Part shown: piece by piece, positions 1 through 47,073 of the stretch
Position numbering within the stretch: position 1 is the stretch's first letter
How the letters are laid out: each line of letters starts with the position of its first letter
Notes under the pieces: model-generated
What the model was told of the DNA's origin: nothing
The model's input: only the letters and a program-made list of their open reading frames with translations
Databases searched by the model: none
Translations under genes and position numbers: made by a program
DNA from: a virus
Lineage: Duplodnaviria > Heunggongvirae > Uroviricota > Caudoviricetes
Reading direction: 5' to 3' (one strand)
Length of the DNA stretch: 47,073 nucleotides
IMG/VR virus record: IMGVR_UViG_2534682139_000016
Coordinates: 1 to 47,073 of that record

Positions 1-39
1 ATGGCGCTCATAAATCTGGTATACTTACCTTTACACATT

Positions 40-402
40 GGGGCTGATTCTGGATTCGACGGGATTTGCGAAACCCAAGGTGCATGCCGAGGGGCGGTTG
101 GCCTCGTAAAAAGCCGCAAAAAATAGTCGCAAACGACGAAAACTACGCTTTAGCAGCTTAATAACCTGCTTAGAGCCCTCTCTCCCTAGCCTCCGCTCTT
201 AGGACGGGGATCAAGAGAGGTCAAACCCAAAAGAGATCGCGTGGAAGCCCTGCCTGGGGTTGAAGCGTTAAAACTTAATCAGGCTAGTTTGTTAGTGGCG
301 TGTCCGTCCGCAGCTGGCAAGCGAATGTAAAGACTGACTAAGCATGTAGTACCGAGGATGTAGGAATTTCGGACGCGGGTTCAACTCCCGCCAGCTCCAC
401 CA
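40..402 (+). ncRNA. ssrA: tmRNA (SsrA), full length ~363 nt
   Basis: Starts GGGGCTGATTCTGGATTCGACGGG; contains tag-peptide ORF GCAAACGACGAAAACTACGCTTTAGCAGCTTAATAA (ANDENYALAA*) at 131-166; ends with tRNA-like acceptor arm GGTTCAACTCCCGCCAGCTCCACCA. Confidence 0.95.
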
Positions 403-530
403 ATCATGATTGGACGGTGTAAGGACAACACCAACAAAAACAGGAAGTTAGCAGTCTCAGCAGGACACCGACCAGACGGTGAGGAGATAAAAAAGGATAC
501 GCAAAGGAGCCGTGGCTCTCGAGTGACACA

Positions 531-560
531 AAAGCCCGCTTATGCGGGCTTTTTGTTTTT
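531..560 (+). terminator. Rho-independent terminator-like hairpin (AAGCCCGC-TTAT-GCGGGCTT followed by TTTTGTTTTT)
   Basis: GC stem-loop followed by T-run, between ssrA and the first cargo gene. Confidence 0.55.
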
Positions 561-630
561 CCCTTAAGTTCCTAGCCTCTTATCTATAACTATGGAAAAA
601 TGTTAACCCTGACTGTATGTTAACAAAGGG

Positions 631-1845
631 ATGTATATGTCGGTTTTTCATAACTGGCTGCTTGATATCGCAAGCGGGAATTACTTTATCTACATCAAAC
701 GCCTTTCTGCAAACGACACAGGCGCAACAGGTGGCCATCAGGTCGGACTTTATATCCCCTCAAATATCGTTGAAAAGCTTTTTCCATCTATCAATCATAC
801 TCGCGAACTGAACCCTTCAGTCTTCCTTACTGCGCATGTATCATCCCATGATTGCCCTGATACCCAAGCACGCGCAATTTATTACAACAACCGTTATTTT
901 GGTAAGACCCGAAACGAAAAAAGAATTACGCGCTGGGGGAGAGGAAGTCCATTACAGAACCCTGAAAATACAGGAGCCCTCACAATTCTTGCTTTCAGGT
1001 TAAACGAACAGAACACTGACTGTTCCGAGGTAGATATATGGGTCTGCGTCAATCCCGATGAAGAGGATATCATCGAGTCTGCTATTGGCGAAATCATACC
1101 TGGAACCCTAATTTCCGGCCCTGCCGGACAAATTTTGGGCGGATTGTCTCTTCAGCAAACTCCAGTAAATCATAAATATGTTATTCCTGAAGACTGGAAG
1201 AAGCGTTTTCCTTCTGGAAACGAAATTATTCAATATGCTGCTGGCCATTATGCTAAAAACTCCAAGGATCCAGATGAGCAACTGATTGACCGTCGGCGTG
1301 TCGAGTATGATATTTTTCTACTCGTCGAGGAATTACATGTTATTGATATTATTAAGAAAGGATTCGATTCTGTAGATGAGTTTATTGCATTAGCCAACTC
1401 TGTCAGTAATCGACGTAAATCAAGGGCAGGCAAATCACTTGAACTTCACCTAGAGAAGCTTTTTATCGAGCACGGACTACGGCATTTCTCCACTCAGGCA
1501 GTTACTGAAGGTAATAAAAAACCAGATTTCCTGTTTCCTTCAGCAGAGGCATATCATAACGTTGAATTTCCTGTAGAAAACTTACGTATGCTGGCAGTAA
1601 AGACCACCTGCAAAGATCGCTGGCGTCAGATACTGAATGAAGCAGATAAAATCCATCAGGTACATTTATTTACACTGCAAGAAGGTGTTTCTTCAGCACA
1701 ATACCGAGAAATGAAAGATGCGGGTGTCAGACTCGTTGTACCATCAACTTTACATAAAAAATACCCAGAAGCAGTTAGAGAAGAATTAATAACGCTCGGA
1801 GCATTCATTACTGAGCTGATAGAGCTTTACGCTGAACTATCATAG
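631..1845 (+). CDS. ecoRIIR: Type IIE restriction endonuclease, EcoRII-like (CCWGG)
   Basis: 404-aa ORF; N-terminus MSVFHNWLL...YIKRLSANDTGATGGHQVGLYIPS and overall sequence match my recollection of R.EcoRII; AGGGA Shine-Dalgarno 7 nt upstream; convergent with a C5-methyltransferase gene. Confidence 0.85.
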   Translation: MYMSVFHNWLLDIASGNYFIYIKRLSANDTGATGGHQVGLYIPSNIVEKLFPSINHTRELNPSVFLTAHVSSHDCPDTQARAIYYNNRYFGKTRNEKRITRWGRGSPLQNPENTGALTILAFRLNEQNTDCSEVDIWVCVNPDEEDIIESAIGEIIPGTLISGPAGQILGGLSLQQTPVNHKYVIPEDWKKRFPSGNEIIQYAAGHYAKNSKDPDEQLIDRRRVEYDIFLLVEELHVIDIIKKGFDSVDEFIALANSVSNRRKSRAGKSLELHLEKLFIEHGLRHFSTQAVTEGNKKPDFLFPSAEAYHNVEFPVENLRMLAVKTTCKDRWRQILNEADKIHQVHLFTLQEGVSSAQYREMKDAGVRLVVPSTLHKKYPEAVREELITLGAFITELIELYAELS

Positions 1846-1848
1846 GCT

Positions 1849-1871
1849 GACTCCCGGCTTAAAAGGCCGGG
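1849..1871. terminator. Hairpin between convergent R and M genes (CTCCCGGC-N7-GCCGGGAG), possible bidirectional terminator
   Basis: 8-bp perfect GC-rich inverted repeat in the 34-bp gap between the two convergent stop codons; no clear U-tract. Confidence 0.4.
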
Positions 1872-1879
1872 AGATGTTC

Positions 1880-3313
1880 TCAAGGCTGCCCAGTCTTACC
1901 AGCATCAGCAGAAACAGCTTTGAGGATATAGGGTTCCAGAAGTCTGGCAACAGCTTCAAATACTGGCACCACAACTGAGTTACCGAACTGCCGATATGAC
2001 TGAGTATCTGAAACCGGAATACGGAATGGTTTCCCTCCAGGTTTTTCAAATCCCATAAGGCGTGCGCACTCTCGGGGAGTCAGCCTGCGTGGTCGACGAG
2101 CCTGATTACTCTCATTCATAAAGTCAGCCTCTCCCGTTGCCATATCCCAACCACGATCAATAAGAATTTCTGATCCGTCTTTGTGATATCTGGCAGAAAG
2201 TGTGCGTGCAATGCTTTCCTTATTCTCAGGATTGACCAACCCAAAGCCAAAACCATTCCCCTTGGCTGCATGCTTTTTGGCGTAGTTATAAAGGTACTCC
2301 CATAGTTTTGGCGTAAGTATATATTTACTGTCGACTACAGGCTCCAGCAATTCACCAAATGATGGGCGGTGTTCCGGATAAAAACGACTGATATCACGCA
2401 AGGTAAACCCCTTGTGAATATTCAGATCTCGTCTAAATCCGACCAGAACAATGCGTTCACGATGCTGAGGCAAAAAATGCTTCCCATCGATAATCTTTGG
2501 ATCGTTTTTTCCCATTTCTGCAGCATCGGCAACTTCGTAGCCCAGCTCGTCAAGGGTCTCCATAATGACTTTGAAAGTTTTACCCTTATCATGGCTCTTC
2601 AGATTTTTGACATTTTCCAGCACAAAAATTGCCGGTTTTTTTGCTCGTATAATACGTGCCACGTCAAAAAAAAGTGTTCCTTGTGCTTCACATTCAAAAC
2701 CATGCGCACGACCAAGTGAGTTTTTCTTACTAACACCAGCAAGGCTAAATGGCTGGCACGGGAACCCCGCAAGAAGCACATCATGATCCGGCACATGCTC
2801 ATCAATATATGCATAAGCATCCGTTTCCAATACATCGGTTTTATCACTCAGCGTGACTTCCCGAATATCGAGATTGAATTTATGCACCTGTTCATCGTTA
2901 AACCAGTTGGCCTTGTATGTACGCACAGCATCTTTATTCCATTCACTGGTAAAAACACACTGGCCTCCAATGGCCTCAAAACCTTTCCGTATCCCTCCAA
3001 TTCCAGCAAATAAGTCAATGAAGCGGAAAGCATATTCCGGATGGTTTGCAGGTGGTTCTGGTAGCATCTTACGCAGAAGAGACTCTTCTACTGAAGTCAA
3101 CGATTTTGGTAAACACTTGCCATTAATCCAGCGGTTAATGGTTTCACGGCTCCACTCATTTTTTCCGACTTTTCTCAGTAATTCAGCCACATACTTCTGA
3201 TCATAGATTTCCAGCACTTTCTCGATAAGCTTTTTATCATTTTCCTGTCGCAGCTTTTCTTCCGCCTCGGCTTCCTTCAGCAGATGCTGTGCCAACACTT
3301 CAAATTCAGACAT
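1880..3313 (-). CDS. ecoRIIM: DNA (cytosine-5) methyltransferase, M.EcoRII/Dcm-like
   Basis: Motifs [10 protein letters not shown] (AdoMet binding), GFPCQPFS (catalytic PC), ENVKNL; start placed at MSEFEVL (3313) because GGAGG lies 4 nt upstream, giving 477 aa; ORF track extends to 3355. Confidence 0.9.
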
Positions 3314-3674
3314 AATTCCTCCAAGGGGTCTAATGGGTGAAACTTTATCACTCATTCAACCCAGAAGGAAATGTTTTATCTGGATATTTAAACAGTGACT
3401 ACAACGTAATCTAGCACTGGTGATGCTTTGTTAGGCATAGAGAATCATTCTATATACGACTAATGACAGAAAAACAGCAGACAAGTAGTTTGTTCATAAA
3501 TTAACGCATACTATGTGTCTACGGTTTTCGAGACCGGTCCAATCATCAAACGAAACATAAAATTAGCTCACATTATGAGGAAAAGTATCTTTTTTGTACT
3601 ATGTAAATTCAAAGGCTTAGCCTCATTTCTCCGATGGTTTTCTCAACACTACTGGTTGTGAGCCCTTGCAATGA

Positions 3675-4493
<819 letters not shown>

Positions 4494-4550
4494 GTCTTTA
4501 AGTGATAAGCATAAACCGCAGCACGATCTTGCATACGACGTGCTACGGTT

Positions 4551-5105
4551 TCATTTATCTCCGACCGAAAACTTCTTATACAGTGTCGATATACCAACAT
4601 CATAGATGATCGCCACCTTCTGGCGAGGAACGCCTGATGCAATTAATCGCCCAGCCTGCGCCCATTGTTCTGGTGTAAGTTTGGGACGACGTCCACCAAT
4701 TCGTCCCTGTGCGCGAGCAGCTTCCAGTCCAGCTTTTGTTCGTTCAACAATCAGTTCTCGTTCCATTTCAGCCAGGGCACCCATCACATGAAAGAAAAAA
4801 CGCCCCATCGGTGTGCTGGTATCAATAGCATCCGTCAGGCTGCGAAAATTAACGCCACGTTCGCGCAACTCCTCAACCAGAATGACCAGATGCCGCATAC
4901 TACGCCCCAGCCGATCCAGCTTCCAGACAACCAGAGTGTCACCTTCCGATAATGTCCTGAGCAGTTTTTTCAGTCCCGGCCTTTCAGACTTTGTACCGCT
5001 TATCTTGTCTTCAAAAATCAGCTCGCATCCTGCACAGTTCAGCGCATTACGCTGTAGATCTGTGTTCTGGTCATTTGTTGACACACGTACATAGCCAATA
5101 AGCAT
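4551..5105 (-). CDS. pin: Serine recombinase, DNA invertase of the Pin/Gin/Hin/Cin family
   Basis: MLIGYVRVSTNDQNTDLQ... catalytic Ser motif; near-identical from memory to e14 Pin; adjacent to tail-fibre genes flanked by inverted crossover sites. Confidence 0.9.
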   Translation of the reverse strand: MLIGYVRVSTNDQNTDLQRNALNCAGCELIFEDKISGTKSERPGLKKLLRTLSEGDTLVVWKLDRLGRSMRHLVILVEELRERGVNFRSLTDAIDTSTPMGRFFFHVMGALAEMERELIVERTKAGLEAARAQGRIGGRRPKLTPEQWAQAGRLIASGVPRQKVAIIYDVGISTLYKKFSVGDK

Positions 5106-5131
5106 GGTAGATCTCCCTGACAAAAGCAGGA

Positions 5132-5533
5132 ATGATGCCATTTGCTCGTTATTTCTGCATTTTCATAAACGTTGGTTTGGGAGAAGCGGCGAAAAGGGAT
5201 GTAGGCACAGGAGAAAATCAGATACCGGATATGTCAGCCTGGAAAAGAAATCCGAGTTCTAATCGCTGGAGAAAATTGCCTGATGGAACCATCATTCAAA
5301 TGGGAATATCAGCATCAGGGCCATTAGGCTCACCTGTAAATATCACCCTGCCGATATCTTTCAGCAATACCAATTATTGTGTTGTTGCATCGTACGATAA
5401 TGCACGGTCAGGTGTGTCAACAATGGTTAGTTTTGCAGCATTACCTGTTTCACCATCGCAATTTTCCCTGATGTCATCTGTGACTGAGCAAGGAATAAAT
5501 CCTTTTGCTTACTGGATTGCTTTTGGAGATTGA
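5132..5533 (+). CDS. Alternative tail-fibre C-terminal variable segment (silent orientation; expressed only after inversion)
   Basis: ORF reads through the left crossover site encoding ...VGLGE, the same junction peptide (NLGLGE) found in the minus-strand tail-fibre gene; ends next to an oppositely oriented tail-fibre assembly gene. Confidence 0.55.
   Translation: MMPFARYFCIFINVGLGEAAKRDVGTGENQIPDMSAWKRNPSSNRWRKLPDGTIIQMGISASGPLGSPVNITLPISFSNTNYCVVASYDNARSGVSTMVSFAALPVSPSQFSLMSSVTEQGINPFAYWIAFGD
5160..5185. repeat. Invertase crossover site (gix/hix-like), left copy
   Basis: TTTTCATAAACGTTGGTTTGGGAGAA; its reverse complement TTCTCCCAAACCAACGTTT matches 19 of 20 nt of the site at 6965-6990; resembles hix/gix consensus TTxxxxAAACCxxGGTTTxxxxAA. 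Confidence 0.8.
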
Positions 5534-5536
5534 TAA

Positions 5537-5956
5537 ATGGACAGATACTTCTATTCACAAAAAGAAAATGGTTTTTTTACCGATTTAAATAAAGCACCTT
5601 CAGATGCTGTTGAGATAACCACGGATGAATGGCTGTCACTACTGGATGGTCAGGATAATGGCATGAAAATAGTCAGCAATCAGGAGGGATATCCGGTTTT
5701 GACAGAGCAACCACCTTTATCAAAAGAAAACCTTATTGCATTGGCAGAGTTGAAAAAAGGAAAACTTATTAATGAAGCCAACGAGCACATGAACAGCAGG
5801 CAATGGCCTGGTAAAGCGGCTATTGGTCGTCTGAAAGGTGAGGAACTGGCGCAATATAATTTGTGGCTGGATTATCTGGACGCACTGGAGCTGGTCGATA
5901 CTTCCAGTGCGCCAGATATTGAATGGCCTACGCCTCCGGCAGTTCAGGCCAGATGA
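5537..5956 (+). CDS. Tail fibre assembly protein (alternative copy inside the invertible segment)
   Basis: 139 aa; C-terminus ...SSAPDIEWPTPPA parallels ...STAPDIIWPELPEA of the convergent copy; typical Tfa/U-like size. Confidence 0.7.
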   Translation: MDRYFYSQKENGFFTDLNKAPSDAVEITTDEWLSLLDGQDNGMKIVSNQEGYPVLTEQPPLSKENLIALAELKKGKLINEANEHMNSRQWPGKAAIGRLKGEELAQYNLWLDYLDALELVDTSSAPDIEWPTPPAVQAR

Positions 5957-6521
5957 TATCCGGCGCGGTGCTGGTATCTGTTACCGTCACCGCGTCAATG
6001 TAATCCAGCACGGCGTTAAGTCGGGTTGTTTCTGCCTGCGTCAGTTTCCGTCCGGCCTGCAATTTCAGTTGAATCAGACTAATGGAAGCCATTACAGTAT
6101 CAATCAGTGACTGACGTTGTGCTTCTGCCGCGTCTACTGCGGCGCTATGCTGTGCCTCGGTATCCGTCACCCATTTCTCACCATCCCATTTATCGTATGG
6201 CGTTAACGGTGAAAGCGTGACATAACCGTCTTTGATGGCACCGATATAATCCACTGTAACAGCTGCGCCATTTTCTGTTGAGTAAACAGTCTCATTGCGA
6301 TGGTCTTCTTCATGGCTCCATCCCTTACCCGTAAATACTGCCACTTTTCCCGGAATGTTTTCGCCAGGGTCAATACCAGTGGAACAGGCGGGCATACTTA
6401 CGCCAGTATTAATATATTCATCAGACCAGCCCGTATACTCAGATGTTTCAGCATCATAATAAAAACAACGCATATCGCCCGGCACTGTAGCCAGCCCATT
6501 TTCATCAAAAACAGGTTTCAT
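5928..6521 (-). CDS. Tail fibre assembly protein (currently expressed orientation)
   Basis: 197 aa immediately downstream of the tail-fibre gene; convergent and overlapping 29 nt with the alternative copy. Confidence 0.75.
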   Translation of the reverse strand: MKPVFDENGLATVPGDMRCFYYDAETSEYTGWSDEYINTGVSMPACSTGIDPGENIPGKVAVFTGKGWSHEEDHRNETVYSTENGAAVTVDYIGAIKDGYVTLSPLTPYDKWDGEKWVTDTEAQHSAAVDAAEAQRQSLIDTVMASISLIQLKLQAGRKLTQAETTRLNAVLDYIDAVTVTDTSTAPDIIWPELPEA

Positions 6522-7267
6522 TATTTAGCCCTCACCAGAAAGTTAAATGCAATATTTCGCGGTCTGACAGCAACAAAATTCACACCATCACCCACAGAGT
6601 TACTGGTGAAATTAAATCGTGAAAATCCTGGCTGATTTCCGGCGATGCCATCATGAAAGTTAATTGCGTGTCCCGCACCTTCGCCTATATTCCCGGCAAA
6701 CTGAGAAAAGTTTGTAGCTGCCTGCCAGCTTAATAATTCACGACCACCATCTGCACCTCGCCCGTCATCCCAGATACGAATGAAATCACCGCGGGCTTCA
6801 GGTAATACCAGCGAAGGAAACACTTTCGCCAGCACAGGATAATCAGTGGCAGAGAATTTCGCGCCGTTGAACTTCAAAAACACCATACTGGACCAGCTGT
6901 CGATTACAGTATTTGGCATTGCAGCGGACGGCCAGAAGAACGGAACGCCAATAGCTGGAGAACCTTCTCCCAAACCAAGGTTTTCGAGAGCCGTTTTCAC
7001 CGTGCCATCCGATTTGATATCACCAAACGGATTCTTGCGGCTTAACAGCAGCGCACGAAGCGCGGTAAGCAGCTGGTCGTGCCGCCCCTTCTCCAGGCTG
7101 GCACCGGACGCCTCCACAACGCTGCAAAGCTCCTCCTGCAACATGTCAAAGTAGTCATCATCCAGATCGGTGGCAGGCGTGCCGGTCTGGGGGTTACCAC
7201 GGGTAAAACCGTTCTTACCCGCGCCGAACTTATCCTTCTGCGCGGTTTTCGTGTCTATACGATGCAT
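6521..7267 (-). CDS. Tail fibre protein (constant N-terminal part 6978-7267 fused to variable part 6521-6977)
   Basis: [21 protein letters not shown]... N-terminus typical of Mu S-like fibres; the right crossover site lies inside the gene at the constant/variable junction. Confidence 0.75.
6965..6990. repeat. Invertase crossover site (gix/hix-like), right copy
   Basis: TTCTCCCAAACCAAGGTTTTCGAGAG, inverted relative to 5160-5185. Confidence 0.8.
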
Positions 7268-7270
7268 GGA

Positions 7271-7855
7271 TTACTCCGGATATTTAAAAATTACGTAGGT
7301 ATGCGACGGGCAGAGTTTGTTAAGCACACACTCGACAACGGTGTCGCCCCAGATACGCAGTGCGGAATCACAGGGATCGCCACATGTCATCCAGGTGGTG
7401 TTGGTGGCGGCTGGCATGTTGACCTGCCAGTAATACCGCCATTCAGGCGCGTTCACAGCGTCAGTACAGGCCGATGAGCAGGTGAACGTGCTTTTGTCGT
7501 ATCGCGTGATGGTGGCATCTGGTCTGCCCAAGGCAGCAAGCTGTGCAAGATAAAAATCCTCGTTGATGCCACCCGACAGGTTAACCTTCGCATCCAGCCG
7601 TTGCTGACGCTGGCGAAGGGTCTGTGTCCCTGCGGGAATACATTCATCCGGCAGACCGCACAGACGCTCCCAGCGGTTTATCAGTTCAGTGGTAGTGCGC
7701 GGATCCAGCTCCCGCATCAGGGCATCCGCACGCTGATGAACGCGGGTTAATGACGGTGCCGCACCGGCAATCGCCGGATCGCTGGCTGACCACGCCGGAC
7801 CGGGGGGCAACAGTGCCGACAACAGACGGATGTAATCATCGTTTGTCACGTCCAT
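7271..7855 (-). CDS. Baseplate/tail protein, Mu gp48-like
   Basis: 194 aa, position between baseplate J-like gene and tail fibre; [22 protein letters not shown]... Confidence 0.55.
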
Positions 7856-8904
7856 GAAATCGTCCCCAGTACCGCCAGTTCATTTTTTGCAATGGAGATA
7901 TTGTCTGCCGGTGCAAGCAACTGATGGCTGTATTCCCCGTTCGCACCGGAAATCGCTTCACTGATACGTGACACCTTCAGTTCTCCCTGCGGATAACCAT
8001 CACGCAGCAGGAACGAACGCAACTCGGCGGTGATGGCAGCCCGTATTTCCGGTGTGTCCGGCGTCACGCGGATATGAAAATCCACTTTATGCGCCACCGG
8101 CCTGAATACATACAAATCAGAGCCTGCCACCGGGGCCAGTGGCCCGATATGTTGTCTTGCCGCCGTTTCCGTTGATTCTTCCGGAATGGGATTAATCAGG
8201 TCACTGCTGGCAATCATCACACCGACAGTTCCCGTTCCCATCCAGTGACGGTATGTCCATGCGCGGGTAATGCCGGGCACTTCTTTAGCCCAGACGACAT
8301 AGTCCCCGTCAGCCCCGCCCTGCGGCGTCCAGTAATACCGCTCAATGACGCGGGCGCGCCACGTTTCCAGATCTTCAGTATCGAATCCTCCAGTCAGGGT
8401 ATCTGCAACACCGGAAGACGGCAGACCATTCACCGGCGTGACCAGGATTAATGCCGTACCGTCGTCAGCGTTACCGACCGCGCCTGTAGTTGAGCAAGTG
8501 ATCGGCACACGCAGGACACCACCGGAGCTGGTTGCATCGGCAGTTGCCGTGTACTGAACCAGGTCATCGCGCTGAATAACACTCCCGGCAGTCACCTTCA
8601 GGCCATCGCTGACACCTTCCCAGCGCATATACCCGCTGGCAGCCGTGGCCCCCTTGCGCGGACACCGTTTCATCGCAGCATGTCGCGCCAGCCAGGACTC
8701 ATCGCACAGGTCAGGCAGCATATTCATTGCCAGATAATCGATGTACCCGTAAACCGTATGCAGCGCCGCCGCATACACCTTTGCCCGCACGTCTTCATCC
8801 ATGCGCCGGAGCGTGTCGCTGACGTCCAGCCTGGCAAATAAATCGTTACGGAGCATACTGATATTTTCTGCCAGCGTCGGGCGCTGAAATTCACTGTCCG
8901 CCAT
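7846..8904 (-). CDS. Baseplate J-like protein (Mu gp47-like)
   Basis: 352 aa; order and size in a Mu/P2-type baseplate block. Confidence 0.7.
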
Positions 8905-9319
8905 GCGTTATCGCACTCCACAGATCATCAAAAGAAATCATTACCGGTCCGTCACGACGCCAGAGAGTGATACTGTTACCCAGTTCATTAATCCCGGTGC
9001 GGCGGATATCCAGATCAATACGGGACACCACGCCGTCATCAGTCATCCATTGCAGGCATTCGCGGATATACCCCCTTACCGTCTGCACCAGCTGATTGGT
9101 CAGTTTGCTGCGCTGAAGCAGCCACAGTCGGGAGCCGTAACGGTCATTCTGTACCGCAGGCCAGGTATCCCCCCACCATCCCATCGGGACGTCGGCGTTG
9201 TCATCAGGCTCCGCCCGCCGCCAGGTAAACAGGGAAATCACCACGGCGCGGGTCAGCGGATCCAGCGGTGCGCTGGCGCAGGTGCGTTTACCGTTCACCG
9301 TCAGCCACAGTTCCATCAT
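8891..9319 (-). CDS. Baseplate protein, gpW/gp25-like (Mu gp46-like)
   Basis: 142 aa, synteny. Confidence 0.6.
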   Translation of the reverse strand: MMELWLTVNGKRTCASAPLDPLTRAVVISLFTWRRAEPDDNADVPMGWWGDTWPAVQNDRYGSRLWLLQRSKLTNQLVQTVRGYIRECLQWMTDDGVVSRIDLDIRRTGINELGNSITLWRRDGPVMISFDDLWSAITHGGQ

Positions 9320-9864
9320 GCCTCCATCGCTTTATCAGGTTTGTCGGTGTTACTGCCCTGACCGTTCTCTCTGTGACGATGCCCGTTATAGGCAAGCCGC
9401 ATCGCTGACATGGTGGTGCCGCCGGAGTCGCACAGGTCTTTCACCTGTCCGGTCACTTCCAGGTCCATTTCAAAACGTGCTCTGGGCGCATTGCGAAACG
9501 TGATCGTTTTACCTGCACCGTCCACCACGATCCCCTCCCGGGTCAGCGTCACGGACTGCCCCTGATCGTCATAGACAGCCACCTCACCCGTCTGCAGCCC
9601 TTTCAGGCGGTAGCGCCGGTCCGACACCGTAACAACCACCGCATGAGAACGGTCGCCATCCGGAAACAACACCACCGCTTCCGCACCGCTGTTTGCCCTT
9701 GCGGTAAAACCGTAGGGTTCAAGATGTTCAACCCCGGCTTTGGGTTCACCGGCAATCAGGGACACATCCACGGTCTGACATTTCGTGGCGGCACTGATGC
9801 TTTTCACCACGGCCCGCCCAATCAGGCCGAGGAGTTGTCGCTGCATGGTTTCAATCGTCCTCAT
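9316..9864 (-). CDS. Baseplate assembly protein V / spike (Mu gp45-like)
   Basis: 182 aa, synteny; start overlaps upstream stop (ATGA). Confidence 0.6.
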   Translation of the reverse strand: MRTIETMQRQLLGLIGRAVVKSISAATKCQTVDVSLIAGEPKAGVEHLEPYGFTARANSGAEAVVLFPDGDRSHAVVVTVSDRRYRLKGLQTGEVAVYDDQGQSVTLTREGIVVDGAGKTITFRNAPRARFEMDLEVTGQVKDLCDSGGTTMSAMRLAYNGHRHRENGQGSNTDKPDKAMEA

Positions 9865-10943
9865 CAGAACGGGTCCTCCTGTACTCTGGCTTTTTTCTTT
9901 TTCCGCGCGCCGGGGGCTTCGGGTTCAGGCAGATAAGCATCAGGTGGGCCGACACGGATTTCCGTCTGGGTGCCGTTCTGGTCCTGAGTAAACGTGACTT
10001 CCGAGACAAGCAGTTCGGTATTGTCGAAACCACAGACCGGATCGAAGACAATCACCCGCTGGTTGGGCTGCCACAGCGTACCGTTACCCTGTCGCCAGCC
10101 CTGCACCACATAGGTGGTTTCATCCGTCCGCGCCGCCCGTTGTCGGGCTTCAAAGTCAGCACGCGCAATACAACCTGCCCCCGTGGCCTGCCCTGTCTGC
10201 CTGATATACATCGGACGGTAACGGGCAATAAATGCGTCCTCTGTGCGTGCCCGCAGCGCGGTGGTGGTGGCCTCACCGAAATCATCGTCGTTTCCGGCAC
10301 GCTGCCCCGCCACCTGGTAAACAGAAAACCGCTCCCGGATACTCTTCTCCGTATCACAGGAAAGGATGTTTTCCCCAAGTACCAGCGCGGTATGTGCCCG
10401 CGTTGAGCCAATACCGCCAATCACCAGCCTGCCGTGCGGGTCGTCGTAAGCCAGCGCCTGCTGCTGACCGAGTATTTTGTTGATCACCTCAATCACCGTT
10501 TCACCGTGATCAGGCTGAACATCAGGAATAACACCCGACGGCGCACCGCTGTTCACCACCTCAATGCCGAAAGGCGCAGCAAGCGCCTGCGCAATCTGCA
10601 CCAGCGAGCGTCCGTTAAACTGTGTCGGTTCGGCTGCACAGTCAATCAGGTCAGCCGTCAGACTACGTCCGGCAATACCGGTGCTGACCGAACGGGCATC
10701 GTAACGAACGGGAGTCGCCTCCACCCAGCCGGTGATCACCAGCTCATCACCAATCAGCACTTCCACTTTTGAACCGTTTTTAATGCGCGGCTGAAGCGTG
10801 GTGATACCCTCATCTCCCGGCCACTGGCGAGTGATCTCCACACTGAAATCCCGCGCCAGCCGTTCAATACCGGCACCGATGCGCACCGATGTCCAGCCAT
10901 TCCACTCCCGGCCATTTACCCGTAGCGTGACATTGTCGTTCAT
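9864..10943 (-). CDS. Tail protein, Mu P / P2 gpD-like
   Basis: 359 aa; MNDNVTLRVNGREWNGW... ; synteny. Confidence 0.65.
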   Translation of the reverse strand: MNDNVTLRVNGREWNGWTSVRIGAGIERLARDFSVEITRQWPGDEGITTLQPRIKNGSKVEVLIGDELVITGWVEATPVRYDARSVSTGIAGRSLTADLIDCAAEPTQFNGRSLVQIAQALAAPFGIEVVNSGAPSGVIPDVQPDHGETVIEVINKILGQQQALAYDDPHGRLVIGGIGSTRAHTALVLGENILSCDTEKSIRERFSVYQVAGQRAGNDDDFGEATTTALRARTEDAFIARYRPMYIRQTGQATGAGCIARADFEARQRAARTDETTYVVQGWRQGNGTLWQPNQRVIVFDPVCGFDNTELLVSEVTFTQDQNGTQTEIRVGPPDAYLPEPEAPGARKKKKARVQEDPF

Positions 10944-12310
10944 TGCACTGGCACCTTCAGAGGGATCACCGGCACAAAGCCGGGATGTGTAATGGCATTA
11001 CGCCGGATAATGTCCGCGTCACGCGCCGCGTTATCAAACCAGGTCGCCGCCAGCACCAGCGCGGGTAAAACCTCATCCGGCGTGCGCTGAATGATCCGTG
11101 CAGACTGTTCAAGGCGCGTGTTGATATCCGCATTCAGATCTGCTTTCACCCGGCGCAGCGCCAGAAACAGCGCATCACTGGTTGTACGGGACAACTCCTT
11201 ATCAATTGCCGTATTCAGTGTGTCGCGAATGTCAGTCAGTTCTTCCCACGTCGGCAGGTCAACCGTGTTTTTCACCGCCGGTGCATTGTTCAGTGCCGGA
11301 TGCGTGACGGAAGGCCAGCCAGTGCTCTGCGCGGGTGTTGTTGCCTGCCCCACTGCGGCATTCTGCATCACCGCGGAAGTTGTTGGCGCAGGCAATCGGG
11401 TGACGGCATACGCCGCTTCGCTGATTGCGGTCGTACGAAGGATGCTGGCAACCACGTTACGCTGCTGCGTCGCCGTGGCGGTGGTTTTACTGTCCGTTTT
11501 CCAGACACCGCGCGGTTGCAGATCGCTGCCGAGGCTGACACCGGAAAGCGTTTTGATCATGGTGACCAGGTCGCTGGCGTTACCATAAAGGCGTTTCCCG
11601 GTACGCCACATTTTCTGCACCTGCTCAACGAAATTTTTGCCTGACGATGGCGGCGGCAGAAGTACCGAGATATCCCCCTGCAACAGCCTGGCGGCATCCG
11701 ATACGGCAGAATCCACCACTTTCATCGCATCAGAAACATACCCCAGCATTGTGCCGGCATTACCGACGACGTCGTTCTGCACAAAATCTGCCACGCCATC
11801 GATACTGAAACCACTGAAGCTGTCACTGATGCAGTCATCCAGTGCAGAACAGGATGACATCAGCGTCTGCGCCGTCGCCGCACCTGAAGTGGGGTAAGAG
11901 AGTTCTCCCGCTTCGACAAACTTCAGGTCAAAGCGGACAATACGCCCTTCACTCTTCGATGTGCTGACCCGAACTTCCCCGTCAACACAGACTTTCAGCT
12001 CACCGTAAGTCGGATGGACAAGCGTGCCGGGACCGGGTTTATTCAGCGCGTCAATCAGGCGATCGCGCTGGTCAAAGCAGTCATCTCCCACCACATAAGC
12101 TGTGATGGACGGGCGGAAAGTGATTTTCCCCAGGTCTTCGGTATAGGGTTTGTCGCGGTTCGGGTATTCGTGCGTTTCCACACGACGACCGGTTCCCGCA
12201 CTTTCTTCTTCAACCTTAAACGGCACACCGCGAAATGACGCGTCCTGAAGTCTGTCTTTCCACGTCATATAAACTCCGTACATAAAAAATCCCACCGGAG
12301 TGGGACTCAT
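10940..12310 (-). CDS. DNA circulation protein-like tail protein (Mu gp43-like)
   Basis: N-terminus MTWKDRLQDASFRGVPFKVEEE...HEYPNRDKPYTEDLG is characteristic; 456 aa. Confidence 0.7.
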   Translation of the reverse strand: MSPTPVGFFMYGVYMTWKDRLQDASFRGVPFKVEEESAGTGRRVETHEYPNRDKPYTEDLGKITFRPSITAYVVGDDCFDQRDRLIDALNKPGPGTLVHPTYGELKVCVDGEVRVSTSKSEGRIVRFDLKFVEAGELSYPTSGAATAQTLMSSCSALDDCISDSFSGFSIDGVADFVQNDVVGNAGTMLGYVSDAMKVVDSAVSDAARLLQGDISVLLPPPSSGKNFVEQVQKMWRTGKRLYGNASDLVTMIKTLSGVSLGSDLQPRGVWKTDSKTTATATQQRNVVASILRTTAISEAAYAVTRLPAPTTSAVMQNAAVGQATTPAQSTGWPSVTHPALNNAPAVKNTVDLPTWEELTDIRDTLNTAIDKELSRTTSDALFLALRRVKADLNADINTRLEQSARIIQRTPDEVLPALVLAATWFDNAARDADIIRRNAITHPGFVPVIPLKVPVQ

Positions 12311-12328
12311 TAACAGATTAATTTTTCA

Positions 12329-14164
12329 TTACCTGCCAAAGCGCGTATAGCCAACATCATGGCTGACATCAAAACCGCTGGATCGCGTTTCCATAACCCG
12401 CATACCCGGAGGCGAATTCACAAAAGAGACCTTGATCTCACCATCAACTTTTGGCGCAGAAGCTTTGTTAATCATGAAGGGATTCGGGCCTGTGGCATCG
12501 GAGGCGTTGTTTGACTGAGCCGGATCTACCGCCGGATAAGGTGTGTATCCCCGTGCCGGTATTCCCGTCCCATAAGCATCATAAGCACCCGCCCCCCACT
12601 GCGCCGAGTTAATGGCATCGACCGTGTCACCGGAACTGTCGGTAAACCACTCAATAATTGGCTTCAGCTTGTCCCACATATCCTGAAACCACTTAACAAC
12701 CGGCCCCCAGTTATTGATCACCATCCCCAGCGGCGACCAGGCAAAAACTTTCTTAAGGAGTTCCCAGCCAGTCTCAAAATAAGGACCAATGGTTTCCCAG
12801 AGTTTCTTAAAATAAGGTCCGACAACATCCCAGTTAGTGATAATTAATCCCGCAGCCAGGGCTATCGCCGTCGCAATCATGCCAATCGGCGTCATCGACA
12901 TGAGCCTGCTGACAATACTGATGGCACTGCCAACGCCCATCAATCCCAGTTTCAGAATCGCAAGACCGGCAGCAAGCCCGACGACGCCGCGAATAACCCG
13001 GGGATTTTCATCCGCAAACTTCGTGAATTTTTCCCCCAACTCCCCCAGCCATTGCGTGATATTTTTGGCGTCACCAGAAAATGCGCCGCCAATAGCCGCA
13101 AGGCCGTTAGTTGCGGTCCCCGTCATTGCCTCCCACAGGTTGGACAGCGTACCAAGCTGGGCCTGAACACGTTTATTCAGGCTGGCCTGTTTATTCATCT
13201 TCTGCTGGATCTGATCGTAGCCATCCTTTCCTTTATCGATTAGTGCATTGACCACCTGAAGGGTTTCGGCATCATCACCAAATATTGCCTTAAGTACACC
13301 TGTCCGCTTAACGTCGGTCAGTTTTCGCAGCTTTGCCAGTTGCCTGAACATGTTATCAAGACCGCCAAAACTTCCTTTGCCGTCAGTAAAATCGAGCTGT
13401 ACCCCGAGTTTCTGGCGGGCCATGATTTTATTGACGTCCCTGATTTTCTTAACGCTTAATCCGGACTGGATAACTTTTCGCAGGGCATTACCTGCCGACT
13501 CCCCGTTCATCCCCATCTGATCCATCATGACGCTGATGGGGGCAAGGCTCTGTGCAGCCTGAAGACCGTCCTTGTTCACCATCTTCAGAACAGAACTGGT
13601 TTTAGTGAAGAAGGACAACATGTTGGTATCGTCAACGCCCAGATAAAACGCCTTCTGGATAGTGTCGAACAGCCCCATCATGTCTTCTGACGCCGTTCCG
13701 GTAGCATCCTGCATCTTTGCAGCAAACTCAGCAGCCGCTTCCGGTGTTTTTTTCAGTTGTACCGCAAGATAAGCTGTCGCTTTACCCACACCGCCAAGAA
13801 TGTTTTCTGCCGGGATCCCCTGACGCACCAGCATCTGCATCATGTTCTGGAAATCAGCCGTTGTACCGGGAAGCTGGTTACCCAGGCCAATAGCCAGTTT
13901 ATTGATGTCCTGAAAGCGCTTTCCAACCTCGCCATTCGCATCCATCATGGCGACTTTCAGCCCGGTGGCGGCGTTTTCCTGATCGGCATAAGATTTCAGG
14001 GAAAGCGTCAGACCCGCTGCCAGTCCGCCACCAAGCGCCAGCCCACCCTGTGACGCTTCTTCCGCCTGGCGTTTAAATCCCCGTATTTTCTTTTGCATTT
14101 TCGACAGCGCGGGAGAAAGCCTGTCGACACCGGTGATCAACGCCTTAAGCTCAAATTCAGCCAT
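12329..14164 (-). CDS. Tail tape measure protein
   Basis: 611 aa, Gly/Ala-rich with hydrophobic central segment, located between tail chaperone and baseplate genes. Confidence 0.8.
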   Translation of the reverse strand: MAEFELKALITGVDRLSPALSKMQKKIRGFKRQAEEASQGGLALGGGLAAGLTLSLKSYADQENAATGLKVAMMDANGEVGKRFQDINKLAIGLGNQLPGTTADFQNMMQMLVRQGIPAENILGGVGKATAYLAVQLKKTPEAAAEFAAKMQDATGTASEDMMGLFDTIQKAFYLGVDDTNMLSFFTKTSSVLKMVNKDGLQAAQSLAPISVMMDQMGMNGESAGNALRKVIQSGLSVKKIRDVNKIMARQKLGVQLDFTDGKGSFGGLDNMFRQLAKLRKLTDVKRTGVLKAIFGDDAETLQVVNALIDKGKDGYDQIQQKMNKQASLNKRVQAQLGTLSNLWEAMTGTATNGLAAIGGAFSGDAKNITQWLGELGEKFTKFADENPRVIRGVVGLAAGLAILKLGLMGVGSAISIVSRLMSMTPIGMIATAIALAAGLIITNWDVVGPYFKKLWETIGPYFETGWELLKKVFAWSPLGMVINNWGPVVKWFQDMWDKLKPIIEWFTDSSGDTVDAINSAQWGAGAYDAYGTGIPARGYTPYPAVDPAQSNNASDATGPNPFMINKASAPKVDGEIKVSFVNSPPGMRVMETRSSGFDVSHDVGYTRFGR

Positions 14165-14339
14165 GTGTGCGTTTCTCCTGCTCTATCCTGTTTGCCTGAC
14201 TGACCAGCAAGGGAATTTCACTGATCGGCATATTCAGCAATTCGAAAGGATTAATGCGCCAGTAGCTGGCGCAGTCAAAGAAGCGATCAGTAAGGTATTC
14301 AGCCGTCAGGCCTGGAGGAAAAAACCAGCCACAAGCCAC
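14157..14339 (-). CDS. Tail assembly chaperone -1 frameshift extension
   Basis: Overlaps the upstream ORF by 34 nt in the -1 frame; slippery site at 14318-14324. Confidence 0.55.
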   Translation of the reverse strand: MACGWFFPPGLTAEYLTDRFFDCASYWRINPFELLNMPISEIPLLVSQANRIEQEKRTHG

Positions 14340-14575
14340 GCCGCTGCATTCAGGTCTGCCGGAGACATCTGGTCGACAGAGCTTTGCGGCACTTTCGCCA
14401 GCCGCACAATATATTTCGATACCACATGCGCCAGAAGTCTGACGGACTCATCCTGATTCATCTGGTAGGGATACCCCAGCTCGCGGACATCTTTCCCGGT
14501 GGGCTCATCAAACTCCAGTACGGAGAGTGTCTCGCCATGAGCGGTAATCGGTTTCTTTAACTCAAGCTCTTTCAT
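14306..14575 (-). CDS. Tail assembly chaperone (upstream frame)
   Basis: 89 aa between tail tube and tape measure; ends just after a T-TTT-TTC slippery heptamer. Confidence 0.65.
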   Translation of the reverse strand: MKELELKKPITAHGETLSVLEFDEPTGKDVRELGYPYQMNQDESVRLLAHVVSKYIVRLAKVPQSSVDQMSPADLNAAAWLVAGFFLQA

Positions 14576-14931
14576 TACTGGTAATCCCCTTCTTCACCGT
14601 GGAACTCAAGATCGACCGTGCCTTCTTCGGCATTATGGTTCGCTTCGCCGTGCAGCCAAGCAGACGACAGTACATAGACCTGACCGTTCGCCAGCTCGGC
14701 AGTGATTGTCATCTCATCAGACGAGGTGATTTTGCCCACCGGAAAATTCTTCGGCACCTTGAAGGTCCCTTTGACATAAGGCGCACGGTGAGTTTCCTTG
14801 CGGTCCACTGAACCGTCCAGGCCGATGATGTCATCATTAACCATCCTGTTCATGGGCACCTCAATGCCGCCGGTCAGCGATAGCTGCTGACCGTCAATTT
14901 TGAAATAACAGGTTCCCCCGATACGGGCCAT
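14575..14931 (-). CDS. Tail tube protein (Mu-like)
   Basis: 118 aa directly downstream of sheath gene. Confidence 0.75.
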   Translation of the reverse strand: MARIGGTCYFKIDGQQLSLTGGIEVPMNRMVNDDIIGLDGSVDRKETHRAPYVKGTFKVPKNFPVGKITSSDEMTITAELANGQVYVLSSAWLHGEANHNAEEGTVDLEFHGEEGDYQ

Positions 14932-16427
14932 TATGCAGACTCCTCTGAATACTGAAGACGGAACTGGTTAACCACGGCAAAGACACGCAACTGGTTAACA
15001 TAGTCAGGCGGGAACAGCGTGTTCAGGCGGTTCGGATCGCTGGCATCACGCTCCACAACCAGGTACTGCTTAAAAAGTTCGTAGTTTTCCACGATCCCCG
15101 CACGCTCAAGCTGACGGTAGGTTGCCAGCAGTTCCCCTTTGATCACCGCCGGGGTGACAATCGCCTGACCGGGACCAAAGCGGGTACCGTCGCTGGCAAG
15201 CTTGTGACGCCCGTACTTACTGGTAATGACGGATTTCAGTTTGCGCAGTACATACGCACTGGTATGCAGCGTCTCGCTGTCGAGGTAGCTGTTATCCGCA
15301 ACCCCGTAAGCGTTTTTCCTGTACGTGGTGACATCACGCTGAATGCGCAGTACCCCGCTTTCGACATACGCCGTTGCCACGCCATGAGACAGCAGGGTCT
15401 GTTGTTCGGTCATCGTGAACCGTTTCCCCTTCGGCGCAGACAGCATACCCACCAGCTCACCGGTCTGCGTGGGACGTGCCGGATCGTTGCGGATAAACAC
15501 CGCTGCGCGGGCGGTACGGCTTGCCGCCAGCTCGTCGGCAGGCGTCTGGGTGTCTTTTTCGTACCCCGCCAGGGTAATGTGCTGCTGGTTAAACTGGTCA
15601 CCTGCGGTCACCAGTTCTGACAGCGTGCCGATCTTTGCCGTATACACATGACCATACAGCTGACGCGCATAGCTCCAGCGACCGCTGGTATCGTTCATCT
15701 CGGTCACCAGCGTGTTAACGGAGGCCGTGTCGTTGAACGGCAGGCCGATATAATCAAACGGCTCATCCGCCATTGCAGCCACCGCGCCGGTGAGAACCGG
15801 AGCACCCGTACCGGCGGTACCCGTCGCCACGGCAATCTGTACGCCCGCTGGCAGCACTTCGCCCCCACCAAAGCCGTAGTAATTGAGGCTGACAGGAATT
15901 TCATTCCCGCAAAGCCCCTTATGACGCGCGGTCAGTGTGACCACGCCTGCCGAAGATGAAGCCGTAAACGGCAGGGCCGGAACGGCATTGATGGCATCTT
16001 TGATACTGCTGGCAATCGTCGTGACGTTATCGCCGTTGGTCACCGGAGCCTGCACGCGGGTACGTCCCACATAAACATTCACCGTGCCGGTTTCGGTTGC
16101 CGCGCCGGTCACCGTCAGCGTAACTGTTGCCGCCGCGCCCGTGGATTCAGGAACGGCAATCACATACAGTTCACCAAACGGGTCGGTCTGGCGATAAGCC
16201 TCGACCATACGCGCCAGCTGACTTCCCGCACCACAAATCTGGCGTGCATAGTCTGCCGATGGCATCAGCACCAGACTGTTGGCAACAATCTCTGCACCGT
16301 TATTGGCATGACCAATCAGCAGCGATGCTCCGCTGTCCTGTGCAGTATTCGCCGCCTGGTTATCCATTTCCGCATAAAAAATCGGAACCAGCGTATTCGA
16401 CGGAATGGTGTTAAAGCTTATCGTCAT
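14931..16427 (-). CDS. Contractile tail sheath protein
   Basis: 498 aa; position and size; Ala/Thr/Gly-rich. Confidence 0.85.
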   Translation of the reverse strand: MTISFNTIPSNTLVPIFYAEMDNQAANTAQDSGASLLIGHANNGAEIVANSLVLMPSADYARQICGAGSQLARMVEAYRQTDPFGELYVIAVPESTGAAATVTLTVTGAATETGTVNVYVGRTRVQAPVTNGDNVTTIASSIKDAINAVPALPFTASSSAGVVTLTARHKGLCGNEIPVSLNYYGFGGGEVLPAGVQIAVATGTAGTGAPVLTGAVAAMADEPFDYIGLPFNDTASVNTLVTEMNDTSGRWSYARQLYGHVYTAKIGTLSELVTAGDQFNQQHITLAGYEKDTQTPADELAASRTARAAVFIRNDPARPTQTGELVGMLSAPKGKRFTMTEQQTLLSHGVATAYVESGVLRIQRDVTTYRKNAYGVADNSYLDSETLHTSAYVLRKLKSVITSKYGRHKLASDGTRFGPGQAIVTPAVIKGELLATYRQLERAGIVENYELFKQYLVVERDASDPNRLNTLFPPDYVNQLRVFAVVNQFRLQYSEESA

Positions 16428-16589
16428 CGGTATTCACCTTTTCATTCACGCGCCGGATATCACCCGCTGCTTCACGGCGCAGCCAGTAGTTGTTCTCATC
16501 AACATTTCGCCCCTCGGCGGGCAAAAGGTCACCGCGGGCAGGGTCAGGAACTGACCGCCCTTTAACAGGTTTCACAAACATGAAGATTC

Positions 16590-17150
16590 TCAGGAAGGAA
16601 GGGTTATTTCGGTGTGATGTTCGATATCGCCGTCAGGCCCGTTACCGGGATCGAGATAATCAACATCAATCGCCAGCGTTCGCAGTTCATCCAGACTGTT
16701 CAGGTCATCCTGCTGGCGGGTATCGTCTTCAGTCAGCTCGCTGATGACCGAAAAATCGAACTGATAAATCAGCTCATGACGATTCAGATCCAGCAGCGTG
16801 CCGCCGTCATAGGTAATCGGGTTACCGCACGCCTCCGGGTTCCAGCCCAGCAGAGCCTTAAAGAGCATCTGCCGGACATCGTCCACCACATCATACGAGG
16901 CAAACTGACCGCGCTCATCACGCCCGTTACTCAGTATGACAACCACGGAGAAACCCTCTTTCAGCTCCTGCCAGTAGTCGGTCTGGCTTTTGTTTTCTCC
17001 CGGAGAATCATCACCCGGTACAACATATGCCGCCGGGAGTTTCAGCTTTCCGACCTCCGGCAGATTTTTGAACTGGGCCGCGCCTGCAACCCGGTTTTCA
17101 AAATACGGACAACGGGCACGCAGTGCAGCAATAACAGGCGTCAGTTTCAT
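16590..17150 (-). CDS. Phage structural protein (tail/neck region)
   Basis: 186 aa, synteny only. Confidence 0.45.
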   Translation of the reverse strand: MKLTPVIAALRARCPYFENRVAGAAQFKNLPEVGKLKLPAAYVVPGDDSPGENKSQTDYWQELKEGFSVVVILSNGRDERGQFASYDVVDDVRQMLFKALLGWNPEACGNPITYDGGTLLDLNRHELIYQFDFSVISELTEDDTRQQDDLNSLDELRTLAIDVDYLDPGNGPDGDIEHHTEITLPS

Positions 17151-17653
17151 CTGTGTCGTCGCTCCGGCTTCAGTGATTTACGCAATTCCCGCGCCAGAAA
17201 ATAGCGTGTCCAGCTGCGGTTCTTTTCAAGAGTTTCCACCATGAAGTTATTACGTGGAGCCAGTCGCCAGCCGCTGCCACCGGATGCACCACGATGATGG
17301 CCGCGACGACGCTTTGCCCCTCGCCTCACGCCATAGAACAAAAAAGCCGGATAAAAATCACCGGTGATACGGCGGTTTCCCTCTCCATTACGCTGGTTAG
17401 GGGCTATACGTGCCATAAAACCAGGGCGATGTTTACTGGCTCTGGGTACCATGTAACCAATTGAACGAGCCAGGCGTCCGGTCTGATAACCGGGGTTTTC
17501 ACCCGGTGCCGACCGTGCACGGCGCATCACCAGCCGACGGGCATCACGCATATGACGCTGACCAATCGTGACAAACGCCCGCCGGACACGGGCGCGGTTA
17601 AAGCGCATCTCCGCGGGCTGCTGAAAATCAACGTGCAAAAAGGAAGTCGTCAT
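17147..17653 (-). CDS. Virion morphogenesis / tail completion protein (HK97 gp10-like)
   Basis: 168 aa, Arg-rich C-terminus, synteny. Confidence 0.45.
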   Translation of the reverse strand: MTTSFLHVDFQQPAEMRFNRARVRRAFVTIGQRHMRDARRLVMRRARSAPGENPGYQTGRLARSIGYMVPRASKHRPGFMARIAPNQRNGEGNRRITGDFYPAFLFYGVRRGAKRRRGHHRGASGGSGWRLAPRNNFMVETLEKNRSWTRYFLARELRKSLKPERRHR

Positions 17654-18038
17654 TGTTGCCTCCGTGACTCTGCCTACATTCGCCCAGCTCCGTACACTCC
17701 AGCAGCAGAAAGCGCCGCGCCCCGTTCAGATCGCGCTGACGTTTCACCCGGTACACACTGTCACCGCAGACCACCTCATAATCAGCGGTGATCCCCCGGC
17801 GGTAACGAATGGTGATGTAATGGGTGATGGCGTCCCCGGTCTGCGCGGTTTCCTGCCAGGTGGTGGCACTGGTCTGGATAACCTTCGCCCATGTCCGGAA
17901 CGTAACCGGGTATTGAGGCTCCACGCCAAAGTTATCCGCGGGCATATCCACCCGCTGGCGGATCAGGACGCGTTTATTCAGTTCACCGGGGTCCGGCAGA
18001 ATGTAGGTTGCGCTGGTCTGCGCCTGACGAATTTTCAT
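17628..18038 (-). CDS. Head closure / head-tail adaptor protein
   Basis: 136 aa, synteny. Confidence 0.45.
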   Translation of the reverse strand: MKIRQAQTSATYILPDPGELNKRVLIRQRVDMPADNFGVEPQYPVTFRTWAKVIQTSATTWQETAQTGDAITHYITIRYRRGITADYEVVCGDSVYRVKRQRDLNGARRFLLLECTELGECRQSHGGNNDDFLFAR

Positions 18039-18358
18039 TGCGGGAAATACCTGTACGGGCCGACAAGCCAGTTAAAGCTCATTGGCAACTCCATTTTCTC
18101 AACGTCTGTAACCGACGAGCGATTTTCGTAAAAATGGCTGATAAGCATCAGCATCCCCAGACGAATATCATCCGGCAGGTGCAGCCCGTCCGGATCGCTG
18201 TCCGGAATGGTTTCATCCGGAGCATAGAGCTTCCGGTTCAGATACGTTTCCGTCCGCTTTTGCGCCGCACAGGCCAGCAGTTGCAGATGGCGGTCATCAG
18301 CATCGAAATCCTCATCCAGCCGGAGTTGGGCTTTAATCTCTTCCATTGTCAGAAGCAT
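18035..18358 (-). CDS. Head-tail connector (gp6-like)
   Basis: 107 aa; MLLTMEEIKAQLRLDEDFDADD... Confidence 0.55.
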   Translation of the reverse strand: MLLTMEEIKAQLRLDEDFDADDRHLQLLACAAQKRTETYLNRKLYAPDETIPDSDPDGLHLPDDIRLGMLMLISHFYENRSSVTDVEKMELPMSFNWLVGPYRYFPQ

Positions 18359-18360
18359 AC

Positions 18361-18561
18361 TCAGCCCTCTTTACTGGTCGTGGCTTTTTTCTCTTTTGTC
18401 GCTTTACTGCTTTTTGCACTGGTTCCGCGCTCTGCTAACCCGGCCTGAAGTGCAATCTCCTGCACCCGGGCAGGAAGCGCCCCGTCGTCATACTCACCGG
18501 CCCGAATGACCTCAACACGCATACCGTCCGGTGACCATTTCAGATCTTGTTTCAGGATCAT
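18361..18561 (-). CDS. Small phage protein downstream of capsid gene
   Basis: 66 aa, Lys-rich C-terminus. Confidence 0.35.
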   Translation of the reverse strand: MILKQDLKWSPDGMRVEVIRAGEYDDGALPARVQEIALQAGLAERGTSAKSSKATKEKKATTSKEG

Positions 18562-18610
18562 GATTCTTCACCCGTCAGAACAGGGGGCGCGGTTCCGCGC
18601 CCCTGAGTGA

Positions 18611-19816
18611 TTACGCCGCTGCAATCTTCAGCAGTTTGATGGCCTGCGAATCGACCAGCATGCCGCCGGTGCGCTTGGTGGTATAAAAACCGACAAACGG
18701 TTTATTGGTGTACGGATCGCGAAGAATGCGGGTACCGATACGGTCAACGATGGTGTAACCCCGTTTGAAGTTACCAAATGCAATGGCTTTCGCATCCGCG
18801 GCAATATCCGGCATCTGCTCGTTTTCAGCGATACCGTAACCCGCCAGAGAGGATGGCTGCCCCAGTTCCAGCCCAGGACGCCACAGATAGTTACCCTCGG
18901 TGTCTTTCAGCAGACGGATGGCAAACAGGCTGTTGTTGTTCATCATGAACTTCGCGCCAGTGCGGTGTGCCTTACGCAGCGTGTAAATCAGTTTGATAAT
19001 GGCGTCTGCGGTCACCGCGGTCGCTTCGCCGGATACAATATGCTGAAGTTTGCCGAACGCCCGGACCTTGTCGGTTTCATCAGTGGATTCATACGCCAGG
19101 AACCCTTTCGGCTTCTTGGTGCCATCGCCTGAGGTAAAGGCAATTTCTTCCTGTTCGGCAAATTCGGTTGCCAGCTCGCTGTTGATCCAGGCCTCCACGT
19201 TGAAGAAGGCATCGTCCAGCATTTTCTGGGTAGCCTGCGGGTTGCCGTAAATTTCCCCCATGAGAGGTTCAATCAGCTCCAGTCTGGAGGTGGCAGTCTG
19301 GGATCGCGTATCCGTTTCCCCCACCCATCCGGAAGCCGTACCGCCCAGATTCACCAGTTTTTTGTAGTCGGAACCGCCAACGGTGATCACCGTGGCTTCC
19401 TGACGCATCACCACTTCATCTTTCAGCAGGTTAAGAATGTTGCGATCCAGTTCTTCCGGCACGGCGTAGCCACCGTCTTCATCGGTACCCACCTGCAATG
19501 CCTTACGCTCCAGATCGCGCAGACCGTCTTCACGGCCTTTACGCAGGAAGCCCACAAACGCCTCTTTATGCTCGGTGGCCAGTTTATTTTGCGCACCACC
19601 TGCCGGACGTTTCAGCTCAAGCAGCTCTTTTTCAAGGTCGCTTTTGAGATTTTCCAGCTCGCTGAGTTTCCCGTTCAGGGTTTCCACCTGCCCGGCAAGC
19701 TTGCCTTTTTCCTGCTCAATCGCATCCACGCGCTTGTCGTTCTTTGCTTTGAAGTCGTCAAACTTCTGCTGCAGCTCCTGCGCGACCTGTTCGACATCTT
19801 TAATATCAACCGCCAT
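18611..19816 (-). CDS. Major capsid protein, HK97 fold
   Basis: 401 aa with N-terminal coiled-coil delta-domain-like segment, follows the prohead protease. Confidence 0.85.
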   Translation of the reverse strand: MAVDIKDVEQVAQELQQKFDDFKAKNDKRVDAIEQEKGKLAGQVETLNGKLSELENLKSDLEKELLELKRPAGGAQNKLATEHKEAFVGFLRKGREDGLRDLERKALQVGTDEDGGYAVPEELDRNILNLLKDEVVMRQEATVITVGGSDYKKLVNLGGTASGWVGETDTRSQTATSRLELIEPLMGEIYGNPQATQKMLDDAFFNVEAWINSELATEFAEQEEIAFTSGDGTKKPKGFLAYESTDETDKVRAFGKLQHIVSGEATAVTADAIIKLIYTLRKAHRTGAKFMMNNNSLFAIRLLKDTEGNYLWRPGLELGQPSSLAGYGIAENEQMPDIAADAKAIAFGNFKRGYTIVDRIGTRILRDPYTNKPFVGFYTTKRTGGMLVDSQAIKLLKIAAA

Positions 19817-19830
19817 CGTATTTCTCCTGA

Positions 19831-20517
19831 TTAGAAGTTCAGATTTTTCAGTGCATTCAGTGCAGAGCCCACATCCTCAGCGTCGCGCAGGGACAGTGCG
19901 CCATAGCCCCCGGCCATGAATGCTTTGGCCTGGGTACGGGAGAGTCCGACATCACGCAGGACTCTTTCGATTTTTTTCTGTTCGGGGATTTCCCCGCGGG
20001 CCAGTGCGTTCTTGACGTCGCTGATCCGCGCCTCGTCGTTAGACGGGAACGTCACCAGGCTGACTTCCCAGAGGTCGATTTCTTTCAGCAGAAAGGCTTC
20101 TTTGCTCCGGTCGTATTCCCAGTCTTTCAGGACGTACCCAATAGAAAGGCCGGTTAACGAACCGGCCTTCATGTGTGCATGTGCGCGTTTTGCGAGGGGA
20201 TCATCATCAATAAGCAACCGTCCCCTGACGTAAAGCCCGACATCGTCTTCCTTCATTTCGGTGTAAACACCGATGGGTTCATCCATGCGGTGCTGCCAGA
20301 GCAGCGCAGGTAACGCTTTTCTGTCACTCCACGCCCGCAGGGAAGCAGCAAATGCCCCGGACATCACCACATCATCGTGGCTGTCCTTTACACCAAAGAC
20401 GGAGCCATACCCTTCAAACTCACCGGAGTCACTGACAGATTTCAGACTCAGCGGTACATCAAGACGTTGTTTCGTCTGCATTGGCGTTATCCTTCTGCTT
20501 ACCGGCTTTACTGCCAT
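19831..20517 (-). CDS. Prohead maturation protease (HK97 family)
   Basis: GYGSVFGVKDSHDDVVMSGAF motif; true start probably internal because the ORF overlaps the portal gene by 59 nt. Confidence 0.8.
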   Translation of the reverse strand: MAVKPVSRRITPMQTKQRLDVPLSLKSVSDSGEFEGYGSVFGVKDSHDDVVMSGAFAASLRAWSDRKALPALLWQHRMDEPIGVYTEMKEDDVGLYVRGRLLIDDDPLAKRAHAHMKAGSLTGLSIGYVLKDWEYDRSKEAFLLKEIDLWEVSLVTFPSNDEARISDVKNALARGEIPEQKKIERVLRDVGLSRTQAKAFMAGGYGALSLRDAEDVGSALNALKNLNF

Positions 20518-21700
20518 CGGAGGGTTTCGTGGTCATGTTCATCGGTGTGAGATAGACATCACCACCGGGACGCGGATTCATATCTTCCAGGTCGCGGCAG
20601 TCATTGGGAGAGTAAATTCCCCAGTTGATCCCGGTGGCGTAGGCTTCAAAACGGGACTTCATATCCCCGCGCAGTAACGCCCCGGCGTTAAATTTGGCGT
20701 AATAAACGCCCTGCTTACTTTTTCGTACCAGTCCGGTGTTGATCCGCTGTTCGATGCGGGTCAGATACGGCACCAGTGAATAGTTGATAAATCCCAGCCC
20801 CAGCTCTTCGATATTGTTGAAGGTGGCGCGATCGGTGTTCTGCACCATGTGCAACGGCACCCGGAACAGACGACAGATTTCTTCAAGCTGAAACTTGCGG
20901 GTTTCCAGGAACTGGCTGTCCTCGGCGTTCAGCGCCATCGACTTCCAGTCCAGCCCCATCTCAAGGATCATCGGGCGGTGAGCATTGCCAAGCCCGGTGT
21001 GACGCTCCTCAAAATCTTTCTTCAGGCGCTCATAAGCCTGATCTGACAGCGTCTGCTCTGTACGCAACACACCCGACGTCACCGCGCCATTGCTGAACAG
21101 TCTGGCCCCGTGCTCTTCGGTCGCTGCCGCCAGCGATATTGCCTCGCGGGCATAGGCGATGGGATTCAGCCCCACCAGTCCGTCCAGCGTCAGCGTGCGC
21201 ACATGCCAGATATCCTCCTGGCTCAGTACATCCGTGGAGCCATCCGGGAATGTGACCTGATAGATCGGCTCCCAGCTACTGTTAAGCTTCGGTTCCACAC
21301 AGCCGGGATCGACGGGCAGCAGTTCAGCCACTTCGCCAAATGCTTTCACTTTGTAGGCGTAAAAGTTTCCCCGCAGGCACAGACAGGTGACCACCAGCTC
21401 CCAGAACTCCTGCGGCGTCATATAGCCATTGGGATGCGTGGAGATCAGTTTATGCAGACGTTCGCCGGTGGCTCTCTGCTTCAGGCTGCCGTTCAGGTGA
21501 TACAGATTGCAGGGCAACATCCCGACCGACTCTGCCAGCACTCTGACGCAGGAAAAAACCGCCGTCAGTCGCATGGCCCGCTGACTGCTGATCTGCTTTC
21601 CGGTATAGGTGTCGTAGGACAACCCGATGGCATCCGCCAGCTCTGCTGGCGTGGTCACCGGTGCGTCACTTTTTCGTTGAAATAATCCCGAAAAGAACAC
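20459..21700 (-). CDS. Portal protein (HK97 family)
   Basis: 413 aa between terminase and protease. Confidence 0.85.
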   Translation of the reverse strand: MFFSGLFQRKSDAPVTTPAELADAIGLSYDTYTGKQISSQRAMRLTAVFSCVRVLAESVGMLPCNLYHLNGSLKQRATGERLHKLISTHPNGYMTPQEFWELVVTCLCLRGNFYAYKVKAFGEVAELLPVDPGCVEPKLNSSWEPIYQVTFPDGSTDVLSQEDIWHVRTLTLDGLVGLNPIAYAREAISLAAATEEHGARLFSNGAVTSGVLRTEQTLSDQAYERLKKDFEERHTGLGNAHRPMILEMGLDWKSMALNAEDSQFLETRKFQLEEICRLFRVPLHMVQNTDRATFNNIEELGLGFINYSLVPYLTRIEQRINTGLVRKSKQGVYYAKFNAGALLRGDMKSRFEAYATGINWGIYSPNDCRDLEDMNPRPGGDVYLTPMNMTTKPSDGSKAGKQKDNANADETTS

Positions 21701-21882
21701 TATTTACCTCCACCAACAGACAGCTGTGTACGATCGAGATATCGCGCTACCAGCCACGACCAGAACAGGCACAACGCCCCGGCAACAACAAACCCCGCCG
21801 GGGGATAAATCAGCCAGGCACCATACGCCAGCAAAAGCGCCCCCAGCACGCCCACCAGAGGCGCGAGAATCAGCATGATCAT
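21700..21882 (-). CDS. Small hydrophobic protein
   Basis: 60 aa, two hydrophobic helices, between TerL and portal. Confidence 0.4.
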
Positions 21883-21893
21883 AATTACCTCAG

Positions 21894-23627
21894 TTAAAGC
21901 GAGCGGATCCCATAGGACTCAATGTGGTCAGACAGCGTGTCTTCTTTCTCGTACAGCATGGCTCTGCCAACCGCCATAATCAGCGCAACTGCACCGTCAA
22001 TTTTGTTTTCCGCCTGCTCTTTGACGGGTTTCACCACATCATCGTTACCCGGAATGGTTTTGCCGACCACATTGCCGATACACCAGGTCATGATGGGATT
22101 GCCATCATGATGAAAGCGCCCCGATTCAATTGCCGCTTCCAGCTCTTTCATCGGGTCGGACATGTTGGTGTAGTTCTGAATGATAGTGACGGGATTCAGG
22201 TCTTCATCAGCAAGGTCATGTGACAACCCGGTCGCCCCGAAGGGGTCGATGGGTGACTCACTGACCGGGCTGATTTTGTTCGCCGCTTTGGCCTCCTCGA
22301 GGATGTAGCGATAATCCACCTCCGCACCATCGGTAACGGTCAGAACGCCCATTTCCACCCATTTCTGAAAGCGTTCGGCTGTCCGGCGATCTTCATTTTT
22401 CTCGACGCTGTACACCGTGTCATACGGTACCCAGAAGCGCGGAGCCACACTGTAGTAATGCGTTTTACCGTCAATCTCGCGGGTATAAAGTCGCGCCATG
22501 CTGTTCATATCCAGCTTACGCGCCAGGTCAAAGGCCAGAATGCACGGCTGCCCCTCGAACTGCTCAAGGGTCAGTGATTTATCCTCGCAGCTCTGCCAGC
22601 TCACCAGGTTGAAATACGCCGAACGCGCCGACACCCAGATATTGAGGTGTTTTGTTTTAAAGACGTTTGCCAGACGGGCGTTATTTTTCGCACGCTGCTG
22701 CTGACTTAACAAAAATTCGCGATAAACCGACACGCCAATATTCGGGTTAGCTTTTTCCAGCACCTGCGGGTCGGTCCAGTCATCGCCTTCGTCAACGGTA
22801 TAGATGATCCCGAACAGTTCATCGTTGGGTACCGACCCGTTGAGCATCTCGATAACTTCCCGTCGCTTGTCGTAGCACGGCCCCTCAATGTTGTACCCGG
22901 CAGTAGTAATGGCCCACATCAGTGGCTGACGTCGCGCCCCCATCCCGGTAAGCATCGTGGTGTAAAGCGCATCGGTGGCGTGCTCGTGATATTCATCCAC
23001 CACCGCACAGTGGGGTGATGAACCATCACCGGGGTTACCGATCAGCGGTTCAAACCGCGCGCCATCCTCCGGACGATTAATGTTTGAGGCGTTAACCTCA
23101 ATCCCGAACGCTTCCGTCAGCATGGGTGTGCGTTTACACATCAGTCGCGCCGGGCGAAAGACTTCCCACGCCTGTTTCTCTGTCGTGGCACCGGAATACA
23201 CTTCCGCGCCAAACTCGTTATCACAGGCAAAACAATACAGGGCAACACCGGCAGAGATTGCCGATTTGCCGTTCTTACGGGGGATTTCGGTATACACCTC
23301 CCGGAAGCGGCGCAGCCGGGACCCTTTATTGACCCAGCCAAACGCACAGCAGACCACAAATAGCTGCCACGGCTCCAGCGTGATGGGCATCCTCTTGAAT
23401 GCCCACTCACCCTTGGTGTGCGGCAACAGCTGAATAAATTTGGCGGCCCGTTCAGCCAGGTCCTTGTCGAAGCGGTAACGAAACGACTTACTTTTTTCCG
23501 CCATCAGGTCATCAAGATGGCGCTGGCAGGCCTGAATCACAAACTGGCAGGCCACAATCTTTCCGCGCACAACATCACGGGCATACTGATTGGCAGCATT
23601 TACGTTGGGGTAAGATTTCCGGCTCAT
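21894..23627 (-). CDS. Terminase large subunit
   Basis: 577 aa; position upstream of portal. Confidence 0.9.
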
Positions 23628-24127
23628 GACTCGATGATTTTCAGAAACGGGTTAGTGGCTTTCTTCTGCCCCGCCAGGCCAATCAGACGCTGGCGGCTGC
23701 TGGGGTCGAGTCCGAGCATTGCCCCCGTGCTGCTCATCTCGGACTCCTGTTCTTTTTTGGCGGTCAGCTCCGGATTTTTGACCCTGCCGCCCATTGCACC
23801 GGTGATGGTGTTGCCCTGTATGGCAATATTTTTCACGGCACGTCGCCAGAACTCATAGGCCACGCACCACCGCTCAAGCACCGCGAGGTCAGTCACGCAC
23901 AACAGGCCCTGACCGCAGAGTTCTTTGGTTGTCAGTTGCCACATGATCGTGGCGAGAGGGAGATTTTCTTCTGCGAACCACTCCGGTGGCTCAACACCTT
24001 TGATGGGCGTAAAAACAGGTTCATCTTTATTCAGGGCTCGCTTGCCGGGGTTTCCGGCCAGCGCCTTGCGCGCCGTTGGCTTGGGGCGACGCCCGGAACG
24101 CCCCGCCGTTCCAGCCATATGCGGCAC
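23624..24127 (-). CDS. Terminase small subunit (P27-family-like)
   Basis: 167 aa, basic N-terminus, ATGA overlap with TerL. Confidence 0.7.
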
Positions 24128-24243
24128 TCCTGGTTAAATTTCATTTTTCGCGGGTATAAAAAAACGATGGGGCGGGCAGTCCGGAAGACGTCAGGTCACA
24201 GGGATTTGACCCGCCCCTCCCCTCAGACAGTTGAGAATTATTA

Positions 24244-24594
24244 TCACTTTAACCGTTCACGGGCCGTCTTCGCCTTATGACACGGCCAGCACAGACTCTG
24301 CAGATTACTGTCAGCATCAGTGCCGCCATGCGCTTTAGGGATGATGTGGTCAACAGTTTTCGCCTCACGCACCACACCAGAACGCAGACATAACTGACAC
24401 AGGCCTTTGTCACGCTTCAGGACACGCGCGCGGATACTGTCCCACTTCGAACCGTAGCCGCGCTGATGACGGGATTGTCCAGGTTTGTATTGCTTCCAGC
24501 CTTCGCTTTTGTGGCTTTCGCAATAGCCTGACGGGTCAGTGGTGGTATTACGGCAACCTCGAGCACGGCAGGCTTTCGGGATTCGTGGCGGCAT
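24244..24594 (-). CDS. HNH endonuclease (packaging-associated)
   Basis: Cys-rich zinc finger plus HNH motif (...DHIIPKAHGGTD...N...CWPCH); directly upstream of terS. Confidence 0.85.
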   Translation of the reverse strand: MPPRIPKACRARGCRNTTTDPSGYCESHKSEGWKQYKPGQSRHQRGYGSKWDSIRARVLKRDKGLCQLCLRSGVVREAKTVDHIIPKAHGGTDADSNLQSLCWPCHKAKTARERLK

Positions 24595-24725
24595 ATGTAC
24601 TAATCTCCGATTTATCCAAATTTAACTGCCATAATGCCGACATTCTCTGCCATTGTTGGCTCCGTTTATCCGTTAAAAGGGATATCAGTTAAGTTATCCC
24701 GTGTAGGGTATAAACCATTATCAAA

Positions 24726-24750
24726 GCCACTCTGTAGGGAGTGGCTTTTG
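24726..24750. terminator. Bidirectional rho-independent terminator-like hairpin (GCCACTC-TGTAGG-GAGTGGC, flanked by AAA/TTTT)
   Basis: 7-bp stem with A-run upstream and T-run downstream. Confidence 0.5.
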
Positions 24751-24806
24751 TAATGACAATAAAAAGCCCCGCGAATACGAGGCTTTTAGCATGTGGAAAA
24801 GGAAGT

Positions 24807-25058
24807 TTATTGTAACTTTTCAAGATAAGGAGCTATGTTGCTAACTTTTTTGTAGTTCAGATCATCCGGTAGTTGAACAGCAGGATTATATACAACCCAT
24901 ATAGATTCAGACTTGCCATCTGAACCATCTGTGTTTTTACATGAGCGTAACTTGTAATGAATGATTCTATCTACGTCAGCGTACTCGGAGGTTGCATAAA
25001 CTTCATATTTATTATCTCCATGGAAAAGGATAGTTTTAACTAATTTTGTAGATGACAT
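24807..25058 (-). CDS. Small hypothetical protein (AT-rich moron)
   Basis: 83 aa ORF in AT-rich DNA between the lysis cassette and the HNH gene. Confidence 0.4.
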   Translation of the reverse strand: MSSTKLVKTILFHGDNKYEVYATSEYADVDRIIHYKLRSCKNTDGSDGKSESIWVVYNPAVQLPDDLNYKKVSNIAPYLEKLQ

Positions 25059-25176
25059 GTCTGCTCCTTTGTAATTGATGGGTATGACATATGACCACCA
25101 ATTACAATGCCATATTTCTGGTGATTATTGCAGCAGCGAAATTACAAACCAAACCCAAAGATGGGCTTTGTAATGA

Positions 25177-25452
25177 CTACAGTAACGAACTGCACAATGC
25201 GCCTGTATTTCGAGGATGACGTCCAAATACGTTAATCTTCTCGCGAACGCTCTCACTACACATTCGCTCTACAATTCGCCAAACAACCTTTTCAGGTAAA
25301 AATTTCGGCGCTAGTGCTGAAATAGCACGCCACAGACCCCGACTAAGCGAGCATGCTGTGCTACCGAAACTAAAGATGACGAACGAAATAGACGTGATAA
25401 ACGCCCAGCACCCAGAGAGAAAAGCTGAGATGCGGTGATAAAGCTTAGTCAT
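25177..25452 (-). CDS. Small hypothetical membrane protein
   Basis: 91 aa with hydrophobic N-terminal half. Confidence 0.35.
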   Translation of the reverse strand: MTKLYHRISAFLSGCWAFITSISFVIFSFGSTACSLSRGLWRAISALAPKFLPEKVVWRIVERMCSESVREKINVFGRHPRNTGALCSSLL

Positions 25453-25487
25453 GTATTGCTCCTGTTTTTTTGGTTTTCATCGCCCGA

Positions 25488-25925
25488 TCATTTCAGGCAT
25501 TGCGTCCTGATGTATTCCTGCAGGTAGTTAACCTGCGCGGTTATCCTGTTGATTCCACTTCTGAGACGGTAATAATTGAGTTCAGCATCTGCTGTAAGTC
25601 TTGGGCTTTCTCCATCGCCCATGCTGCTGGCTCCGGTCGTTGACTTTGCACAGGTGGCGGCGACTTGCAGGCGCTTACGACCAGCAGAAACATCAGCACG
25701 GAGACTTTCGATAGTCGCGTTAGCATCAGCAAGCTCCTTTGTGTATCTGGCGTCGAGTTCTGCTACATCACGTTGACGCTTCTGCATATCAGCGATGATG
25801 GATGCGGCTTTATCGCGCTGCTCTTTGTAGGTCATGGCGTTATCACGGTAATGATTAACAGCCCATGACAGGCAGACGATGATGCAGATAACCAGAGCGG
25901 AGATAATCGCGGTGACTCTGCTCAT
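25488..25925 (-). CDS. Rz-like i-spanin
   Basis: 145 aa, N-terminal TM segment plus coiled-coil periplasmic domain, immediately downstream of endolysin. Confidence 0.8.
25541..25732 (-). CDS. Rz1-like o-spanin lipoprotein embedded in Rz in the +1 frame
   Basis: Lipobox LVVSAC, then Pro-rich [16 protein letters not shown], similar to lambda Rz1. Confidence 0.65.
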
Positions 25926-26398
25926 ACCTCAATCTCTCTGACCGTTCCGCCCGCTTCTTTGAATTTTGCAATCAGGCTGTCAGCCTTATGCTCGAACTGA
26001 CCATAACCAGCGCCCGGCAGTGAAGCCCAGATATTGCTGCAACGGTCGATTGCCTGACGAATATCGCCGCGGTCAATCATCGGTAAAGCGCCACGCTCTT
26101 TAATCTGCTGTAATGCCACTGAGTCCTGGCTTCTGGGAGAGAAGTCTTTCAGCCCAAGCTGCTTGCGGTAAGCATCCCACCAACGTGAAAGAAGTTGATA
26201 ACGGCCTGCAGCTGTTGATTTGAGTTTCGGGTTTAGCGTGACAAGTTTGCGAGGGTGATCGGAGTAATCAGTGAAGAGTTCGCCACCGACAATAACGTCA
26301 TAACCGTGGTTACGTGTCGGTTGTCGCCCGTTATCCGTTCCTTCTGACCATGCCACCATATCCAGGAAAGCTTTACGCTGGGAATTTAGTACCTGCAT
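25922..26398 (-). CDS. Endolysin, lambda R-like lytic transglycosylase
   Basis: ...[56 protein letters not shown]... close to my recollection of lambda R. Confidence 0.9.
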
Positions 26399-26401
26399 AA
26401 A

Positions 26402-26728
26402 TTACTCCTTAGAGCCACCAAACTTGTTACCGATTACTCTCATTGCAGCCCCACGAATAGCATCGACACCGATCAACCCAACGCCACCACCAATGGCAAC
26501 AGAAAGCGATTTAGGCCATCCGACATACTCAAGCGCGGATGCAAAGGTCAGCGTCAGAGCGCCACAGAGCAAAATCTCGAGCGTTTTTCTCTTCCAGCCA
26601 CCACCACCGCCAAAATAGGCAATGCGCAAGCCAGCCATAACGATCGACATAATCACTGCGCCCAGCGGTGTGTCTCCACGCCACCAGCTCTGGACCAACT
26701 CCAGCCAAGTATTTGGGTTATGAGGCAT
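26402..26728 (-). CDS. Putative holin
   Basis: 108 aa with hydrophobic segments, immediately upstream of endolysin. Confidence 0.55.
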   Translation of the reverse strand: MPHNPNTWLELVQSWWRGDTPLGAVIMSIVMAGLRIAYFGGGGGWKRKTLEILLCGALTLTFASALEYVGWPKSLSVAIGGGVGLIGVDAIRGAAMRVIGNKFGGSKE

Positions 26729-26871
26729 TTGTAGTTATCTCTCACCTCGCTGATACAGCAGGTGCAAATTGAGGAAACATCATGTACCGCAAATCAGAAG
26801 CGGAAACGTCAAAGAAGCCGAGCCAATGGATAACTGCGGGATAGACTAGGCCCAACGAATCCCCAGGCCCA

Positions 26872-26902
26872 GAAACGACAAAACCCGCTCGACGGCGGGT
26901 TT
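26872..26902 (-). terminator. Minus-strand intrinsic terminator upstream of the lysis genes (candidate tR'-like)
   Basis: Minus strand reads AAACCCGCC-GTCGA-GCGGGTTTTGTCGTTTC. Confidence 0.5.
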
Positions 26903-27019
26903 AAGCTGTGTGGCGAAGTAACCACTCTTAACACAATACAATACTTTTTGCGTACGCGTTAGTGTTTTGATAGAATTTTCAGCCACATAAAAATTCATTC
27001 TTATAATTCGGGATATATA

Positions 27020-28195
27020 ATGGATATAACTTGTTTAGAATGTGGCAATGTTCTTGACGACCCAACTGTAGCTTGCGATAAATGCGGTGCCACGCCTCAT
27101 GTTGTAGTGCTGGGCAAACAATCGTACTTTCCTATTGGTGCTGTAACAGCAAATCTTGAAAAAAATGATTCAAGAGCATTTGATTATCGATTAGGTGAAG
27201 TTTGGGATCTAAAAAATGAAGTCACATCTGAATTCATAACCAGAATTGAGAAAAAATTTAGCCGAAAAAACAAATTTCATAACTTCCTAGACTCAGATCA
27301 CAACCCTTCATCCATTCCTACGATCCTAAAAAAATACATTAATAAAAATAATGAATTCATTGATTTATCTAGAGCTATAATAGAGAAGCTTAAACATAAT
27401 GCTAATAACGAATCGAGAGTTGCCCAACTTCAGGGGGGGAGCGTTGTTTTCATCCACTATAAGTCTACCGAACCAGAGGATTTGGGGAAACTTCTAATCG
27501 TAATGGTTGATAAACAAAGCGCCTATGACTTTGATTCGGATAAGTTGACCCCAACAAGATTAAATCCAATTAATACCGATGCCTTACGGCAGGCTGCGAT
27601 GTTCGATTTAACTTTATTCGAAGCCAGTTATCCAGAAAACAAGGGTGACTCATATGTACATTTCTTGCAAGGTAAATCTAAAAGCGATTTTTTCAAAGAC
27701 TCATTAGGTTGCCGACATGATTCGGACAATAAAAGAAGCATTCAGCAATTATTCAGTGCTATAGATATTTTTGCTAGTAAAAACTCACTCGGTCGTGTAC
27801 TGCGTGATACTATTGACAATGAAGTTAAATCCTTACTGGAAAAAAAATCAAAAGATAAACACGGAAATAAGTCCGTTAAGATAGAGGATATTTCAAAAAT
27901 AATTGACTCATGCCTGACTGATTCACACAAATGTAAGGGAACGTTTGTCGATTTTGTTAATCTTAATGGTTTCCAGATTGACCCTCAATTTGAACCAACT
28001 CCTAAAGCAGCTGAAAGCGCGCTTACAATTGAAGTGGCAGATAACGACAATAATTTTAAGTTGAAAATAATGCGTGGAGCTATTGGAGACGAAAAGTCAA
28101 ATAAGCCTGTAATTCTCACTGACAACAAATGCGAAATTGTGATAAAATTGAGTCAGGCAAATTATGATGAACTCAAAAGATATAGAGACAGCTAA
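27020..28195 (+). CDS. Zinc-ribbon protein with NA37/YejK-like nucleic-acid-binding region (cargo gene 1)
   Basis: 391 aa; N-terminal CLECG...CDKCG zinc ribbon; central GGSVVFIHY...LLIVMVD...YVHFLQGKS...DFFKDSLG resembles the nucleoid-associated NA37 family from memory; AT-rich; TATAAT at 27002-27007. Confidence 0.7.
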   Translation: MDITCLECGNVLDDPTVACDKCGATPHVVVLGKQSYFPIGAVTANLEKNDSRAFDYRLGEVWDLKNEVTSEFITRIEKKFSRKNKFHNFLDSDHNPSSIPTILKKYINKNNEFIDLSRAIIEKLKHNANNESRVAQLQGGSVVFIHYKSTEPEDLGKLLIVMVDKQSAYDFDSDKLTPTRLNPINTDALRQAAMFDLTLFEASYPENKGDSYVHFLQGKSKSDFFKDSLGCRHDSDNKRSIQQLFSAIDIFASKNSLGRVLRDTIDNEVKSLLEKKSKDKHGNKSVKIEDISKIIDSCLTDSHKCKGTFVDFVNLNGFQIDPQFEPTPKAAESALTIEVADNDNNFKLKIMRGAIGDEKSNKPVILTDNKCEIVIKLSQANYDELKRYRDS

Positions 28196-28197
28196 TA

Positions 28198-29412
28198 ATG
28201 ACAATTGCTGATGACTTATCAAGATTAGCGCAGATTATTAACGGAGCCTCAAGCAGAGTTGAGGGCTACTACACTGTCATAAGTCTTGAAGAAAGCATTG
28301 TTATTGTAAATAGTTCTGAAATAATTAGACTGTTACAATCTATAGGTTATAAAAAGGCAACAACCTGCATCGAAAATAATGAAATTTGGCTAGATCGCCA
28401 AGCTTCATCTTGGGATGACGCTATAATTTATGAGAATGTTGAGTCTTTTTGGTCTAGAGTAAACACCCAAAACGCTCTTCCGAAAAATTATATCATCGGA
28501 ACGCCGTTAATACTCCCTACTTCTAAGAATGAAAGCATCGAAAAAATCCATATTTTCTTTATGTGGAAAGATATCCTTTCATTAATTGCTGATCATCATA
28601 ACAGTGACTGCTCTGTCTTATTTTTCACCAATGAAGACAAAAGTTATACAGTCGAACTCACGCATTTTTTACAATATAGCGAGATTAATCGCTTATCGAA
28701 CTCGTCTCTTAAATATGAAATTATAAAGGAGCTTCTCGACACAATAAAAATCAATGATTTACACAAAAGCGAGCGCAAGCTCGTTATACGCTCAGCCATA
28801 AACGAAGTATTTAAAGCAAATGGTACGTTCAATTTCTTTGACTTGCTTAACTCTACTGAACTCGTCAGGAAAAAATATGATGAACTATATGAGATTTACA
28901 CAAAGAGGTTTTCTGTAAATAAAATTCTTAACGAACTCGATGAGAAAAATCTTGAGTTCACGAGTAAAATTAACGAATTCATATCATCTAATCAGACAAA
29001 AGCATTGACTATTCCCGGTGCATTAATAGCTGCTGGTGGCTTAGTGAAGGCTAATGAAACAACCGAAGCAATATTGATTATCGCAGGACTTTGGATGATA
29101 AAAAAAGTCAATTACATTTCTATTGAGATATTCAATGAAACATTCGACAACTTACGTTCTCGAGTGGAGTCCGCTTTCGATAAGTATTTAAAGTTTGAAG
29201 AAAATAAAGAAATCAAAGATAATGCAGATAGTATTAAGAGTAGCATTACAGGTTTGATTGATAAAGCTAAAAAAAGGATGAGAACTGTTAAATATCTCGC
29301 ATCAGCCATGTTTTATGGAGGCCTTATTTACGTTGGATATAAACAGTTCCCAGTCTTTTTTGAAAAATCGGCAGTAAATCTATTTTATTTTTTATGCCAT
29401 ACTATAAGCTAA
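28198..29412 (+). CDS. Hypothetical protein with C-terminal hydrophobic helices (cargo gene 2)
   Basis: 404 aa; start 2 nt after gene 1 stop; hydrophobic stretches ALTIPGALIAAGGLV and YLASAMFYGGLIYVGY. Confidence 0.7.
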   Translation: MTIADDLSRLAQIINGASSRVEGYYTVISLEESIVIVNSSEIIRLLQSIGYKKATTCIENNEIWLDRQASSWDDAIIYENVESFWSRVNTQNALPKNYIIGTPLILPTSKNESIEKIHIFFMWKDILSLIADHHNSDCSVLFFTNEDKSYTVELTHFLQYSEINRLSNSSLKYEIIKELLDTIKINDLHKSERKLVIRSAINEVFKANGTFNFFDLLNSTELVRKKYDELYEIYTKRFSVNKILNELDEKNLEFTSKINEFISSNQTKALTIPGALIAAGGLVKANETTEAILIIAGLWMIKKVNYISIEIFNETFDNLRSRVESAFDKYLKFEENKEIKDNADSIKSSITGLIDKAKKRMRTVKYLASAMFYGGLIYVGYKQFPVFFEKSAVNLFYFLCHTIS

Positions 29413-29763
29413 CATTGCTAAACAGCCGTCAACAAACCCCATTGCAGTTTGCAGTTCCTTCCTAATTGTGCCATCAGAGCATTTTCTCTTCTTCGCAATA
29501 GTGCGTAATGAGATACCGATAACAAAGTGGGCGATGATGAGCTCATATTCCTCTGGTTTATACCTTCTCAACCGAGCCACACAACTGTCTATCATGATGC
29601 CTTCGTCATCATCACACTGAATCCGTGACTTTTTGCCATGAGGTAAAAGTCCCTTGAAACCAGCCGCTATCGGCTGCCAGTCCACTCCGCTATTGTCTGA
29701 AGCAGCCCAAGCTCCCCAACGATCCATTACTTCATACATATCACGCATCAACTTTCTCCACAA
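29392..29763 (-). CDS. Late-gene antiterminator Q-like protein
   Basis: 123 aa; Cys-containing, position at end of early-right operon. Confidence 0.6.
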   Translation of the reverse strand: MWRKLMRDMYEVMDRWGAWAASDNSGVDWQPIAAGFKGLLPHGKKSRIQCDDDEGIMIDSCVARLRRYKPEEYELIIAHFVIGISLRTIAKKRKCSDGTIRKELQTAMGFVDGCLAMLAYSMA

Positions 29764-29765
29764 AA

Positions 29766-30761
29766 TCAGGCCAGCACACCAATTGCCAGCGCACGATCGA
29801 TAAAACGAAATATCAACTCCAGCTGGGAGCCATACTTCTCTTCAAATGCCACGGTATCCGCATGCAGCTCGTCGTGATGCTTTCTGCACAAAGGCAACAC
29901 AAAGAGATCATGCGCTTTTGTACCCATTCCCCCCTGACCGTGGCCTATCAGATGGTGGGGATCATCAGCAGGCTTTCCACAACATGCACACGGCTGCGTC
30001 TTAACCCAGCGCGTGTACTTTTCATTAACCCAGCGGCGACGTTTTGGGCGTAACATAAAAGACTCCGGCGACTCCGGATCCACTTTCAGCGCCAGCACCT
30101 TTTTCGCCTTATCCTGGATGATGCTGGTGGCAGGAACCGAAGGCACAAGGTCACTTTCCCGGGTGACAGATGGCACAACAGGCTTCGGTAATCTCAGTGC
30201 CTTACGGGCTGCACTTTCCGGTAAGGCATCCGCCAGATCATTACGAACCAGCCACCAGCACAGTTCCGGCATTGTCACAACGTGACTGTCATCAAAACCG
30301 AGATCCCGACGCACGACAGACAACACCCAGCGGGCACAGTTATCCGTTGCCATTGATTCCAGCCGTTCCGTGAACTGGTCACGCAGCTGGTTATCGCAGT
30401 GCCAGCACAGACGAATTGCTCCCGGAGCGTGCCGCATTGTGGTCATGTTCTCGCTGTGCCAGTCAGAATGAGGCCACTGACAGCCCTTTTCACGAAGTAA
30501 CCAGCTTTCATGACATTCCACGCCACCAGCACGACGGATCACTGCCTCATTGCGGAACACGGTCCGAACGGCAGGATCATCCGCCAGCGGTTGTGTTGCC
30601 GCCGGAACGGCACCACTGGCGAAAGATGAATAACGTTCCGGCTCTGGCTCCAGCAGGACACGCCCCTGCATAAACAGGGGCATCAGCTCTGAACCTGGCC
30701 TGAACAATACGATCCCCATACGCGGGGCAATTTCAGGGGTCAGTAGTGCTCTCACGGTCAC
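29766..30761 (-). CDS. DUF968-like phage protein with C-terminal HNH-like Cys/His cluster
   Basis: CACCGKP...PHHLIGHGQGGMGTKAHD...CRKHHDELH. Confidence 0.55.
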   Translation of the reverse strand: MTVRALLTPEIAPRMGIVLFRPGSELMPLFMQGRVLLEPEPERYSSFASGAVPAATQPLADDPAVRTVFRNEAVIRRAGGVECHESWLLREKGCQWPHSDWHSENMTTMRHAPGAIRLCWHCDNQLRDQFTERLESMATDNCARWVLSVVRRDLGFDDSHVVTMPELCWWLVRNDLADALPESAARKALRLPKPVVPSVTRESDLVPSVPATSIIQDKAKKVLALKVDPESPESFMLRPKRRRWVNEKYTRWVKTQPCACCGKPADDPHHLIGHGQGGMGTKAHDLFVLPLCRKHHDELHADTVAFEEKYGSQLELIFRFIDRALAIGVLA

Positions 30762-30762
30762 C

Positions 30763-31560
30763 TCAATGAACGGTATCGAGTAGCTTTAACAGCTCAGGGA
30801 ATCGGGATTCGAAGAAATGCGGCTGCGTCTCGCGCGGATTTGCAGGACTGGTGATGTTCTTGCCGAACATGCAGCCTTTCGCCGTCAGCGACCAGAATTT
30901 TTTGATGTTGTTAATCGCGGTACGGCTGTATCGTTCGCGTTGTTCAACGATCCCCAGCTTCGCCATCTGGTGATATGCCTGATTAGCTGTCAGGCGGATA
31001 CCATACTGCTTCAGCAGTGCACTCAGTGACAGCGTGGGGCGGCTTGAGCCATCAGGCGCGTCAGCAGGAGCATCAATGGCATAGCGCGGTGCCAGATTCG
31101 GTAAGCCAACAGCCTCCTGGAGTTTCTGACAGGCACCAAGCACTGAAGAGTTAGACAGATTTAACTCCCGGCGCATAAAGTCCAGCAGGATCACGCCAGC
31201 CTGCATCTTGTCAGCAGCCTGCCCGGATAATTTTTCCGGTGTGCTGGTTACCATATCGAAAGTACGGATCACCTTCAGATGGAATGACGGGCTGATCCAC
31301 ATTGCATAGGCATACACCAGTTCTTTGCAGACATACGTCCCTTGGTTATTTCCGCCACGAATAACGTTAACTGGCGCCATATTGACCGAGTTGCAAATTT
31401 GCAACTCGCTTATTAAACGTTCGGTTTGCTCATTGCGGAGCCAGAATGCAGGCTTATGTTTATCCAGAGAACCGGCAGCCCTGTGCAGATCGTTCAGGCT
31501 GTAACGCCCATAAGCATCACGACGAACTTCAATACCATCAATAACCATCAGATTATTCAT
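30763..31560 (-). CDS. KilA-N domain protein / putative antirepressor
   Basis: N-terminus MNNLMVIDGIEVRRDAYGRYSLNDLHRAAG typical of KilA-N. Confidence 0.55.
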   Translation of the reverse strand: MNNLMVIDGIEVRRDAYGRYSLNDLHRAAGSLDKHKPAFWLRNEQTERLISELQICNSVNMAPVNVIRGGNNQGTYVCKELVYAYAMWISPSFHLKVIRTFDMVTSTPEKLSGQAADKMQAGVILLDFMRRELNLSNSSVLGACQKLQEAVGLPNLAPRYAIDAPADAPDGSSRPTLSLSALLKQYGIRLTANQAYHQMAKLGIVEQRERYSRTAINNIKKFWSLTAKGCMFGKNITSPANPRETQPHFFESRFPELLKLLDTVH

Positions 31561-31579
31561 ACTTCGTTTCTCCTCTTAA

Positions 31580-31969
31580 TCAGGCGGCTGCACCCGCCGG
31601 TTTCTCGTACTTACTGATAGTGATCTCGACCTTCCCTTCCGGGATAACCGGTCCCCACTCCACCAGCATTCTTTTCACCTGACTGTCGTCTTCCCACACA
31701 CCCGCGTGGGTCAGGGCGTCAAACAGCGCCTTGTTATAGTTGTCCAGATCGCGGATCCGGTTATCCGGAGGAAACAACACGATCTCCACTGAAGCAGGTG
31801 CCGACGTTGGTTTTGGCAGACGACGTAACTGCTCAACTATTGCTGCACACGCCGCGCTCTGGAATTTGCGCCCCGCCGCGCTTATCAGGCTCTTACCTGC
31901 AAACGCCCCTTTGTTGGGGTGTCGCCAGTACGTGTTCACGCTGGGCGGGAAAGGCAGGATCAGCTTCAT
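31580..31969 (-). CDS. rusA: RusA-family Holliday-junction resolvase
   Basis: MKLILPFPPSVNTYWRH...DLDNYNKALFDALTHAGVWEDDSQV. Confidence 0.85.
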   Translation of the reverse strand: MKLILPFPPSVNTYWRHPNKGAFAGKSLISAAGRKFQSAACAAIVEQLRRLPKPTSAPASVEIVLFPPDNRIRDLDNYNKALFDALTHAGVWEDDSQVKRMLVEWGPVIPEGKVEITISKYEKPAGAAA

Positions 31970-32292
31970 ACTTTCAGGCCCCTCTCATGTAACCAGTGGG
32001 CTGCACGCAGCCTGGCGTTTTCCTCACCGACAAGCAGTGAGCGGATAATCCCGACCGCCTCGCTGTCGTCGTCCTTCACCGCGGTATGAAGCGTGATGCC
32101 CCGGGCCACGCCACGCTTTATCGTGATGACGCCTTTTTTCTCCAGTGCGCGAAGATGTTCTACCGCTGCATTCACTGAACGGTATCCCAGCATGGTTGCC
32201 ACCTCCTGATTGGTTGGCGGGAAGCCACGTTCTTTCTGATAAGAAATCAGCATATCCAGCACCTGCTGCTGGCATTGAGTTAACGTCGTCAT
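31966..32292 (-). CDS. LexA-N-like winged-helix DNA-binding protein
   Basis: ...LTQCQQQVLDMLISYQKERGFPPTNQEVATMLGYRSVNAAVEHLRALEKKGVI... parallels the LexA N-terminal domain. Confidence 0.65.
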   Translation of the reverse strand: MTTLTQCQQQVLDMLISYQKERGFPPTNQEVATMLGYRSVNAAVEHLRALEKKGVITIKRGVARGITLHTAVKDDDSEAVGIIRSLLVGEENARLRAAHWLHERGLKV

Positions 32293-32942
32293 GCCACCAT
32301 CTCCCTGACCAGTTTTTCTGCCTGCTGGCGAACCTGCGCCAGAAAGGCCTCACCACATGCCTCAAGTTCATCGCGCCCGATGTAGCTGATTGCCGGTCCC
32401 TTCCAGGTCTTGTCGAAAACAGCAATAGCACCAGCGAAGAAAGCGCCTGTCGGCACCTGCTTCTCATCCTTCGGGATAAACCAGGCAGGCAGTTCAAAAC
32501 CGATACGCCCGCGAATAAAAGCAATATGATCTGCATCTTCCGGCCACCACACTTCGCTGGTGGCAGCTTTGATCAGGAAAACATAGCGCCCACCTTTATC
32601 ACGCATGGCACTGGCATGCTTCATGATGTAACGCATGCCTGTGATGTATTGCCCCTCATGCTGACTGGCGCGGCTGTATGGGGGATTACCAAAGGCAGCA
32701 CCTTTAAGCTCCGCAAGACGTTCTGACCAGTCATGCGCCAGCGCGTTGTCTTCCGCCGTGTAATACGCGGCACATTTGGCGTTATCACCGTCAGTGAACA
32801 GATCCAGAACAAACGGGCCAAACAGGGTGTTAATTCCCCAGAAAATGTTATCCGGCGTGCGCCACTGATCGCCCACTTCCTTCAGTTCATGGGCTGGTTT
32901 GTTCCGCAGTTCCACCAGCGCCTGGCAATATTTATTACTCAT
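32289..32942 (-). CDS. Phage DNA N6-adenine methyltransferase (orphan)
   Basis: NPPY motif (AFGNPPYSRASQ); start chosen at MSNKYCQ where ATG overlaps the upstream stop (TAATG); ORF track extends to 32975. Confidence 0.75.
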   Translation of the reverse strand: MSNKYCQALVELRNKPAHELKEVGDQWRTPDNIFWGINTLFGPFVLDLFTDGDNAKCAAYYTAEDNALAHDWSERLAELKGAAFGNPPYSRASQHEGQYITGMRYIMKHASAMRDKGGRYVFLIKAATSEVWWPEDADHIAFIRGRIGFELPAWFIPKDEKQVPTGAFFAGAIAVFDKTWKGPAISYIGRDELEACGEAFLAQVRQQAEKLVREMVA

Positions 32943-33436
32943 TAAGCCCCCACGTAATTCCCTGACAGATACCACTCTTCACCCGATGCAGCGCGCTTGC
33001 TGCTTTTCTGTAAGCACTGCTCACGACGCGCCAGAAAATTGTTTCGTTCTGGCTGGGAGTGGCTTTCACGGAATGCCGCCATCCACACCGTTGCAGCACG
33101 ACGGTATAGGCCCCTGGACTCCAGTTCTTCAGCCTGGCGGGTCAGGCACAAAATCACCCGTGGATCGTTAGTGCCGACATAGAAATTGCGCACAGGTCTG
33201 GTTTCACGAACTGGTTGCGGTTCCGGCTCCTGCGCTCTCTCAGTCAGGCGCGGGAAATGTCTGCGTGTATCCCCTTCACAATAGTGAGCCACACGCCCAC
33301 TCTGACGTAACTTGCTTGCTGACTGCAGAACGCGCTGCCGTGAGTAACCTGCAAAAGCATCCGCAATGTCTCCGGAAGTACAGCCCGGATGGGCTTCAAT
33401 GAATTTCTGAACTTCATTCAAAAGACTCATGCTCAC
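32942..33436 (-). CDS. Hypothetical phage early protein
   Basis: 164 aa, translationally coupled between O-like gene and methyltransferase. Confidence 0.45.
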   Translation of the reverse strand: MSMSLLNEVQKFIEAHPGCTSGDIADAFAGYSRQRVLQSASKLRQSGRVAHYCEGDTRRHFPRLTERAQEPEPQPVRETRPVRNFYVGTNDPRVILCLTRQAEELESRGLYRRAATVWMAAFRESHSQPERNNFLARREQCLQKSSKRAASGEEWYLSGNYVGA

Positions 33437-34374
33437 CCCCTGAATCCTGCCGGGATCTGGCTGTAGTCCACGTTGTCGTAACTGGATTTGAAATATGGGT
33501 CTTCGCGTTTTTCTGTGTATGTGCTGATGGACGGCGATAAGCGCAGGGAAAGCTCATCCCATTTTTCCCGCAGCTTCGACGGGCTGAGCACGTTACGGCA
33601 CCAGAACGGATCGCGACTGACGCGGCTGTACATCTCGCAGATTTGTTTATGATTACGACCATCCTGCACACACATCAGGCGAATTTCGTTTGCCCAGGCT
33701 GTCCAGTTCGGTTCTTTGGGACGAACCACCTCGCCGTCACATTCGGCGGCCTGCTCGTACAGGGCGATGATTTTTTTCCAGAGCCACTGTGCGCAGGTCA
33801 AATCATCCTGCGTTCCCCACTGGCGCTTTTTAGGGCTGAATACAACCGCATCAGGATGGCGAGTTAAAAAATCCTGTTCATCCGTCTGCGTGTCCGGTTG
33901 CGAAGCGTCCGGACGAGAAGGTTTTTTATCTGACGGATCATGTTTTGATTTTACTGACGGATCCCCGCCAGATTCTGACGGGTGAAAACCCGCTTTTTTG
34001 CCAGATTTCGACGCATCAAATTTTGACGGGTCAGATTTTGATGCGTCAGATTTTGACGGGTCAGAATCTGACAGTTGAGAAAATGCCGCTGCCTGAAGCT
34101 TCGCAACGTTAAGCTGATAAACATTCGACGCATTGCGGTTACCCTGGCGACGCGCCTTACGCGTTAACCAGCCTTCTGCTTCCAGCCGTGCGATAGCCGT
34201 CCTGACGGTACTCATCCCCGCGCCAATCTGACGGGCAATAGTTTCAATTGATGGCCAGCACACACCTTCGTCATTACTGAAATCAGCCAGGCGGGCCATA
34301 ATTGCCACGCTGGATAATTTCATGCCTGATGCAGCGCAACCATCCCATACATAGCCGGTTAATTTAGTGCTCAT
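33433..34374 (-). CDS. Replication initiation protein (lambda O-like N-terminal winged helix) with internal repeat region
   Basis: ...SIETIARQIGAGMSTVRTAIARLEAEGWL...; central repeated peptide DPSKSDASKSDPSKFDASKS encoded by DNA iterons. Confidence 0.65.
   Translation of the reverse strand: MSTKLTGYVWDGCAASGMKLSSVAIMARLADFSNDEGVCWPSIETIARQIGAGMSTVRTAIARLEAEGWLTRKARRQGNRNASNVYQLNVAKLQAAAFSQLSDSDPSKSDASKSDPSKFDASKSGKKAGFHPSESGGDPSVKSKHDPSDKKPSRPDASQPDTQTDEQDFLTRHPDAVVFSPKKRQWGTQDDLTCAQWLWKKIIALYEQAAECDGEVVRPKEPNWTAWANEIRLMCVQDGRNHKQICEMYSRVSRDPFWCRNVLSPSKLREKWDELSLRLSPSISTYTEKREDPYFKSSYDNVDYSQIPAGFRG
33970..34080. repeat. Tandem iteron-like direct repeats (candidate replication origin inside the O-like gene)
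   Basis: Repeated units of the form (T)CAGATTTTGA(C/T)G(G/C)GT... four or more times across 33970-34080. Confidence 0.55.
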
Positions 34375-34383
34375 GACCGACCT

Positions 34384-34722
34384 CTATTTCCCTGAATTTA
34401 CGACGAAACTGTTCGAGCGGGCTGAAGCACTCATGCTCATAGCCTTCGCGGAGGTAGATAACTCGTTGTGTTTCCGGCTCCCAACGAATGACTCTGACGG
34501 GCACTCCGTAGTGATCTTTGAACCAGCGGTTAACTTGTCGCAAAGGACTGTCTCCTTCTGCCGGTTGAAATCACCCACAGCCCACTCAGCAAAGCTGTGG
34601 GTTACAATTTCCCTGTCACCTGGTACATTAACTGCATAGCAATACTCCACCTTCGCTTTTCCACCCGGTACAGGAAGCGCAATCAGTTGCGAGCGACGGT
34701 AGTGTGTTGTTAAACTGTTCAT
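34384..34722 (-). CDS. Hypothetical early protein
   Basis: 112 aa, coupled to upstream gene. Confidence 0.4.
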
Positions 34723-35384
34723 GCGTTAGTTTCTCCACAGTCACGACACGCCACGGCGCCCGGAGCTGCACACTCGCGGGCGTCATTACTTTCTGAAATG
34801 CAAAAGATTTTGTAGACCAGTGCTGCATGCTCCTGCAGCTTCGAAATTGAGAGATACAGCTCGTCGTTAATTGCTGTCTTCTCATGCGGTTCCACCACAC
34901 CGTCTTCGATTGCCGAACGAATCTGTCTGGAATAACTGCCAATCTGTTCAATGACTTCCAGCAGGCGCTGGTTAATATCGGCGTTGTCCACATCCTCGAC
35001 GTCAGGAAGAGACACAAAGACGCCATTTGCAGACTGCGCCACAGCGTCAGCAATGAAGTGAGTTCCACCAGCACGTTGCAAAATCATTGCCCATCCCAGC
35101 GGGAAAATCTGATCGCCATCGGCACGAAGGCGGTTAAATAATGCGTTTTCTGTTACATCCAGCCAGTCAGCTGCTTCAGCGTAACCACCCGGCAACGCTG
35201 CGATAGTTTTTCTGACAGCTTTCACGTACCACTCAGGCTGTTTTTCTACTTTCCAGTGATGCTTACCCACGGTTAGCCTCATCGTTCTGTGGTTTCTGTT
35301 AATCGATTTATCCATTAGATTTTTCATAAAGCTCAGGTTTAAATGGCAACCGTCCGCAAGTTCTATATGCAGCTTCTGCTGCAC
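34719..35384 (-). CDS. CII-like phage regulatory protein (start uncertain)
   Basis: 221-aa ORF overlaps the Cro-like gene by 77 nt, so the real start is probably internal. Confidence 0.5.
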
Positions 35385-35508
35385 GTCCTTTTGGAATTAA
35401 CTGGCCCGGACGGTTTCGCCACTGATAAACGGCTTCAGTTGTTATGCCGAAAAAAGCAGCAACTTTCTCAATACTGCCGAAGTAGCTTTCGATATCGTCA
35501 GTTGTCAT
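35308..35508 (-). CDS. Cro-like HTH repressor
   Basis: 66 aa; HTH IEKVAAFFGITTEAVYQWRN; divergent from the CI-like gene. Confidence 0.6.
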   Translation of the reverse strand: MTTDDIESYFGSIEKVAAFFGITTEAVYQWRNRPGQLIPKGRAAEAAYRTCGRLPFKPELYEKSNG

Positions 35509-35605
35509 ACGCCCTCCAAACTAAGTTTTATTAGATGCTAATTACAAATCTATCTTTGGTCAATAAAAACTAAGATTACTTAGCAATTCAAGAAATGGTG
35601 CTCCT
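35509..35605. promoter_or_regulatory. Immunity-region divergent promoter/operator interval
   Basis: 97-bp AT-rich gap between divergent cro-like and cI-like genes with repeated CTAAG/CTTAG motifs. Confidence 0.5.
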
Positions 35606-36232
35606 ATGGAAACGGTTGGTCAGCGTATAAAAGCTCTGAGAAGAGTTACCGGAACGTCCCAGAAAGAATTGGGTAAATTTTGTGGAGTAAGCGACGTTGC
35701 TGTGGGGTACTGGGAGAAAGACATCAATACCCCTGGTGGGGAGGCACTTTCGAAATTAGCGAAGTTCTTCAATACGTCAATAGATTACATTCTTTATGGT
35801 GCTGAGTTTGAAGGCAAACTCGTCACAAACATGCGCAGAGTTCCTGTAATATCGTGGGTTCAGGCTGGGCAGTTTACTGAGTGCAGGGCAGCAGAAGTGT
35901 TTAGTGAAGTGGACAAGTGGGTAGATACATCATTAAAGATTGGTGATAACTCATTTGCATTAGAGGTTAAAGGTGACTCCATGACTAACCCTAATGGCCT
36001 CCCAACAATACCAGAAGGCGCAACAGTGATTGTAGATCCAGATGCAGAACCTCGTCATGGAAAAATAGTCATCGCTCGACTTGATGGAACAAACGAAGCT
36101 ACAGTAAAAAAATTAGTCATCGATGGCCCTCAAAAGTTTTTAGTGCCATTAAATCCTCGGTATCCCAACATCCCTATCAATGGTAATTGCCTTATCATTG
36201 GTGTAGTCAAAGGAGTTCAATACGAACTCTAA
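35606..36232 (+). CDS. CI-type repressor (HTH_XRE + S24 LexA-like peptidase domain)
   Basis: N-terminal HTH (QKELGKFCGVSDVAVGYWE), C-terminal GDSM...KIVIARLDG...KKL autocleavage motifs. Confidence 0.85.
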   Translation: METVGQRIKALRRVTGTSQKELGKFCGVSDVAVGYWEKDINTPGGEALSKLAKFFNTSIDYILYGAEFEGKLVTNMRRVPVISWVQAGQFTECRAAEVFSEVDKWVDTSLKIGDNSFALEVKGDSMTNPNGLPTIPEGATVIVDPDAEPRHGKIVIARLDGTNEATVKKLVIDGPQKFLVPLNPRYPNIPINGNCLIIGVVKGVQYEL

Positions 36233-36438
36233 GACCTCTCTTCTCTAACTAAGGCACCGAACTAAGAAAAGTTTGGTGTTTTCTCTTGCCATAATAACTA
36301 AGTTAAGTTAGATTTTATATCAAAGATAACGAACAGGCAGGACGCCCACGAAGTAGCCGCCTGGGGCATATGAAGTCCAGGATGATTCGTTGAGTCATGT
36401 TGTGCCATCAGGCACTCATGTTAAAGCAGGTGTATGAA

Positions 36439-36714
36439 ATGAAAGTCCAGATTTTAAACAATAACTGTGAAGTCGTTTGGTCATACGACATAGCCGCCCC
36501 TGTAGATCAGAGCGGCGATAGCTGGACCAATGGGAAACATCAGATTATGGCTGGAGTTGTGTTCTCTTTACGCCGTGCTTTGGAACAGGCTGAAGTATTT
36601 CCATCAGACCCTGAATGGAAATGGCCTTTTTCTATTTGTCCAAATTCGGAGAGCACATTTCAGAAAATTGGTCAGAAAGTCGCACTCGAAGAGCATCAGC
36701 CAACTGTTTCCTGA
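36439..36714 (+). CDS. Small hypothetical protein downstream of cI
   Basis: ORF from MKVQILNN..., weak. Confidence 0.3.
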   Translation: MKVQILNNNCEVVWSYDIAAPVDQSGDSWTNGKHQIMAGVVFSLRRALEQAEVFPSDPEWKWPFSICPNSESTFQKIGQKVALEEHQPTVS

Positions 36715-36877
36715 TTTTTTCAGGTAACTCGTCGGCATCGCAGAAACAACAACGCTCGATCATGTTGAAAGCCGATTCGTAGAACCGTTTCTGCTGAGTG
36801 TCGCTGAGACAGGAAAAGAGTGACGTTACGATGATTTTATTAATTGCATTATCAAGTTCTTTTTCATCAAAAGTCAT
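36632..36877 (-). CDS. Small hypothetical protein
   Basis: 81 aa, Cys-rich (CCFCD). Confidence 0.3.
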   Translation of the reverse strand: MTFDEKELDNAINKIIVTSLFSCLSDTQQKRFYESAFNMIERCCFCDADELPEKIRKQLADALRVRLSDQFSEMCSPNLDK

Positions 36878-37177
36878 TTGATTTTCCTTTTATGTATACG
36901 GGCTTAAAAGGATACCACCGAGCCTGAAGTGGTGAAAAGACAGGCACATAACAGCTAAGTATTTTCAACCAAAGAGAATCCTTAGCGTTGTGGTGAATGC
37001 GGCTCAGCGCACGCGGGTTAAGGTTGAGGCTGACAGTCGACCTTCTGTGGATACCCACCCGTCTGGTGTGCAACCTTCGCCAGGCACCGGGAGGCACCCG
37101 GCACCACAACTTTATGCTGTGTGTAGTCCTGGCGGTACCAGTTTGTACCCTTGCTTCCGGCTGGTAGCGTCCTTTTT

Positions 37178-37266
37178 ACAAAACAGAGAAGAGCATCACC
37201 GGACGACGGGCTCATAACCCAATCCATCCGGGCGGCTGCCACCGCAGGTGTTCTTCTCTGTTTTGT
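37178..37266 (+). other. Long imperfect hairpin in GC-rich non-coding leader (candidate structured RNA/regulatory element)
   Basis: ACAAAACAGAGAAGAGCATCACC (37178-37200) pairs with GGTGTTCTTCTCTGTTTTGT (37247-37266), about 19 bp, 46-nt loop. Confidence 0.35.
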
Positions 37267-37314
37267 GGAGAAACTAATCGGCCTTGCAGGGTCGATATGA
37301 TGAGGAGCAGCAAA

Positions 37315-37677
37315 ATGGCTAGCGAACGCAGTACTGATGTGCAGGCATTTATCGGGGAGCTGGACGGCGGCGTATTTGAAACCAAAATCGGCGCAGTTCT
37401 CAGTGAAGTCGCTTCCGGTGTGATGAACACGAAAACCAAAGGTAAGGTCTCACTCAACCTGGAAATCGAACCATTTGATGAGAACCGTGTGAAAATCAAA
37501 CACAAACTCTCATATGTTCGCCCGACTAACCGCGGGAAAATTTCTGAAGAAGACACCACCGAAACGCCGATGTATGTCAATCGCGGTGGTCGCCTGACTA
37601 TTCTGCAGGAAGACCAGGGACAATTACTGACTCTTGCCGGTGAACCTGACGGAAAACTCCGCGCAGCAGGTCATTAA
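37315..37677 (+). CDS. YfdP-like prophage protein
   Basis: Start placed at MASERS (AGGAG 8 nt upstream); first gene of a yfdPQRST-like block. Confidence 0.5.
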   Translation: MASERSTDVQAFIGELDGGVFETKIGAVLSEVASGVMNTKTKGKVSLNLEIEPFDENRVKIKHKLSYVRPTNRGKISEEDTTETPMYVNRGGRLTILQEDQGQLLTLAGEPDGKLRAAGH

Positions 37678-37741
37678 TATCGTTTTTAATTAACTGATTA
37701 TTTATCTCATCACTGAATATTTTATATAGTGAGGACTTATT

Positions 37742-38566
37742 ATGTCTCAGAACTTAGACGCAACCGCAATTAATCAAATCCATGCCCTTATTTCTGCTCA
37801 GGGTGTTAATGAAATTATCAGTAAGATTGGTGCCGACGCAGTGGCATTACCTGAAAATTTCCGCATTCATGATCTGGAAAAATTTAATTTAAATCGCTTC
37901 CGTTTCCGTGGTGCGCTTTCCACTGCCAGCATCGATGACTTTACCCGTTATTCTAAAGATCTTGCAGATGAAGGCACCCGCTGCTTTATCGATGCTGATA
38001 ATATGCGTGCCGTCAGTGTGCTTAACCTGGGTACTATTGATGAACCAGGTCACGCAGATAACACCGCCACTCTCAAACTGAAAAAGGCAGCGCCGTTCTC
38101 TGCTCTGTTGTCTGTTAATGGCGAGCGTAACTCCCAGAAGTCACTGGCAGAATGGATTGAAGACTGGGCCGACTACCTTGTGGGCTTTGATGCTAATGGT
38201 GACACCATTCAGGCAACAAAAGCGGCTGCGGCGGTCCGTAAAATCACGATTGAAGCAAACCAGACTGCTGATTTTGAAGATAATGACTTCAGCGGCAAAC
38301 GCTCCCTGATGGAGTCTGTCGAAGCGAAGACCAAAGACATTATGCCAGTGGCATTTGAGTTTAAATGCGTTCCGTTTGAAGGTCTGAAAGAACGTCCGTT
38401 TAAATTACGCCTCAGCATTATCACTGGCGATCGTCCGGTACTGGTTCTACGCATTATTCAGCTGGAAGCGGTGCAGGAAGATATGGCTAACGAATTTCGT
38501 GATCTGCTTGTTGAGAAATTCAAGGACAGCAAAGTAGAAACCTTTATTGGGACTTTCACCGCCTGA
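37742..38566 (+). CDS. YfdQ-like (DUF2303) prophage protein
   Basis: 274 aa; synteny with HD-domain gene; resemblance from memory. Confidence 0.55.
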
Positions 38567-38694
38567 TTTCATTACCGCAAATGCCCCTGCGGGGGCATTT
38601 ATGGAAACGTAATTGACTCAATAATCGCCTGAAGGCGAGGGTTTTCTTTAACCAAAATTCAGCGCGGTGCAGCGCATATAACGTGGAGAACAAA

Positions 38695-39231
38695 ATGTCA
38701 TTTATTAAAACTTTTTCCGGGAAGCATTTTTATTATGACAGGATAAATAAAGACAACATCGATATTAACGATATCGCGGTTTCCCTTTCAAATATCTGTC
38801 GCTTTGCCGGCCATCTTTCACACTTCTACAGCGTCGCCCAACATGCGGTGCTTTGCAGCCAGCTGGTACCGCAGGAATTTGCTTTTGAAGCGTTAATGCA
38901 TGATGCAACAGAAGCGTATTGCCAGGACATCCCCGCACCACTGAAACGCCTTCTTCCTGACTATAAACGGATGGAAGAAAAAATAGACGCCGTAATCCGT
39001 GAGAAATACGGGTTACCCCCGGTTATGAGCACGCCTGTGAAATATGCCGATCTCATCATGCTGGCAACCGAACGCCGCGATCTCGGGCTTGATGATGGCT
39101 CTTTCTGGCCTGTACTGGAAGGCATCCCGGCAACAGAGATGTTCAACGTGATTCCACTGGCACCGGGCCATGCCTACGGGATGTTTATGGAACGTTTTAA
39201 CGAGTTATCGGAGTTACGCAAATGCGCATGA
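38695..39231 (+). CDS. HD-domain phosphohydrolase, YfdR-like 5'-deoxynucleotidase
   Basis: HD motif region ...HLSHFYSVAQHAVL...ALMHDATEAYCQDIP; GGAGA 5 nt upstream of ATG at 38695. Confidence 0.7.
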   Translation: MSFIKTFSGKHFYYDRINKDNIDINDIAVSLSNICRFAGHLSHFYSVAQHAVLCSQLVPQEFAFEALMHDATEAYCQDIPAPLKRLLPDYKRMEEKIDAVIREKYGLPPVMSTPVKYADLIMLATERRDLGLDDGSFWPVLEGIPATEMFNVIPLAPGHAYGMFMERFNELSELRKCA

Positions 39232-39584
39232 ATGTTTTCGAAATGGAAGGGTTTCTTCGTGGGAGATGTGTACCGCGAGATCTGAAAGTGAACGAAACAA
39301 ATGCTGAGTACCTGGTACGTAAATTCGACGCGCTTGAAGCTAAATGTGCGGCACTGGAAAGCAAAATAATACCAGTGTCAGCTGAACTGCCTCCAGCAAA
39401 TGAAAGTGTTCTGTTATTTGATGCTAACGGAGAAGGCTGGCTGATTGGCTGGCGTTCTCTCTGGTACACCTGGGGACAAAAAGAAACCGGAGAATGGCAG
39501 TGGACATTTCAGGTCGGGGACCTTGAAAACGTCAATATCACTCACTGGGCAGTAATGCCGAAAGCACCAGAGACTAAGAAATGA
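39222..39584 (+). CDS. YfdS-like prophage protein
   Basis: 120 aa, overlapping start with upstream gene. Confidence 0.45.
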   Translation: MRMNVFEMEGFLRGRCVPRDLKVNETNAEYLVRKFDALEAKCAALESKIIPVSAELPPANESVLLFDANGEGWLIGWRSLWYTWGQKETGEWQWTFQVGDLENVNITHWAVMPKAPETKK

Positions 39585-39796
39585 GCGTGATAAAAACTCA
39601 TACAGGAATTGTTATCACCCGAGACGGTGAAAAGCGGATGAAATTACATTCCACTGAAACGTCCTGGGTTGCCGGACGTTGTGAATCCTACGACAAAAAG
39701 ACTGGTTACCGTTGGGGTGCACCTAACATGCGTCGCCGTCTGCTACTGGACAGCATCAGGCCAATAAAACAAGTAGCAACCAGAGAACAAAATTAA
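39581..39796 (+). CDS. YfdT-like small prophage protein
   Basis: 71 aa, ATGA overlap. Confidence 0.4.
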   Translation: MSVIKTHTGIVITRDGEKRMKLHSTETSWVAGRCESYDKKTGYRWGAPNMRRRLLLDSIRPIKQVATREQN

Positions 39797-39843
39797 TTAT
39801 CAGGACTGGAATTTGATATTACTGCCCATGTGCAGCGGGCTAA

Positions 39844-40062
39844 GTGGAGAAACATATGCTGAACCTCGATTGTGTTCCTATCTCAACTTATTGCAAAGAA
39901 ACTGGCGAAACTCCTGAAGCAATAAACAAACGTGTACAGCGCGGTGTTTGGCGTGAAGGTGTTCAGGTTTTAAAGGTTGAAGGCGTTAAGGAGAGGTGGA
40001 TTGATCTTAGTGAGGTTGCAAAATGGGCCAGACAAAACTGCTCAAACTACCGCGCGGCGTAA
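39844..40062 (+). CDS. Excisionase-like protein
   Basis: 72 aa immediately upstream of and overlapping int. Confidence 0.55.
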   Translation: MEKHMLNLDCVPISTYCKETGETPEAINKRVQRGVWREGVQVLKVEGVKERWIDLSEVAKWARQNCSNYRAA

Positions 40063-41198
40063 CAATCAGGAAACACCGCCAGGGCGAAACGATCAATATA
40101 ACTTTCACCTACAAAGGAGTTAGATGTCGTGAGCCGCTTTCCAATCTGGAAGTAACACCAAAGAACATTAAATACGCCGAGCGTACACTCGGCGAAATCC
40201 ATAATAAGATCGAAAGGGGAACATTCATTTATGCAGAATATTTTCCCCGTTCTGCTCGTTTGAAAATTTTTGGTAATGCTGCTGCAGGCAAAACGGTAAA
40301 GATGTACCTGGACGAATATCTTGAAATCTGCGAAACAAGAAAACTTTCACCCTCTACGATTGGTGGCTATAAAAAATGCCGTAGTGCGTTAGCCTCACTT
40401 CACATTTGCCCTGCAAGTGAATTAACACCAGCAACCCTGAAAGCGTGGATTCAAAGCCAGAAAACAACCTTAAAAACCATTCGCAACCAGTTATCTTTCC
40501 TGCGGTCAGCACTTGATGAAGCCGTGACCGATGGGGTACTTCAAATTAACCCCGTATCGTTAGTAACAGCTTCGCGCTACCAAAGTGATAAGTCAGAAGC
40601 AGAAAGCAGCTATGTGGTTGATCCGCTATCACCAGCAGAAGTTGATGCATTACTAGCAGCAGCCGGAAACAAACAATGGGAAAATCTGTTCCGGTTCGCT
40701 ATACATACAGGCCTGCGTAGTTCTGAACTATGTGCCCTTCGATGGCGTGATATCGACTTTGTTGGAAAAACAGCACATGTCCAGAGCGCAAGTGTTGTTG
40801 GTGTTATCAAAGGGACCAAAACAAAAGCCGGTACTCGTAAAGTTGAACTGACAGAAGAGGCAATGTTGGCGCTGATAAATCAGAAGCCATTTACGTTCAT
40901 GAAAGATGCTACGGTCTTTGAAGATCCAAAGACCAATAAGCCTTGGGCAAGTGCTGATGCAATCAGGAAAAAAGCATGGGTGCCAACATTGCGAAAAGCA
41001 GGTATTCGCTACAGAAACCCATATCAGACCAGGCACACTTATGCTACTAAGTACATTAGCCAAGGAGCTAATCTCTTCTGGCTAGCAGGGCAGATGGGGC
41101 ATAAGGGGCCCGAAATGTTGTTTCGTCATTATGGGCGTTACTTGAGTGATTATGACAACCACAGCTCAACAACGCTCACAAGTAATTGCAAAAAGTAG
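40023..41198 (+). CDS. Tyrosine-type phage integrase
   Basis: 391 aa; C-terminal catalytic region with ...RHTYAT...; HxxR/Y-region GQMGHKGPEMLFRHYGRY. Confidence 0.85.
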   Translation: MGQTKLLKLPRGVTIRKHRQGETINITFTYKGVRCREPLSNLEVTPKNIKYAERTLGEIHNKIERGTFIYAEYFPRSARLKIFGNAAAGKTVKMYLDEYLEICETRKLSPSTIGGYKKCRSALASLHICPASELTPATLKAWIQSQKTTLKTIRNQLSFLRSALDEAVTDGVLQINPVSLVTASRYQSDKSEAESSYVVDPLSPAEVDALLAAAGNKQWENLFRFAIHTGLRSSELCALRWRDIDFVGKTAHVQSASVVGVIKGTKTKAGTRKVELTEEAMLALINQKPFTFMKDATVFEDPKTNKPWASADAIRKKAWVPTLRKAGIRYRNPYQTRHTYATKYISQGANLFWLAGQMGHKGPEMLFRHYGRYLSDYDNHSSTTLTSNCKK

Positions 41199-41448
41199 CC
41201 TTGAGCAAGGTAAAGCATGTTATTCAAAGAAGCCTATTTCGTTCAAAACGAGAGGTCCTCCACAAATCCACGCTTGAATAGGTATTCTTTACAATTATGA
41301 GCATACCCCTTATAGATTTATTCCATTGAAAAATGCCATCCCCCTGATAAAACAACAGTATTATTGTTTCAAAAAAAATGTTATAAGTAAATTCACTTAC
41401 ATGTAACATTTAAATTTTTGTTTAAGAAGTATAAATTAGAGGGATAAA

Positions 41449-42300
41449 ATGACTACACCAGTAATAAGTTTCATAAATATGAAAGGTGGGGTTGGTAAAA
41501 CAACTTTATGCGTCGGCATTGCTGAATATCTTGCAAACTTCATGGATAAAAAGGTATTAATTATCGATATTGACCCACAATTTAACGCTACACAGTCAAT
41601 ACTTAGTAAATATGATCGAGTGAAAGAGTATATAGCTGATCACTTAGAAAATACAAAAACCATCAGACGAATATTCGAGACAAAATCAAGCTTAACGGGT
41701 AAAGTTCAGCAGGTCACTCCTGATGAAATTATCATCAAGATGTCAGAGCACTTAGATATGATTTTTGGTGATATTAATACAATATTTGATATTGAACAAC
41801 CTGCGGCAAGATTACATAAGCTAAAACGCTTTATAGAAGAACATAAGCTTCGAGATATATATGACTTCATTTTGATCGATAGCCCACCAACCATTTCATT
41901 ATTTACTGATGCAGCTCTCGTTGCTTCAGATTATTATATTGTGCCAGTTAAAATTGACCACTACTCAATTTTAGGTGCGACAAGTCTTTTAAGCGTAATA
42001 GAAAACATTCAAGATAATTATGACCATAAAAACATTCAAAACCTTGGTTTTATTTATACTAATACCCTAGAAAATCTATCAAAAAAGACAAAAAAGCTAA
42101 AGACAGACTTTGAAAGTACTGAACCTTTTAATGAACTATACTTTTTTGATAACCAGTTGAAGTTTGTACAGGATTTGATGGTGGGTGGTAGAGGTAATAT
42201 ATCATCAAGTTATAAATCATCCAGAAAATATATCAAAGCGATTTGTGAAGAGTTTTTAAGTCGGATCCAAGAAGTGCAAACGGGGGGGGAAGATGAATAA
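41449..42300 (+). CDS. ParA/MinD-superfamily ATPase (cargo gene A)
   Basis: Deviant Walker A MKGGVGKTT at residues 11-19; Walker B-like LIDSPP; AT-rich; GAGGG RBS. Confidence 0.8.
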   Translation: MTTPVISFINMKGGVGKTTLCVGIAEYLANFMDKKVLIIDIDPQFNATQSILSKYDRVKEYIADHLENTKTIRRIFETKSSLTGKVQQVTPDEIIIKMSEHLDMIFGDINTIFDIEQPAARLHKLKRFIEEHKLRDIYDFILIDSPPTISLFTDAALVASDYYIVPVKIDHYSILGATSLLSVIENIQDNYDHKNIQNLGFIYTNTLENLSKKTKKLKTDFESTEPFNELYFFDNQLKFVQDLMVGGRGNISSSYKSSRKYIKAICEEFLSRIQEVQTGGEDE

Positions 42301-42706
42301 AAATAGTAACAACCTCGAATTATTACAGACATTGGTTTATAAGAAGCCCTCGTCAAAAGAAGCGTTTATTGGTTTGATAACAATAGCAATCTATTCTAGG
42401 GAAATTTTTGTTAAAAATGAAGATGCAGCAGAATTCGTAAAAAATGTATTTGGATTAAGTTTCTTAGACTACGTCATCAAGTCAAGAACTTTATTATGCG
42501 CTAGACTTACCCGTAATCTTGTAAATATGAGCGAGAGAGACATTAAAGAATGCATATATAAAGCATCAGAGTATTTTAAAACTGACAAATTTATTATTGG
42601 ATATAATGAAAACTCACTTACTTTTAAAAAAAGTAACGTCAAACGTAATGCAAATCGAGATGTAGGTACGTGGATTAATGCTCTTTTGAAGAAGGATAGA
42701 AAATAA
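42293..42706 (+). CDS. Hypothetical protein (cargo gene B)
   Basis: 137 aa; start overlaps the ParA-like gene by 8 nt. Confidence 0.6.
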   Translation: MNKNSNNLELLQTLVYKKPSSKEAFIGLITIAIYSREIFVKNEDAAEFVKNVFGLSFLDYVIKSRTLLCARLTRNLVNMSERDIKECIYKASEYFKTDKFIIGYNENSLTFKKSNVKRNANRDVGTWINALLKKDRK

Positions 42707-43371
42707 TGCTTCAAAGAGACCCACATGGATTTAGAAAAGACGTGAAAGAATTTATCACAATGATAAAATCATTTCAGGTCGATATTCGCACCGAAAACAA
42801 TCTTACATCGGCTTATAAACATGTACTTTTTCTGGAGTTTATCCATAACTCACATCCAGAAATAAGTCACAAAACCTTTATAAAAAGTATTATTTATGAT
42901 GTTTTAAGTTCAATTACAGCGATACTTCATAAACGAGAGCGATATCTTCATCTTAATTTTCGCTCAATGATTGAACATCTTGCACGTATATCCTTACAAA
43001 AAGTTGATAACGGGGGGGATTTCGATATTACAATTAGAACTCTTGATTTCGAGAATCTTAAATCTACCAACACTGATGAAAACTGGGCGTACATGCATTC
43101 ACAGTATAAACAAGCATGTGGCTGGTTACACTCATCATCTAAAGTTAAATTAAATATCACAGCATCATTTCCAGATTTATTAAAGTCTGATTCAAAAAGT
43201 AATGCAGCTAAACTGTCAACCCATTTGCAAAAGATGACTACCGAAATGTTAAAGATTTTTTTTAACTACTATGTTGATGAGATTCAAACTTCTTTTTACC
43301 GCACACGGGGAGAAATGAGGTATGTGCTTGGCAACCATAACTTCGAATATTTTTTAAGCAAGAATCCATAA
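42706..43371 (+). CDS. Hypothetical protein with possible HEPN-like Rx4H motif (cargo gene C)
   Basis: 221 aa; TAATG overlap with gene B; motif RSMIEH. Confidence 0.6.
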   Translation: MLQRDPHGFRKDVKEFITMIKSFQVDIRTENNLTSAYKHVLFLEFIHNSHPEISHKTFIKSIIYDVLSSITAILHKRERYLHLNFRSMIEHLARISLQKVDNGGDFDITIRTLDFENLKSTNTDENWAYMHSQYKQACGWLHSSSKVKLNITASFPDLLKSDSKSNAAKLSTHLQKMTTEMLKIFFNYYVDEIQTSFYRTRGEMRYVLGNHNFEYFLSKNP

Positions 43372-43461
43372 ATATATATTTCCTTAAAAAGGATACGTGA
43401 AGTACACGAAGCATGCGAGAAATAAAATAAAACAATAAAAATCAATAAATTAAAAACAAAT

Positions 43462-43492
43462 GGACGCTGGTTCAACTCCCGCCAGCTCCACC
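43462..43492 (+). repeat. Direct repeat of ssrA 3' end (att site)
   Basis: GGACGCTGGTTCAACTCCCGCCAGCTCCACCA matches 372-402 with one mismatch. Confidence 0.85.
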
Positions 43493-43658
43493 ACTTTTTA
43501 GTTGTTTGAAGTTCAATGAAGTCTACTAAGCCCACACAGCACAAGCTCTGCGGGCTTTTTTACGTCTATTGTCGTCCAGTGAGAATTGCTGAGAACTACG
43601 AGTTATGGCACCCTGAATGGGACCCACTAAGAAGGGTCCAAAAACCGAGGGTCCCAAA

Positions 43659-44888
43659 ATGGCAAAAATCGCTAAGAAGCTCACTGACACTGAAATCAAA
43701 AGCACCAAGCCAGCCGATAAAGAAATCAACTTGTTTGACAGTGATGGTCTGATTCTACGAATCGCTCCTTTGGCGAAAGGAGGCAAGAAAAATTGGTATT
43801 TCAGGTATGCAGTACCAGTGAGCAAGAAAAGAACCAAAATGAGCCTTGGGACATATCCTCACCTTACCCTTGCAAGAGCCAGAGCCTTACGTGATGAATA
43901 TCTCTCCTTTCTGGCAAATGGTGTTGATCCCCAAATCCATAACAACGATAAGGCGAAGGCATTAAAGAGTGCTACTGAGCACACTCTCCAAGCCGTAGCG
44001 CGGAAATGGTTAGATGAGAAGGTAAAGACATCAGGTATCTCACAAGACCATGCAGCAGACATCTGGCGCAGCTTAGAGAGAAATGTCTTTCCCGGTCTGG
44101 GTAATGTCCCTATCAATGAGATCCGACCTAAGCTCTTAAAACAACACCTTGATCCTATTGAGCAACGAGGCGTATTGGAAACTCTACGCCGTATCATTTC
44201 ACGTCTGAATGAAATCTTCCGGTGGGCAGCTACTGAAGAACTTATTGAGTTCAACCCGGCTGACAACCTTGGTCAAAGATTCAGTAAACCAAAAAAGCAA
44301 AATATGCCTGCCCTTCCCCCAAGCGAATTGCCAAGGTTTATGGAATCTTTGACGAATGCGTCAATCCGGTTGGAAACACGTATGCTAATTGAATGGCAAT
44401 TGTTGACATGGGTTCGTCCGGGTGAAGCCGTTCGCGCAAGGTGGTCTGATATTGATACAACCAACAGCATTTGGAACATTCCTGCTGATTTCATGAAAAT
44501 GAAAAAGCTTCACAAAGTTCCTTTGAGTAAAGAAGCTTTGCGCATCCTTGAATTAATGAAATCAATAAGTGGGCATAGAGAATGGGTTTTCCCCAGCATA
44601 AAAGCGCCTCTTAATCATATGCATGAACAAACAGCCAACGCAGCTATCATCCGAATGGGGTTCGGAGGCGAGCTTGTAGCTCACGGTATGCGTTCTATTG
44701 CACGAACAGCGGCAGAGGAGTCTGGTAAATTCAGAGCTGAAGTTCTTGAGGCAGCGCTTGCCCACTCGAAAAAAGATGAAATTATCGCAGCATACAATCG
44801 TGCAGAATATCTGATAGAGCGACAGAGTTTGATGCAATGGTGGAGTGATTACGTTCAAGCTCAAAGATCAAATGCTCTGGTAGCCTAA
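43659..44888 (+). CDS. P4-type (IntA-like) tyrosine integrase
   Basis: MAKIAKKLTDTEIKSTKP... and ...DIWRSLER...MQWWSDY... parallel CP4-57 IntA from memory; begins ~166 bp after the ssrA fragment. Confidence 0.85.
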   Translation: MAKIAKKLTDTEIKSTKPADKEINLFDSDGLILRIAPLAKGGKKNWYFRYAVPVSKKRTKMSLGTYPHLTLARARALRDEYLSFLANGVDPQIHNNDKAKALKSATEHTLQAVARKWLDEKVKTSGISQDHAADIWRSLERNVFPGLGNVPINEIRPKLLKQHLDPIEQRGVLETLRRIISRLNEIFRWAATEELIEFNPADNLGQRFSKPKKQNMPALPPSELPRFMESLTNASIRLETRMLIEWQLLTWVRPGEAVRARWSDIDTTNSIWNIPADFMKMKKLHKVPLSKEALRILELMKSISGHREWVFPSIKAPLNHMHEQTANAAIIRMGFGGELVAHGMRSIARTAAEESGKFRAEVLEAALAHSKKDEIIAAYNRAEYLIERQSLMQWWSDYVQAQRSNALVA

Positions 44889-44926
44889 GTATCAGAATAG
44901 CTAATATAATCCTGAAGGTAAAGAAA

Positions 44927-45343
44927 ATGGAAACCCTATTCAAAGTTTTTGAAAAATTTAGTTCCAGACCACTTTTTTTTATTTTTTTCGGACTCTCACT
45001 TTGTGAATTTTTTCAGAAACAATCTGTTCTGATGAATCCATCAGCAGATAACATCGCGAAATTATTCGCAGCCATGATATTAGTTGTTTTTTTTACTTGG
45101 GGATTTGAATGGCTAATCTTCAAGTTCAATGTAAACCTTGAACCTCATGATCAAGGCGATATTGGACCAACAATTGGAACGGCTACTTTAGCTGTATACT
45201 TAGTTTATGCCTTTCACTTTCTCAGTGAAAATCCTGAAGCATTAAATTTAAAGTTATTAACTAACTCTGGCTTTATATACAGCACAACTCTATTATTATT
45301 CTCATTAGAATGCATGAAGCTTAGAAGACTTAAACAAAAATAA
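44927..45343 (+). CDS. Hypothetical polytopic membrane protein
   Basis: 138 aa, 3-4 hydrophobic helices, AT-rich. Confidence 0.45.
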   Translation: METLFKVFEKFSSRPLFFIFFGLSLCEFFQKQSVLMNPSADNIAKLFAAMILVVFFTWGFEWLIFKFNVNLEPHDQGDIGPTIGTATLAVYLVYAFHFLSENPEALNLKLLTNSGFIYSTTLLLFSLECMKLRRLKQK

Positions 45344-45415
45344 ACAACATCATTGTGATGATAAATATAAAATAGGCATGGCGAAAAAAAAATCACCACG
45401 CCTAAAATATAATAA

Positions 45416-45739
45416 TTATGGTAGCATCATTGATACATAATCCACACCAATCCTTGAGCTATACTGAGACGCTATAGCCTGATATCTTTCTGCATAACCA
45501 GTTCTCAGTTGAGATTTAAGTTTGAGTCGGACAGGAACATTTTGCACGTTGCCATCCATATTACTTAAAAACACGGCAGAAATAATATTTTTTTCTTCGC
45601 CATCAACTGTTGTTCCATGATTCAACACCACCATATAATCAACAACAGGAAGCGTTTTATCCCCTTCGAAAATAGAGAGATATTTTCTTTGATTTTTATG
45701 CATTACATATATATATTTCGAATGTTCAGCAAATGGCAA
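45416..45739 (-). CDS. Hypothetical protein, possibly 5'-truncated by the IS insertion
   Basis: Open frame continues upstream of the first Met to the IS left end at 45806. Confidence 0.35.
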   Translation of the reverse strand: MPFAEHSKYIYVMHKNQRKYLSIFEGDKTLPVVDYMVVLNHGTTVDGEEKNIISAVFLSNMDGNVQNVPVRLKLKSQLRTGYAERYQAIASQYSSRIGVDYVSMMLP

Positions 45740-45859
45740 TGCTTTACTCTGACTGGCGTTAAAAAGCTCCAGAACTTTAATGAGCCTGTGCGGACTTAAT
45801 CTTACTGAACCGCCCCGGAAATCCTGGAGACTAAACTCCCTGAGAAAGAGGTAAACAGG

Positions 45860-46186
45860 ATGACTAAAAATACTCGTTTTTCCCCCGAAGTCCGTCAGCG
45901 GGCGATTCGTATGGTTCTGGAAAGTCAGGATGAATATGACTCACAGTGGGCGGCAATTTGTTCCATTGCCCCAAAGATTGGCTGTACGCCGGAGACTCTG
46001 CGTGTCTGGGTTCGCCAGCATGAGCGGGATACCGGGAGTGGTGATGGTGGACTCACCACCGCTGAACGTCAGCGTCTGAAAGAGCTGGAACGTGAAAATC
46101 GTGAACTGCGCCGCAGTAACGATATCCTTCGCCAGGCTTCCGCTTATTTTGCGAAGGCGGAGTTCGACCGCCTCTGGAAAAAATAA
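45860..46186 (+). CDS. IS3-family transposase OrfA (HTH)
   Basis: [21 protein letters not shown]... leucine-zipper C-terminus. Confidence 0.9.
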
Positions 46187-47073
46187 TGCCACTGCTGGAT
46201 AAGCTGCGTGAGCAGTACGGGGTCGGACCGGTATGCAGCGAACTGCATATTGCCCCGTCAACGTATTACCATTGTCAGCAACAGCGACATCATCCGGATA
46301 AACGCAGTGCCCGTGCGCAGCACGATGACTGGCTGAAGAAAGAGATACAGCGCGTATACGATGAAAATCACCAGGTATACGGTGTGCGTAAAGTCTGGCG
46401 TCAGTTGTTACGGGAAGGTATCAGAGTGGCCAGATGCACTGTGGCACGTCTCATGGCAGTTATGGGACTTGCCGGTGTTCTCCGGGGTAAAAAGGTCCGC
46501 ACTACCGTCAGCCGGAAAGCCGTTGCCGCATGCGACCGCGTAAACCGTCAGTTCGTGGCAGAACGTCCAGACCAGTTGTGGGTGGCTGATTTTACCTGGG
46601 TAAGCACATGGCAGGGCTTCGTTTATGTGGCGTTCATCATTGATGTGTTCGCCGGATACATCGTGGGATGGCAGGTCTCATCATCCATGGAAACAACATT
46701 CGTGCTGGATGCACTGGAGCAGGCGTTGTGGGCCCGTCGGCCGTCCGGCACAATCCATCACAGTGATAAAGGTTCTCAGTATGTATCGCTGGCCTACACG
46801 CAGCGGCTTAAGGAAGCCGGATTACTGGCATCAACAGGGAGTACTGGCGACTCGTATGACAACGCGATGGCTGAGAGCATCAATGGTCTTTACAAAGCGG
46901 AGGTAATACACCGTAAGAGCTGGAAAAACCGGACAGAAGTGGAACAGGCCACACTAACGTGGGTGGACTGGTATAACAATCGACGATTGCTGGAAAGGCT
47001 GGGCCATATTCCTCCGGCAGAAGCAGAAAAAGCTTATTATGCTTCCATCGGAAATAATGATCTGGCAGCCTGA
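46186..47073 (+). CDS. IS3-family transposase OrfB (DDE catalytic domain)
   Basis: -1 frame relative to OrfA with A-run (GGAAAAAATAATG) at the junction; DDE region ...HSDKGSQYVS... Confidence 0.9.
   Translation: MPLLDKLREQYGVGPVCSELHIAPSTYYHCQQQRHHPDKRSARAQHDDWLKKEIQRVYDENHQVYGVRKVWRQLLREGIRVARCTVARLMAVMGLAGVLRGKKVRTTVSRKAVAACDRVNRQFVAERPDQLWVADFTWVSTWQGFVYVAFIIDVFAGYIVGWQVSSSMETTFVLDALEQALWARRPSGTIHHSDKGSQYVSLAYTQRLKEAGLLASTGSTGDSYDNAMAESINGLYKAEVIHRKSWKNRTEVEQATLTWVDWYNNRRLLERLGHIPPAEAEKAYYASIGNNDLAA

Follow-up and report, generated by a model that had tools for sequence, protein, structure and literature searches.

Why does the 3' end of a tmRNA gene (ssrA) recur some 43 kb downstream of the gene itself, just ahead of an integrase gene? 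We examined this question in a stretch of 47,073 nucleotides (the window; IMG/VR virus record IMGVR_UViG_2534682139_000016), in which an E. coli of O103:H2 type carries two integrative elements in series at ssrA. The arrangement is very probably that of a prophage inserted at ssrA, with an older island displaced behind it, through recombination of attP with attB by the phage integrase (Int).

A repeated 3' end of ssrA

The gene and the two copies of its 3' end are as follows.

40-402 (+): ssrA (tmRNA), full length, tag peptide ANDENYALAA (ARAGORN; Rfam RF00023; RefSeq annotation of the identical locus)
371-402 (+): attL core, a 32-nt identity block covering the T-stem, T-loop, acceptor 3' strand and CCA of the tmRNA
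43462-43493 (+): attR core, the displaced ssrA 3' fragment and also the left end of the older island (repeat finder, pattern search, four-way alignment)

The tmRNA profile matched with 295.8 bits over model positions 1-374 of 374. A repeat finder and a pattern search identified a 32-nt direct repeat, GGACGCGGGTTCAACTCCCGCCAGCTCCACCA at 371-402 and GGACGCTGGTTCAACTCCCGCCAGCTCCACCA at 43462-43493, whose copies are identical at 31 of 32 positions and differ only in G377 versus T43468. The first-pass annotation had recognized the recurrence and its single G-to-T change, and its 31-nt repeat (372-402 and 43462-43492) is one base out of register. No further copies were found in the window at up to three mismatches, and any match to the repeat was lacking in all 100 dinucleotide shuffles, the chance expectation being none. 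The 25 nt at 378-402 are perfectly common to attL, attR, and every sister attP examined. The displaced fragment lies on the same strand as ssrA, in direct orientation, at the far end of the element; an intact ssrA accompanied by such a displaced 3' fragment is the Islander signature of an integrative element.

An SfV-like prophage between the two copies

The 43 kb interval is apparently a complete SfV/SfII-like prophage, which brings xis and int genes of its own. The insertion of a prophage at the ssrA site had been proposed in the first-pass annotation, which missed these two genes (39856-41198), and it is borne out by them and by the prophage-free junctions described below. In the RefSeq annotation all modules are intact with the exception of one small frameshifted ORF.

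4551-26728 (-): late region (nucleotide identity to Sf phages; RefSeq annotation; Resolvase Pfam match)
4551-6521 (-): pinE-type serine invertase and invertible tail-fibre tip segment (Resolvase Pfam match)
26402-26728 (-): holin of the lysis cassette (RefSeq annotation)
29392-39584 (mixed strands): lambdoid early/regulatory region (RefSeq annotation of identical sequence; 95-97% nucleotide identity to SfIV/SfV-type and related phages)
34002-34076: 15-nt iterons in the replication genes (repeat finder)
35308-35508 (-): cro-like gene (RefSeq annotation)
35606-36232 (+): LexA/S24-type repressor (RefSeq annotation)

Following the invertase, the late region encodes the baseplate, tape measure, sheath and tube, head-tail connector, HK97-type capsid and protease, portal, terminase, HNH protein, and lysis cassette. 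Positions 6956-24594 share 97-98% nucleotide identity with phages vB_EcoM-689R6, SfII, SfI, SfIV, and SfV. Matches to SfI, SfII, and vB_EcoM-689R6 extend over 69-71% of window positions 1-25000 (97-98% identity), while coverage of positions 25001-47073 was about 38-45% at 95-97% identity. The early region contains the Q antiterminator, RusA, a Dam-type methylase, replication genes, and a yfdP/Q/R-like early-left operon. The shared virion and early modules, the Mu-like tail, and the lambdoid control genes place the element among the SfV-like temperate phages.

Recombination module and attachment-site arms

39856-40062 (+): excisionase, xis (phrog_2917, 7.7e-44)
40023-41198 (+): prophage tyrosine integrase, int, 391 aa (Pfam Arm-DNA-bind_2, Phage_int_SAM_5, Phage_integrase)
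403-563 (+): phage P' arm (attP region of phage LLS, 90.6% identity; terminator scan)
43372-43461 (+): phage P arm (comparison with sister attP and attR sequences)

The xis gene overlaps int, and both are situated at the prophage end distal to ssrA; the interval contains the tyrosine integrase of its own that Islander looks for. The prophage Int is only 25% identical over 128 aa to the P4-type integrase of the downstream island, and on sequence grounds it is assigned to a different tyrosine-recombinase lineage.

Both arms are of phage origin. When attL, attP (LLS), attB (strain 12009), and attR were aligned together, the sequence to the right of the attL core corresponded to the phage P' arm, and that to the right of the attR core was identical to the empty site in strain 12009; comparison with ssrA loci of related strains, as had been suggested at first pass, thus agreed with an insertion. 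The P' arm is strongly conserved in 11 related attP-like junctions. The terminator scan located an intrinsic terminator in it, whose stem (530-553) precedes a T run, and this phage-supplied terminator is predicted to be the one that now ends ssrA transcription.

We noted candidate arm-type Int sites as AAAGGAnnCG-like tandem pairs in both arms: AAAGGATACG at 492-501 with AAAGGAGCCG at 503-512 in the P' arm, and AAAGGATACG at 43388-43397 with GAAGTACACG at 43399-43408 in the P arm. A motif search returned only two exact copies of AAAGGATACG in the window, one per arm. The P'-arm pair is kept in the 11 relatives, whose P arms hold comparable pairs, and in sister attP and attR sequences paired motifs comparable to the P-arm pair precede the core by 60-85 nt. 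These pairs may be bound by Int.

Core and P' arm together were found in 112 IMG/VR stretches, and 68 of the 112 have non-ssrA sequence upstream and represent attP-like junctions, several with an Int homologue (87-97% identical) just upstream. The left edge of the ssrA mimic varies among sister phages (GGGCGCGGG, AACGCGGG, GACACGGG, and GATGCGGG), with the 25 bp always the same. Neither an excised circle nor a sequenced phage with exactly the same attP was found in the phage and viral-contig collections. Indirect signs of an active prophage come from its int, xis, and structural genes and its S24-type repressor, all of them intact, and it may still be excisable through Int and Xis.

The prophage-free locus in other genomes

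The prophage-free locus was represented by a synthetic join of window positions 1-402 and 43494-44500. Of 5426 complete E. coli genomes, 944 contain this junction as one unbroken match (99.9-100% identity), among them strain 12009 of the same O103:H2 serotype, which differs from the join at one position within the integrase gene. Strain 12009 therefore provides an empty-site allele whose boundaries fall exactly at the repeat. The exact junction between attR and the island was found in only 9 of the 5426 genomes.

The T variant of the attR core is phage-borne and linked to the phage arm whatever island lies downstream, since the same P arm and the same T precede a CP4-57-type flank in strain MB06234 and another P4-type integrase (49% identical) in an IMG/VR locus (L122). 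Accordingly, T43468 appears to be of phage origin and the remainder of the attR core of host origin.

The downstream island

43494-43658 (+): left arm of the older island (identical to the sequence right after ssrA in strain 12009)
43659-44888 (+): P4-type tyrosine integrase, 409 aa from the annotated start (Pfam, NCBIfam, RefSeq annotation)
44927-45343 (+): hypothetical 138-aa protein (RefSeq annotation)
about 45416-45805 (-): Response_reg_2 gene, C-terminal fragment, cut by the IS element (RefSeq annotation, Pfam)
45806-47073 (+): IS3-family element (IS629-like) inside the Response_reg_2 gene, left boundary approximate, reaching the window end (RefSeq annotation)
45860-46186 and 46186-47073 (+): ORFs of the IS element
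46141-46257: ALIL frameshift pseudoknot in the IS element (Rfam RF01497, 120.3 bits)

The island is a degenerate remnant of roughly 5.5 kb, interrupted by the IS3-family element. Its left arm contains a terminator (terminator scan; stem at 43543-43557 with a T run after it), which in prophage-free strains lies directly 3' of ssrA. The integrase was correctly described at first pass as P4-type: an Arm-DNA-bind_3 (DUF4102) N-terminus, a central Phage_int_M domain, and a C-terminal Phage_integrase domain all exceed the Pfam cut-offs, and the NCBIfam model PRK09692 is matched with 437.5 bits (cut-off 434). The longest ORF begins at 43617; the annotated start, 43659 (MAKIAKK...), lines up with residue 1 of IntA, and measured from it the distance of about 166 bp to the second repeat copy given earlier is right. 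The integrase is 48% identical to IntA; as read by eye, VRPGEA/TRPAEA and HGMRSIA/HGLRSIA are aligned and ALAH and AYNR are kept, so the catalytic-region motifs appear to be conserved relative to this characterized member.

In strain 12009 the Response_reg_2 gene is intact (582 aa) and paired with a 572-aa HEF_HK/HATPase_c protein, and the IS3-family element is not present at the island. IS629 OrfB is annotated in a matching Stx phage record. Pattern searches (up to three mismatches) within 10-12 kb beyond the island returned no distal ssrA fragment, and blastn-short gave only noise there (E >= 0.88). The position, the orientation, and the P4-type integrase of the island are what suggest that it once integrated at ssrA itself.

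Origin of the arrangement

We propose that a small degenerate island, carrying the P4-type integrase, a small ORF, and the HEF_HK/Response_reg_2 gene pair, would originally have stood right after ssrA with no distal att copy. An SfV-like temperate phage, its head HK97-type, its contractile tail Mu-like, and its control genes lambdoid, would then have integrated, its arm-binding tyrosine integrase (40023-41198) recombining attP with the ssrA 3' end. In attP, 25-32 bp mimic the T-arm of the tmRNA together with its acceptor 3' end. Strand exchange would have occurred within the 25 bp (378-402) that every partner has in common, the 7-nt T-loop or its close vicinity being the probable place. A crossover inside 378-402 would therefore yield a hybrid attL, with the gene's own sequence up to the crossover followed by the phage-supplied 3' end and terminator, so that the last approximately 25 nt of ssrA would be phage-derived since integration. 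It would likewise yield a displaced attR, in which the original ssrA 3' end would have moved 43,091 bp downstream, behind the phage P arm and the G-to-T variant, with the old island remaining joined on its right.

The alternative that survives best is that the whole array was gained en bloc from another lysogen by homologous recombination after transduction or conjugation, and not by integration in situ. The identical junctions are also present in strains that have no O103 label (a Vulpes vulpes isolate and RM13322, for example), and sister O103:H2 strains (H66) carry a different cargo cassette between int and attR, both of which show recombinational exchange in the region. However, such a transfer would alter only the place of integration and not the structure, and the junction sequences remain precisely the ones that Int-mediated attP x attB recombination leaves. 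We consider it unlikely.

A very improbable order of events is the reverse one, in which the prophage came first and the P4-type island later entered the displaced fragment (attR) instead of the intact gene. Its final structure would be indistinguishable within the window, and the displaced fragment keeps the 25-bp block used by other ssrA-targeting elements; the order therefore rests on parsimony, by which the prophage would have arrived after the island, and strain 12009 could be a precise excisant instead of the ancestral state. Against the reverse order, the island stands directly on intact ssrA in the 944 genomes, which are diverse strains, compared with nine for the prophage-island junction, and it looks immobile, having no distal att copy. 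The same prophage arm also adjoins at least four different downstream islands, which fits a mobile phage landing before whatever element is resident.

That prophage and island form one composite element, moved as a unit by either integrase, is scarcely credible: the parts adjoin each other and both integrase genes are intact, but their independent distribution contradicts it, with the island alone in the 944 genomes, the prophage next to other islands, and no ssrA fragment detected as an outer att site in the sequence searched beyond the island. Finally, the reading of the repeat as a chance match or an unrelated conserved motif (the latter named by the first-pass annotation as a possible refutation), with 43 kb of ordinary chromosome in between, found no support and is refuted, with a probability close to nil, by the shuffles, by the four-way alignment, and by the absence of the prophage at exact boundaries in the 944 genomes. 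The prophage-free junction, the content of the interval, and the origin of the two flanks could each have spoken against the proposed insertion, and all three favoured it. Integration of the phage by Int at an ssrA already followed by the island is thus the reading that we retain.

Cargo genes

631-1845 (+): EcoRII-type restriction endonuclease (Pfam EcoRII-N, EcoRII-C; PADLOC REase_II 4.4e-234)
1880-3355 (-): C5 cytosine methyltransferase (Pfam DNA_methylase)
3720-4493 (+): PD-T4-3 GIY-YIG protein (Pfam LEM-3_GIY-YIG; PADLOC PD-T4-3 4.7e-140)
27020-29412 (+): DS1_1 and DS1_2 anti-phage pair, a two-gene moron between Q and holin
41449-42300 (+): ParA-like ATPase (Pfam AAA_31, CbiA)
42293-42706 and 42706-43371 (+): two function-unassigned proteins of the int-attR cassette

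The first defense cargo (631-4493) sits between attL and the tail-fibre invertase. For the DS1 pair, the NCBIfam equivalog scores were 451 bits with NF053868 (cut-off 330) and 375 bits with NF053869 (cut-off 315); this moron also has a Pfam NA37 match and a low GC content of 34-36% (GC profile). The cargo in the slot between int and attR (41449-43371) has 31-35% GC and matches phrog_164, phrog_6264, and phrog_7540. No Pfam, NCBIfam, or PADLOC family was found for its second and third proteins, and no convincing PADLOC match for the cassette. In sister prophages the slot was occupied by DarTG, by an AAA ATPase with RloB, by a Dam-type methylase with an AAA ATPase, or by other genes, or was empty, and in 5 of 5 IMG/VR relatives the cassette moves as a unit with xis and int. 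A possible, rather doubtful reading is that this is an exchangeable defense-cargo slot and that the ParA-like cassette is an undescribed anti-phage or anti-plasmid system.

Defense cargo on both sides of attP is, as a by-product of this examination, of more interest than the traffic at ssrA.

Comparison with known systems

Prophage and island traffic at ssrA is already documented: the tmRNA gene has been reported as the most enriched integration target, and extreme prophage and island diversity has been reported for ssrA in E. coli and Salmonella (PMC3603311). The locus resembles the tandem arrays of Islander in having an intact tDNA, a displaced 3' fragment in direct orientation, an integrase-bearing element between them, and a second such element after the fragment. 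A tandem array requires an integrase and a tDNA fragment for each member; here the prophage has both, whereas the island has the integrase only. Of the tandem islands proposed at first pass, the two integrase-bearing elements in series therefore stand, and the strict array gives way to a prophage followed by the degenerate remnant of an island, which has no distal ssrA fragment of its own.

The likeness of the island to CP4-57 of E. coli K-12 (intA = slpA), also proposed at first pass, holds for a P4-type integrase directly downstream of ssrA in the same orientation, with the same domain architecture and aligned catalytic-region motifs. CP4-57 is about 22 kb (as annotated in NC_000913) compared with about 5.5 kb here, and its cargo is unrelated, the island carrying the HEF_HK/Response_reg_2 pair with no distal att repeat found. 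An assignment to CP4-57 was rejected on this unrelated cargo, the 48% identity to IntA, and the absence of yfjH, which follows intA in K-12.

The Shigella serotype-converting phages SfV, SfII, SfI, and SfIV share the overall architecture, with 97-98% nucleotide identity in the late region and about 95% in the early region, but their integration modules have no match to window positions 39.6-43.5 kb. These phages integrate at thrW, and gtr O-antigen modification genes adjoin their attP and int. In contrast, the module here targets ssrA and the slot carries the three-gene ParA-like cassette.

The integration module itself can be compared with that of Escherichia phage LLS (PQ299149), which differs in its virion and early modules (the synthetic attP query matched over core and P' arm only), in the cargo on either side of attP, and in the left edge of the ssrA mimic (GGGCGCGGG in LLS, GGACGCTGG here). 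An attP with 29 bp of the ssrA 3' end, and integration at ssrA, were deduced but not demonstrated by the authors describing LLS (Genome Res 2025, PMC12315714). Its Int is 85% identical at the amino acid level and likewise 391 aa long, with xis overlapping the start of int, and both phages follow one order, running from int through a cargo gene, the attP core, and further cargo to the serine invertase and the tail fibres. The two share the P' arm at 90.6% identity and a core containing the ssrA 3' end.

Integration of the prophage at the 3' end of ssrA

The genes and elements that frame the insertion are listed below.

Features of the ssrA locus in the window
40-402, plus strand: full-length ssrA (tmRNA), by ARAGORN and Rfam RF00023 (295.8 bits, model positions 1-374 of 374)
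39856-40062: excisionase (phrog_2917, 7.7e-44), overlapping the integrase gene
40023-41198: prophage tyrosine integrase, 391 aa (Arm-DNA-bind_2, Phage_int_SAM_5, Phage_integrase)
43659-44888: P4-type integrase of the island (Arm-DNA-bind_3, Phage_int_M, Phage_integrase; NCBIfam PRK09692, 437.5 bits against a cut-off of 434)
from about 45806: element of the IS3 family, IS629-like; ALIL frameshift pseudoknot at 46141-46257

We found that ssrA, whose tag peptide is ANDENYALAA according to ARAGORN, ends in a 32-nt block, GGACGCGGGTTCAACTCCCGCCAGCTCCACCA (371-402, the attL core), which recurs once on the same strand at 43462-43493 (the attR core), the sole difference being G377 versus T43468. The first-pass annotation was right about the repeat and its single G-to-T change, with ranges one base out of register and a length of 31 rather than 32 nt; its gap of ~166 bp between repeat and downstream integrase is true for the annotated start at 43659, which aligns with residue 1 of IntA of CP4-57. 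No further copies of the block were found in the window at up to three mismatches. A chance repeat is excluded, since 0 of 100 dinucleotide-preserving shuffles produced any match to the ssrA block and the empty-site allele exists in genomes.

Complete genomes of O103:H2 and related STEC, such as FWSEC0007 (NZ_CP031908.1), match the window at 100% identity. In the RefSeq annotation, the usual smpB-ssrA neighbourhood lies left of the window features, and the chromosome right of the island carries a truncated ygaQ-like pseudogene followed by glaH-lhgO-gabDTP. It was also noted that the stretch 45344-45859 is one base longer in the window than in FWSEC0007 and several otherwise identical genomes (7574 versus 7573 aligned bases), and that strain WL1467 has the same length as the window there.

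Prophage-free ssrA loci, which the first-pass annotation had proposed for comparison, were sought among 5426 complete E. coli genomes with an in silico join of window positions 1-402 and 43494-44500. This empty site occurred in 944 genomes as one continuous match (99.9-100% identity), E. coli W, SE11 and O103:H2 strain 12009 among them, and the exact prophage-island junction of the window was present in 9. Strain 12009, annotated in the order smpB, ssrA, integrase and island genes, differs from the synthetic join at one base, within the integrase gene. The four attachment sites were then aligned, with attL and attR taken from the window, attP from phage LLS and attB from strain 12009. The sequence right of the attL core corresponded to the LLS P' arm (90.6% identity over 181 nt, core included), and that right of the attR core was identical to the sequence right of attB. 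This junction pattern is as expected of reciprocal attP x attB recombination.

The prophage integrase is 85% identical to LLS Int, which the LLS authors found to be itself 99.7% identical to the Int of an ssrA-integrated prophage; they placed the LLS attP at 29 bp that match the 3' end of ssrA (PMC12315714). The empty site, the phage-derived flanks and the element's own integrase all support the original proposal of a prophage inserted at this end of ssrA. A 1.6 kb synthetic query for the exact predicted attP met nothing in INPHARED beyond matches to the P' arm (LLS, Ayreon) or to the core (phiNP), and the exact 51-nt attP junction pattern had no match in IMG/VR. However, 68 of the 112 IMG/VR stretches with core and P' arm were preceded by non-ssrA sequence, an attP-like configuration, so this attP family is abundant, the window's exact attP not being among those found.

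Origin of the mismatch and position of the crossover

T43468 falls on the left side of the attR core; with strand exchange to the right of this base, that side would be attP-derived. The same P arm (the phage flank left of the attR core) and the same T were found in E. coli MB06234, before a CP4-57-type flank and a different P4-type integrase, and in an IMG/VR locus, before another P4-type integrase (49% identical). In these sequences the T variant goes with the phage P arm whatever the downstream element, and in the att comparison the lone mismatch serves as a marker of the phage-derived side. It was noted that the MB06234 locus (L005) exemplifies decay of both the ssrA fragment and the prophage: the displaced fragment (9960-9995) has a second difference, CAGCCCACCA in place of CAGCTCCACCA, and the prophage is internally deleted (1709-4178), with a tail-fibre gene fused to yfdP.

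Sister phages, whose integrases are 65-97% identical, showed the left-edge variants GGGCGCGGG, AACGCGGG, GACACGGG and GATGCGGG, as well as less similar ones. Because all of their cores share GGTTCAACTCCCGCCAGCTCCACCA despite these variants, sequence comparison indicates that the crossover must lie within 25 bp, 378-402. These positions hold the T-loop TTCAACT, preceded by the final two T-stem bases and followed by the 3' strand of the T-stem, the acceptor strand and CCA. Williams reportedly set out a general scheme for T-loop-targeting integrases, and on that scheme the 7-bp overlap would be assigned to the T-loop. Following excision, the core is predicted to read GGACGCTGG... in attP and GGACGCGGG... 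in the restored attB.

The motif AAAGGATACG was present as two exact copies in the window, one per arm (43388-43397 and 492-501), with a related half-site 11 nt after each, GAAGTACACG for the former and AAAGGAGCCG for the latter. The P' motif pair was conserved in 11 related junctions, and the P arms of related junctions contained comparable motif pairs 60-85 nt upstream of the core. For the Arm-DNA-bind_2 domain, these pairs are plausible candidate arm-type sites. A 34-nt direct repeat, 'D7' (490-523 and 43386-43419; 71% identical), was rejected as a real long repeat, its meaningful part being just AAAAAGGATACG and the adjacent half-site. A terminator scan placed a phage terminator stem at 530-553 and an island terminator stem at 43543-43557, and each element brings its own terminator for ssrA.

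A different left end was observed in E. coli NT1W22 (locus L008, 19940-20040), where a related prophage starts at the ssrA core and is preceded by another element's arm (...GCATACGACGTGTCTGCG) and not by ssrA. Before this prophage lies an island with an ABC-three-component system, HigA, Trb remnants and IS1, and the arm recurs in several IMG/VR contigs. This left end suggests that the order in some arrays is reversed, or that some attP sites are hybrid.

The island and the order of events

The first-pass annotation had compared the island to CP4-57, a likeness that is limited to a P4-type integrase adjoining ssrA: the island integrase is just 48% identical to IntA, with alignable catalytic-region motifs. 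Its likeness to the prophage integrase is weak (25% identity over 128 residues). In strain 12009 the island consists of four genes, encoding the integrase, a 138-aa hypothetical protein, a 582-aa Response_reg_2 protein and a 572-aa HEF_HK/HATPase_c protein, and to its right the chromosome restarts at a ygaQ-like pseudogene without its N-terminus. The island cargo (window 45416-47073; 11324-14792 in the strain 12009 locus, L004) is a putative conflict or signalling pair of HEF_HK/HATPase_c and Response_reg_2 proteins, of which the Response_reg_2 gene is split by the IS3-family element in the window and intact in strain 12009.

Searches with 23-nt and 16-nt patterns (up to three mismatches) found no distal ssrA fragment bounding the island, and neither did blastn-short with the final 62 nt of ssrA as query and the following 10-12 kb as target. 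Because no ssrA fragment was found beyond it, the island is a degenerate remnant, and its movement is probably impossible. The tandem islands of the first-pass annotation stand as two elements in series; the locus is not a resolved tandem array under the strict Islander definition, since the second element is without its own tDNA fragment.

We infer that the island was first at ssrA and the prophage second, because the island-only state is wide (944 genomes) and the combined state rare (9), because the island is without a distal att site, and because the prophage arm was found before at least four different resident islands. The distribution thus favours the later insertion first proposed, but the empty site of strain 12009 could result from precise excision instead of being ancestral, in which case the boundaries and mechanism would still be confirmed. 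It is also possible that the whole array was gained en bloc by homologous recombination, which would alter only where integration happened. Had the island integrated secondarily into the prophage attR, the final structure would be no different, but the distribution of states makes this course unlikely. A single composite of prophage and island is excluded by the occurrence of the island alone in 944 genomes.

Composition and defence cargo of the prophage

The interval 403-43461 is a prophage of SfV/SfII type. Positions 6956-24594 share 97-98% nucleotide identity with phages vB_EcoM-689R6, SfII, SfI, SfIV and SfV, and the late region encodes baseplate, tape measure, sheath and tube, HK97-type head, portal and terminase. 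The early region, with Q, RusA, replication genes, cro, an S24-type repressor and the early-left operon, shows 95-97% identity to the SfV/SfII group and other lambdoid phages. The recombination module is found at the prophage end far from ssrA and does not adjoin it. Overall, the prophage is a mosaic of SfV-type virion and control modules joined to an LLS-type, ssrA-specific integration module. All modules are intact in the RefSeq annotation of the identical sequence save one small frameshifted ORF of the early-left region (~36990-37300), the sole visibly damaged prophage gene.

Two further arrangements were noted within the prophage. At least four tandem 15-nt repeats, CAGATTTTGACGGGT-like, occur at 34002-34076 within the replication-initiator gene (33433-34374, minus strand), and resemble lambda O/ori-type origin iterons. 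At 4551-6521, a pinE-type serine invertase adjoins two tail-fibre tip/assembly gene sets in opposite orientations, which suggests an invertible host-range switch as in Mu, P1 and LLS.

Cargo genes of the prophage
631-4493: EcoRII-type restriction enzyme, C5 cytosine methyltransferase and PD-T4-3 GIY-YIG defence protein (PADLOC, 4.7e-140)
631-1845: the EcoRII-type restriction enzyme, first ORF after ssrA
27020-29412: low-GC two-gene moron between the Q antiterminator and holin (NCBIfam equivalogs DS1_1 and DS1_2, above cut-offs)
41449-43371: low-GC (31-35%) three-gene cassette in the int-attR slot, a ParA-like ATPase and two further proteins

The slot between attL and the invertase is a defence-cargo slot, since it holds the EcoRII restriction-modification and PD-T4-3 genes; ORF 631-1845 had been suspected, from its position after ssrA, of being the prophage integrase. 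The first gene of the DS-1 pair encodes a nucleoid-associated NA37-family protein. The two partners of the ParA-like ATPase had no Pfam, NCBIfam or PADLOC family and matched phrog_6264 and phrog_7540. In sister prophages, the int-attR slot contained DarTG, an AAA ATPase with RloB, a Dam-type methylase with an AAA ATPase, other genes, or nothing. The 221-aa cassette protein had no relatives in representative genomes and five in viral contigs (IMG/VR), all in the same context, with the order xis, int, cassette, attR kept in 5/5. The cassette could be an undescribed defence system, and the gene content suggests that defence genes, this candidate included, crowd both sides of attP. Such cargo bears on phage resistance in STEC lineages.

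Comparison with known traffic at ssrA

Several public O103:H2 STEC genomes already contain this locus with its annotation, and ssrA is a documented hotspot, already known to be occupied serially by prophages and P4-type integrase islands. Williams is said to have described this phenomenon in 2003 as 'traffic at the tmRNA gene'. As a worked example the present locus is clean: attL, attR and attB line up with one another and with a related attP. In the Islander work, which defined tandem arrays, the tmRNA gene was reported as the integration target with the strongest enrichment; according to Bobay and colleagues, this site takes almost all prophage genera, as well as islands, in E. coli and Salmonella (PMC3603311). 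It is also among the known sites of Stx phages in EHEC. In the window, one tmRNA 3' end serves two tyrosine integrases that are unrelated to each other. The LLS authors noted that IntA of CP4-57 uses ssrA though it is just 17% identical to LLS Int (PMC12315714).

Follow-up and report, generated by a model that had tools for sequence, protein, structure and literature searches.

The question raised by this locus is whether the restriction-modification (R-M) pair that lies next to ssrA is an intact EcoRII-type system carried by a prophage, and what such a pair could do in a host that also has Dcm. The window, i.e., the whole stretch of 47,073 nucleotides of viral DNA that was analyzed, contained the convergent restriction (R) and methyltransferase (M) genes with a hairpin in the gap between them, as the preliminary description had reported (Table 1). 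The locus is very probably an intact Type IIE R-M system of the EcoRII family, carried as moron cargo by a 43-kb SfV/e14-like temperate phage at the 3' end of ssrA. The R start lies 229–235 bp past the end of ssrA, depending on whether the ORF start at 631 or the RefSeq start at 637 (402 aa) is used. The M ORF is open from 3355 down to 1880 on the minus strand; its real start, in a GGAGGAATT-ATG context, is at 3313, and no Shine-Dalgarno sequence precedes the alternative upstream ATG at 3355.

Table 1. Positions of the R-M pair, its neighbors and the prophage junctions in the window.
Feature	Position	Strand	Description
ssrA (tmRNA)	40..402	+	bacterial integration target; ARAGORN, tag ANDENYALAA; RefSeq
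att core copy 1, GGTTCAACTCCCGCCAGCTCCACCA	378..402	+	last 25 nt of ssrA; prophage junction adjoining the R-M pair
Phage-derived P' arm	403..630	+	rho-independent terminator (530–553) with T-run, replacing the native ssrA terminator
R gene	631..1845	+	EcoRII-family Type IIE restriction endonuclease; ORF of 404 aa
GC-rich hairpin	1851..1873	.	in the 34-bp gap (1846–1879); stems CTCCCGGCTT/AAGGCCGGGAG
M gene	1880..3313	-	EcoRII/Dcm-type C5-cytosine methyltransferase, 477 aa, N-terminal DNA_meth_N domain
M upstream region	3314..3395	-	putative promoter/operator; conserved; imperfect palindrome GTGATAAAGTTTCAC (3337–3351) and GGAGG Shine-Dalgarno
PD-T4-3/CMoRE defence gene	3720..4493	+	GIY-YIG Type IV endonuclease; divergent from M
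pin-type serine invertase	4551..5141	-	Pfam Resolvase and HTH_7; RefSeq pinE CDS 4551–5105, 184 aa
att core copy 2	43469..43493	+	displaced original ssrA 3' end; exact 25-bp direct repeat of 378–402

R aligned end to end and without gaps to crystallized EcoRII (PDB 1NA6; 85.9% identity, E 5.7e-243), and PADLOC assigned it to REase_II (771 bits). Both halves of the two-domain enzyme were recovered by Pfam far beyond chance, namely EcoRII-N (residues 18–165, E 3.9e-61) and EcoRII-C (residues 229–393, E 3.6e-71), with a B3-like effector domain at the N-terminus and a PD-(D/E)XK catalytic domain at the C-terminus. All 27 of the published catalytic and DNA-contact residues (Golovenko, 2009; PMC2770665) were identical to those of EcoRII, including the four active-site residues (E271, D299, K324, and E337), the CC:GG readout residues (K328-D329-R330 and N260), the pocket for flipping of the central base (R222, E225, Y226, F229, R265, and A266), and the CCWGG contacts of the effector domain (N28, H36, Q37, Y41, R81, Y85, K92, T93, R94, E96, R98, T100, and R101). 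Position 88 is the wild-type Arg, whereas 1NA6 is the R88A mutant. The exact alignment to EcoRII was free of gaps and frameshifts, and every known functional residue was unchanged, so that none of the inactivating defects raised in the preliminary description was present. By analogy with the family, R would be autoinhibited and would cleave before the first C, with a need for at least two unmethylated CCWGG sites.

M was 90.6% identical to the plasmid EcoRII methylase without gaps, and across residues 201–400, a closely similar target-recognition region, the identity was 95–100%. It contained the C5-methyltransferase motifs DLFAGIGG (residue 100), PCQ (residue 185, with Cys186 as the catalytic residue), and ENV (residue 233), and Pfam identified DNA_meth_N (E 7e-27) and DNA_methylase far beyond chance. 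The identity of 86–91% of the two proteins, together with the conserved contact residues, points to a CCWGG specificity of the pair; these matches bear out its earlier assignment as a complete EcoRII-type system. As in other members of its family, M is predicted to methylate the inner C of CCWGG and to repress its own promoter via the N-terminal domain. M.EcoRII represses its own expression (PMC12707154), and by this analogy the N-terminal domain of M may act as the repressor and the region upstream of M as its operator. This region is the only flank that was conserved with plasmid EcoRII, and homology stopped at 3395.

The hairpin between the two genes folded with −18.1 kcal/mol as a 34-mer and with −20.4 kcal/mol (z = −2.6) in a 55-nt context. 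It was not called in the terminator scan because no T-run follows it. The CTCCCGG/CCGGGAG stem was also found in the 33-bp gap of plasmid EcoRII, where the flanks and the loop differ, and the hairpin is probably a bidirectional 3'-end or terminator element. On the R side, homology to plasmid EcoRII began only at 585. No convincing sigma-70 promoter for R was detected in the 77 bp that separate its start codon from the ssrA terminator; a sigma-70 scan for R and M gave counts at background, with zero sites upstream of R. Only a weak −10-like TATAAC was observed at 585–590, where the aligned plasmid EcoRII has TATAAT, and expression of R in the lysogen is therefore putative.

The lack of a clear R promoter, the strong terminator just upstream, and the redundancy of M with Dcm would suit a silent or decaying passenger, in which the genes are intact by recency only, R is silent or inactive, and the pair amounts to a second Dcm-like methylase. 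On the other hand, dN/dS against the plasmid allele was 0.05 for R and 0.033 for M over a deep divergence (dS about 1.6), which indicates strong purifying selection on both genes since their split from that allele. Furthermore, all functional residues of R are kept. An identical full-length R protein, annotated as a type II restriction endonuclease, is encoded by at least 1000 contigs and recurs in 3749 blocks of the collection, with two prophage backbones that are unrelated to each other. A passenger of this kind is very improbable.

The placement of the pair as phage cargo is supported by the att repeats and by contigs with an attP-type junction. The 25-bp ssrA repeats bound a 43-kb prophage with a structural core that is 97–98% identical to Shigella phages SfI/SfII/SfV, and past the second att copy lie the native terminator of ssrA and another integrase, which is a remnant. 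The arm between ssrA and R was common to a circular phage contig (CT01), to contig L004, and to lambda-like ssrA prophages, and it matched phages LLS and Ayreon at 89%. The 43.7-kb CT01 contig has the order tail fibre, CMoRE, M, R, attP-like core, DinI, and int, and in L004 the R-M pair adjoins an attP-type junction with the exact ssrA core. The preliminary description had called the pair ssrA prophage cargo next to attL. The pair is indeed enclosed by the 25-bp att repeats and adjoins the junction. Only the name of the junction differs, as the R-M pair lies on the side away from int, towards the tail fibre (the 'b-region' side). By the lambda convention, the junction distal to int is attR.

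An R-M segment (6–3536) that recurs at ssrA with 99.9% identity ahead of two prophage types that are unrelated, and a GC content of the pair (0.43–0.45) below that of the phage core (0.55), could also be read as an independent, ssrA-linked islet that is not part of the prophage. However, a repeat search of the window found no further att copy that would separate the pair from the phage genes, both CT01 and L004 place the pair directly beside the P-core-P' junction of attP type, and low GC is typical of morons. A separate islet was thus rejected as most improbable. The same module was found at ssrA in SfV-like and in lambda-like prophages, and 10 of 10 sampled places were beside smpB-ssrA.

Within the phage, the R-M pair fills a slot that has attP on one side and the tail-fibre genes on the other; SfI/SfII/SfV have gtrABC there, and e14 has mcrA. 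The SfV-family and e14 phages share the lineage and the same slot between attP and the tail-fibre/pin genes, but their cargo consists of O-antigen glucosylation genes or McrA and they integrate at thrW or icd, whereas this phage carries a Type II R-M system with CMoRE and integrates at ssrA. The CMoRE gene had been overlooked in the preliminary description, which also overrated the novelty of the locus. It was identified over its full length as PD-T4-3 by PADLOC (E 4.7e-140), and its product is about 98% identical to the crystallized O157:H7 protein (PDB 9U75; a further structure on record is 9U7U). This identification ruled out the GIY-YIG neighbor as a Vsr-like repair partner of M. CMoRE is a Type IV enzyme that depends on hmC or glucosyl-hmC DNA (PMC12923530). 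Because CMoRE adjoins M, the three genes form a small defence cassette. CMoRE is no part of the R-M pair; it is more widespread (822 genomes compared with 377 for the pair) and also occurs in its absence, e.g., in O157:H7 PA20. PADLOC and Pfam gave zero defence assignments for the other low-GC cargo genes.

In a lysogen, the pair and CMoRE would therefore act as a defence cassette of two gene systems, in which the EcoRII-type R would attack DNA with unmodified CCWGG, CMoRE would attack T-even-type hypermodified DNA (hmC or glucosyl-hmC), and 5mC would mark self, with the chromosome protected twice, by M and by Dcm. The prophage itself showed no avoidance of CCWGG (82 observed vs. 72 expected), and its self-protection must therefore come from methylation. 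The cassette may go further and act as one coordinated 'cytosine-state' unit of defence that recombination has spread among different ssrA-integrating phages and in which R cuts unmodified CCWGG, CMoRE cuts hmC and glucosyl-hmC, 5mC marks self, and expression of R might depend on integration. This is a speculative and rather unlikely extension. The dependence on integration is suggested by an R gene that has no recognizable promoter of its own and comes to lie 229 bp past the end of ssrA, which is transcribed very strongly; with read-through of the ssrA terminator, R could switch on only after lysogeny has been established. If true, no C protein would be needed to solve the establishment problem.

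The reach of such a defence depends on the host. Intact dcm-vsr is present at the canonical locus in the genome that matches the window at 100% identity, and a dcm-like gene was present in 5367 of 5426 E. coli genomes. Host Dcm has the same predicted target as M (inner C of CCWGG), shares the DNA_meth_N domain, and is 68% identical to it; the Dcm methylase is an orphan with the Vsr repair nuclease at yedJ-yedA, whereas the partner of M is a restriction enzyme and no vsr accompanies it. EcoRII failed to restrict plasmids from dcm+ E. coli donors (PMC11602122). The earlier proposal that the pair restricts incoming phage thus holds in a narrower form, as with Dcm present, restriction reaches only DNA that arrives un- or under-methylated at CCWGG. 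With Dcm in nearly every E. coli, it is not obvious what selective advantage R confers.

The same evidence bears on the proposal that the pair is an addiction module that mainly stabilizes the prophage by post-segregational killing. EcoRII on plasmids does kill after its loss in permissive hosts, but Dcm, which methylates the same sites, attenuates this killing (PMC3874152; PMC11602122). The pair does lie at the extreme end of an element that can excise; however, addiction requires a host without another isospecific methylase, and here one is present, so that the chromosome would stay protected after loss of the prophage. The intact dcm-vsr and the published effects of Dcm therefore weaken the addiction claim, which we consider unlikely, and leave the defence narrow. 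With a doubly protected chromosome, gain or loss of the prophage would be harmless; resident Dcm thus neutralizes the cost of such systems together with much of their benefit.

Host methylation is also relevant to use of the pair in the lytic cycle, in which R would degrade host or competitor DNA and M would protect the progeny, as proposed for Burkholderia phage KL3 (PMC3091744). The module does lie within the packaged or excised genome, but the E. coli chromosome is methylated by Dcm and would therefore be resistant to R during lytic growth, and a slot near att, beside CMoRE and with a putative M promoter of its own, fits cargo that is expressed in the lysogen, such as gtr and mcrA. A lytic weapon is accordingly quite improbable, and lysogen-expressed cargo is the preferred reading.

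The EcoRII-type pair is already known and catalogued in hundreds of genomes; the phage-type module occurred in 377 of 5426 complete E. coli genomes (approximately 7%), including O103:H2 and O121 STEC, and the locus matters little beyond annotation. A literature search for a prophage-borne EcoRII allele or a link between EcoRII and ssrA returned nothing relevant. The closest relative is plasmid EcoRII of N3/R46-type conjugative plasmids (PDB 1NA6, 3HQF, and 3HQG), which likewise has a two-domain Type IIE R and a C5-methylase of 477 aa whose N-terminal domain is regulatory. The convergent order, the hairpin stem in a gap of 33–34 bp, and the conserved stretch of about 80 bp upstream of M are also shared. 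The two differ in sequence (86% and 91% amino-acid identity for R and M, about 80% at the nucleotide level) and in carrier, which is here an attP-adjacent phage slot and not a plasmid, and beyond approximately 46 bp upstream of R the DNA is unrelated (phage P' arm and ssrA terminator). A diverged allele of the plasmid EcoRII family thus rides in ssrA prophages of the SfV/e14 and lambda types, where it occupies the slot for lysogenic conversion. Methylome and phage host-range work should allow for strains in which two CCWGG methylases occur together with a CCWGG endonuclease. Carriage of the module on a 30-kb 'plasmid' (NZ_CP104634.1) was rejected, as this record is made up of chromosomal genes with an attP-type junction and probably arose in assembly.

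The pair was absent at the DNA level from deposited phage genomes, and a protein search of 50,697 deposited phage records for an EcoRII-like R recovered only KL3, the one named, cultured phage with such an R, and two metagenomic fragments. KL3 also has a phage-borne CCWGG-type R-M module (EcoRII-C/Vsr/methylase), but its enzyme matches the catalytic domain only (residues 171–397, 39% identity) without an effector domain, the module includes Vsr, and KL3 is a P2-like phage of another genus. The two fragments are unannotated 'Bacteriophage sp.' faecal contigs of 6–7 kb, with 37–40% identity over most of R. On the far side of CMoRE, the pin-type invertase opens the phage tail-fibre module and controls an invertible segment (5167–6983) with 20-nt inverted repeats, which was found inverted in another genome.

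R and M, the endonuclease and C5-cytosine methyltransferase genes at the left end of the window, are both intact. R matched the Pfam families EcoRII-N (E 3.9e-61) and EcoRII-C (E 3.6e-71), and aligned end to end with the crystallised EcoRII (PDB 1NA6; E 5.7e-243) at 85.9% identity over 403 positions without gaps (effector domain, 85%; catalytic domain, 88%). Functional residues were taken from Golovenko et al. 2009 (PMC2770665), namely the active site (E271, D299, K324, and E337), the CC:GG readout residues (K328, D329, R330, and N260), the base-flipping pocket (R222, E225, Y226, F229, R265, and A266), and the effector-domain contacts (N28, H36, Q37, Y41, R81, Y85, K92, T93, R94, E96, R98, T100, and R101); all were identical in R. 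Position 88, which is mutated in 1NA6, is the wild-type Arg. M contained a DNA_meth_N and a C5-methylase domain (Pfam), with motifs I, IV (Cys186), and VI. The methylase of plasmid pACN001-A, whose partner endonuclease is 98.8% EcoRII, was used as its reference, and identity was 90.6% without gaps, reaching 95-100% across residues 201-400. The EcoRII-type pair proposed in the preliminary description was thus borne out by gap-free similarity to plasmid-type proteins and the retained functional residues, and this similarity argues strongly for CCWGG specificity. The dN/dS relative to the plasmid allele was 0.05 for R and 0.033 for M (dS ~1.6), indicating strong purifying selection on both genes since the alleles diverged.

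The two genes, their convergence, the 34-bp gap, and its hairpin were all present as first described, at the coordinates given.

Features of the window and their coordinates
Feature	Position	Strand	Remarks
ssrA (tmRNA gene)	40-402		opens the window
att copies (25-nt ssrA end)	378-402; 43469-43493		exact repeat
Phage-supplied terminator	530-563		+ strand; rho-independent, strong; hairpin 530-553
R ORF	631-1845	+	404 codons; RefSeq start 637
R-M gap	1846-1879		34 bp
Gap hairpin	1851-1873		GC-rich
M ORF	1880-3313	-	477 aa; annotated start 3313; convergent with R
Imperfect palindrome	3337-3351		GTGATAAAGTTTCAC
PD-T4-3/CMoRE gene	3720-4493	+	divergent from M; full-length PADLOC PD-T4-3 match, E 4.7e-140
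pin and invertible segment	4551-6983		RefSeq pinE CDS 4551-5105
Inverted repeats of segment	5167-5186; 6964-6983		20 nt
Two-gene insert	27020-29412	+	Q-to-holin interval; GC 0.34-0.36
N6-adenine methyltransferase	~32289-32942	-	RefSeq annotation
Phage integrase	40023-41198		
Gene trio	41449-43371	+	GC 0.31-0.35
Native ssrA terminator, displaced	~43549-43561		
P4/CP4-57-type integrase	43659-44888		then small ORF; region 43469-47072
IS3 element	~45858-47072		truncates adjoining genes

The M start is preceded by GGAGGAATT (GGAGGAATT-ATG), whereas no ribosome-binding site precedes the in-frame ATG at 3355. For the gap hairpin, the predicted folding energies were -18.1 kcal/mol (34-mer) and -20.4 kcal/mol (55-nt context; z = -2.6); no T-run was detected after it in the terminator scan, so it does not qualify as a canonical intrinsic terminator. 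The region homologous to plasmid EcoRII extends from 585 to 3395, comprising ~46 bp 5' of R, R, the gap, M, and ~82 bp 5' of M. The plasmid gap is 33 bp and keeps the stem CTCCCGG/CCGGGAG, but its loop and flanks differ. M.EcoRII represses its own gene via a fused repressor domain (PMC12707154), and the palindrome, located within the conserved stretch upstream of M, is a candidate operator at which the N-terminal domain of M may act likewise. Upstream of R, the sole promoter-like feature was TATAAC (585-590), aligned with TATAAT of the plasmid; no -35 element was evident there, and the promoter scan did not exceed background.

The window matches E. coli O103:H2 FWSEC0007 and other STEC chromosomes at 100% identity. 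A complete temperate phage lies between the 25-nt repeats, with genes for tail fibres and the pin invertase, a Mu-like baseplate and sheath, an HK97-type head, terminase, lysis, Q, replication, cI/cro, and int; Shigella phages SfI, SfII, SfIV, and SfV share its 17-kb structural core at 97-98% identity. Beyond the distal repeat come the native terminator of ssrA and a second integrase, which is a remnant. The RM pair is at the int-distal end, between the att junction and the tail-fibre/pin genes, and segment 403-630 is phage DNA. The corresponding slot is occupied by gtrA-gtrB-gtrI in SfI (attP to tail fibre) and by mcrA in K-12 e14 (order pinE-mcrA-attR), and is therefore the standard cargo slot of the lineage.

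No third att copy separates the RM pair from the phage genes. A circular "plasmid" of strain CT01 (NZ_CP081794.1; 43,671 bp) represents a whole phage genome, arranged as tail fibre, acyltransferase, CMoRE, M, R, ssrA-like core, DinI, and int, and is the excised attP configuration. In NZ_CP104634.1, a CT01-type P arm (phage sequence flanking the att core) runs into the exact ssrA core, which is followed by the P' arm and the RM pair. On these three observations, the pair is phage cargo, as had been claimed. The attP-type junction of CT01 (32189-32216) has a diverged, ssrA-like core that is 3 nt shorter (GCGGTCTCAACTCCGTCCCCCACCA); that of NZ_CP104634.1 (25679-25706) has the exact core and the CT01 P arm, on an otherwise chromosomal 30-kb "plasmid" contig that is likely a misassembly.

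Within the assembly collection, 3749 blocks contained the exact R protein. At the best 10 places of these, smpB-ssrA adjoined R in all 10; eight were in SfV-like prophages carrying CMoRE and pin, and two in lambda-like prophages (J-lom-stf), which are 99.9% identical to the window over 6-3536 and divergent beyond it. The integrases of the window and CT01 are only 22% identical and their P arms differ; therefore, the P' arm plus RM pair is a module common to several ssrA phages whose backbones differ, presumably spread by recombination.

The product of the neighbouring CMoRE gene is ~98% identical to PDB 9U75. CMoRE, a recently characterised GIY-YIG Type IV endonuclease, cleaves DNA containing 5hmC or glucosyl-5hmC and confers protection from T-even phages (PMC12923530). 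The att-proximal cargo therefore forms a defence cassette of two systems. In SfV-like prophages, CMoRE and the RM pair occur together, but CMoRE is commoner (822 vs. 377 of 5426 complete E. coli genomes, the latter being the phage-type RM module), and is also present without the pair, e.g., in O157:H7 PA20.

The prophage contains 82 CCWGG sites (~72 expected) and therefore relies on methylation rather than site avoidance. A genome identical to the window harbors intact dcm and vsr at yedJ-yedA, and a dcm-like gene was present in 5367 of the 5426 complete genomes; host Dcm and M are 68% identical. Because Dcm attenuates host killing after EcoRII loss (review, PMC3874152), the suggested role as an addiction module is unlikely in this host. 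The suggested restriction of incoming phage would hold only in part: 13 conjugative plasmids from dcm+ donors showed no EcoRII restriction, which appeared for most of them only with dcm- donors (PMC11602122), and defence would therefore be limited to DNA entering unmethylated or under-methylated at CCWGG. In the favoured model, the cassette probably serves as defence cargo expressed in the lysogen, harmless to gain or lose because of Dcm, with hypermodified phages covered by the adjoining CMoRE. Gene integrity, family membership, cargo position, and host dcm are observed parts of this model, and specificity, expression, autoregulation, and the restriction phenotype are predicted ones.

Identification of the RM pair was correct but is unremarkable. 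Prophages are well known to carry Type II RM systems, and EcoRII is a textbook enzyme. RefSeq already lists the exact R and M, as "type II restriction endonuclease" and "DNA cytosine methyltransferase", on at least 1000 contigs, and PADLOC models recognise R, M, and CMoRE. The literature search found no paper on the EcoRII allele of this prophage or its pairing with CMoRE, and no deposited phage genome carrying the RM module was found; among phages, the closest precedent is Burkholderia phage KL3, whose EcoRII-C/Vsr/methylase module lacks the effector domain.

Other loci were also observed. The phage-supplied terminator directly follows the reconstituted ssrA and replaces the native one. Beyond the displaced ssrA 3' end, the second integrase and IS3-truncated genes are the remnant of an older ssrA island, and the site is thus occupied in tandem. 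The tail-fibre segment was in the opposite orientation in another compared genome (L009), so the pin switch appears active. The insert between the antiterminator gene Q and the holin gene encodes an NA37 nucleoid-associated-protein homologue (391 aa) and a 404-aa protein without a match in Pfam and PADLOC scans, and could represent a moron or a defence locus; CT01 has a serine protease at the equivalent position. The trio between the integrase and the distal att copy encodes a ParA/AAA_31 ATPase and two proteins that matched no family and gave only a weak PADLOC hit (PDC-M28B, 2e-7); this second att-flanking cargo slot is analogous to lit/ymfD/ymfE of e14. The orphan phage N6-adenine methyltransferase likely has an anti-restriction function, and with M the prophage therefore carries two DNA methylases.

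Follow-up and report, generated by a model that had tools for sequence, protein, structure and literature searches.

A very probable Pin/Gin-type inversion switch of the tail-fibre gene in an apparently complete SfV/e14-like prophage

In a stretch of DNA of 47,073 nucleotides (hereafter the window, meaning the whole stretch analysed), the tail-fibre gene of a prophage is very probably subject to a site-specific inversion switch of the Pin/Gin type, which corresponds to the P segment of e14 but lies in an apparently intact prophage. The segment between the two crossover sites of this switch inverts in nature. The system is already known from e14 (Pin and the P segment) and from Mu (Gin and the G segment), and only the cassette alleles differ from those of K-12. 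The e14, Mu and P1 switches were described in the 1980s, and thousands of E. coli genomes contain the system. As a textbook system whose invertase gene is already annotated as pinE by PGAP, the switch has little discovery value in itself. Its features, in window coordinates, are as follows.

4551-5105, minus strand: pin, encoding a small serine DNA invertase of 184 aa (Resolvase and HTH_7; PHROG DNA invertase)
5021-5083, minus strand: predicted recombinational enhancer at the 5' end of pin, with two Fis-motif matches
5160-5185: left (pin-proximal) crossover site, core TT at 5172-5173 (AA on the minus strand)
5173-6977: invertible segment, 1805 bp from core to core
5187-5533, plus strand: unfused alternative fibre C-terminal cassette (Gp53-like_C, E 1.6e-13), in an ORF open from the ATG at 5135
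5537-5956, plus strand: assembly gene of the unfused cassette, 139 aa (Caudo_TAP, E 2e-26; 55% identical to e14 TfaP)
5928-6521, minus strand: assembly gene of the expressed cassette, 197 aa (Caudo_TAP, E 3e-27; 63% identical to e14 TfaE)
6521-6963, minus strand: expressed variable C-terminal part of the fibre, within the 248-aa ORF at 6521-7267
6965-6990: right crossover site, inside the fibre gene, core AA at 6977-6978
6991-7267, minus strand: constant N-terminal part of the fibre, outside the segment (98% identical to e14 StfP)

The prophage in the window appears to be a complete SfV/e14-like element of ~43 kb at ssrA of STEC O103:H2, and FWSEC0007 matches it at 100%. It encodes an integrase along with lambdoid-type regulatory and lysis genes. 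In the tail operon the fibre gene comes after baseplate J and ymfQ (Mu gp48-like), with the Mu-type baseplate genes gp47/gp48 upstream of it, and PD-T4-3 and a type II R-M system adjoin the switch beyond pin. The positional alignment of NZ_CP024479 to the window fails past ~25.4 kb, and in this part of the prophage that strain carries an IS3 insertion.

The pin product combines Pfam Resolvase (E 6e-52) and HTH_7 domains and is 94% identical to K-12 PinE. Its residues 1-179 align to the Mu Gin structures 3uj3 and 4m6f (E 3e-93), and the catalytic Ser9, in GYVRVSTNDQ, aligns with Gin 4m6f. The gene starts at the ATG at 5105, not at the in-frame upstream ATG at 5141 given by the ORF finder. In Hin, Gln151, Arg154 and Leu155 together with basic residues 47, 48 and 51 contact Fis and the enhancer, and these positions are conserved in DNA invertases only (PMC3798978). 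Alignment to Gin places the corresponding contact residues of Fis-dependent invertases in Pin, where the motif QAGRL is the same as in Gin and RPGLKKLLR stands against RPGLKRALK. Judged by its sequence, Pin is a member of the Fis/enhancer-dependent serine invertases close to Gin, in line with the Pin-type invertase proposed in an earlier note on this DNA.

That note had also described two inverted 26-bp sites sharing 19 of 20 nucleotides. The repeat is present, with arms of 20 nt each (5167-5186 and 6964-6983) that are 95% complementary (19/20) across a 1777-nt spacer, and a 19/20 inverted repeat occurred in 0 of 300 dinucleotide-preserving shuffles of positions 4000-8000. With one of them reverse-complemented, the two crossover sites are identical at 21 of 26 positions; they lie in inverted orientation, each with an AA core when read in the same sense, and share TTCTCCCAAACCAA, which comprises the inner half-site and the 2-bp core. 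The left site, as its reverse complement TTCTCCCAAACCAACGTTTATGAAAA, is identical at 26/26 positions to the e14 site beside pinE and lies 66 bp from the invertase start, the same spacing as for Mu gixR. The right site, TTCTCCCAAACCAAGGTTTTCGAGAG, is likewise 26/26 identical, as its reverse complement, to the e14 site within stfP, and its minus-strand translation reads L-E-N-L-G-L-G-E. These two are the only good crossover sites in the region. A search for extra sites with AAACCNNGGTTT at up to one mismatch returned 4 matches against 1.9 expected, including an exact palindrome at 42039-42050 that has poor outer half-sites and lies within a ParA-like ORF; we regard it as a chance match or a pseudo-site.

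Conservation of the inverted sites in related elements, which had been put forward as a way to test the switch, extends from e14 to IMG/VR viral contigs. There, inverted site pairs 1.45-3.6 kb apart were found at 66 loci, and at 61 of these a site and a Pin-like gene are no more than 120 bp apart. The left-site variant TTCTCCCAAACCAACGTTTATGAAAA is the most frequent site form in IMG/VR (53 copies).

As the earlier note had it, the sites bracket two alternative fibre C-terminal cassettes and two convergent assembly genes, identified here by Gp53-like_C and Caudo_TAP matches. The first 103 aa of the fibre are 98% identical to e14 StfP. The expressed tip is 41% identical to e14 StfE and matches tail fibre and tail collar PHROGs; in the DNA of the expressed cassette, identity to the side tail fibre and tfa genes of phages mEp213 and mEp043 is 92.7%. 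After in-silico inversion, the off-cassette joins the constant part in frame to give a 216-aa fibre that matches tail-fibre PHROGs and is followed by the 139-aa assembly gene. The fibre reads GSPAIG after LGLGE in the present state and AAKRDV after inversion; the two proteins thus diverge exactly after the shared LGLGE, which places the right site at the divergence point within the expressed fibre gene, again as had been claimed. DNA homology to SfV, SfI and SfIV stops at 6964, and the switch marks a mosaic joint for the exchange of fibre tips between phage lineages.

Both orientations, for which a search had been suggested, occur in natural genomes. The window sequence inverted in silico matches E. 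coli UTAK-14 at 3001 of 3001 positions, and over 13.4 kb UTAK-14 differs from the window only by two SNPs and an exact flip of 5187-6963. UTAK-14 therefore carries the same prophage in the flipped state, and the flip must be very recent; the 216-aa fused fibre is annotated there as a CDS. The sister isolates 0H24 and 0H26, which carry a related prophage, are identical over 11 kb except for the same flip. In CX15, both orientations are found in one assembly of a single sequenced culture. Across these independent lineages, which carry different cassettes, the breakpoints fall exactly at the sites.

One could suppose that the sites and pin are inherited relics and that inversion has been lost in the window prophage. 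Among records matching the whole 3-kb query at 99.3% or more, 10 have the window orientation and 2 the inverted form, an imbalance that speaks for such a fossil. The flipped copy of the same prophage in UTAK-14 argues against loss, as do a full-length Pin with every catalytic motif present and sites identical to the e14 sites that are experimentally active (PMC12529663), and we consider this explanation very improbable. We give even less credence to the idea that the differences between genomes come from RecA-dependent recombination at short repeats, or from assembly error, rather than from Pin. Homologous inversion at an inverted repeat is possible in principle, and the extra contig of CX15 is of low quality and frameshifted, but the identical stretch spans only ~14-20 bp, which is below the length of an efficient RecA substrate. 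Such events would also hardly account for breakpoints precisely at the sites in independent lineages, or for the invertase that adjoins the site pair at 61 viral loci. In addition, pinE and pinE pinQ mutants are locked in one orientation (PMC12529663).

These comparisons favour Pin-mediated inversion, which, by analogy with the characterized members of the family, may proceed as follows. Pin dimers bound at both 26-bp sites would assemble with host Fis, on the enhancer in the 5' end of pin, into an invertasome on supercoiled DNA. Both sites would then be cut at the AA/TT 2-bp core, one pair of subunits would rotate by 180 degrees, and religation would leave ~1.8 kb flipped; this cleavage and religation chemistry is proposed from homology to Gin and Hin. 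The first ~100 codons of the fibre gene and the upstream expression signals would stay fixed outside the segment, so that in each orientation the constant part would be joined to a different receptor-binding C-terminal cassette, with the assembly chaperone belonging to that cassette coming next. The present state would yield a 248-aa fibre with a 197-aa Tfa, and the inverted state a 216-aa fibre with a 139-aa Tfa. Because each orientation pairs another fibre tip with its own chaperone, a population of lysogens would release virions with two fibre specificities. Virion production and a change of host range by the switch are inferred.

Inversion may depend on Fis and an enhancer. Two matches to a degenerate Fis motif (5069-5083 and 5021-5035) lie 48 bp apart. 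In alignments of the window with e14 pinE and Mu gin the pair falls at matching positions, which may mirror conserved codons, and the stretch from the left site to the 5' end of pin aligns without gaps to Mu gixR-gin. The centre of the proximal match is ~97 bp from the crossover core, and the hix-to-enhancer distance of Hin is ~100 bp (PMC3798978). We therefore predict, from sequence features, an enhancer at 5021-5083 inside the 5' end of pin. A promoter and terminator scan of 4400-7500 gave 4 promoter sites against a shuffle expectation of 4.3, with no promoter upstream of pin and no usable one for the leader ORF described below.

The switch may serve the lysogen, instead of or besides the virion, through a free fibre tip that masks outer-membrane receptors and blocks the adsorption of other phages. 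In e14, inversion makes StfE2 (the StfE leader joined to the StfP tip), which blocks T2 adsorption (PMC12529663). The window has a homologous leader ORF that is open into the cassette and annotated as a CDS by PGAP: from the ATG at 5135, the off-cassette ORF starts with a 17-aa leader, MPFARYFCIFINVGLGE. An open, ATG-started leader is also found at most Pin-like loci and in Mu, and the adjoining PD-T4-3 and type II R-M genes are defence genes. On the other side, the promoter scan offers nothing for the leader ORF, and the off-cassette shares only 33% identity with the tip of StfP and has no match in PADLOC (nor do two ORFs at 27020-29412). We also considered the leader ORF as a sign of selection for translation and set this aside. 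The conserved ATGATGCC, being the complement of GGCATCAT, reads on the pin strand as TGnCATCAT, an extended -10-like element located 35-43 nt before pin, which offers another explanation for its conservation; 12 stop-free codons, moreover, would arise by chance more than half of the time. Since the prophage looks intact, a role in the virion is the simpler reading, and a function in lysogen defence seems to us unlikely. Slightly more doubtful still is the specific proposal that the conserved ATG at 5135 starts translation of the cassette beside pin, yielding a free tip of 132 aa that masks a host receptor. If it were true, one switch would toggle both virion host range and the resistance of the lysogen to other phages (a role claimed for StfE2 of e14), and it would group with the adjoining defence genes (PD-T4-3 and the type II R-M system).

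The comparison with the Mu G segment and the e14 P region that the earlier note had recommended revealed the same architecture in both. e14 of E. coli K-12 has the same gene order as the window, together with the identical sites, the 94% identical Pin and the 98% identical fibre N-terminus described above; its YmfQ is also 98% identical. The P segment, reported as 1797 bp (PMC12529663), is close in size to the segment in the window, and it is inverted by PinE in cultures (PMC4272514; PMC12529663). Compared with the MG1655 reference, the segment in the window lies the other way round and has the StfE-type tip fused. The cassette alleles of e14 are not those of the window: of the window proteins, the on-tip has 41% identity to StfE and the off-tip 33% to the tip of StfP, and identity to the e14 Tfa proteins is 63% and 55%. 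Whereas the window prophage is apparently complete, ~43 kb long and located at ssrA, e14 is a cryptic remnant of 15 kb at icd, and beyond pin it has mcrA where the window has PD-T4-3 and the type II R-M system. Because the window copy lies in an apparently complete prophage, it should be better suited than cryptic e14 to testing whether the switch alters the host range of virions, the phage resistance of lysogens or both. The switch also accounts for STEC assemblies that differ in orientation or contain spurious extra contigs.

The Mu G segment (Sc-Sv-U / U'-Sv'-gin) follows the same logic, with a constant fibre N-terminus outside and two cassettes of tip and chaperone inside. The invertase lies just outside the segment and is transcribed away from it in both Mu and the window, at the same 66-bp site spacing, but no more than 17-18 of the 26 positions agree between the gix sites and those of the window. 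The G segment is also longer (~3 kb), with an S protein of ~500 aa as against window fibres of 248 and 216 aa, and Mu is a transposable phage, whereas the window prophage encodes an integrase and has regulatory and lysis genes of the lambdoid type. Hin, which inverts the H segment of Salmonella, belongs to the same Fis/enhancer-dependent invertase family as Pin; hixL matches the window sites at 20/26 positions. Hin flips a promoter and is encoded inside its segment, whereas the window switches a coding-sequence fusion and has pin outside. Phage P1 (the C segment and Cin) and p15B (Min) use invertases of the same family to switch tail-fibre tips. Against the two sites of the window, the Min system of p15B has several, along with many cassettes; multi-site relatives also occur in IMG/VR, where one locus has five sites (L059) and another three (L104).

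We identified one outstanding inverted repeat with a repeat finder (5167-5186 versus 6964-6983), with 20-nt arms that are 95% complementary and 1777 nt between them. Dinucleotide shuffling of 4000-8000 gave no 19/20 inverted repeat in 300 trials, which upholds the pair of inverted 26-bp sites claimed in the earlier note. These sites and the genes around them are as follows.

4551-5105 (-): serine recombinase gene (pin), from the ORF map and domain search
5135-5533 (+): fibre C-terminal ORF with a Gp53-like_C domain
5160-5185: left crossover site, 26 bp, TTTTCATAAACGTTGGTTTGGGAGAA
5537-5956 (+): tail-fibre assembly gene (Caudo_TAP)
5928-6521 (-): tail-fibre assembly gene (Caudo_TAP), convergent with 5537-5956
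6521-7267 (-): tail-fibre gene, 248 aa, following ymfQ (Mu gp48-like) and baseplate J, from the ORF map and domain search
6965-6990: right crossover site, 26 bp, within the fibre gene, TTCTCCCAAACCAAGGTTTTCGAGAG

The two sites agree at 21 of 26 positions when one is reverse-complemented. They share the whole inner half-site and the 2-bp core (TTCTCCCAAACC-AA), and differ, C against G, at the position next to the core (5171 and 6979). The right site codes for L-E-N-L-G-L-G-E, and the fibre proteins of the two orientations part ways directly after GLGE, inside the fibre gene as the earlier note had proposed. The segment content that it described, two fibre C-terminal segments and two convergent Caudo_TAP genes, is likewise what the ORF map and domain searches recover. 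Both states give an in-frame fibre fusion with its own chaperone gene behind it.

We built an in-silico inverted construct by exchange at the cores (5172/5173 and 6977/6978) and searched it against complete E. coli genomes. Ten records match the window orientation along its full length (at least 99.3% identity), and the inverted construct has a one-piece match in UTAK-14 (3001/3001). It also matches O121 strain WL1277 at 100%, broken by an IS. Compared position by position over 13,400 bases, UTAK-14 differs from the window only by two SNPs and an exact inversion. The remaining differences all fall within 5187-6963, which the repeat arms enclose; the exchange point is placed only to 5171-5187, because the inner half-sites are identical. 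UTAK-14 contradicts the idea of a fossil switch, which we regard as highly improbable. A related prophage (94.6% identical, with other cassettes) provides independent cases of the flip, as 0H26 and 0H24 are identical across 11,072 bases save for inversion between the same sites. Both orientations thus occur in nature, their breakpoints fall at the sites, and the predicted inversion is found between near-identical genomes. That RecA-mediated inversion or an assembly artefact produced this pattern is less probable still.

In the CX15 assembly, the chromosome holds one orientation and a separate, error-rich 18-kb 'plasmid' contig holds the other, the pattern that a mixed culture leaves. This contig (NZ_CP081745.1, 'plasmid unnamed5', 18,368 bp, linear) is no plasmid: rich in frameshifts, it duplicates the prophage region of the chromosome with the fibre segment flipped, and is an assembly by-product of a mixed-orientation culture.

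The system is the Pin/P-segment switch of e14 in an apparently intact prophage and a sibling of Mu Gin/G, and as such is already known. The e14 comparison proposed in the earlier note gave two crossover sites identical to those of the window (26/26 each), a PinE with 94% identity to Pin, a YmfQ with 98%, and an StfP with 98% identity to the first 103 fibre residues. The e14 cassettes are other alleles: identity is 41% between the on-tip and StfE, 33% between the off-tip and the tip of StfP, and 63% and 55% for the Tfa proteins. The window has the orientation opposite to that of the MG1655 reference. The e14 segment inverts in cultures, as seen by sequencing, PCR and qPCR (PMC4272514; PMC12529663), and mutation of pinE, alone or together with pinQ, is reported to lock the segment in a single orientation (PMC12529663).

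Pin residues 1-179 align with solved Mu Gin structures (E 3e-93), and the protein carries Ser9, QAGRL and RPGLKK..R motifs. A study of Hin describes the residues at the corresponding positions as contacting Fis and the enhancer and as particular to DNA invertases (PMC3798978). Judged by its sequence, Pin is shown to be a member of the Gin/Hin-type family, and it is already annotated as pinE. Mu gixR-gin and the window align ungapped over a stretch that starts with the crossover site and runs into the invertase gene, and the site lies 66 bp from the invertase start in both. We searched for an enhancer using a Fis motif and a spacing rule. Two matches to this degenerate motif lie 48 bp apart (5069-5083 and 5021-5035), ~97 bp from the core, and gin and pinE have matches at identical positions. 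This pair fits a candidate enhancer of the invertase family.

By analogy with Gin and Hin, Pin dimers on both sites and Fis on the enhancer would form an invertasome on supercoiled DNA, which would cut at the AA/TT core, rotate subunits by 180 degrees and religate. The identical asymmetric core in inverted sites would permit inversion. The C/G difference would remain with the flanks, so the fibre would always have Leu and the pin-side ORF always Val at this position; UTAK-14 has these residues. Such inversion would be expected to yield virions of two kinds, differing in fibre tip and therefore in host range.

The off cassette may also have a role in the lysogen through a leader-plus-tip protein, an unlikely possibility that is compatible with a fibre switch. 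Inversion in e14 is claimed to make such a protein, StfE2, that blocks T2 adsorption (PMC12529663, 2025). The window has a homologous open leader with an ATG at 5135 (5135-5185, +; MPFARYFCIFINVGLGE), and ATG-started leaders are common among relatives, including L005, L006, many IMG/VR loci and Mu (MPCVPKSTIIQNLGLQE). The leader runs open into whichever cassette adjoins the invertase. However, an open stretch of 12 codons is unremarkable, a promoter scan found no promoter for the leader ORF, and the conserved bases have a second reading: upstream of pin or gin, the strand opposite ATGATGCC carries a -10-like TGnCATCAT element.

A scan of IMG/VR for the sites behind the Pin/Gin-type switch identified at least 120 loci. 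Among the matches listed, inverted pairs separated by 1.45-3.6 kb occur at 66, and at 61 a Pin-like gene lies no more than 120 bp from a site. Two listed relatives have five (L059, 9091-12732) and three (L104, 5176-7285) sites, suggesting multi-cassette, shufflon-like versions. Two others have two (L048, 1932-2978) and three (L075, 1865-4158) sites, all in direct orientation, and may be deletion-prone or rearranged states. Shigella phages SfV, SfI and SfIV share DNA homology (97%) that stops at 6964, and the lambdoid phages mEp213/mEp043 share homology (92.7%), in their side tail fibre and tfa, that stops at 6992. These ends are the edges of the right site, which therefore coincides with a mosaic joint of fibre-tip exchange between phages. 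SfV (L044) has a single copy of the site (952-977). The inversion observation is confirmed, and its interpretation as a Pin/Gin-type invertible switch, a known kind, is supported.

Over the stretches compared, 4400-7400 and 25000-47073, E. coli O103:H2 FWSEC0007 and its close relatives match the window at 100%. The prophage adjoins the tmRNA gene ssrA (40-402), and the 3' end of ssrA recurs as a 32-nt copy (31/32) at 43462-43493, 43 kb downstream, the likely attR. The gene set is full (head, tail, lysis, regulatory, integrase), and the element is an apparently intact SfV/e14-like prophage. The integrase (40023-41198) is followed by three ORFs, including a ParA-like gene, before the ssrA repeat. 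Beyond this repeat, a second integrase-domain gene (43617-44888) suggests a tandem island.

A defence-gene cluster adjoins pin. It includes a LEM-3-like GIY-YIG protein (3720-4493, +; full-length PADLOC PD-T4-3 match, E 5e-140) that lies between pin and the restriction-modification genes, in the place taken by mcrA in e14. At the prophage end, between ssrA and the switch, are a type II restriction endonuclease (637-1845, +) and a C5-cytosine methyltransferase with a DNA_meth_N domain (1880-3355, -). Two large ORFs (27020-29412, +; 391 and 404 aa) between the Q antiterminator and lysis genes have no PADLOC 2.0 match and are named nucleoid-associated anti-phage protein and anti-phage protein in one RefSeq record.

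The window copy is free of two IS3-family insertions carried by other strains: one in WL1277 inside the match to 4400-7400 (NZ_CP193494.1, 1299975-1304288), and one in 2011C-4315 that interrupts a DUF968 gene (NZ_CP024479.1, 4532178-4533391). Within the ParA-like ORF (41449-42300), an exact 14-bp palindrome (42038-42051, AAAACCTTGGTTTT) includes AAACCTTGGTTT, the invertase core motif, here with TT as its core, and its outer half-sites match poorly. It is probably a chance match or pseudo-site; its use by Pin would produce a ~35-kb rearrangement.

Follow-up and report, generated by a model that had tools for sequence, protein, structure and literature searches.

The window, by which we mean the whole 47,073-nt stretch of viral DNA that was analysed, contains a GC-rich block between the gene of a cI-like repressor with HTH and peptidase S24 domains (35606–36232) and a YfdP-like gene, which starts at 37315 and whose product matches phrog_204. 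The YfdQ/DUF2303 gene follows at 37742–38566, and ymfJ/ymfI-like ORFs and a yfdR-like gene are also found among the neighbouring ORFs. The cI repressor gene and the early-left operon have the same orientation. An earlier note on this DNA had placed the block between the immunity region and a yfdPQRST-like block, and the repressor, YfdP-like and YfdQ/DUF2303 genes agree with that placement. The same note described the block as GC-rich, correctly: the G+C content is 54–58% in 36900–37300 and 38–45% in the flanks. Taken over 200 nt at a time, the fraction is 0.535–0.575 in 36900–37399, against 0.375–0.455 in 36200–36999 and 0.35–0.39 in 37600–37899. The fold of 36960–37300 gives z = −4.3 on the plus strand. 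As detailed below, the block is real non-coding sequence, in which plus-strand RNA modules are stacked from the cI-type repressor region to the yfdP-like gene. The intrinsic terminator that separates two independent modules, unit 1 and unit 2, had gone unnoticed.

The sole promoter-like site on the plus strand in 36200–37500 is TTGCCA-17-TAGATT at 36286–36314, which matches 9 of the 12 consensus positions and is overlapped by an operator-like palindrome (36298–36311). The sequence CTAAG-N4-CTTAG is found at three places in 47 kb: two of them are located between cro and cI (35521 and 35570), and the third is at this PL-like site. Judged from these motifs, the site is a probable early-left promoter, located ~650 nt upstream of unit 1. 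A scan and inspection by eye gave no convincing sigma-70 promoter adjoining unit 1, and for this reason the 5′ end of unit 1 is a conjecture. The promoter heuristic was unreliable across the representatives and was used for clear cases only. Just 5′ of unit 1, a conserved 46-nt block with the inverted repeat ACCAC-N10-GTGGT is located at 36909–36954 (strand not assigned). It is also present in e14 and phage 118970_sal3, and it is ~95% identical in Klebsiella phages with otherwise unrelated flanks, where it is again found just 5′ of an STnc100-like domain. This 46-nt block may be a regulator site or a weak promoter.

Unit 1 starts with a structured domain of the STnc100/PasD superfamily (36986–37112, plus strand), identified by Rfam, the custom model R1 and covariation. 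The domain is ~125 nt long and is closed by a helix of 7–9 bp, P1 (36987–36995 with 37102–37110). The junction J, AAU (36996–36998), leads to the hairpin P2 (36999–37014), from which A37011 is bulged. A pseudoknot is formed between 37020–37026 and 37071–37077, P4 pairs 37061–37068 with 37078–37085, and the hairpin P5 (37087–37101) carries the loop AGGCA. In the family the pseudoknot is conserved and the AGGCA hairpin is invariant. Short GC hairpins upstream of the long repeat had been mentioned earlier, and the one given there, CCGGGAGGCACCCGG, corresponds to 37087–37101. The hairpin had thus been noticed, but its membership in a known superfamily of prophage small RNAs had been missed.

The Rfam scan proposed in the earlier note gave RF02076 (STnc100) as the top match, with 34.1 bits and E = 1.3e-5 over the full model (1–206). 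The gathering score of 47 is not reached, and the window copy is absent from the scan at the gathering threshold, which detected only tmRNA and the ALIL pseudoknot in the whole window and nothing in the block. Relatives of subfamily A score 57–132 bits on the same Rfam model. The custom model R1, built from 34 diverged copies, gave 82.8 bits (E = 3.5e-18) and one match in the window. The 21-nt core CACCGGGAGGCACCCGGCACC is found exactly at 37085–37105, with 0 occurrences expected by chance, and neither the core match nor model R1 revealed a second copy of unit 1 in the window. The conserved STnc100 core CACCGGGAGGCACCCGGCACCA, with the closing helix UGGUG/CACCA and the AAU junction, is present in the window copy, and the copies above the Rfam cut-off have P1, P2, P5 and the terminator in common with it.

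STnc100 (RF02076, which includes EcOnc27/sRNA103) and PasD of EPEC resemble unit 1 in the closing helix UGGUG/CACCA and the AAU junction, in P2 with the U-N-N-G-C loop and the bulged A, in the invariant CACCGGGAGGCACCCGGCACC core and the variable middle, in the linker that leads to an intrinsic terminator, and in their home in lambdoid prophages. The window copy differs from STnc100 in its score (34 bits against the cut-off of 47) and in P2, where three of the five pairs are inverted. Many classical STnc100 copies have the promoter TTGACA-17/18-TAAATT ending 5–8 nt before P1, whereas no promoter-like site was found next to the window copy. The classical copies are located in the late region near Q, tRNA genes, stx2 and lysis genes, whereas the window copy is located in the early-left leader after the repressor. 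Classical STnc100 also occurs in tandem arrays of 4–5 copies in late regions. In SfV, ST64B, 118970_sal3 and phiES15 (kil and gam come next), as well as in a Klebsiella phage and two further relatives (L011 and L099), unit 1 likewise has a cI-like repressor gene on one side and the first early-left gene on the other. According to these sequence comparisons, 36986–37177 belongs, as a divergent copy, to the STnc100/PasD superfamily, with a predicted pseudoknot and a layout resembling tRNA.

The covariation analysis across homologous prophages that had been suggested earlier supports every helix tested. In an unfitted MAFFT alignment of unit 1, 87.7% of the cells are paired as compared with 77.3% after shuffling, and the covariation score is 0.317 against 0.131, a value reached by 0 of 500 shuffles. 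When the 3′ partners were slid by 1–3 columns, the score was 0.125 or less. The pairs of P1 are 95% paired, and three positions covary. In P2, the three inverted pairs are changed from C-G to G-C with respect to subfamily A, and the register, the loop and the bulged A are the same. The P5 stem varies among relatives from CCGGG/CCCGG to GGUGG/CCACC, and its AGGCA loop is unchanged. In the case of the pseudoknot, the mean complementary run is 6.43 within the same sequence and 4.54 ± 0.16 when the loops are permuted (0 of 20000 permutations as high), and 34 different duplexes are observed in the 42 representatives. The highly conserved loops and junctions of the family are AAU, U-N-N-G-C, the bulged A and AGGCA. 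The pseudoknot is mentioned neither in the Rfam consensus structure of STnc100 nor in the Pas preprint.

The domain is followed by a single-stranded linker of 18 nt (37113–37130), the core of which is UGCUGUGUGUAGUC at 37115–37128. The linker is kept in ST64B, phiES15, phiNP, LLS, L134, L200 and L173, even with differing flanking helices. It is conserved within the subfamily of the window, and its core UGCUGUGUGUAGUC is a candidate seed; complements to the linker within the window are at chance level only. Then the intrinsic terminator T1 (37131–37177, plus strand) is formed by a 12-bp stem (37131–37171) and a U-tract (37173–37177), with a folding energy of −16.4 kcal/mol. A terminator is located at the same place in phiES15, LLS, ST64B, phiNP and L099, and the stem sequences are unrelated. 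A terminator-like hairpin lies 3′ of the domain in 30 of the 42 representatives, compared with 13% of shuffles, and T1 is placed after the domain within 20–60 nt, as in STnc100. Strong terminators precede kil/gam in phiES15 and xis/int in e14 (xisE-intE).

The second module, unit 2 (37178–37296), contains the long inverted repeat of the earlier note (37178–37200 with 37247–37266, and a 46-nt loop). The repeat is real, but its arms are slightly longer than described: they are 25 nt long, 84% complementary and 39 nt apart (37178–37202 and 37242–37266). The segment 37170–37275 folded alone has −51.2 kcal/mol against −25.8 ± 3.3 kcal/mol for shuffled sequences (z = −7.8; 0 of 200 shuffles as stable). 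The repeat, the fold, covariation and the custom model R2, which scores 106.5 bits, define hairpin 2 (37178–37266, plus strand) as a three-way junction with a basal stem of ~19 bp, arm A (37199–37231) and arm B (37232–37245). At least 120 viral loci (contigs) carry the motif, corresponding to 105 unique sequences in 34 clusters, and it is not in Rfam. Thus, the long hairpin had been seen, but its status as a widespread conserved motif had not. In the alignment, 94.8% of the cells are paired, seven pairs are changed on both sides, and the covariation score is 0.159 against 0.092 for shuffled alignments. Length differences among relatives are not multiples of three. Hairpin 2 occurs once per locus and once in the window, and the genes 3′ of it differ among relatives. 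On these sequence grounds, hairpin 2 is apparently an undescribed, separate conserved three-way-junction motif.

The mean folding energies of hairpin 2 on the two strands (−43.4 and −42.8 kcal/mol) are not decisive for the choice of strand. At paired positions, however, 35 G.U cells exceed 8 A.C cells, and therefore the strand was settled on plus. A T-run is located directly 5′ of hairpin 2 in 115 of 117 unique contexts, so that in almost every case a terminator U-tract directly adjoins the hairpin, and the orientation of the hairpin relative to the terminator and the downstream gene is fixed in all 117. The simplest relative, L202, has cI first, then a terminator, next the operators together with a promoter-like site, and finally hairpin 2, which lies ~20 nt past the predicted PL start. 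The apex of arm A, CGGGCUCAUAACCC (37207–37220), matches the anticodon stem-loop of the initiator tRNA-fMet of E. coli base for base; the identity spans 14 nt only and was spotted after the fact. The apex loop is CUCAUAA in 82 of the 105 unique copies, and CAU is present in 103 of them, though the base in question was left free in the search pattern. A boxA-like UGCUCUU is present in most copies and is buried in the stem. Hairpin 2 is followed by a small GC-rich hairpin, H3 (37277–37296, plus strand), with a UGCAG-type loop. Its stem covaries (CGACC/GGUCG, GGCGG/CCGCC, GCGCC/GGCGU), and its loop is similar whichever gene follows. The ribosome-binding site of the yfdP-like gene comes directly after H3; there, the Shine–Dalgarno sequence GAGGAG (37302–37307) precedes the ATG at 37315. 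SfV orf32 is annotated from the corresponding ATG.

We consider it fairly probable that the early-left operon has this block as its untranslated leader, which would consist of an STnc100/PasD-type unit and an independent 5′-UTR unit. The position in the early-left leader, the covariation and the excess of G.U over A.C support the structured RNA or transcriptional leader that the earlier note had supposed. The analysis establishes the structures and how they are conserved, the strand, the modular build and the lack of coding; transcription, termination, processing and activity in trans or in cis are what we infer, as follows. Transcription would start from the operator-controlled promoter ~650 nt upstream of unit 1. 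Some polymerases would stop at T1, releasing an Hfq-type small RNA with a U-tail. Since copies of this subfamily apparently lack a promoter of their own, the 5′ end of the small RNA would probably be produced by processing at the acceptor-like helix. T1 would therefore also attenuate entry to the yfdP operon. Unit 2 would form the actual 5′ UTR of the first gene in the early-left operon and would work in cis on read-through transcripts, in processing, stability or translation, with the initiator-tRNA-like loop as its likely contact point. The ~20-bp stem of hairpin 2 could be a substrate of RNase III.

Published data show that members of the family exist as RNAs. In EDL933, 11 STnc100-family copies are expressed, one of them by Northern blot, and family members in lysogens give terminated RNAs of ~160–210 nt (PMC5331693). 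EcOnc27, an sRNA bound by Hfq, overlaps with the copy located downstream of stx2, and one STnc100 member lies at the place of mutations downstream of stx2 that were reported to be predictive of HUS (PMC12711010). PasD is an STnc100-related sRNA found by Hfq RIL-seq (bioRxiv 10.64898/2026.05.13.724894). The window copy belongs to a divergent subfamily below the Rfam cut-off, which extends this sRNA family beyond Shiga toxin and lysis genes to the immunity and early-left region.

An efficient T1 would demand a read-through mechanism for the downstream operon, and the strong terminators before kil/gam (phiES15) and xis/int (e14) suggest that more than leakiness is at work. The RNA of unit 1 or of hairpin 2 might bind the polymerase as a put-like, cis-acting processive antiterminator, so that T1 and later terminators are passed and N is replaced. 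The element is in the early-left leader of lambdoid phages without an annotated N gene, as are the put RNAs (HK022 putL and putR, HK639 putL-like), which are likewise structured RNAs in such leaders. Strong terminators stand straight before genes that are needed, as noted for kil/gam and xisE-intE, many subfamily-A copies begin a few nucleotides after a sigma-70 promoter, and HK022 putL lies ~20 nt after the PL start, like hairpin 2 of L202. However, the put RNAs are two stem-loops in a left and right pair, and the window has single copies, one per phage region, of a pseudoknotted domain and a three-way junction. Models R1 and R2 gave no match at the put sites of HK022 and HK639, an Rfam scan of the HK022 immunity region (26000–31000) gave no STnc100 match, and the annotated putL-like RNA of HK639 (34187–34312) is unrelated to the window modules when compared by eye. 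For hairpin 2, unlike put, the nearest terminator usually lies on the 5′ side and not on the 3′ side; hairpin 2 comes after T1 and cannot suppress it. The terminated RNAs in lysogens (PMC5331693) also argue against constitutive read-through of the family's own terminator. Thus, we regard antitermination as unlikely. Apart from its put-like RNA, HK639 carries an STnc100 copy between Q and the holin gene (L128, 44809–44925). The N leader of lambda, with nutL and an RNase III-sensitive hairpin, resembles the block in that a long near-perfect hairpin separates the early-left promoter from the ribosome-binding site that serves the first early-left gene. It differs in that the window has neither a boxB-type hairpin with an N gene nor an N homologue. 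In phages that have no N protein, a unit of terminator and hairpin precedes the operons of xis/int, kil/gam and yfdP, and this unit bears on how early terminators are passed.

A reading in terms of tRNA mimicry is compatible with the leader reading and sharpens it, and we judge it to be about as unlikely as antitermination, perhaps a little more so. According to it, unit 1 would be a scaffold of tRNA origin that RNase P cuts out, and hairpin 2 would show the anticodon arm of tRNA-fMet to a specific factor. Loop-cleaving VapC/MvpT toxins, the 30S P site with IF3, or MetRS are the proposed partners, and the hairpin would be a decoy, a sensor or a translation signal. P1, 7 bp in most copies, abuts the 5-bp P5 to give 12 stacked pairs, like acceptor and T arms, and P2 is at the position of the D arm. 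The RNase P processing of phage regulatory RNAs is established (P1/P7 C4, P4 CI, phi80 M3), and these RNAs share with unit 1 an acceptor-like helix on a 5-bp hairpin. In L220, the RNA inside the same P1 helix and flanks is truly tRNA-like, with real D and T arms, and scores 43.9 bits, above the Rfam tRNA cut-off. In hairpin 2, the anticodon-arm copy CGGGCUCAUAACCC and its almost invariant CAU point in the same direction. On the other hand, tmRNA was the only ARAGORN match in the window, and with the Rfam tRNA model (RF00005) no match with E up to 10 was obtained in 36700–37500. The 'T loop' of unit 1, i.e. the P5 loop, has 5 nt and not 7, and no CCA follows P1. Some variants of hairpin 2 have U at the position equivalent to 37, and to our knowledge no tRNA has U there. 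The mimicked part consists of three stem pairs and the loop only, and its resemblance was, as stated above, recognized after the fact.

A joint reading combines these elements: hairpin 2 would be an undescribed class of leader RNA engaging a tRNA-fMet-specific partner such as those named above, and STnc100/PasD would be a tRNA-derived scaffold. We offer it as a doubtful proposal. If it is true, hairpin 2 gives prophages of the SfV/ST64B/e14 type a decoy or sensor at the entry of the early-left operon, the ends of the pseudoknotted STnc100/PasD scaffold are made by tRNA-processing enzymes, and a large group of enterobacterial prophages, found in about half of the complete E. coli genomes, has an early-left control region built from tRNA mimics. 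Independently of this proposal, the pseudoknot and the tRNA-like layout are the first testable structural ideas for the STnc100 family, and the initiator-tRNA-like loop is a concrete experimental handle.

It is rather improbable that the pseudoknotted domain is the aptamer of a riboswitch-like attenuator, in which occupancy by a metabolite, a protein or a tRNA decides termination at T1. A complex domain, a short linker and an intrinsic terminator do form the layout of a transcriptional riboswitch throughout the family, the loops and junctions are highly conserved, and the element precedes operons that need conditional expression. However, there is no conserved pairing of the domain or linker with the 5′ arm of the terminator (4.96 within the same sequence and 4.99 ± 0.14 when permuted), and we have no ligand to propose. 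The tandem arrays of late-region copies and the binding of Hfq fit small-RNA genes better than an attenuator.

That the block is protein-coding or a decayed coding remnant (K-12 YmfH, PHROG 3651 / 33599) is very improbable. The ORFs on either strand are 49–80 aa long. A minus-strand ORF (37018–37242) matches phrog_3651 with E = 3e-49, a plus-strand ORF (37151–37300) matches phrog_33599 with E = 1e-15, RefSeq ymfH (103 aa) is annotated over the homologous e14 sequence, and hypothetical proteins are annotated here in several phage records. Nevertheless, any given frame is open in at most 4 of the 42 diverged copies (the upstream domain, 36986–37112), the end of the ymfH frame differs in the 90%-identical window copy, and the block ORFs gave no match to Pfam. 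Conservation tracks base-pairing and not codons, and the indels are not multiples of three. The 162-aa PHROG profile would need to run antisense through the conserved yfdP gene. Most simply, the PHROG protein families here are ORF calls over a conserved RNA. The view of the earlier note that the block has no convincing ORF is upheld by these frames, which are not kept among the diverged relatives.

A DNA-level element behind the inverted repeat (operator, cruciform, or recombination or replication site) or a retron msr/msd is scarcely credible: model R2 does match the reverse strand too (40.8 bits), the folding energies are alike on both strands, and some phages use anticodon-arm sequences as integrase core sites, but the G.U excess and the orientation fixed in every context speak against it, and ~20-bp arms 40–70 nt apart with structured, covarying side arms are not operator-like. 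Hairpin 2 is not an attachment site, because the prophage adjoins tmRNA here and e14 integrates in icd. The retron, which had been set aside earlier, stays so: no reverse transcriptase is found among the neighbouring ORFs or beside the element in the relatives examined.

Until now, the block has been annotated as nothing or as hypothetical proteins, e.g. ymfH in K-12. In the E. coli K-12 element e14, the 'gene' ymfH corresponds to this RNA block in decayed form. The literature on ymfH contained no functional data; ymfH is a member of the e14 co-regulated set and is named as a retron-toxin trigger in one preprint. Of the 5426 complete E. coli genomes, 2785 contain all or part of the block, and Shigella, Salmonella, Klebsiella, Cronobacter and Citrobacter phages have it as well.

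The block of about 330 bp at 36960–37296 is conspicuously GC-rich, as an earlier note on this DNA had claimed: the G+C content in 200-nt windows is 0.535–0.575 across 36900–37399 versus 0.35–0.455 in the flanks (0.375–0.455 at 36200–36999 on the left, and 0.35–0.39 at 37600–37899). The neighbouring genes also match the immunity region and the yfdP-like block described there. They are a cI-like repressor gene (HTH and peptidase S24, 35606–36232), a cro-like gene on the strand opposite to the cI-like gene, a yfdP-like gene starting at 37315 on the plus strand, and a DUF2303/YfdQ gene (37742–38566). The long imperfect inverted repeat was found with arms of 25 nt each at 37178–37202 and 37242–37266, which are 84% complementary and 39 nt apart. 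The segment 37170–37275 folded alone gives −51.2 kcal/mol versus −25.8 ± 3.3 for dinucleotide shuffles (z = −7.8). A short GC hairpin upstream of the repeat, CCGGGAGGCACCCGG, is located at 37087–37101. In Shigella phage SfV, which is 99.8% identical to the window region, no annotation covers the repeat and the GC hairpins, and the matching stretch carries a single annotated feature, a putative terminator (window 36865–36897). ORFs of 49–80 aa overlap the block on both strands and have no Pfam match, and no frame of module 1, the STnc100/PasD-type domain at 36986–37112, is open in more than 4 of 42 representatives. A protein gene was thus rejected, and the claim that a convincing ORF is absent stands.

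The Rfam scan suggested earlier was successful in one part. In permissive mode, STnc100 (RF02076) matches 36965–37180 at E = 1.3e-5, with a score (34.1 bits) that does not reach the gathering score of 47, whereas module 2, the long hairpin at 37178–37266 (hairpin 2), is absent from Rfam. Copies with the P2 helix CCCCCUGUGCGGAGGGG exceed the Rfam cut-off (57–132 bits), and window-type copies with P2 GCGGCUCAGCGCACGC are below it. Relatives of module 1 were searched in viral contigs using the exact core CCGGGAGGCACCCGGCACC, and at least 120 loci with at least 140 instances, at least 110 unique cores and at least 42 clusters (85% identity) were detected. In an unfitted MAFFT alignment of 34 representatives, helices P1, P2, P4 and P5 are 87.7% paired versus 77.3% in column shuffles. 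The alignment has a covariation score of 0.317 versus 0.131 for the shuffles; none of 500 shuffles reaches 0.317, and the score is at most 0.125 when the 3′ partners are slid by 1–3 columns. Three positions of P1 covary (for example, G-C in 23 sequences versus A-U in 9), and in P2, three of the five pairs are flipped from one subfamily to another. In a third subfamily (phages LLS and Eeyore; loci L200, L173 and L166), the P5 stem CCGGG/CCCGG is changed to GGUGG/CCACC, but the P5 loop AGGCA is retained.

In addition, 5–11 nt 3′ of P2 pair with the P4 loop and form a pseudoknot. In the window, AAGGUUG (37020–37026) pairs with CAACCUU (37071–37077) on the plus strand; the corresponding pairs are AAGGCUG with CAGCCUU in phiES15, and AGACUGACAAA with UUUGUCAGUCU in contig L019. 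The mean within-sequence run of complementarity in 42 representatives is 6.43 versus 4.54 ± 0.16 with the loops permuted among sequences (0 of 20000 permutations reach 6.43), and 34 distinct duplexes are present among them. This pairing is absent from the Rfam STnc100 consensus structure line, and the preprint on EPEC PasD makes no mention of a pseudoknot (bioRxiv 10.64898/2026.05.13.724894). Module 1 defines a new and divergent subfamily within a known family of sRNAs, and some of its structural features had not been recognised before. The covariance model R1, built from the module-1 alignment, finds a single copy in the window (82.8 bits).

R1 detects further copies outside the window, among them an STnc100 domain in phage HK639 (L128 44809–44925) between Q and the holin gene, flanked by annotated terminators at 44715–44736 and 44954–44981. 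HK639 is known for a put-like antiterminator RNA. Tandem arrays of 4–5 STnc100 copies were observed beside phage tRNA genes (L017 2265–3380; L074 4349–5513 and 8357–8555; L009 8044–8560), and an isrI-like RNA is present in these regions.

An 18-nt single-stranded linker is located 3′ of P1. Its core UGCUGUGUGUAGUC (37115–37128) is conserved in the window's subfamily, also where the adjoining helices differ. The intrinsic terminator T1 follows, with the stem at 37131–37171 and the U-tract at 37173–37177 (−16.4 kcal/mol). Relatives have a terminator at the place of T1 with stems unrelated in sequence: UGCCCGC...GCGGGC and U7 in phiES15, UGCCCAUC...GGUGGGCA in LLS, and a long stem in ST64B. A terminator-like hairpin is present 3′ of the domain in 30 of 42 representatives, versus 13% of shuffled controls. 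Hfq-type sRNAs have a structured domain at the 5′ end, a conserved single-stranded part and a U-tailed terminator, and module 1, the linker and T1 show this anatomy. According to published data, members of the family behave like such sRNAs. In the case of EDL933, 11 family copies are transcribed with low ribosome coverage, and one was confirmed by Northern analysis (PMC5331693). Downstream of stx2, a family copy and the Hfq-bound sRNA EcOnc27/sRNA103 overlap (PMC12711010), and PasD, an sRNA from EPEC Hfq RIL-seq, was reported to be STnc100-related (bioRxiv 10.64898/2026.05.13.724894). Many classical STnc100 copies have a sigma-70 promoter ending 5–8 nt before P1, whereas none was found just before P1 in the window's subfamily. 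Thus, the 5′ end in this subfamily should come from processing or from an unseen promoter.

The layout of module 1 resembles that of tRNA. P1 has 7 pairs in most copies and is directly continuous with the 5-bp P5, resulting in 12 stacked pairs, and P2 starts 3 nt after P1, where the D arm would be. Neither ARAGORN nor the Rfam tRNA model recognises module 1 of the window as a tRNA. In contig L220 (1077–1203, minus strand), P1 (GUUGUGG/CCACAAC) is unchanged but encloses a different RNA, which reaches 43.9 bits with the Rfam tRNA model (cut-off 29) and has true D and T arms. A 64-nt insert containing a GGUUCAUAACC hairpin replaces the anticodon arm, and ARAGORN makes no call for this RNA. L220 shares the linker, T1 and hairpin 2 with the window, and the P1-closed slot holds still other contents in L154, L134 and mEp460. 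We regard the resemblance to tRNA as a lead, since such a shape would account for a possible processing of the 5′ end by RNase P. At L004 (about 2550–2680), L007, L139 and L134, which cover phages 118970_sal3 and phiNP as well as several contigs, an extra upstream cassette is present with T-arm-like GGTTCGATTCC and GTCCGTTCAATTCGGAC hairpins, closed by GAGAGCA/UGCUCUC.

Hairpin 2 folds as a three-way junction: the basal stem has about 19 bp, CCGGR/YCCGG closes arm A, and arm B is a variable hairpin (GCGG...CCGC) in which insertions of about 25 nt are tolerated. A degenerate scan of viral contigs for its conserved core gave at least 120 loci, at least 105 unique sequences and at least 34 clusters, with one copy per locus. 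In an unfitted alignment of 18 representatives, 94.8% of the cells are paired and 7 pairs are changed on both sides. The covariation score, 0.159 versus 0.092 in shuffles, is reached by none of 500 shuffles, and it is at most 0.054 for slid versions; in the covariation check suggested earlier, both modules score above all 500 shuffles. The folding energy does not separate the strands of hairpin 2, but its paired cells contain 35 G.U versus 8 A.C, which indicates that it is read on the plus strand. The covarying helices of both modules and this G.U excess uphold the earlier description of a structured RNA rather than coding sequence.

Among the matches listed, a T-run adjoins the immediate 5′ edge of hairpin 2 in 115 of 117 unique contexts, so that hairpin 2 is normally fused to a terminator. 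An STnc100-like P5 is present in only 49 of the 117 contexts listed; the two modules are thus separable. The gene 3′ of hairpin 2 varies (yfdP-like, xisE and at least three others), and hairpin 2 is an independent motif. In contig L202, the repressor gene is followed by a terminator, palindromic operators with a promoter-like site, and hairpin 2 about 20 nt on; T1 and the cassette are absent. This order points to hairpin 2 as the basic element of the early-left leader, with the other modules as insertions. In all versions, hairpin 2 is followed by a small GC-rich hairpin (37277–37296), whose loop is of the UGCAG type, and then by a Shine-Dalgarno sequence. Hairpin 2 is a conserved motif of which we could not find a description, and both modules belong to a known class, the structured RNAs of lambdoid early leaders. 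The 3′ arm reads UGCUCUU(C/U)U in most copies, resembling boxA (UGCUCUUUA); the window copy reads UGUUCUUCU at 37243–37252. This stretch is paired within the stem, which speaks against a NusB/S10 site.

The apex of arm A, CGGGCUCAUAACCC (37207–37220), has exactly the sequence of the tRNA-fMet anticodon stem-loop of E. coli, including its three G-C pairs and its CUCAUAA loop. The reference sequence was checked against E. coli genomes, where it corresponds to a tRNA-Met gene at 100% identity (median of 4 copies per genome); papers on tRNA-fMet have the same string for the stem-loop. Among the matches listed, the loop CUCAUAA is found in 82 of 105 unique hairpin-2 sequences, and 103 of 105 retain CAU, although the pattern used for the search did not fix that base. 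In some variants, the position corresponding to 37 is U; to our knowledge, real tRNAs lack U there. The identity is short and was noticed post hoc, and it is reported as an observation with no function claimed. Possible meanings of the match would include VapC-type toxins, the P site with IF3, MetRS and AUG pairing.

The 47-kb window has three copies of the operator-like palindrome CTAAG-N4-CTTAG, at 35521 and 35570 between cro and cI, and at 36298–36311. The last copy overlaps TTGCCA-17-TAGATT at 36286–36314, the sole plus-strand promoter-like site in 36200–37500 by promoter scan, which we infer to be the early-left promoter. The block would then lie 650–1000 nt into the early-left transcript, past a small ymfJ-like ORF and ahead of yfdP. 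In ST64B, 118970_sal3, phiES15, a Klebsiella phage, L011, L099 and K-12 e14, the element is likewise downstream of a cI-type repressor gene, in equal orientation, and upstream of the first early-left gene. The genes downstream are kil and a gam-like gene in phiES15, and xisE and intE in e14. The block or part of it is present in 2785 of 5426 complete E. coli genomes.

On the observed structures, strand, modularity, conservation and position of the block RNA, the following working is proposed. Transcription would start at the operator-controlled promoter 36286–36314, and partial termination at T1 would release an STnc100-type RNA with a U-tail, its 5′ end probably made by processing at P1 and the conserved linker being its probable pairing region. 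T1 would also limit entry into the yfdP operon. In read-through transcripts, hairpin 2 and the small hairpin would be a 5′ UTR affecting processing, stability or translation. Strong terminators precede genes whose expression these phages require, and they show no evident N-like protein, so a read-through mechanism is still needed; the main rival is that one of the RNAs has a put-like role or a factor-dependent one. Rfam, R1 and R2 (the covariance model of hairpin 2) gave no relation of either module to put in HK022 and HK639.

In K-12 e14, ymfH (RefSeq, 103 aa; L133 2579–2890) exactly covers decayed module 1, T1 and hairpin 2. This copy is 90% identical, with P5 damaged by a deletion and a substitution, and lies upstream of xisE-intE. 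The frame is not retained in the window copy, and ymfH probably does not encode a protein. One preprint counts a ymfH clone among the triggers of the retron-Sen2 toxin; if this result is real, the RNA could cause the effect. PHROG 3651 (162-aa profile) matches the ORF 37018–37242 (minus strand), and PHROG 33599 matches the ORF 37151–37300 (plus strand). The PHROG 3651 profile would extend antisense into yfdP, and both families are best explained by spurious ORF calls over the conserved RNA. No conserved alternative pairing involves the terminator, so the block is no classical riboswitch. It is not a retron, as no reverse transcriptase gene is adjacent, and setting that reading aside was justified.

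Between the promoter-like site and the block, the convergent, overlapping ORFs 36397–36714 (plus strand) and 36632–36877 (minus strand, with a good Shine-Dalgarno sequence) match PHROG 3195 and 3311, separate families of unassigned function, and parallel the overlapping ymfJ and ymfI of e14. Between the divergent minus-strand ORF start and module 1 lies a 46-nt block with the inverted repeat ACCAC-N10-GTGGT (36909–36954). Its conservation is about 95% in Klebsiella phages, e14 and sal3, and it may serve as a weak promoter or as the binding site of a regulator. Rfam detects a complete tmRNA gene (295.8 bits, 40–402) at the left end of the window; thus, the SfV-like prophage adjoins ssrA. Near the right end, Rfam detects an ALIL pseudoknot (46141–46257), the frameshift element of the IS3 family.

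Follow-up and report, generated by a model that had tools for sequence, protein, structure and literature searches.

RemAIN is an anti-phage system with anticodon-nuclease activity (PMC13043305); PMC13043305 and PMC12626290 attribute its publication in Salmonella to Sargen and Helaine (2024, Cell Host Microbe 32:2063), and its genetics are described in PMC9879122. PMC13043305 assigns remAIN to the genes STM14_3218-3220, which encode the ATPase RemA, the immunity protein RemI and the HEPN nuclease RemN, and PMC12626290 states that remN stops the lytic cycle of ST64B via tRNA cleavage. Other HEPN proteins have been described in related settings. HepS and Tha are expressed in lysogens from accessory slots of the lysogeny/immunity region and halt competing phages by RNA cleavage (PMC13043305, PMC11087260). 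Anantharaman et al. (2013) predicted that dyads of ParA/Soj-type and HEPN-type genes function as toxin-antitoxin (TA) systems, and proposed that the ATPase controls the RNase (PMC3710099).

Here we analyze a cassette of three genes, termed A, B and C, in a 47,073-nt stretch of DNA (the window) that corresponds to the IMG/VR virus record IMGVR_UViG_2534682139_000016. The cassette probably represents, in E. coli, the RemAIN family, whose members are prophage-borne systems of defence and prophage competition.

Location and organization of the cassette

The prophage is inserted in ssrA, the tmRNA gene being located at positions 40-402. Its attR core (43462-43493) is a direct repeat of the tmRNA 3' end, where attL is found (371-402), and the two sites are identical at 31 of 32 positions. 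The exact attP junction is present in the circular record NZ_CP148393.1. The cassette is flanked by attR on one side and on the other by the prophage tyrosine integrase (40023-41198, + strand; Pfam Arm-DNA-bind_2, 1e-23, and Phage_integrase, 4e-16), which is annotated as a "site-specific integrase" in the RefSeq copies. This confirms the cargo position between int and att that had been proposed for it. On the circular phage map, its neighbours across attP are an EcoRII-type restriction-modification system and PD-T4-3.

Following a gap of 250 nt after int, genes A (41449-42300, 283 aa), B (42293-42706, 137 aa) and C (42706-43371, 221 aa) are all encoded on the + strand. They are tightly coupled, as originally noted, with overlaps of 8 nt between A and B and 1 nt between B and C, and the Shine-Dalgarno sequences and translational coupling are intact. 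The DNA is indeed AT-rich: the GC content is 0.319 in the region 41199-43461 versus 0.501 in the rest of the prophage, and int has a GC content of 0.449. The terminator scan revealed a terminator-like hairpin followed by a T run just past attR (43543-43557, + strand), which we regard as the displaced terminator of ssrA. Being the sole terminator-like site downstream of gene C, it is the probable end of the cassette transcript in the lysogen. The reading of the cassette as autonomous prophage cargo, and not as a partition locus, is supported.

Homology to the Salmonella remAIN genes

A Salmonella contig (L049) carries a homologous trio, whose products of 279, 128 and 220 aa (the first and third genes measure 840 and 663 bp) align with the proteins A (58% identity, E 6e-120), B (32%, 5e-19) and C (42%, 4.5e-62), respectively. 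On this contig, P, O, a cII-like gene and ydaS lie on one strand and are followed by a CI-type repressor gene and the trio, with recE further on. The context and gene lengths described for STM14_3217 (gfoR) to STM14_3220 in Gifsy-1 of Salmonella Typhimurium strain 14028 match this arrangement (PMC9879122). We therefore infer from the agreement in species, context and gene lengths, rather than from the 14028 sequence itself, that the contig trio corresponds to STM14_3218-3220, i.e., to remAIN. The original prediction of a three-gene system is sound but, since RemAIN was described in 2024, its claim of novelty does not hold. Likewise, the statement that the cassette resembles no known partition or defence system is borne out for partition and contradicted for defence by the remAIN homologue; the accompanying hint at a defence-type function gains support by homology with this anti-phage system.

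PADLOC-DB v2.0.0 yielded no match for B and C, and for A just a 63-residue P-loop match to PDC-M28B; this release dates from 2023, before RemAIN was named, and contains no RemAIN model. The anti-phage and prophage-competition phenotype, the tRNA cleavage and the ATPase, immunity and nuclease roles considered below come from published work on the Salmonella homologue and would apply to the E. coli cassette by homology. Because proteins B and C are strongly diverged from their Salmonella counterparts, the trigger and the tRNA targets may differ.

Sequence features of the three proteins

Gene A encodes a RemA-like ATPase of the ParA/MinD type, as was recognized from its deviant Walker A motif MKGGVGKTT. 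The protein matches Pfam AAA_31 (1.9e-38; 132.6 bits, cut-off 27), CbiA (2.3e-16; 60.3 bits, cut-off 25.4) and phrog_164, and its nearest solved structures are Soj proteins (about 1e-18). The signature lysine, the Walker A' and Walker B aspartates and the profile that define deviant Walker A ATPases of the ParA/Soj/MinD group are all present. The motifs KGGVGKTT, DxDPQ and DSPPT are invariant across all trios, and protein A contains MKGGVGKTT, DIDPQ and IDSPP.

The RemI-like product of gene B is a small helical protein that matches phrog_6264 (2.3e-52), and none of the Pfam, NCBIfam, PADLOC and PDB searches returned a hit for it. Its AF2 model (pLDDT 68) comprises a helical core (residues 20-95), a disordered linker and a C-terminal helix with W127, which is conserved and basic. 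Within the family this protein evolves fast; an hhalign comparison with its counterpart in Streptococcus phage Javan1, an unannotated middle ORF, gave 98.6%.

The RemN-like product of gene C is a predicted HEPN-type nuclease that matches phrog_7540 (1.3e-108) and has an all-alpha AF2 model (pLDDT 84), the fold of which may be HEPN-like. Searches with C in PADLOC, Pfam and NCBIfam gave no match, Foldseek comparison of the model with the PDB returned nothing below E 0.08, and sequence-profile searches of the PDB with the queries A1, A2 and A5 found nothing meaningful. None of the Pfam HEPN families matched any of 15 C members at E-values up to 10, and the sole, weak hint of a curated HEPN family came from the C. 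tetani homologue, which matched DUF4145 at E 0.18.

Among 107 representatives of the C family, R86, E90 and H142 are invariant, and S87 and Y134 are retained in 105 and 106 proteins, respectively. The RSMIEH motif, previously read as a possible HEPN-like Rx4H motif, was confirmed at residues 86-91, and R86-x4-H91 is present in this protein and in the enterobacterial branch. Its catalytic reading is doubtful, because position 91 is Asn in 80 of the 107 representatives (His in just ten), whereas H142 never varies. The Ex3[KR] HEPN motif defined in PMC3710099 is also present, with E90 in every representative and R/K94 in 104 of them. This conservation pattern suggests that the active site may consist of H142 together with R86, E90 and R94 rather than of H91 and a canonical Rx4H motif. 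The proposal that C is an RNase effector is consistent with a HEPN-type nuclease, whose activity here would be that assigned to Salmonella RemN.

Candidate regulatory elements upstream of gene A

A conserved CTG-N9-CAG element, CTGATAAAACAACAG (41344-41358), may serve the cassette as an operator or promoter element. Such elements occur in the 200 nt preceding gene A in six of ten lineage representatives, compared with 0.13 expected from shuffled sequences, and this shared candidate operator may be a common regulatory input of the enterobacterial cassettes. The E. coli LexA box is CTG-N10-CAG; we rejected the element as an SOS box, its spacing being one base shorter. About 21 nt downstream of it lies TGTTATAAG (41379-41387, + strand), an extended -10-like sequence that we recognized by eye and consider the probable cassette promoter. 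It is not listed by the consensus promoter scan because it lacks a good -35 element; in other lineages, TGnTAnAAn-like elements are found at the same distance from CTG-N9-CAG.

The perfect 10-bp palindrome TTACATGTAA, regarded earlier as a possible operator, does exist, although it lies at 41397-41406, one base away from the location first given. We rejected the operator role, as such a palindrome is no more than chance would give and lacks conservation: the 250-nt intergenic region should contain 0.46 perfect 10-bp palindromes, at least one occurs in 36% of shuffles, and in the relatives L017 and L018, whose C proteins are 94-95% identical, it is already mutated to CCAACATATAA and CCAACATGTAA. 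It is thus most likely a chance occurrence.

Distribution and genomic context of related trios

The genes are carried by 68 of 5,426 complete E. coli genomes, O103:H2 Shiga toxin-producing strains (STEC) among them, and RefSeq labels them as a "ParA family protein" and two "hypothetical proteins". The cassette described here is 99.7-100% identical, with all three ORFs intact, in 16 E. coli genomes from various hosts and countries, with 15 of these 16 copies inserted in ssrA. Another E. coli variant, intact in 52 genomes, resides inside a decayed, immobile prophage. Two disrupted copies were also observed: in one genome, an IS1 insertion in C with A and B intact, and, on one Pantoea contig, a frameshift in A with B and C intact. 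The latter is due to the loss of a single T in a T5 run and may be a sequencing error; if real, it would mean that gene A is dispensable for keeping C harmless.

In IMG/VR, the trio is strictly syntenic in 27 of 27 loci. Its relatives were found in phages of Streptococcus, Lactobacillus, Lactococcus and Clostridium, as well as in a Fusobacterium chromosome, where the trio forms an islet among housekeeping genes; apart from this islet, the trios are restricted to prophages. The slots they occupy are unrelated, including positions after int, after a CI-type repressor gene, among tail genes (Proteus) and at the end of a P2-like prophage. Neither the cassette nor C was matched in megablast and tblastn searches against 50,697 phage isolates, and a scan of IMG/VR with the Javan1 C protein detected no relatives. 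The trio of LF1 was assigned to this group only by its ParA similarity, its architecture and a B-like SRT motif, because the hhalign comparison of the C family with LF1 gp29 was not significant. The broader view that RemAIN-like trios are not peculiar to Salmonella but form an accessory system found across bacteria in the cargo slots of temperate phages is a rather doubtful possibility.

Proposed function and alternative explanations

By homology with Salmonella remAIN, protein C would be a HEPN-type tRNA anticodon nuclease, B its immunity or neutralizing partner, and A a ParA/Soj-type ATPase acting with both as a single functional unit. ATPase A may be a sensor, bound to DNA or to the nucleoid, through which the nuclease is licensed. 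Being AT-rich cargo beside int and attP, the trio would be expressed in the lysogen from its own promoter, and the nuclease would be unleashed once the lytic development of another phage or prophage begins. Cleavage of tRNA would then stall translation and block the lytic cycle of the competitor. We infer the expression and activity of the E. coli cassette, as well as its trigger and tRNA targets.

The main role of the trio might instead be to restrain prophage induction or to act as a TA-like addiction module, with little protection against external lytic phages. Deletion of the Salmonella homologue raises Gifsy titres two- to fourfold and abolishes RtcR activation in the SOS response (PMC9879122), and PMC12626290 calls RemAIN a "prophage competition element" directed at co-resident ST64B. 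The IS1-disrupted C beside intact A and B is the pattern of a dispensable toxin, and the trio persists in the decayed prophage. Nevertheless, a heat map in PMC13043305 reports RemAIN as protective against infecting Salmonella phages too, and the two roles are not mutually exclusive, so that we judge a restriction to induction control or addiction unlikely. That the cassette is a diverged or inactive relic, with intact ORFs encoding a system that is non-functional in this E. coli lineage, appears very improbable. Frameshifted genes do occur in a neighbouring prophage of related strains, whereas the three ORFs of the cassette are intact and nearly invariant across genomes of different hosts and countries, every family-invariant residue is retained, and ribosome-binding sites and coupling are preserved.

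A further explanation is type Ib partition or episome maintenance of the excised phage circle, where A would be the motor, B a novel centromere-binding adaptor and C an accessory protein. It was taken seriously because two temperate phages that carry the trio are on record as circular "plasmids", namely E. coli NZ_CP148393.1, which is the only cassette copy in its genome, and C. tetani NZ_AP026810.1. Protein A is a bona fide ParA/Soj-type ATPase, and B is small, like type Ib ParBs, with its conserved basic C-terminal helix. Against this, B shows no ParB, RHH or HTH signal, and with seeds of 6-7 nt no array of at least three repeats was found beside the trio in this or seven other lineages, in agreement with the original observation that a ParB-like partner and centromere repeats are lacking. 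Gene C resides in one of 72,556 plasmid records, which is the excised phage itself, and all but one of the 16 near-identical E. coli copies are integrated at ssrA. Partition would also have to account for trios among tail or housekeeping genes and for the intact trio in an immobile prophage remnant of 52 genomes. This explanation was rejected on distribution and context, and we give it almost no credence.

A RemAIN-like defence and prophage-competition function is the reading we prefer; it provides names for genes labelled "ParA family protein" and "hypothetical proteins", and keeps them from being taken for a partition locus. In STEC, a tRNA-cleaving competition module could shape which co-resident prophages complete induction, and could affect which phages are usable against these strains. 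The comparative data may also aid work on the RemAIN mechanism, specifically the wide host range, the invariant R86, E90 and H142 and near-invariant Y134 of the nuclease, its variable H91, the fast-evolving protein B and the conserved upstream element.

Comparison with known systems

As in type Ib partition loci (such as ParF/ParG), the gene for a small deviant Walker A ATPase overlaps the next gene, which encodes a small protein, but the cassette has no centromere repeats and no RHH or HTH partner, includes a third gene for a nuclease and is not plasmid-borne. The MAE_18760-family dyads (PMC3710099) similarly couple a ParA/Soj-type ATPase gene to a HEPN-type gene. These dyads consist of two genes, whereas the cassette comprises three genes in a conserved unit, one of them (by homology) for a separate immunity protein, and the dyad prediction was never linked to prophage defence. 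HepS of Gifsy-1 (PMC13043305) and Tha of S. aureus phage 80alpha (PMC11087260) are likewise prophage-encoded HEPN RNases. In contrast to the cassette, they are single-protein systems without an ATPase or a dedicated co-operonic immunity protein of the gene B type; they show no detectable sequence similarity to C and are activated by tail proteins (PMC13043305, PMC11087260).

RemAIN differs from the cassette in its context. In Gifsy-1, remAIN is located directly downstream of the repressor gene gfoR, corresponding to the rexAB slot of lambda, whereas the E. coli cassette is located between int and attP and is preceded by an upstream region of its own. The host species and the phage backbone are different as well, the host here being E. 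coli and the backbone having a Mu-like tail; in NZ_CP148393.1 the tail is lambda-like. Nevertheless, both systems are carried by lambdoid prophages, and both consist of three co-oriented overlapping genes encoding a ParA-like ATPase of about 280 aa and proteins of about 130 and 220 aa, with the same invariant nuclease residues, including RSMIEHxARI.

Location of the cassette and its genomic neighbours

The window is a segment of an E. coli chromosome, and its cassette is 100% identical to that of O103:H2-type STEC genomes. Because the last 32 nt of the tmRNA gene (ssrA, 40-402) are repeated at 43462-43493 as attR, the interval 403-43461 is a prophage that has integrated into ssrA. Of the 16 copies of the cassette in E. 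coli, 15 are integrated at this gene. The last prophage gene before the cassette region encodes a tyrosine integrase (40023-41198) and is followed, after 250 nt of intergenic DNA, by three genes on the plus strand, A (41449-42300, 283 aa), B (42293-42706, 137 aa) and C (42706-43371, 221 aa). Their reading frames overlap by 8 nt (A/B) and 1 nt (B/C), each is preceded by a good Shine-Dalgarno sequence, and the GC content of the cassette is 31.9% versus 50.1% in the remainder of the prophage. The coupled frames, the AT-rich DNA and the position between the integrase and attR are all as described in the original prediction.

At the attL end, the prophage carries an EcoRII-type restriction-modification system (631-3355), composed of an EcoRII-N/C restriction enzyme and a C5 cytosine methyltransferase, and the GIY-YIG protein PD-T4-3 (3720-4493; PADLOC, 4.7e-140). 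On the circular phage map both adjoin the cassette across attP, and the three form one defence cargo island. An AT-rich two-gene insert (27020-29412, 34-36% GC) separates the Q antiterminator from the lysis genes, at the position of stx in stx phages. One of its genes encodes an NA37/NdpA-like nucleoid-associated protein (391 aa); the product of the other (404 aa) matched nothing in Pfam or PADLOC, and the pair is considered candidate cargo. Repeats with a 15-nt period (CAGATTTTGACGGGT-like; 34002-34076), reported by the repeat finder as four overlapping 30-nt copies 15 nt apart, fall within a 313-aa gene annotated as helix-turn-helix domain-containing and look like replication-origin iterons within an O-type replication gene.

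Past attR, at a distance of 124 nt, begins a second integrase ORF (43617-44888, 423 aa; labelled "integrase domain-containing protein" in its RefSeq counterpart), so that ssrA appears to hold two tandem islands. Next comes an IS3-family element (45860-47073, continuing beyond the window end) with two overlapping ORFs of 108 and 295 aa; RefSeq describes its counterpart as an IS3 family transposase with a programmed frameshift. Rfam gave a weak match to the Salmonella island sRNA IsrM (43339-43561; 58 bits, gathering score 376, E 1e-14) that extends from the end of C through attR into the region of the ssrA terminator. It probably stems from sequence common to the 3' flank of ssrA and not from an sRNA gene. 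Just before attR, a 28-nt AT-rich sequence (ACAATAAAAATCAAT..., 43432-43459) has 82% identity to 28741-28768 in the other AT-rich island, a likeness that may be due to chance in AT-rich DNA.

Features of the encoded proteins

The prediction of a ParA/MinD-type ATPase for gene A was confirmed. The protein belongs to the ParA/Soj type (Pfam AAA_31, 1.9e-38; CbiA, 2.3e-16; phrog_164), its nearest solved structures are Soj proteins (~1e-18), and no relative departs from its deviant Walker A, A' and B motifs. It evolves at a much lower rate than B and C. In a Pantoea Logan contig (L007), the loss of one T from a T5 run splits the ParA-like gene (778-1628), with B and C left intact; unless this is a sequencing error, the ATPase would be dispensable for keeping the nuclease harmless.

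Searches of Pfam, NCBIfam, PADLOC and PDB with protein B gave no match. In its AlphaFold2 (AF2) model (pLDDT 68), a disordered linker joins a helical core to a conserved C-terminal helix, and neither the model nor profile searches gave any indication of ParB, RHH or HTH. In Streptococcus phage Javan1 (MK448665.1), the annotated ParA gene and a 226-aa gene flank an ORF of 113 aa (4399-4740) that is a clear homologue of B (hhalign 98.6%, E 1e-15), a gene missed in the annotation of that record.

Protein C has no Pfam match. Its AF2 model is all-helical (pLDDT 84, pTM 0.84) and retrieved nothing significant from PDB by Foldseek, so the fold call alone would be moderate evidence. An exhaustive profile search for the C family yielded 126 clusters at 50% identity, nearly all of 215-240 aa. 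Among 106 full-length representatives and the window's own C, R86, E90 and H142 are present in 107 of 107 sequences, Y134 in 106, S87 in 105, R or K at position 94 in 104, and C138 in 93. E90-x3-R94 agrees with the HEPN Ex3[KR] motif, and H142 is placed in the model at the end of a helix immediately before a loop, where the catalytic histidines of HEPN proteins are located (PMC3710099). The RSMIEH motif noted in the original prediction does occur in C, but its Rx4H probably does not represent the family's catalytic signature, judging from position 91, which is N in 80 of the 107 sequences and H in 10. The proposal of a HEPN nuclease appears right in kind.

Upstream elements

A 10-bp palindrome suggested as an operator exists, although at 41397-41406, one base from its predicted coordinates; its occurrence is no more than chance predicts, relatives do not conserve it, and it was rejected as an operator. 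Upstream of gene A we identified a CTG-N9-CAG element (41344-41358) with an extended -10-like sequence, TGTTATAAG, about 21 nt downstream. The element resembles the LexA box, which is one base longer. It is present in six of ten lineage representatives versus 0.13 expected (counterpart sites in loci L003, L006, L013, L020 and L041), and absent from the Salmonella-type cassettes located downstream of a repressor.

Distribution of the cassette and the partition hypothesis

The same A-B-C order and tight coupling were found in all 27 IMG/VR loci encoding a C relative (down to 35% identity). The trio occupies positions after integrases of several types, as well as the slot directly downstream of a CI-type repressor and in the same orientation, which is the place of rexAB in lambda. 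Other settings are a Proteus siphoprophage, where it lies within the tail genes, a P2-like Pantoea prophage, where it is placed at the end, and a metagenomic contig, where its neighbours are umuC, PLD and HigBA. SOS-type neighbours (umuC, dinI, SRAP) were observed at several trios. A second E. coli variant (57%, 32% and 37% identity to A, B and C of the window) is intact in 52 genomes, in one of which C is split by IS1 with A and B intact; it resides in a decayed prophage, where the neighbouring integrase, SRAP, umuC and dinI are pseudogenes.

Outside Enterobacterales, the closest ParA relatives (34-42% identity) each have the same architecture downstream, namely in Streptococcus phage Javan1 (repressor, A, unannotated B, C, int), Lactobacillus phage LF1 (gp31-30-29, then int), Lactococcus phage PLg-TB25, a C. 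tetani phage and the Fusobacterium vincentii chromosome (between ispA and uppS). The Javan1 and E. coli C proteins are likewise related (hhalign 97.2%, E 4.5e-11).

A ParA-type ATPase could point to a partition system, a reading the original prediction had disfavoured for want of a ParB partner and centromere repeats. Indeed, B shows no sign of a centromere-binding protein, and no repeat arrays (at least three copies) were found beside the cassette here or in seven other lineages. C was found in none of 50,697 phage isolates and in one of 72,556 plasmid records, NZ_CP148393.1 (44.6 kb), which is a complete lambdoid phage circularised exactly at attP. The trio of a C. tetani "plasmid" likewise lies inside a complete temperate phage genome, beside a phage serine recombinase. 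With the predominant integration at ssrA, these observations led us to reject partition. The NZ_CP148393.1 cassette is the sole copy in its assembly, and the record may represent either a true episome or DNA of an induced phage; this record and NZ_AP026810.1, the C. tetani one, are trio-bearing complete temperate phages with integrases deposited as circular "plasmids".

Relation to the RemAIN system

Gifsy-1 of S. Typhimurium 14028 carries RemAIN, an ATPase (RemA), immunity protein (RemI) and HEPN nuclease (RemN), as STM14_3218-3220, according to a passage of PMC13043305 citing Sargen & Helaine 2024, Cell Host Microbe 32:2063; a passage of PMC12626290 states that the remN product cleaves tRNA and blocks the ST64B lytic cycle. 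The genes, in the order STM14_3218 (ParA-like, 840 bp), STM14_3219 and STM14_3220 (663 bp), lie just downstream of the repressor gfoR in a prophage without ParB, and their deletion raises Gifsy titres 2-4 fold (PMC9879122). On a Salmonella contig (L049), P, O, a cII-like gene and ydaS on one strand are followed by a CI-type repressor and then by genes for ParA (840 bp, 279 aa), a protein of 128 aa and one of 220 aa (663 bp), with recE further on, which exactly matches the published Gifsy-1 arrangement (PMC9879122). Loci L023-L029 from IMG/VR share this layout, and L024, the one compared directly, is 99% identical. Proteins A, B and C of the window have 58% (6e-120), 32% (5e-19) and 42% (4.5e-62) identity to their L049 counterparts. 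Given this homology to a trio with the Gifsy-1 layout, the cassette is, as judged from sequence, an E. coli member of the RemAIN family, the equivalence of L049 with STM14_3218-3220 being drawn from species, gene lengths and context.

By homology, C would be a tRNA-cutting effector, B its putative immunity partner and A an ATPase acting in one functional unit with them; the cassette would be expressed in the lysogen and fire upon lytic development of a competing phage or prophage. The RemAIN-type activity is known from published work on Salmonella, whereas expression, trigger and targets at this locus are inferred; the present analysis itself showed the homology, the architecture and the motifs. 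The cassette is of modest interest, with value for annotation, STEC prophage competition and comparative data on the family.

Defence-type cargo was thus a correct expectation in kind, by homology to RemAIN; the claim of novelty did not hold, as the homologous Salmonella trio is already published. PADLOC-DB v2.0.0 (2023) gave no RemAIN-type match because it predates RemAIN. ParA/Soj-HEPN toxin-antitoxin dyads had been predicted earlier (PMC3710099) and represent a conceptual forerunner of the RemAIN-type cassette.
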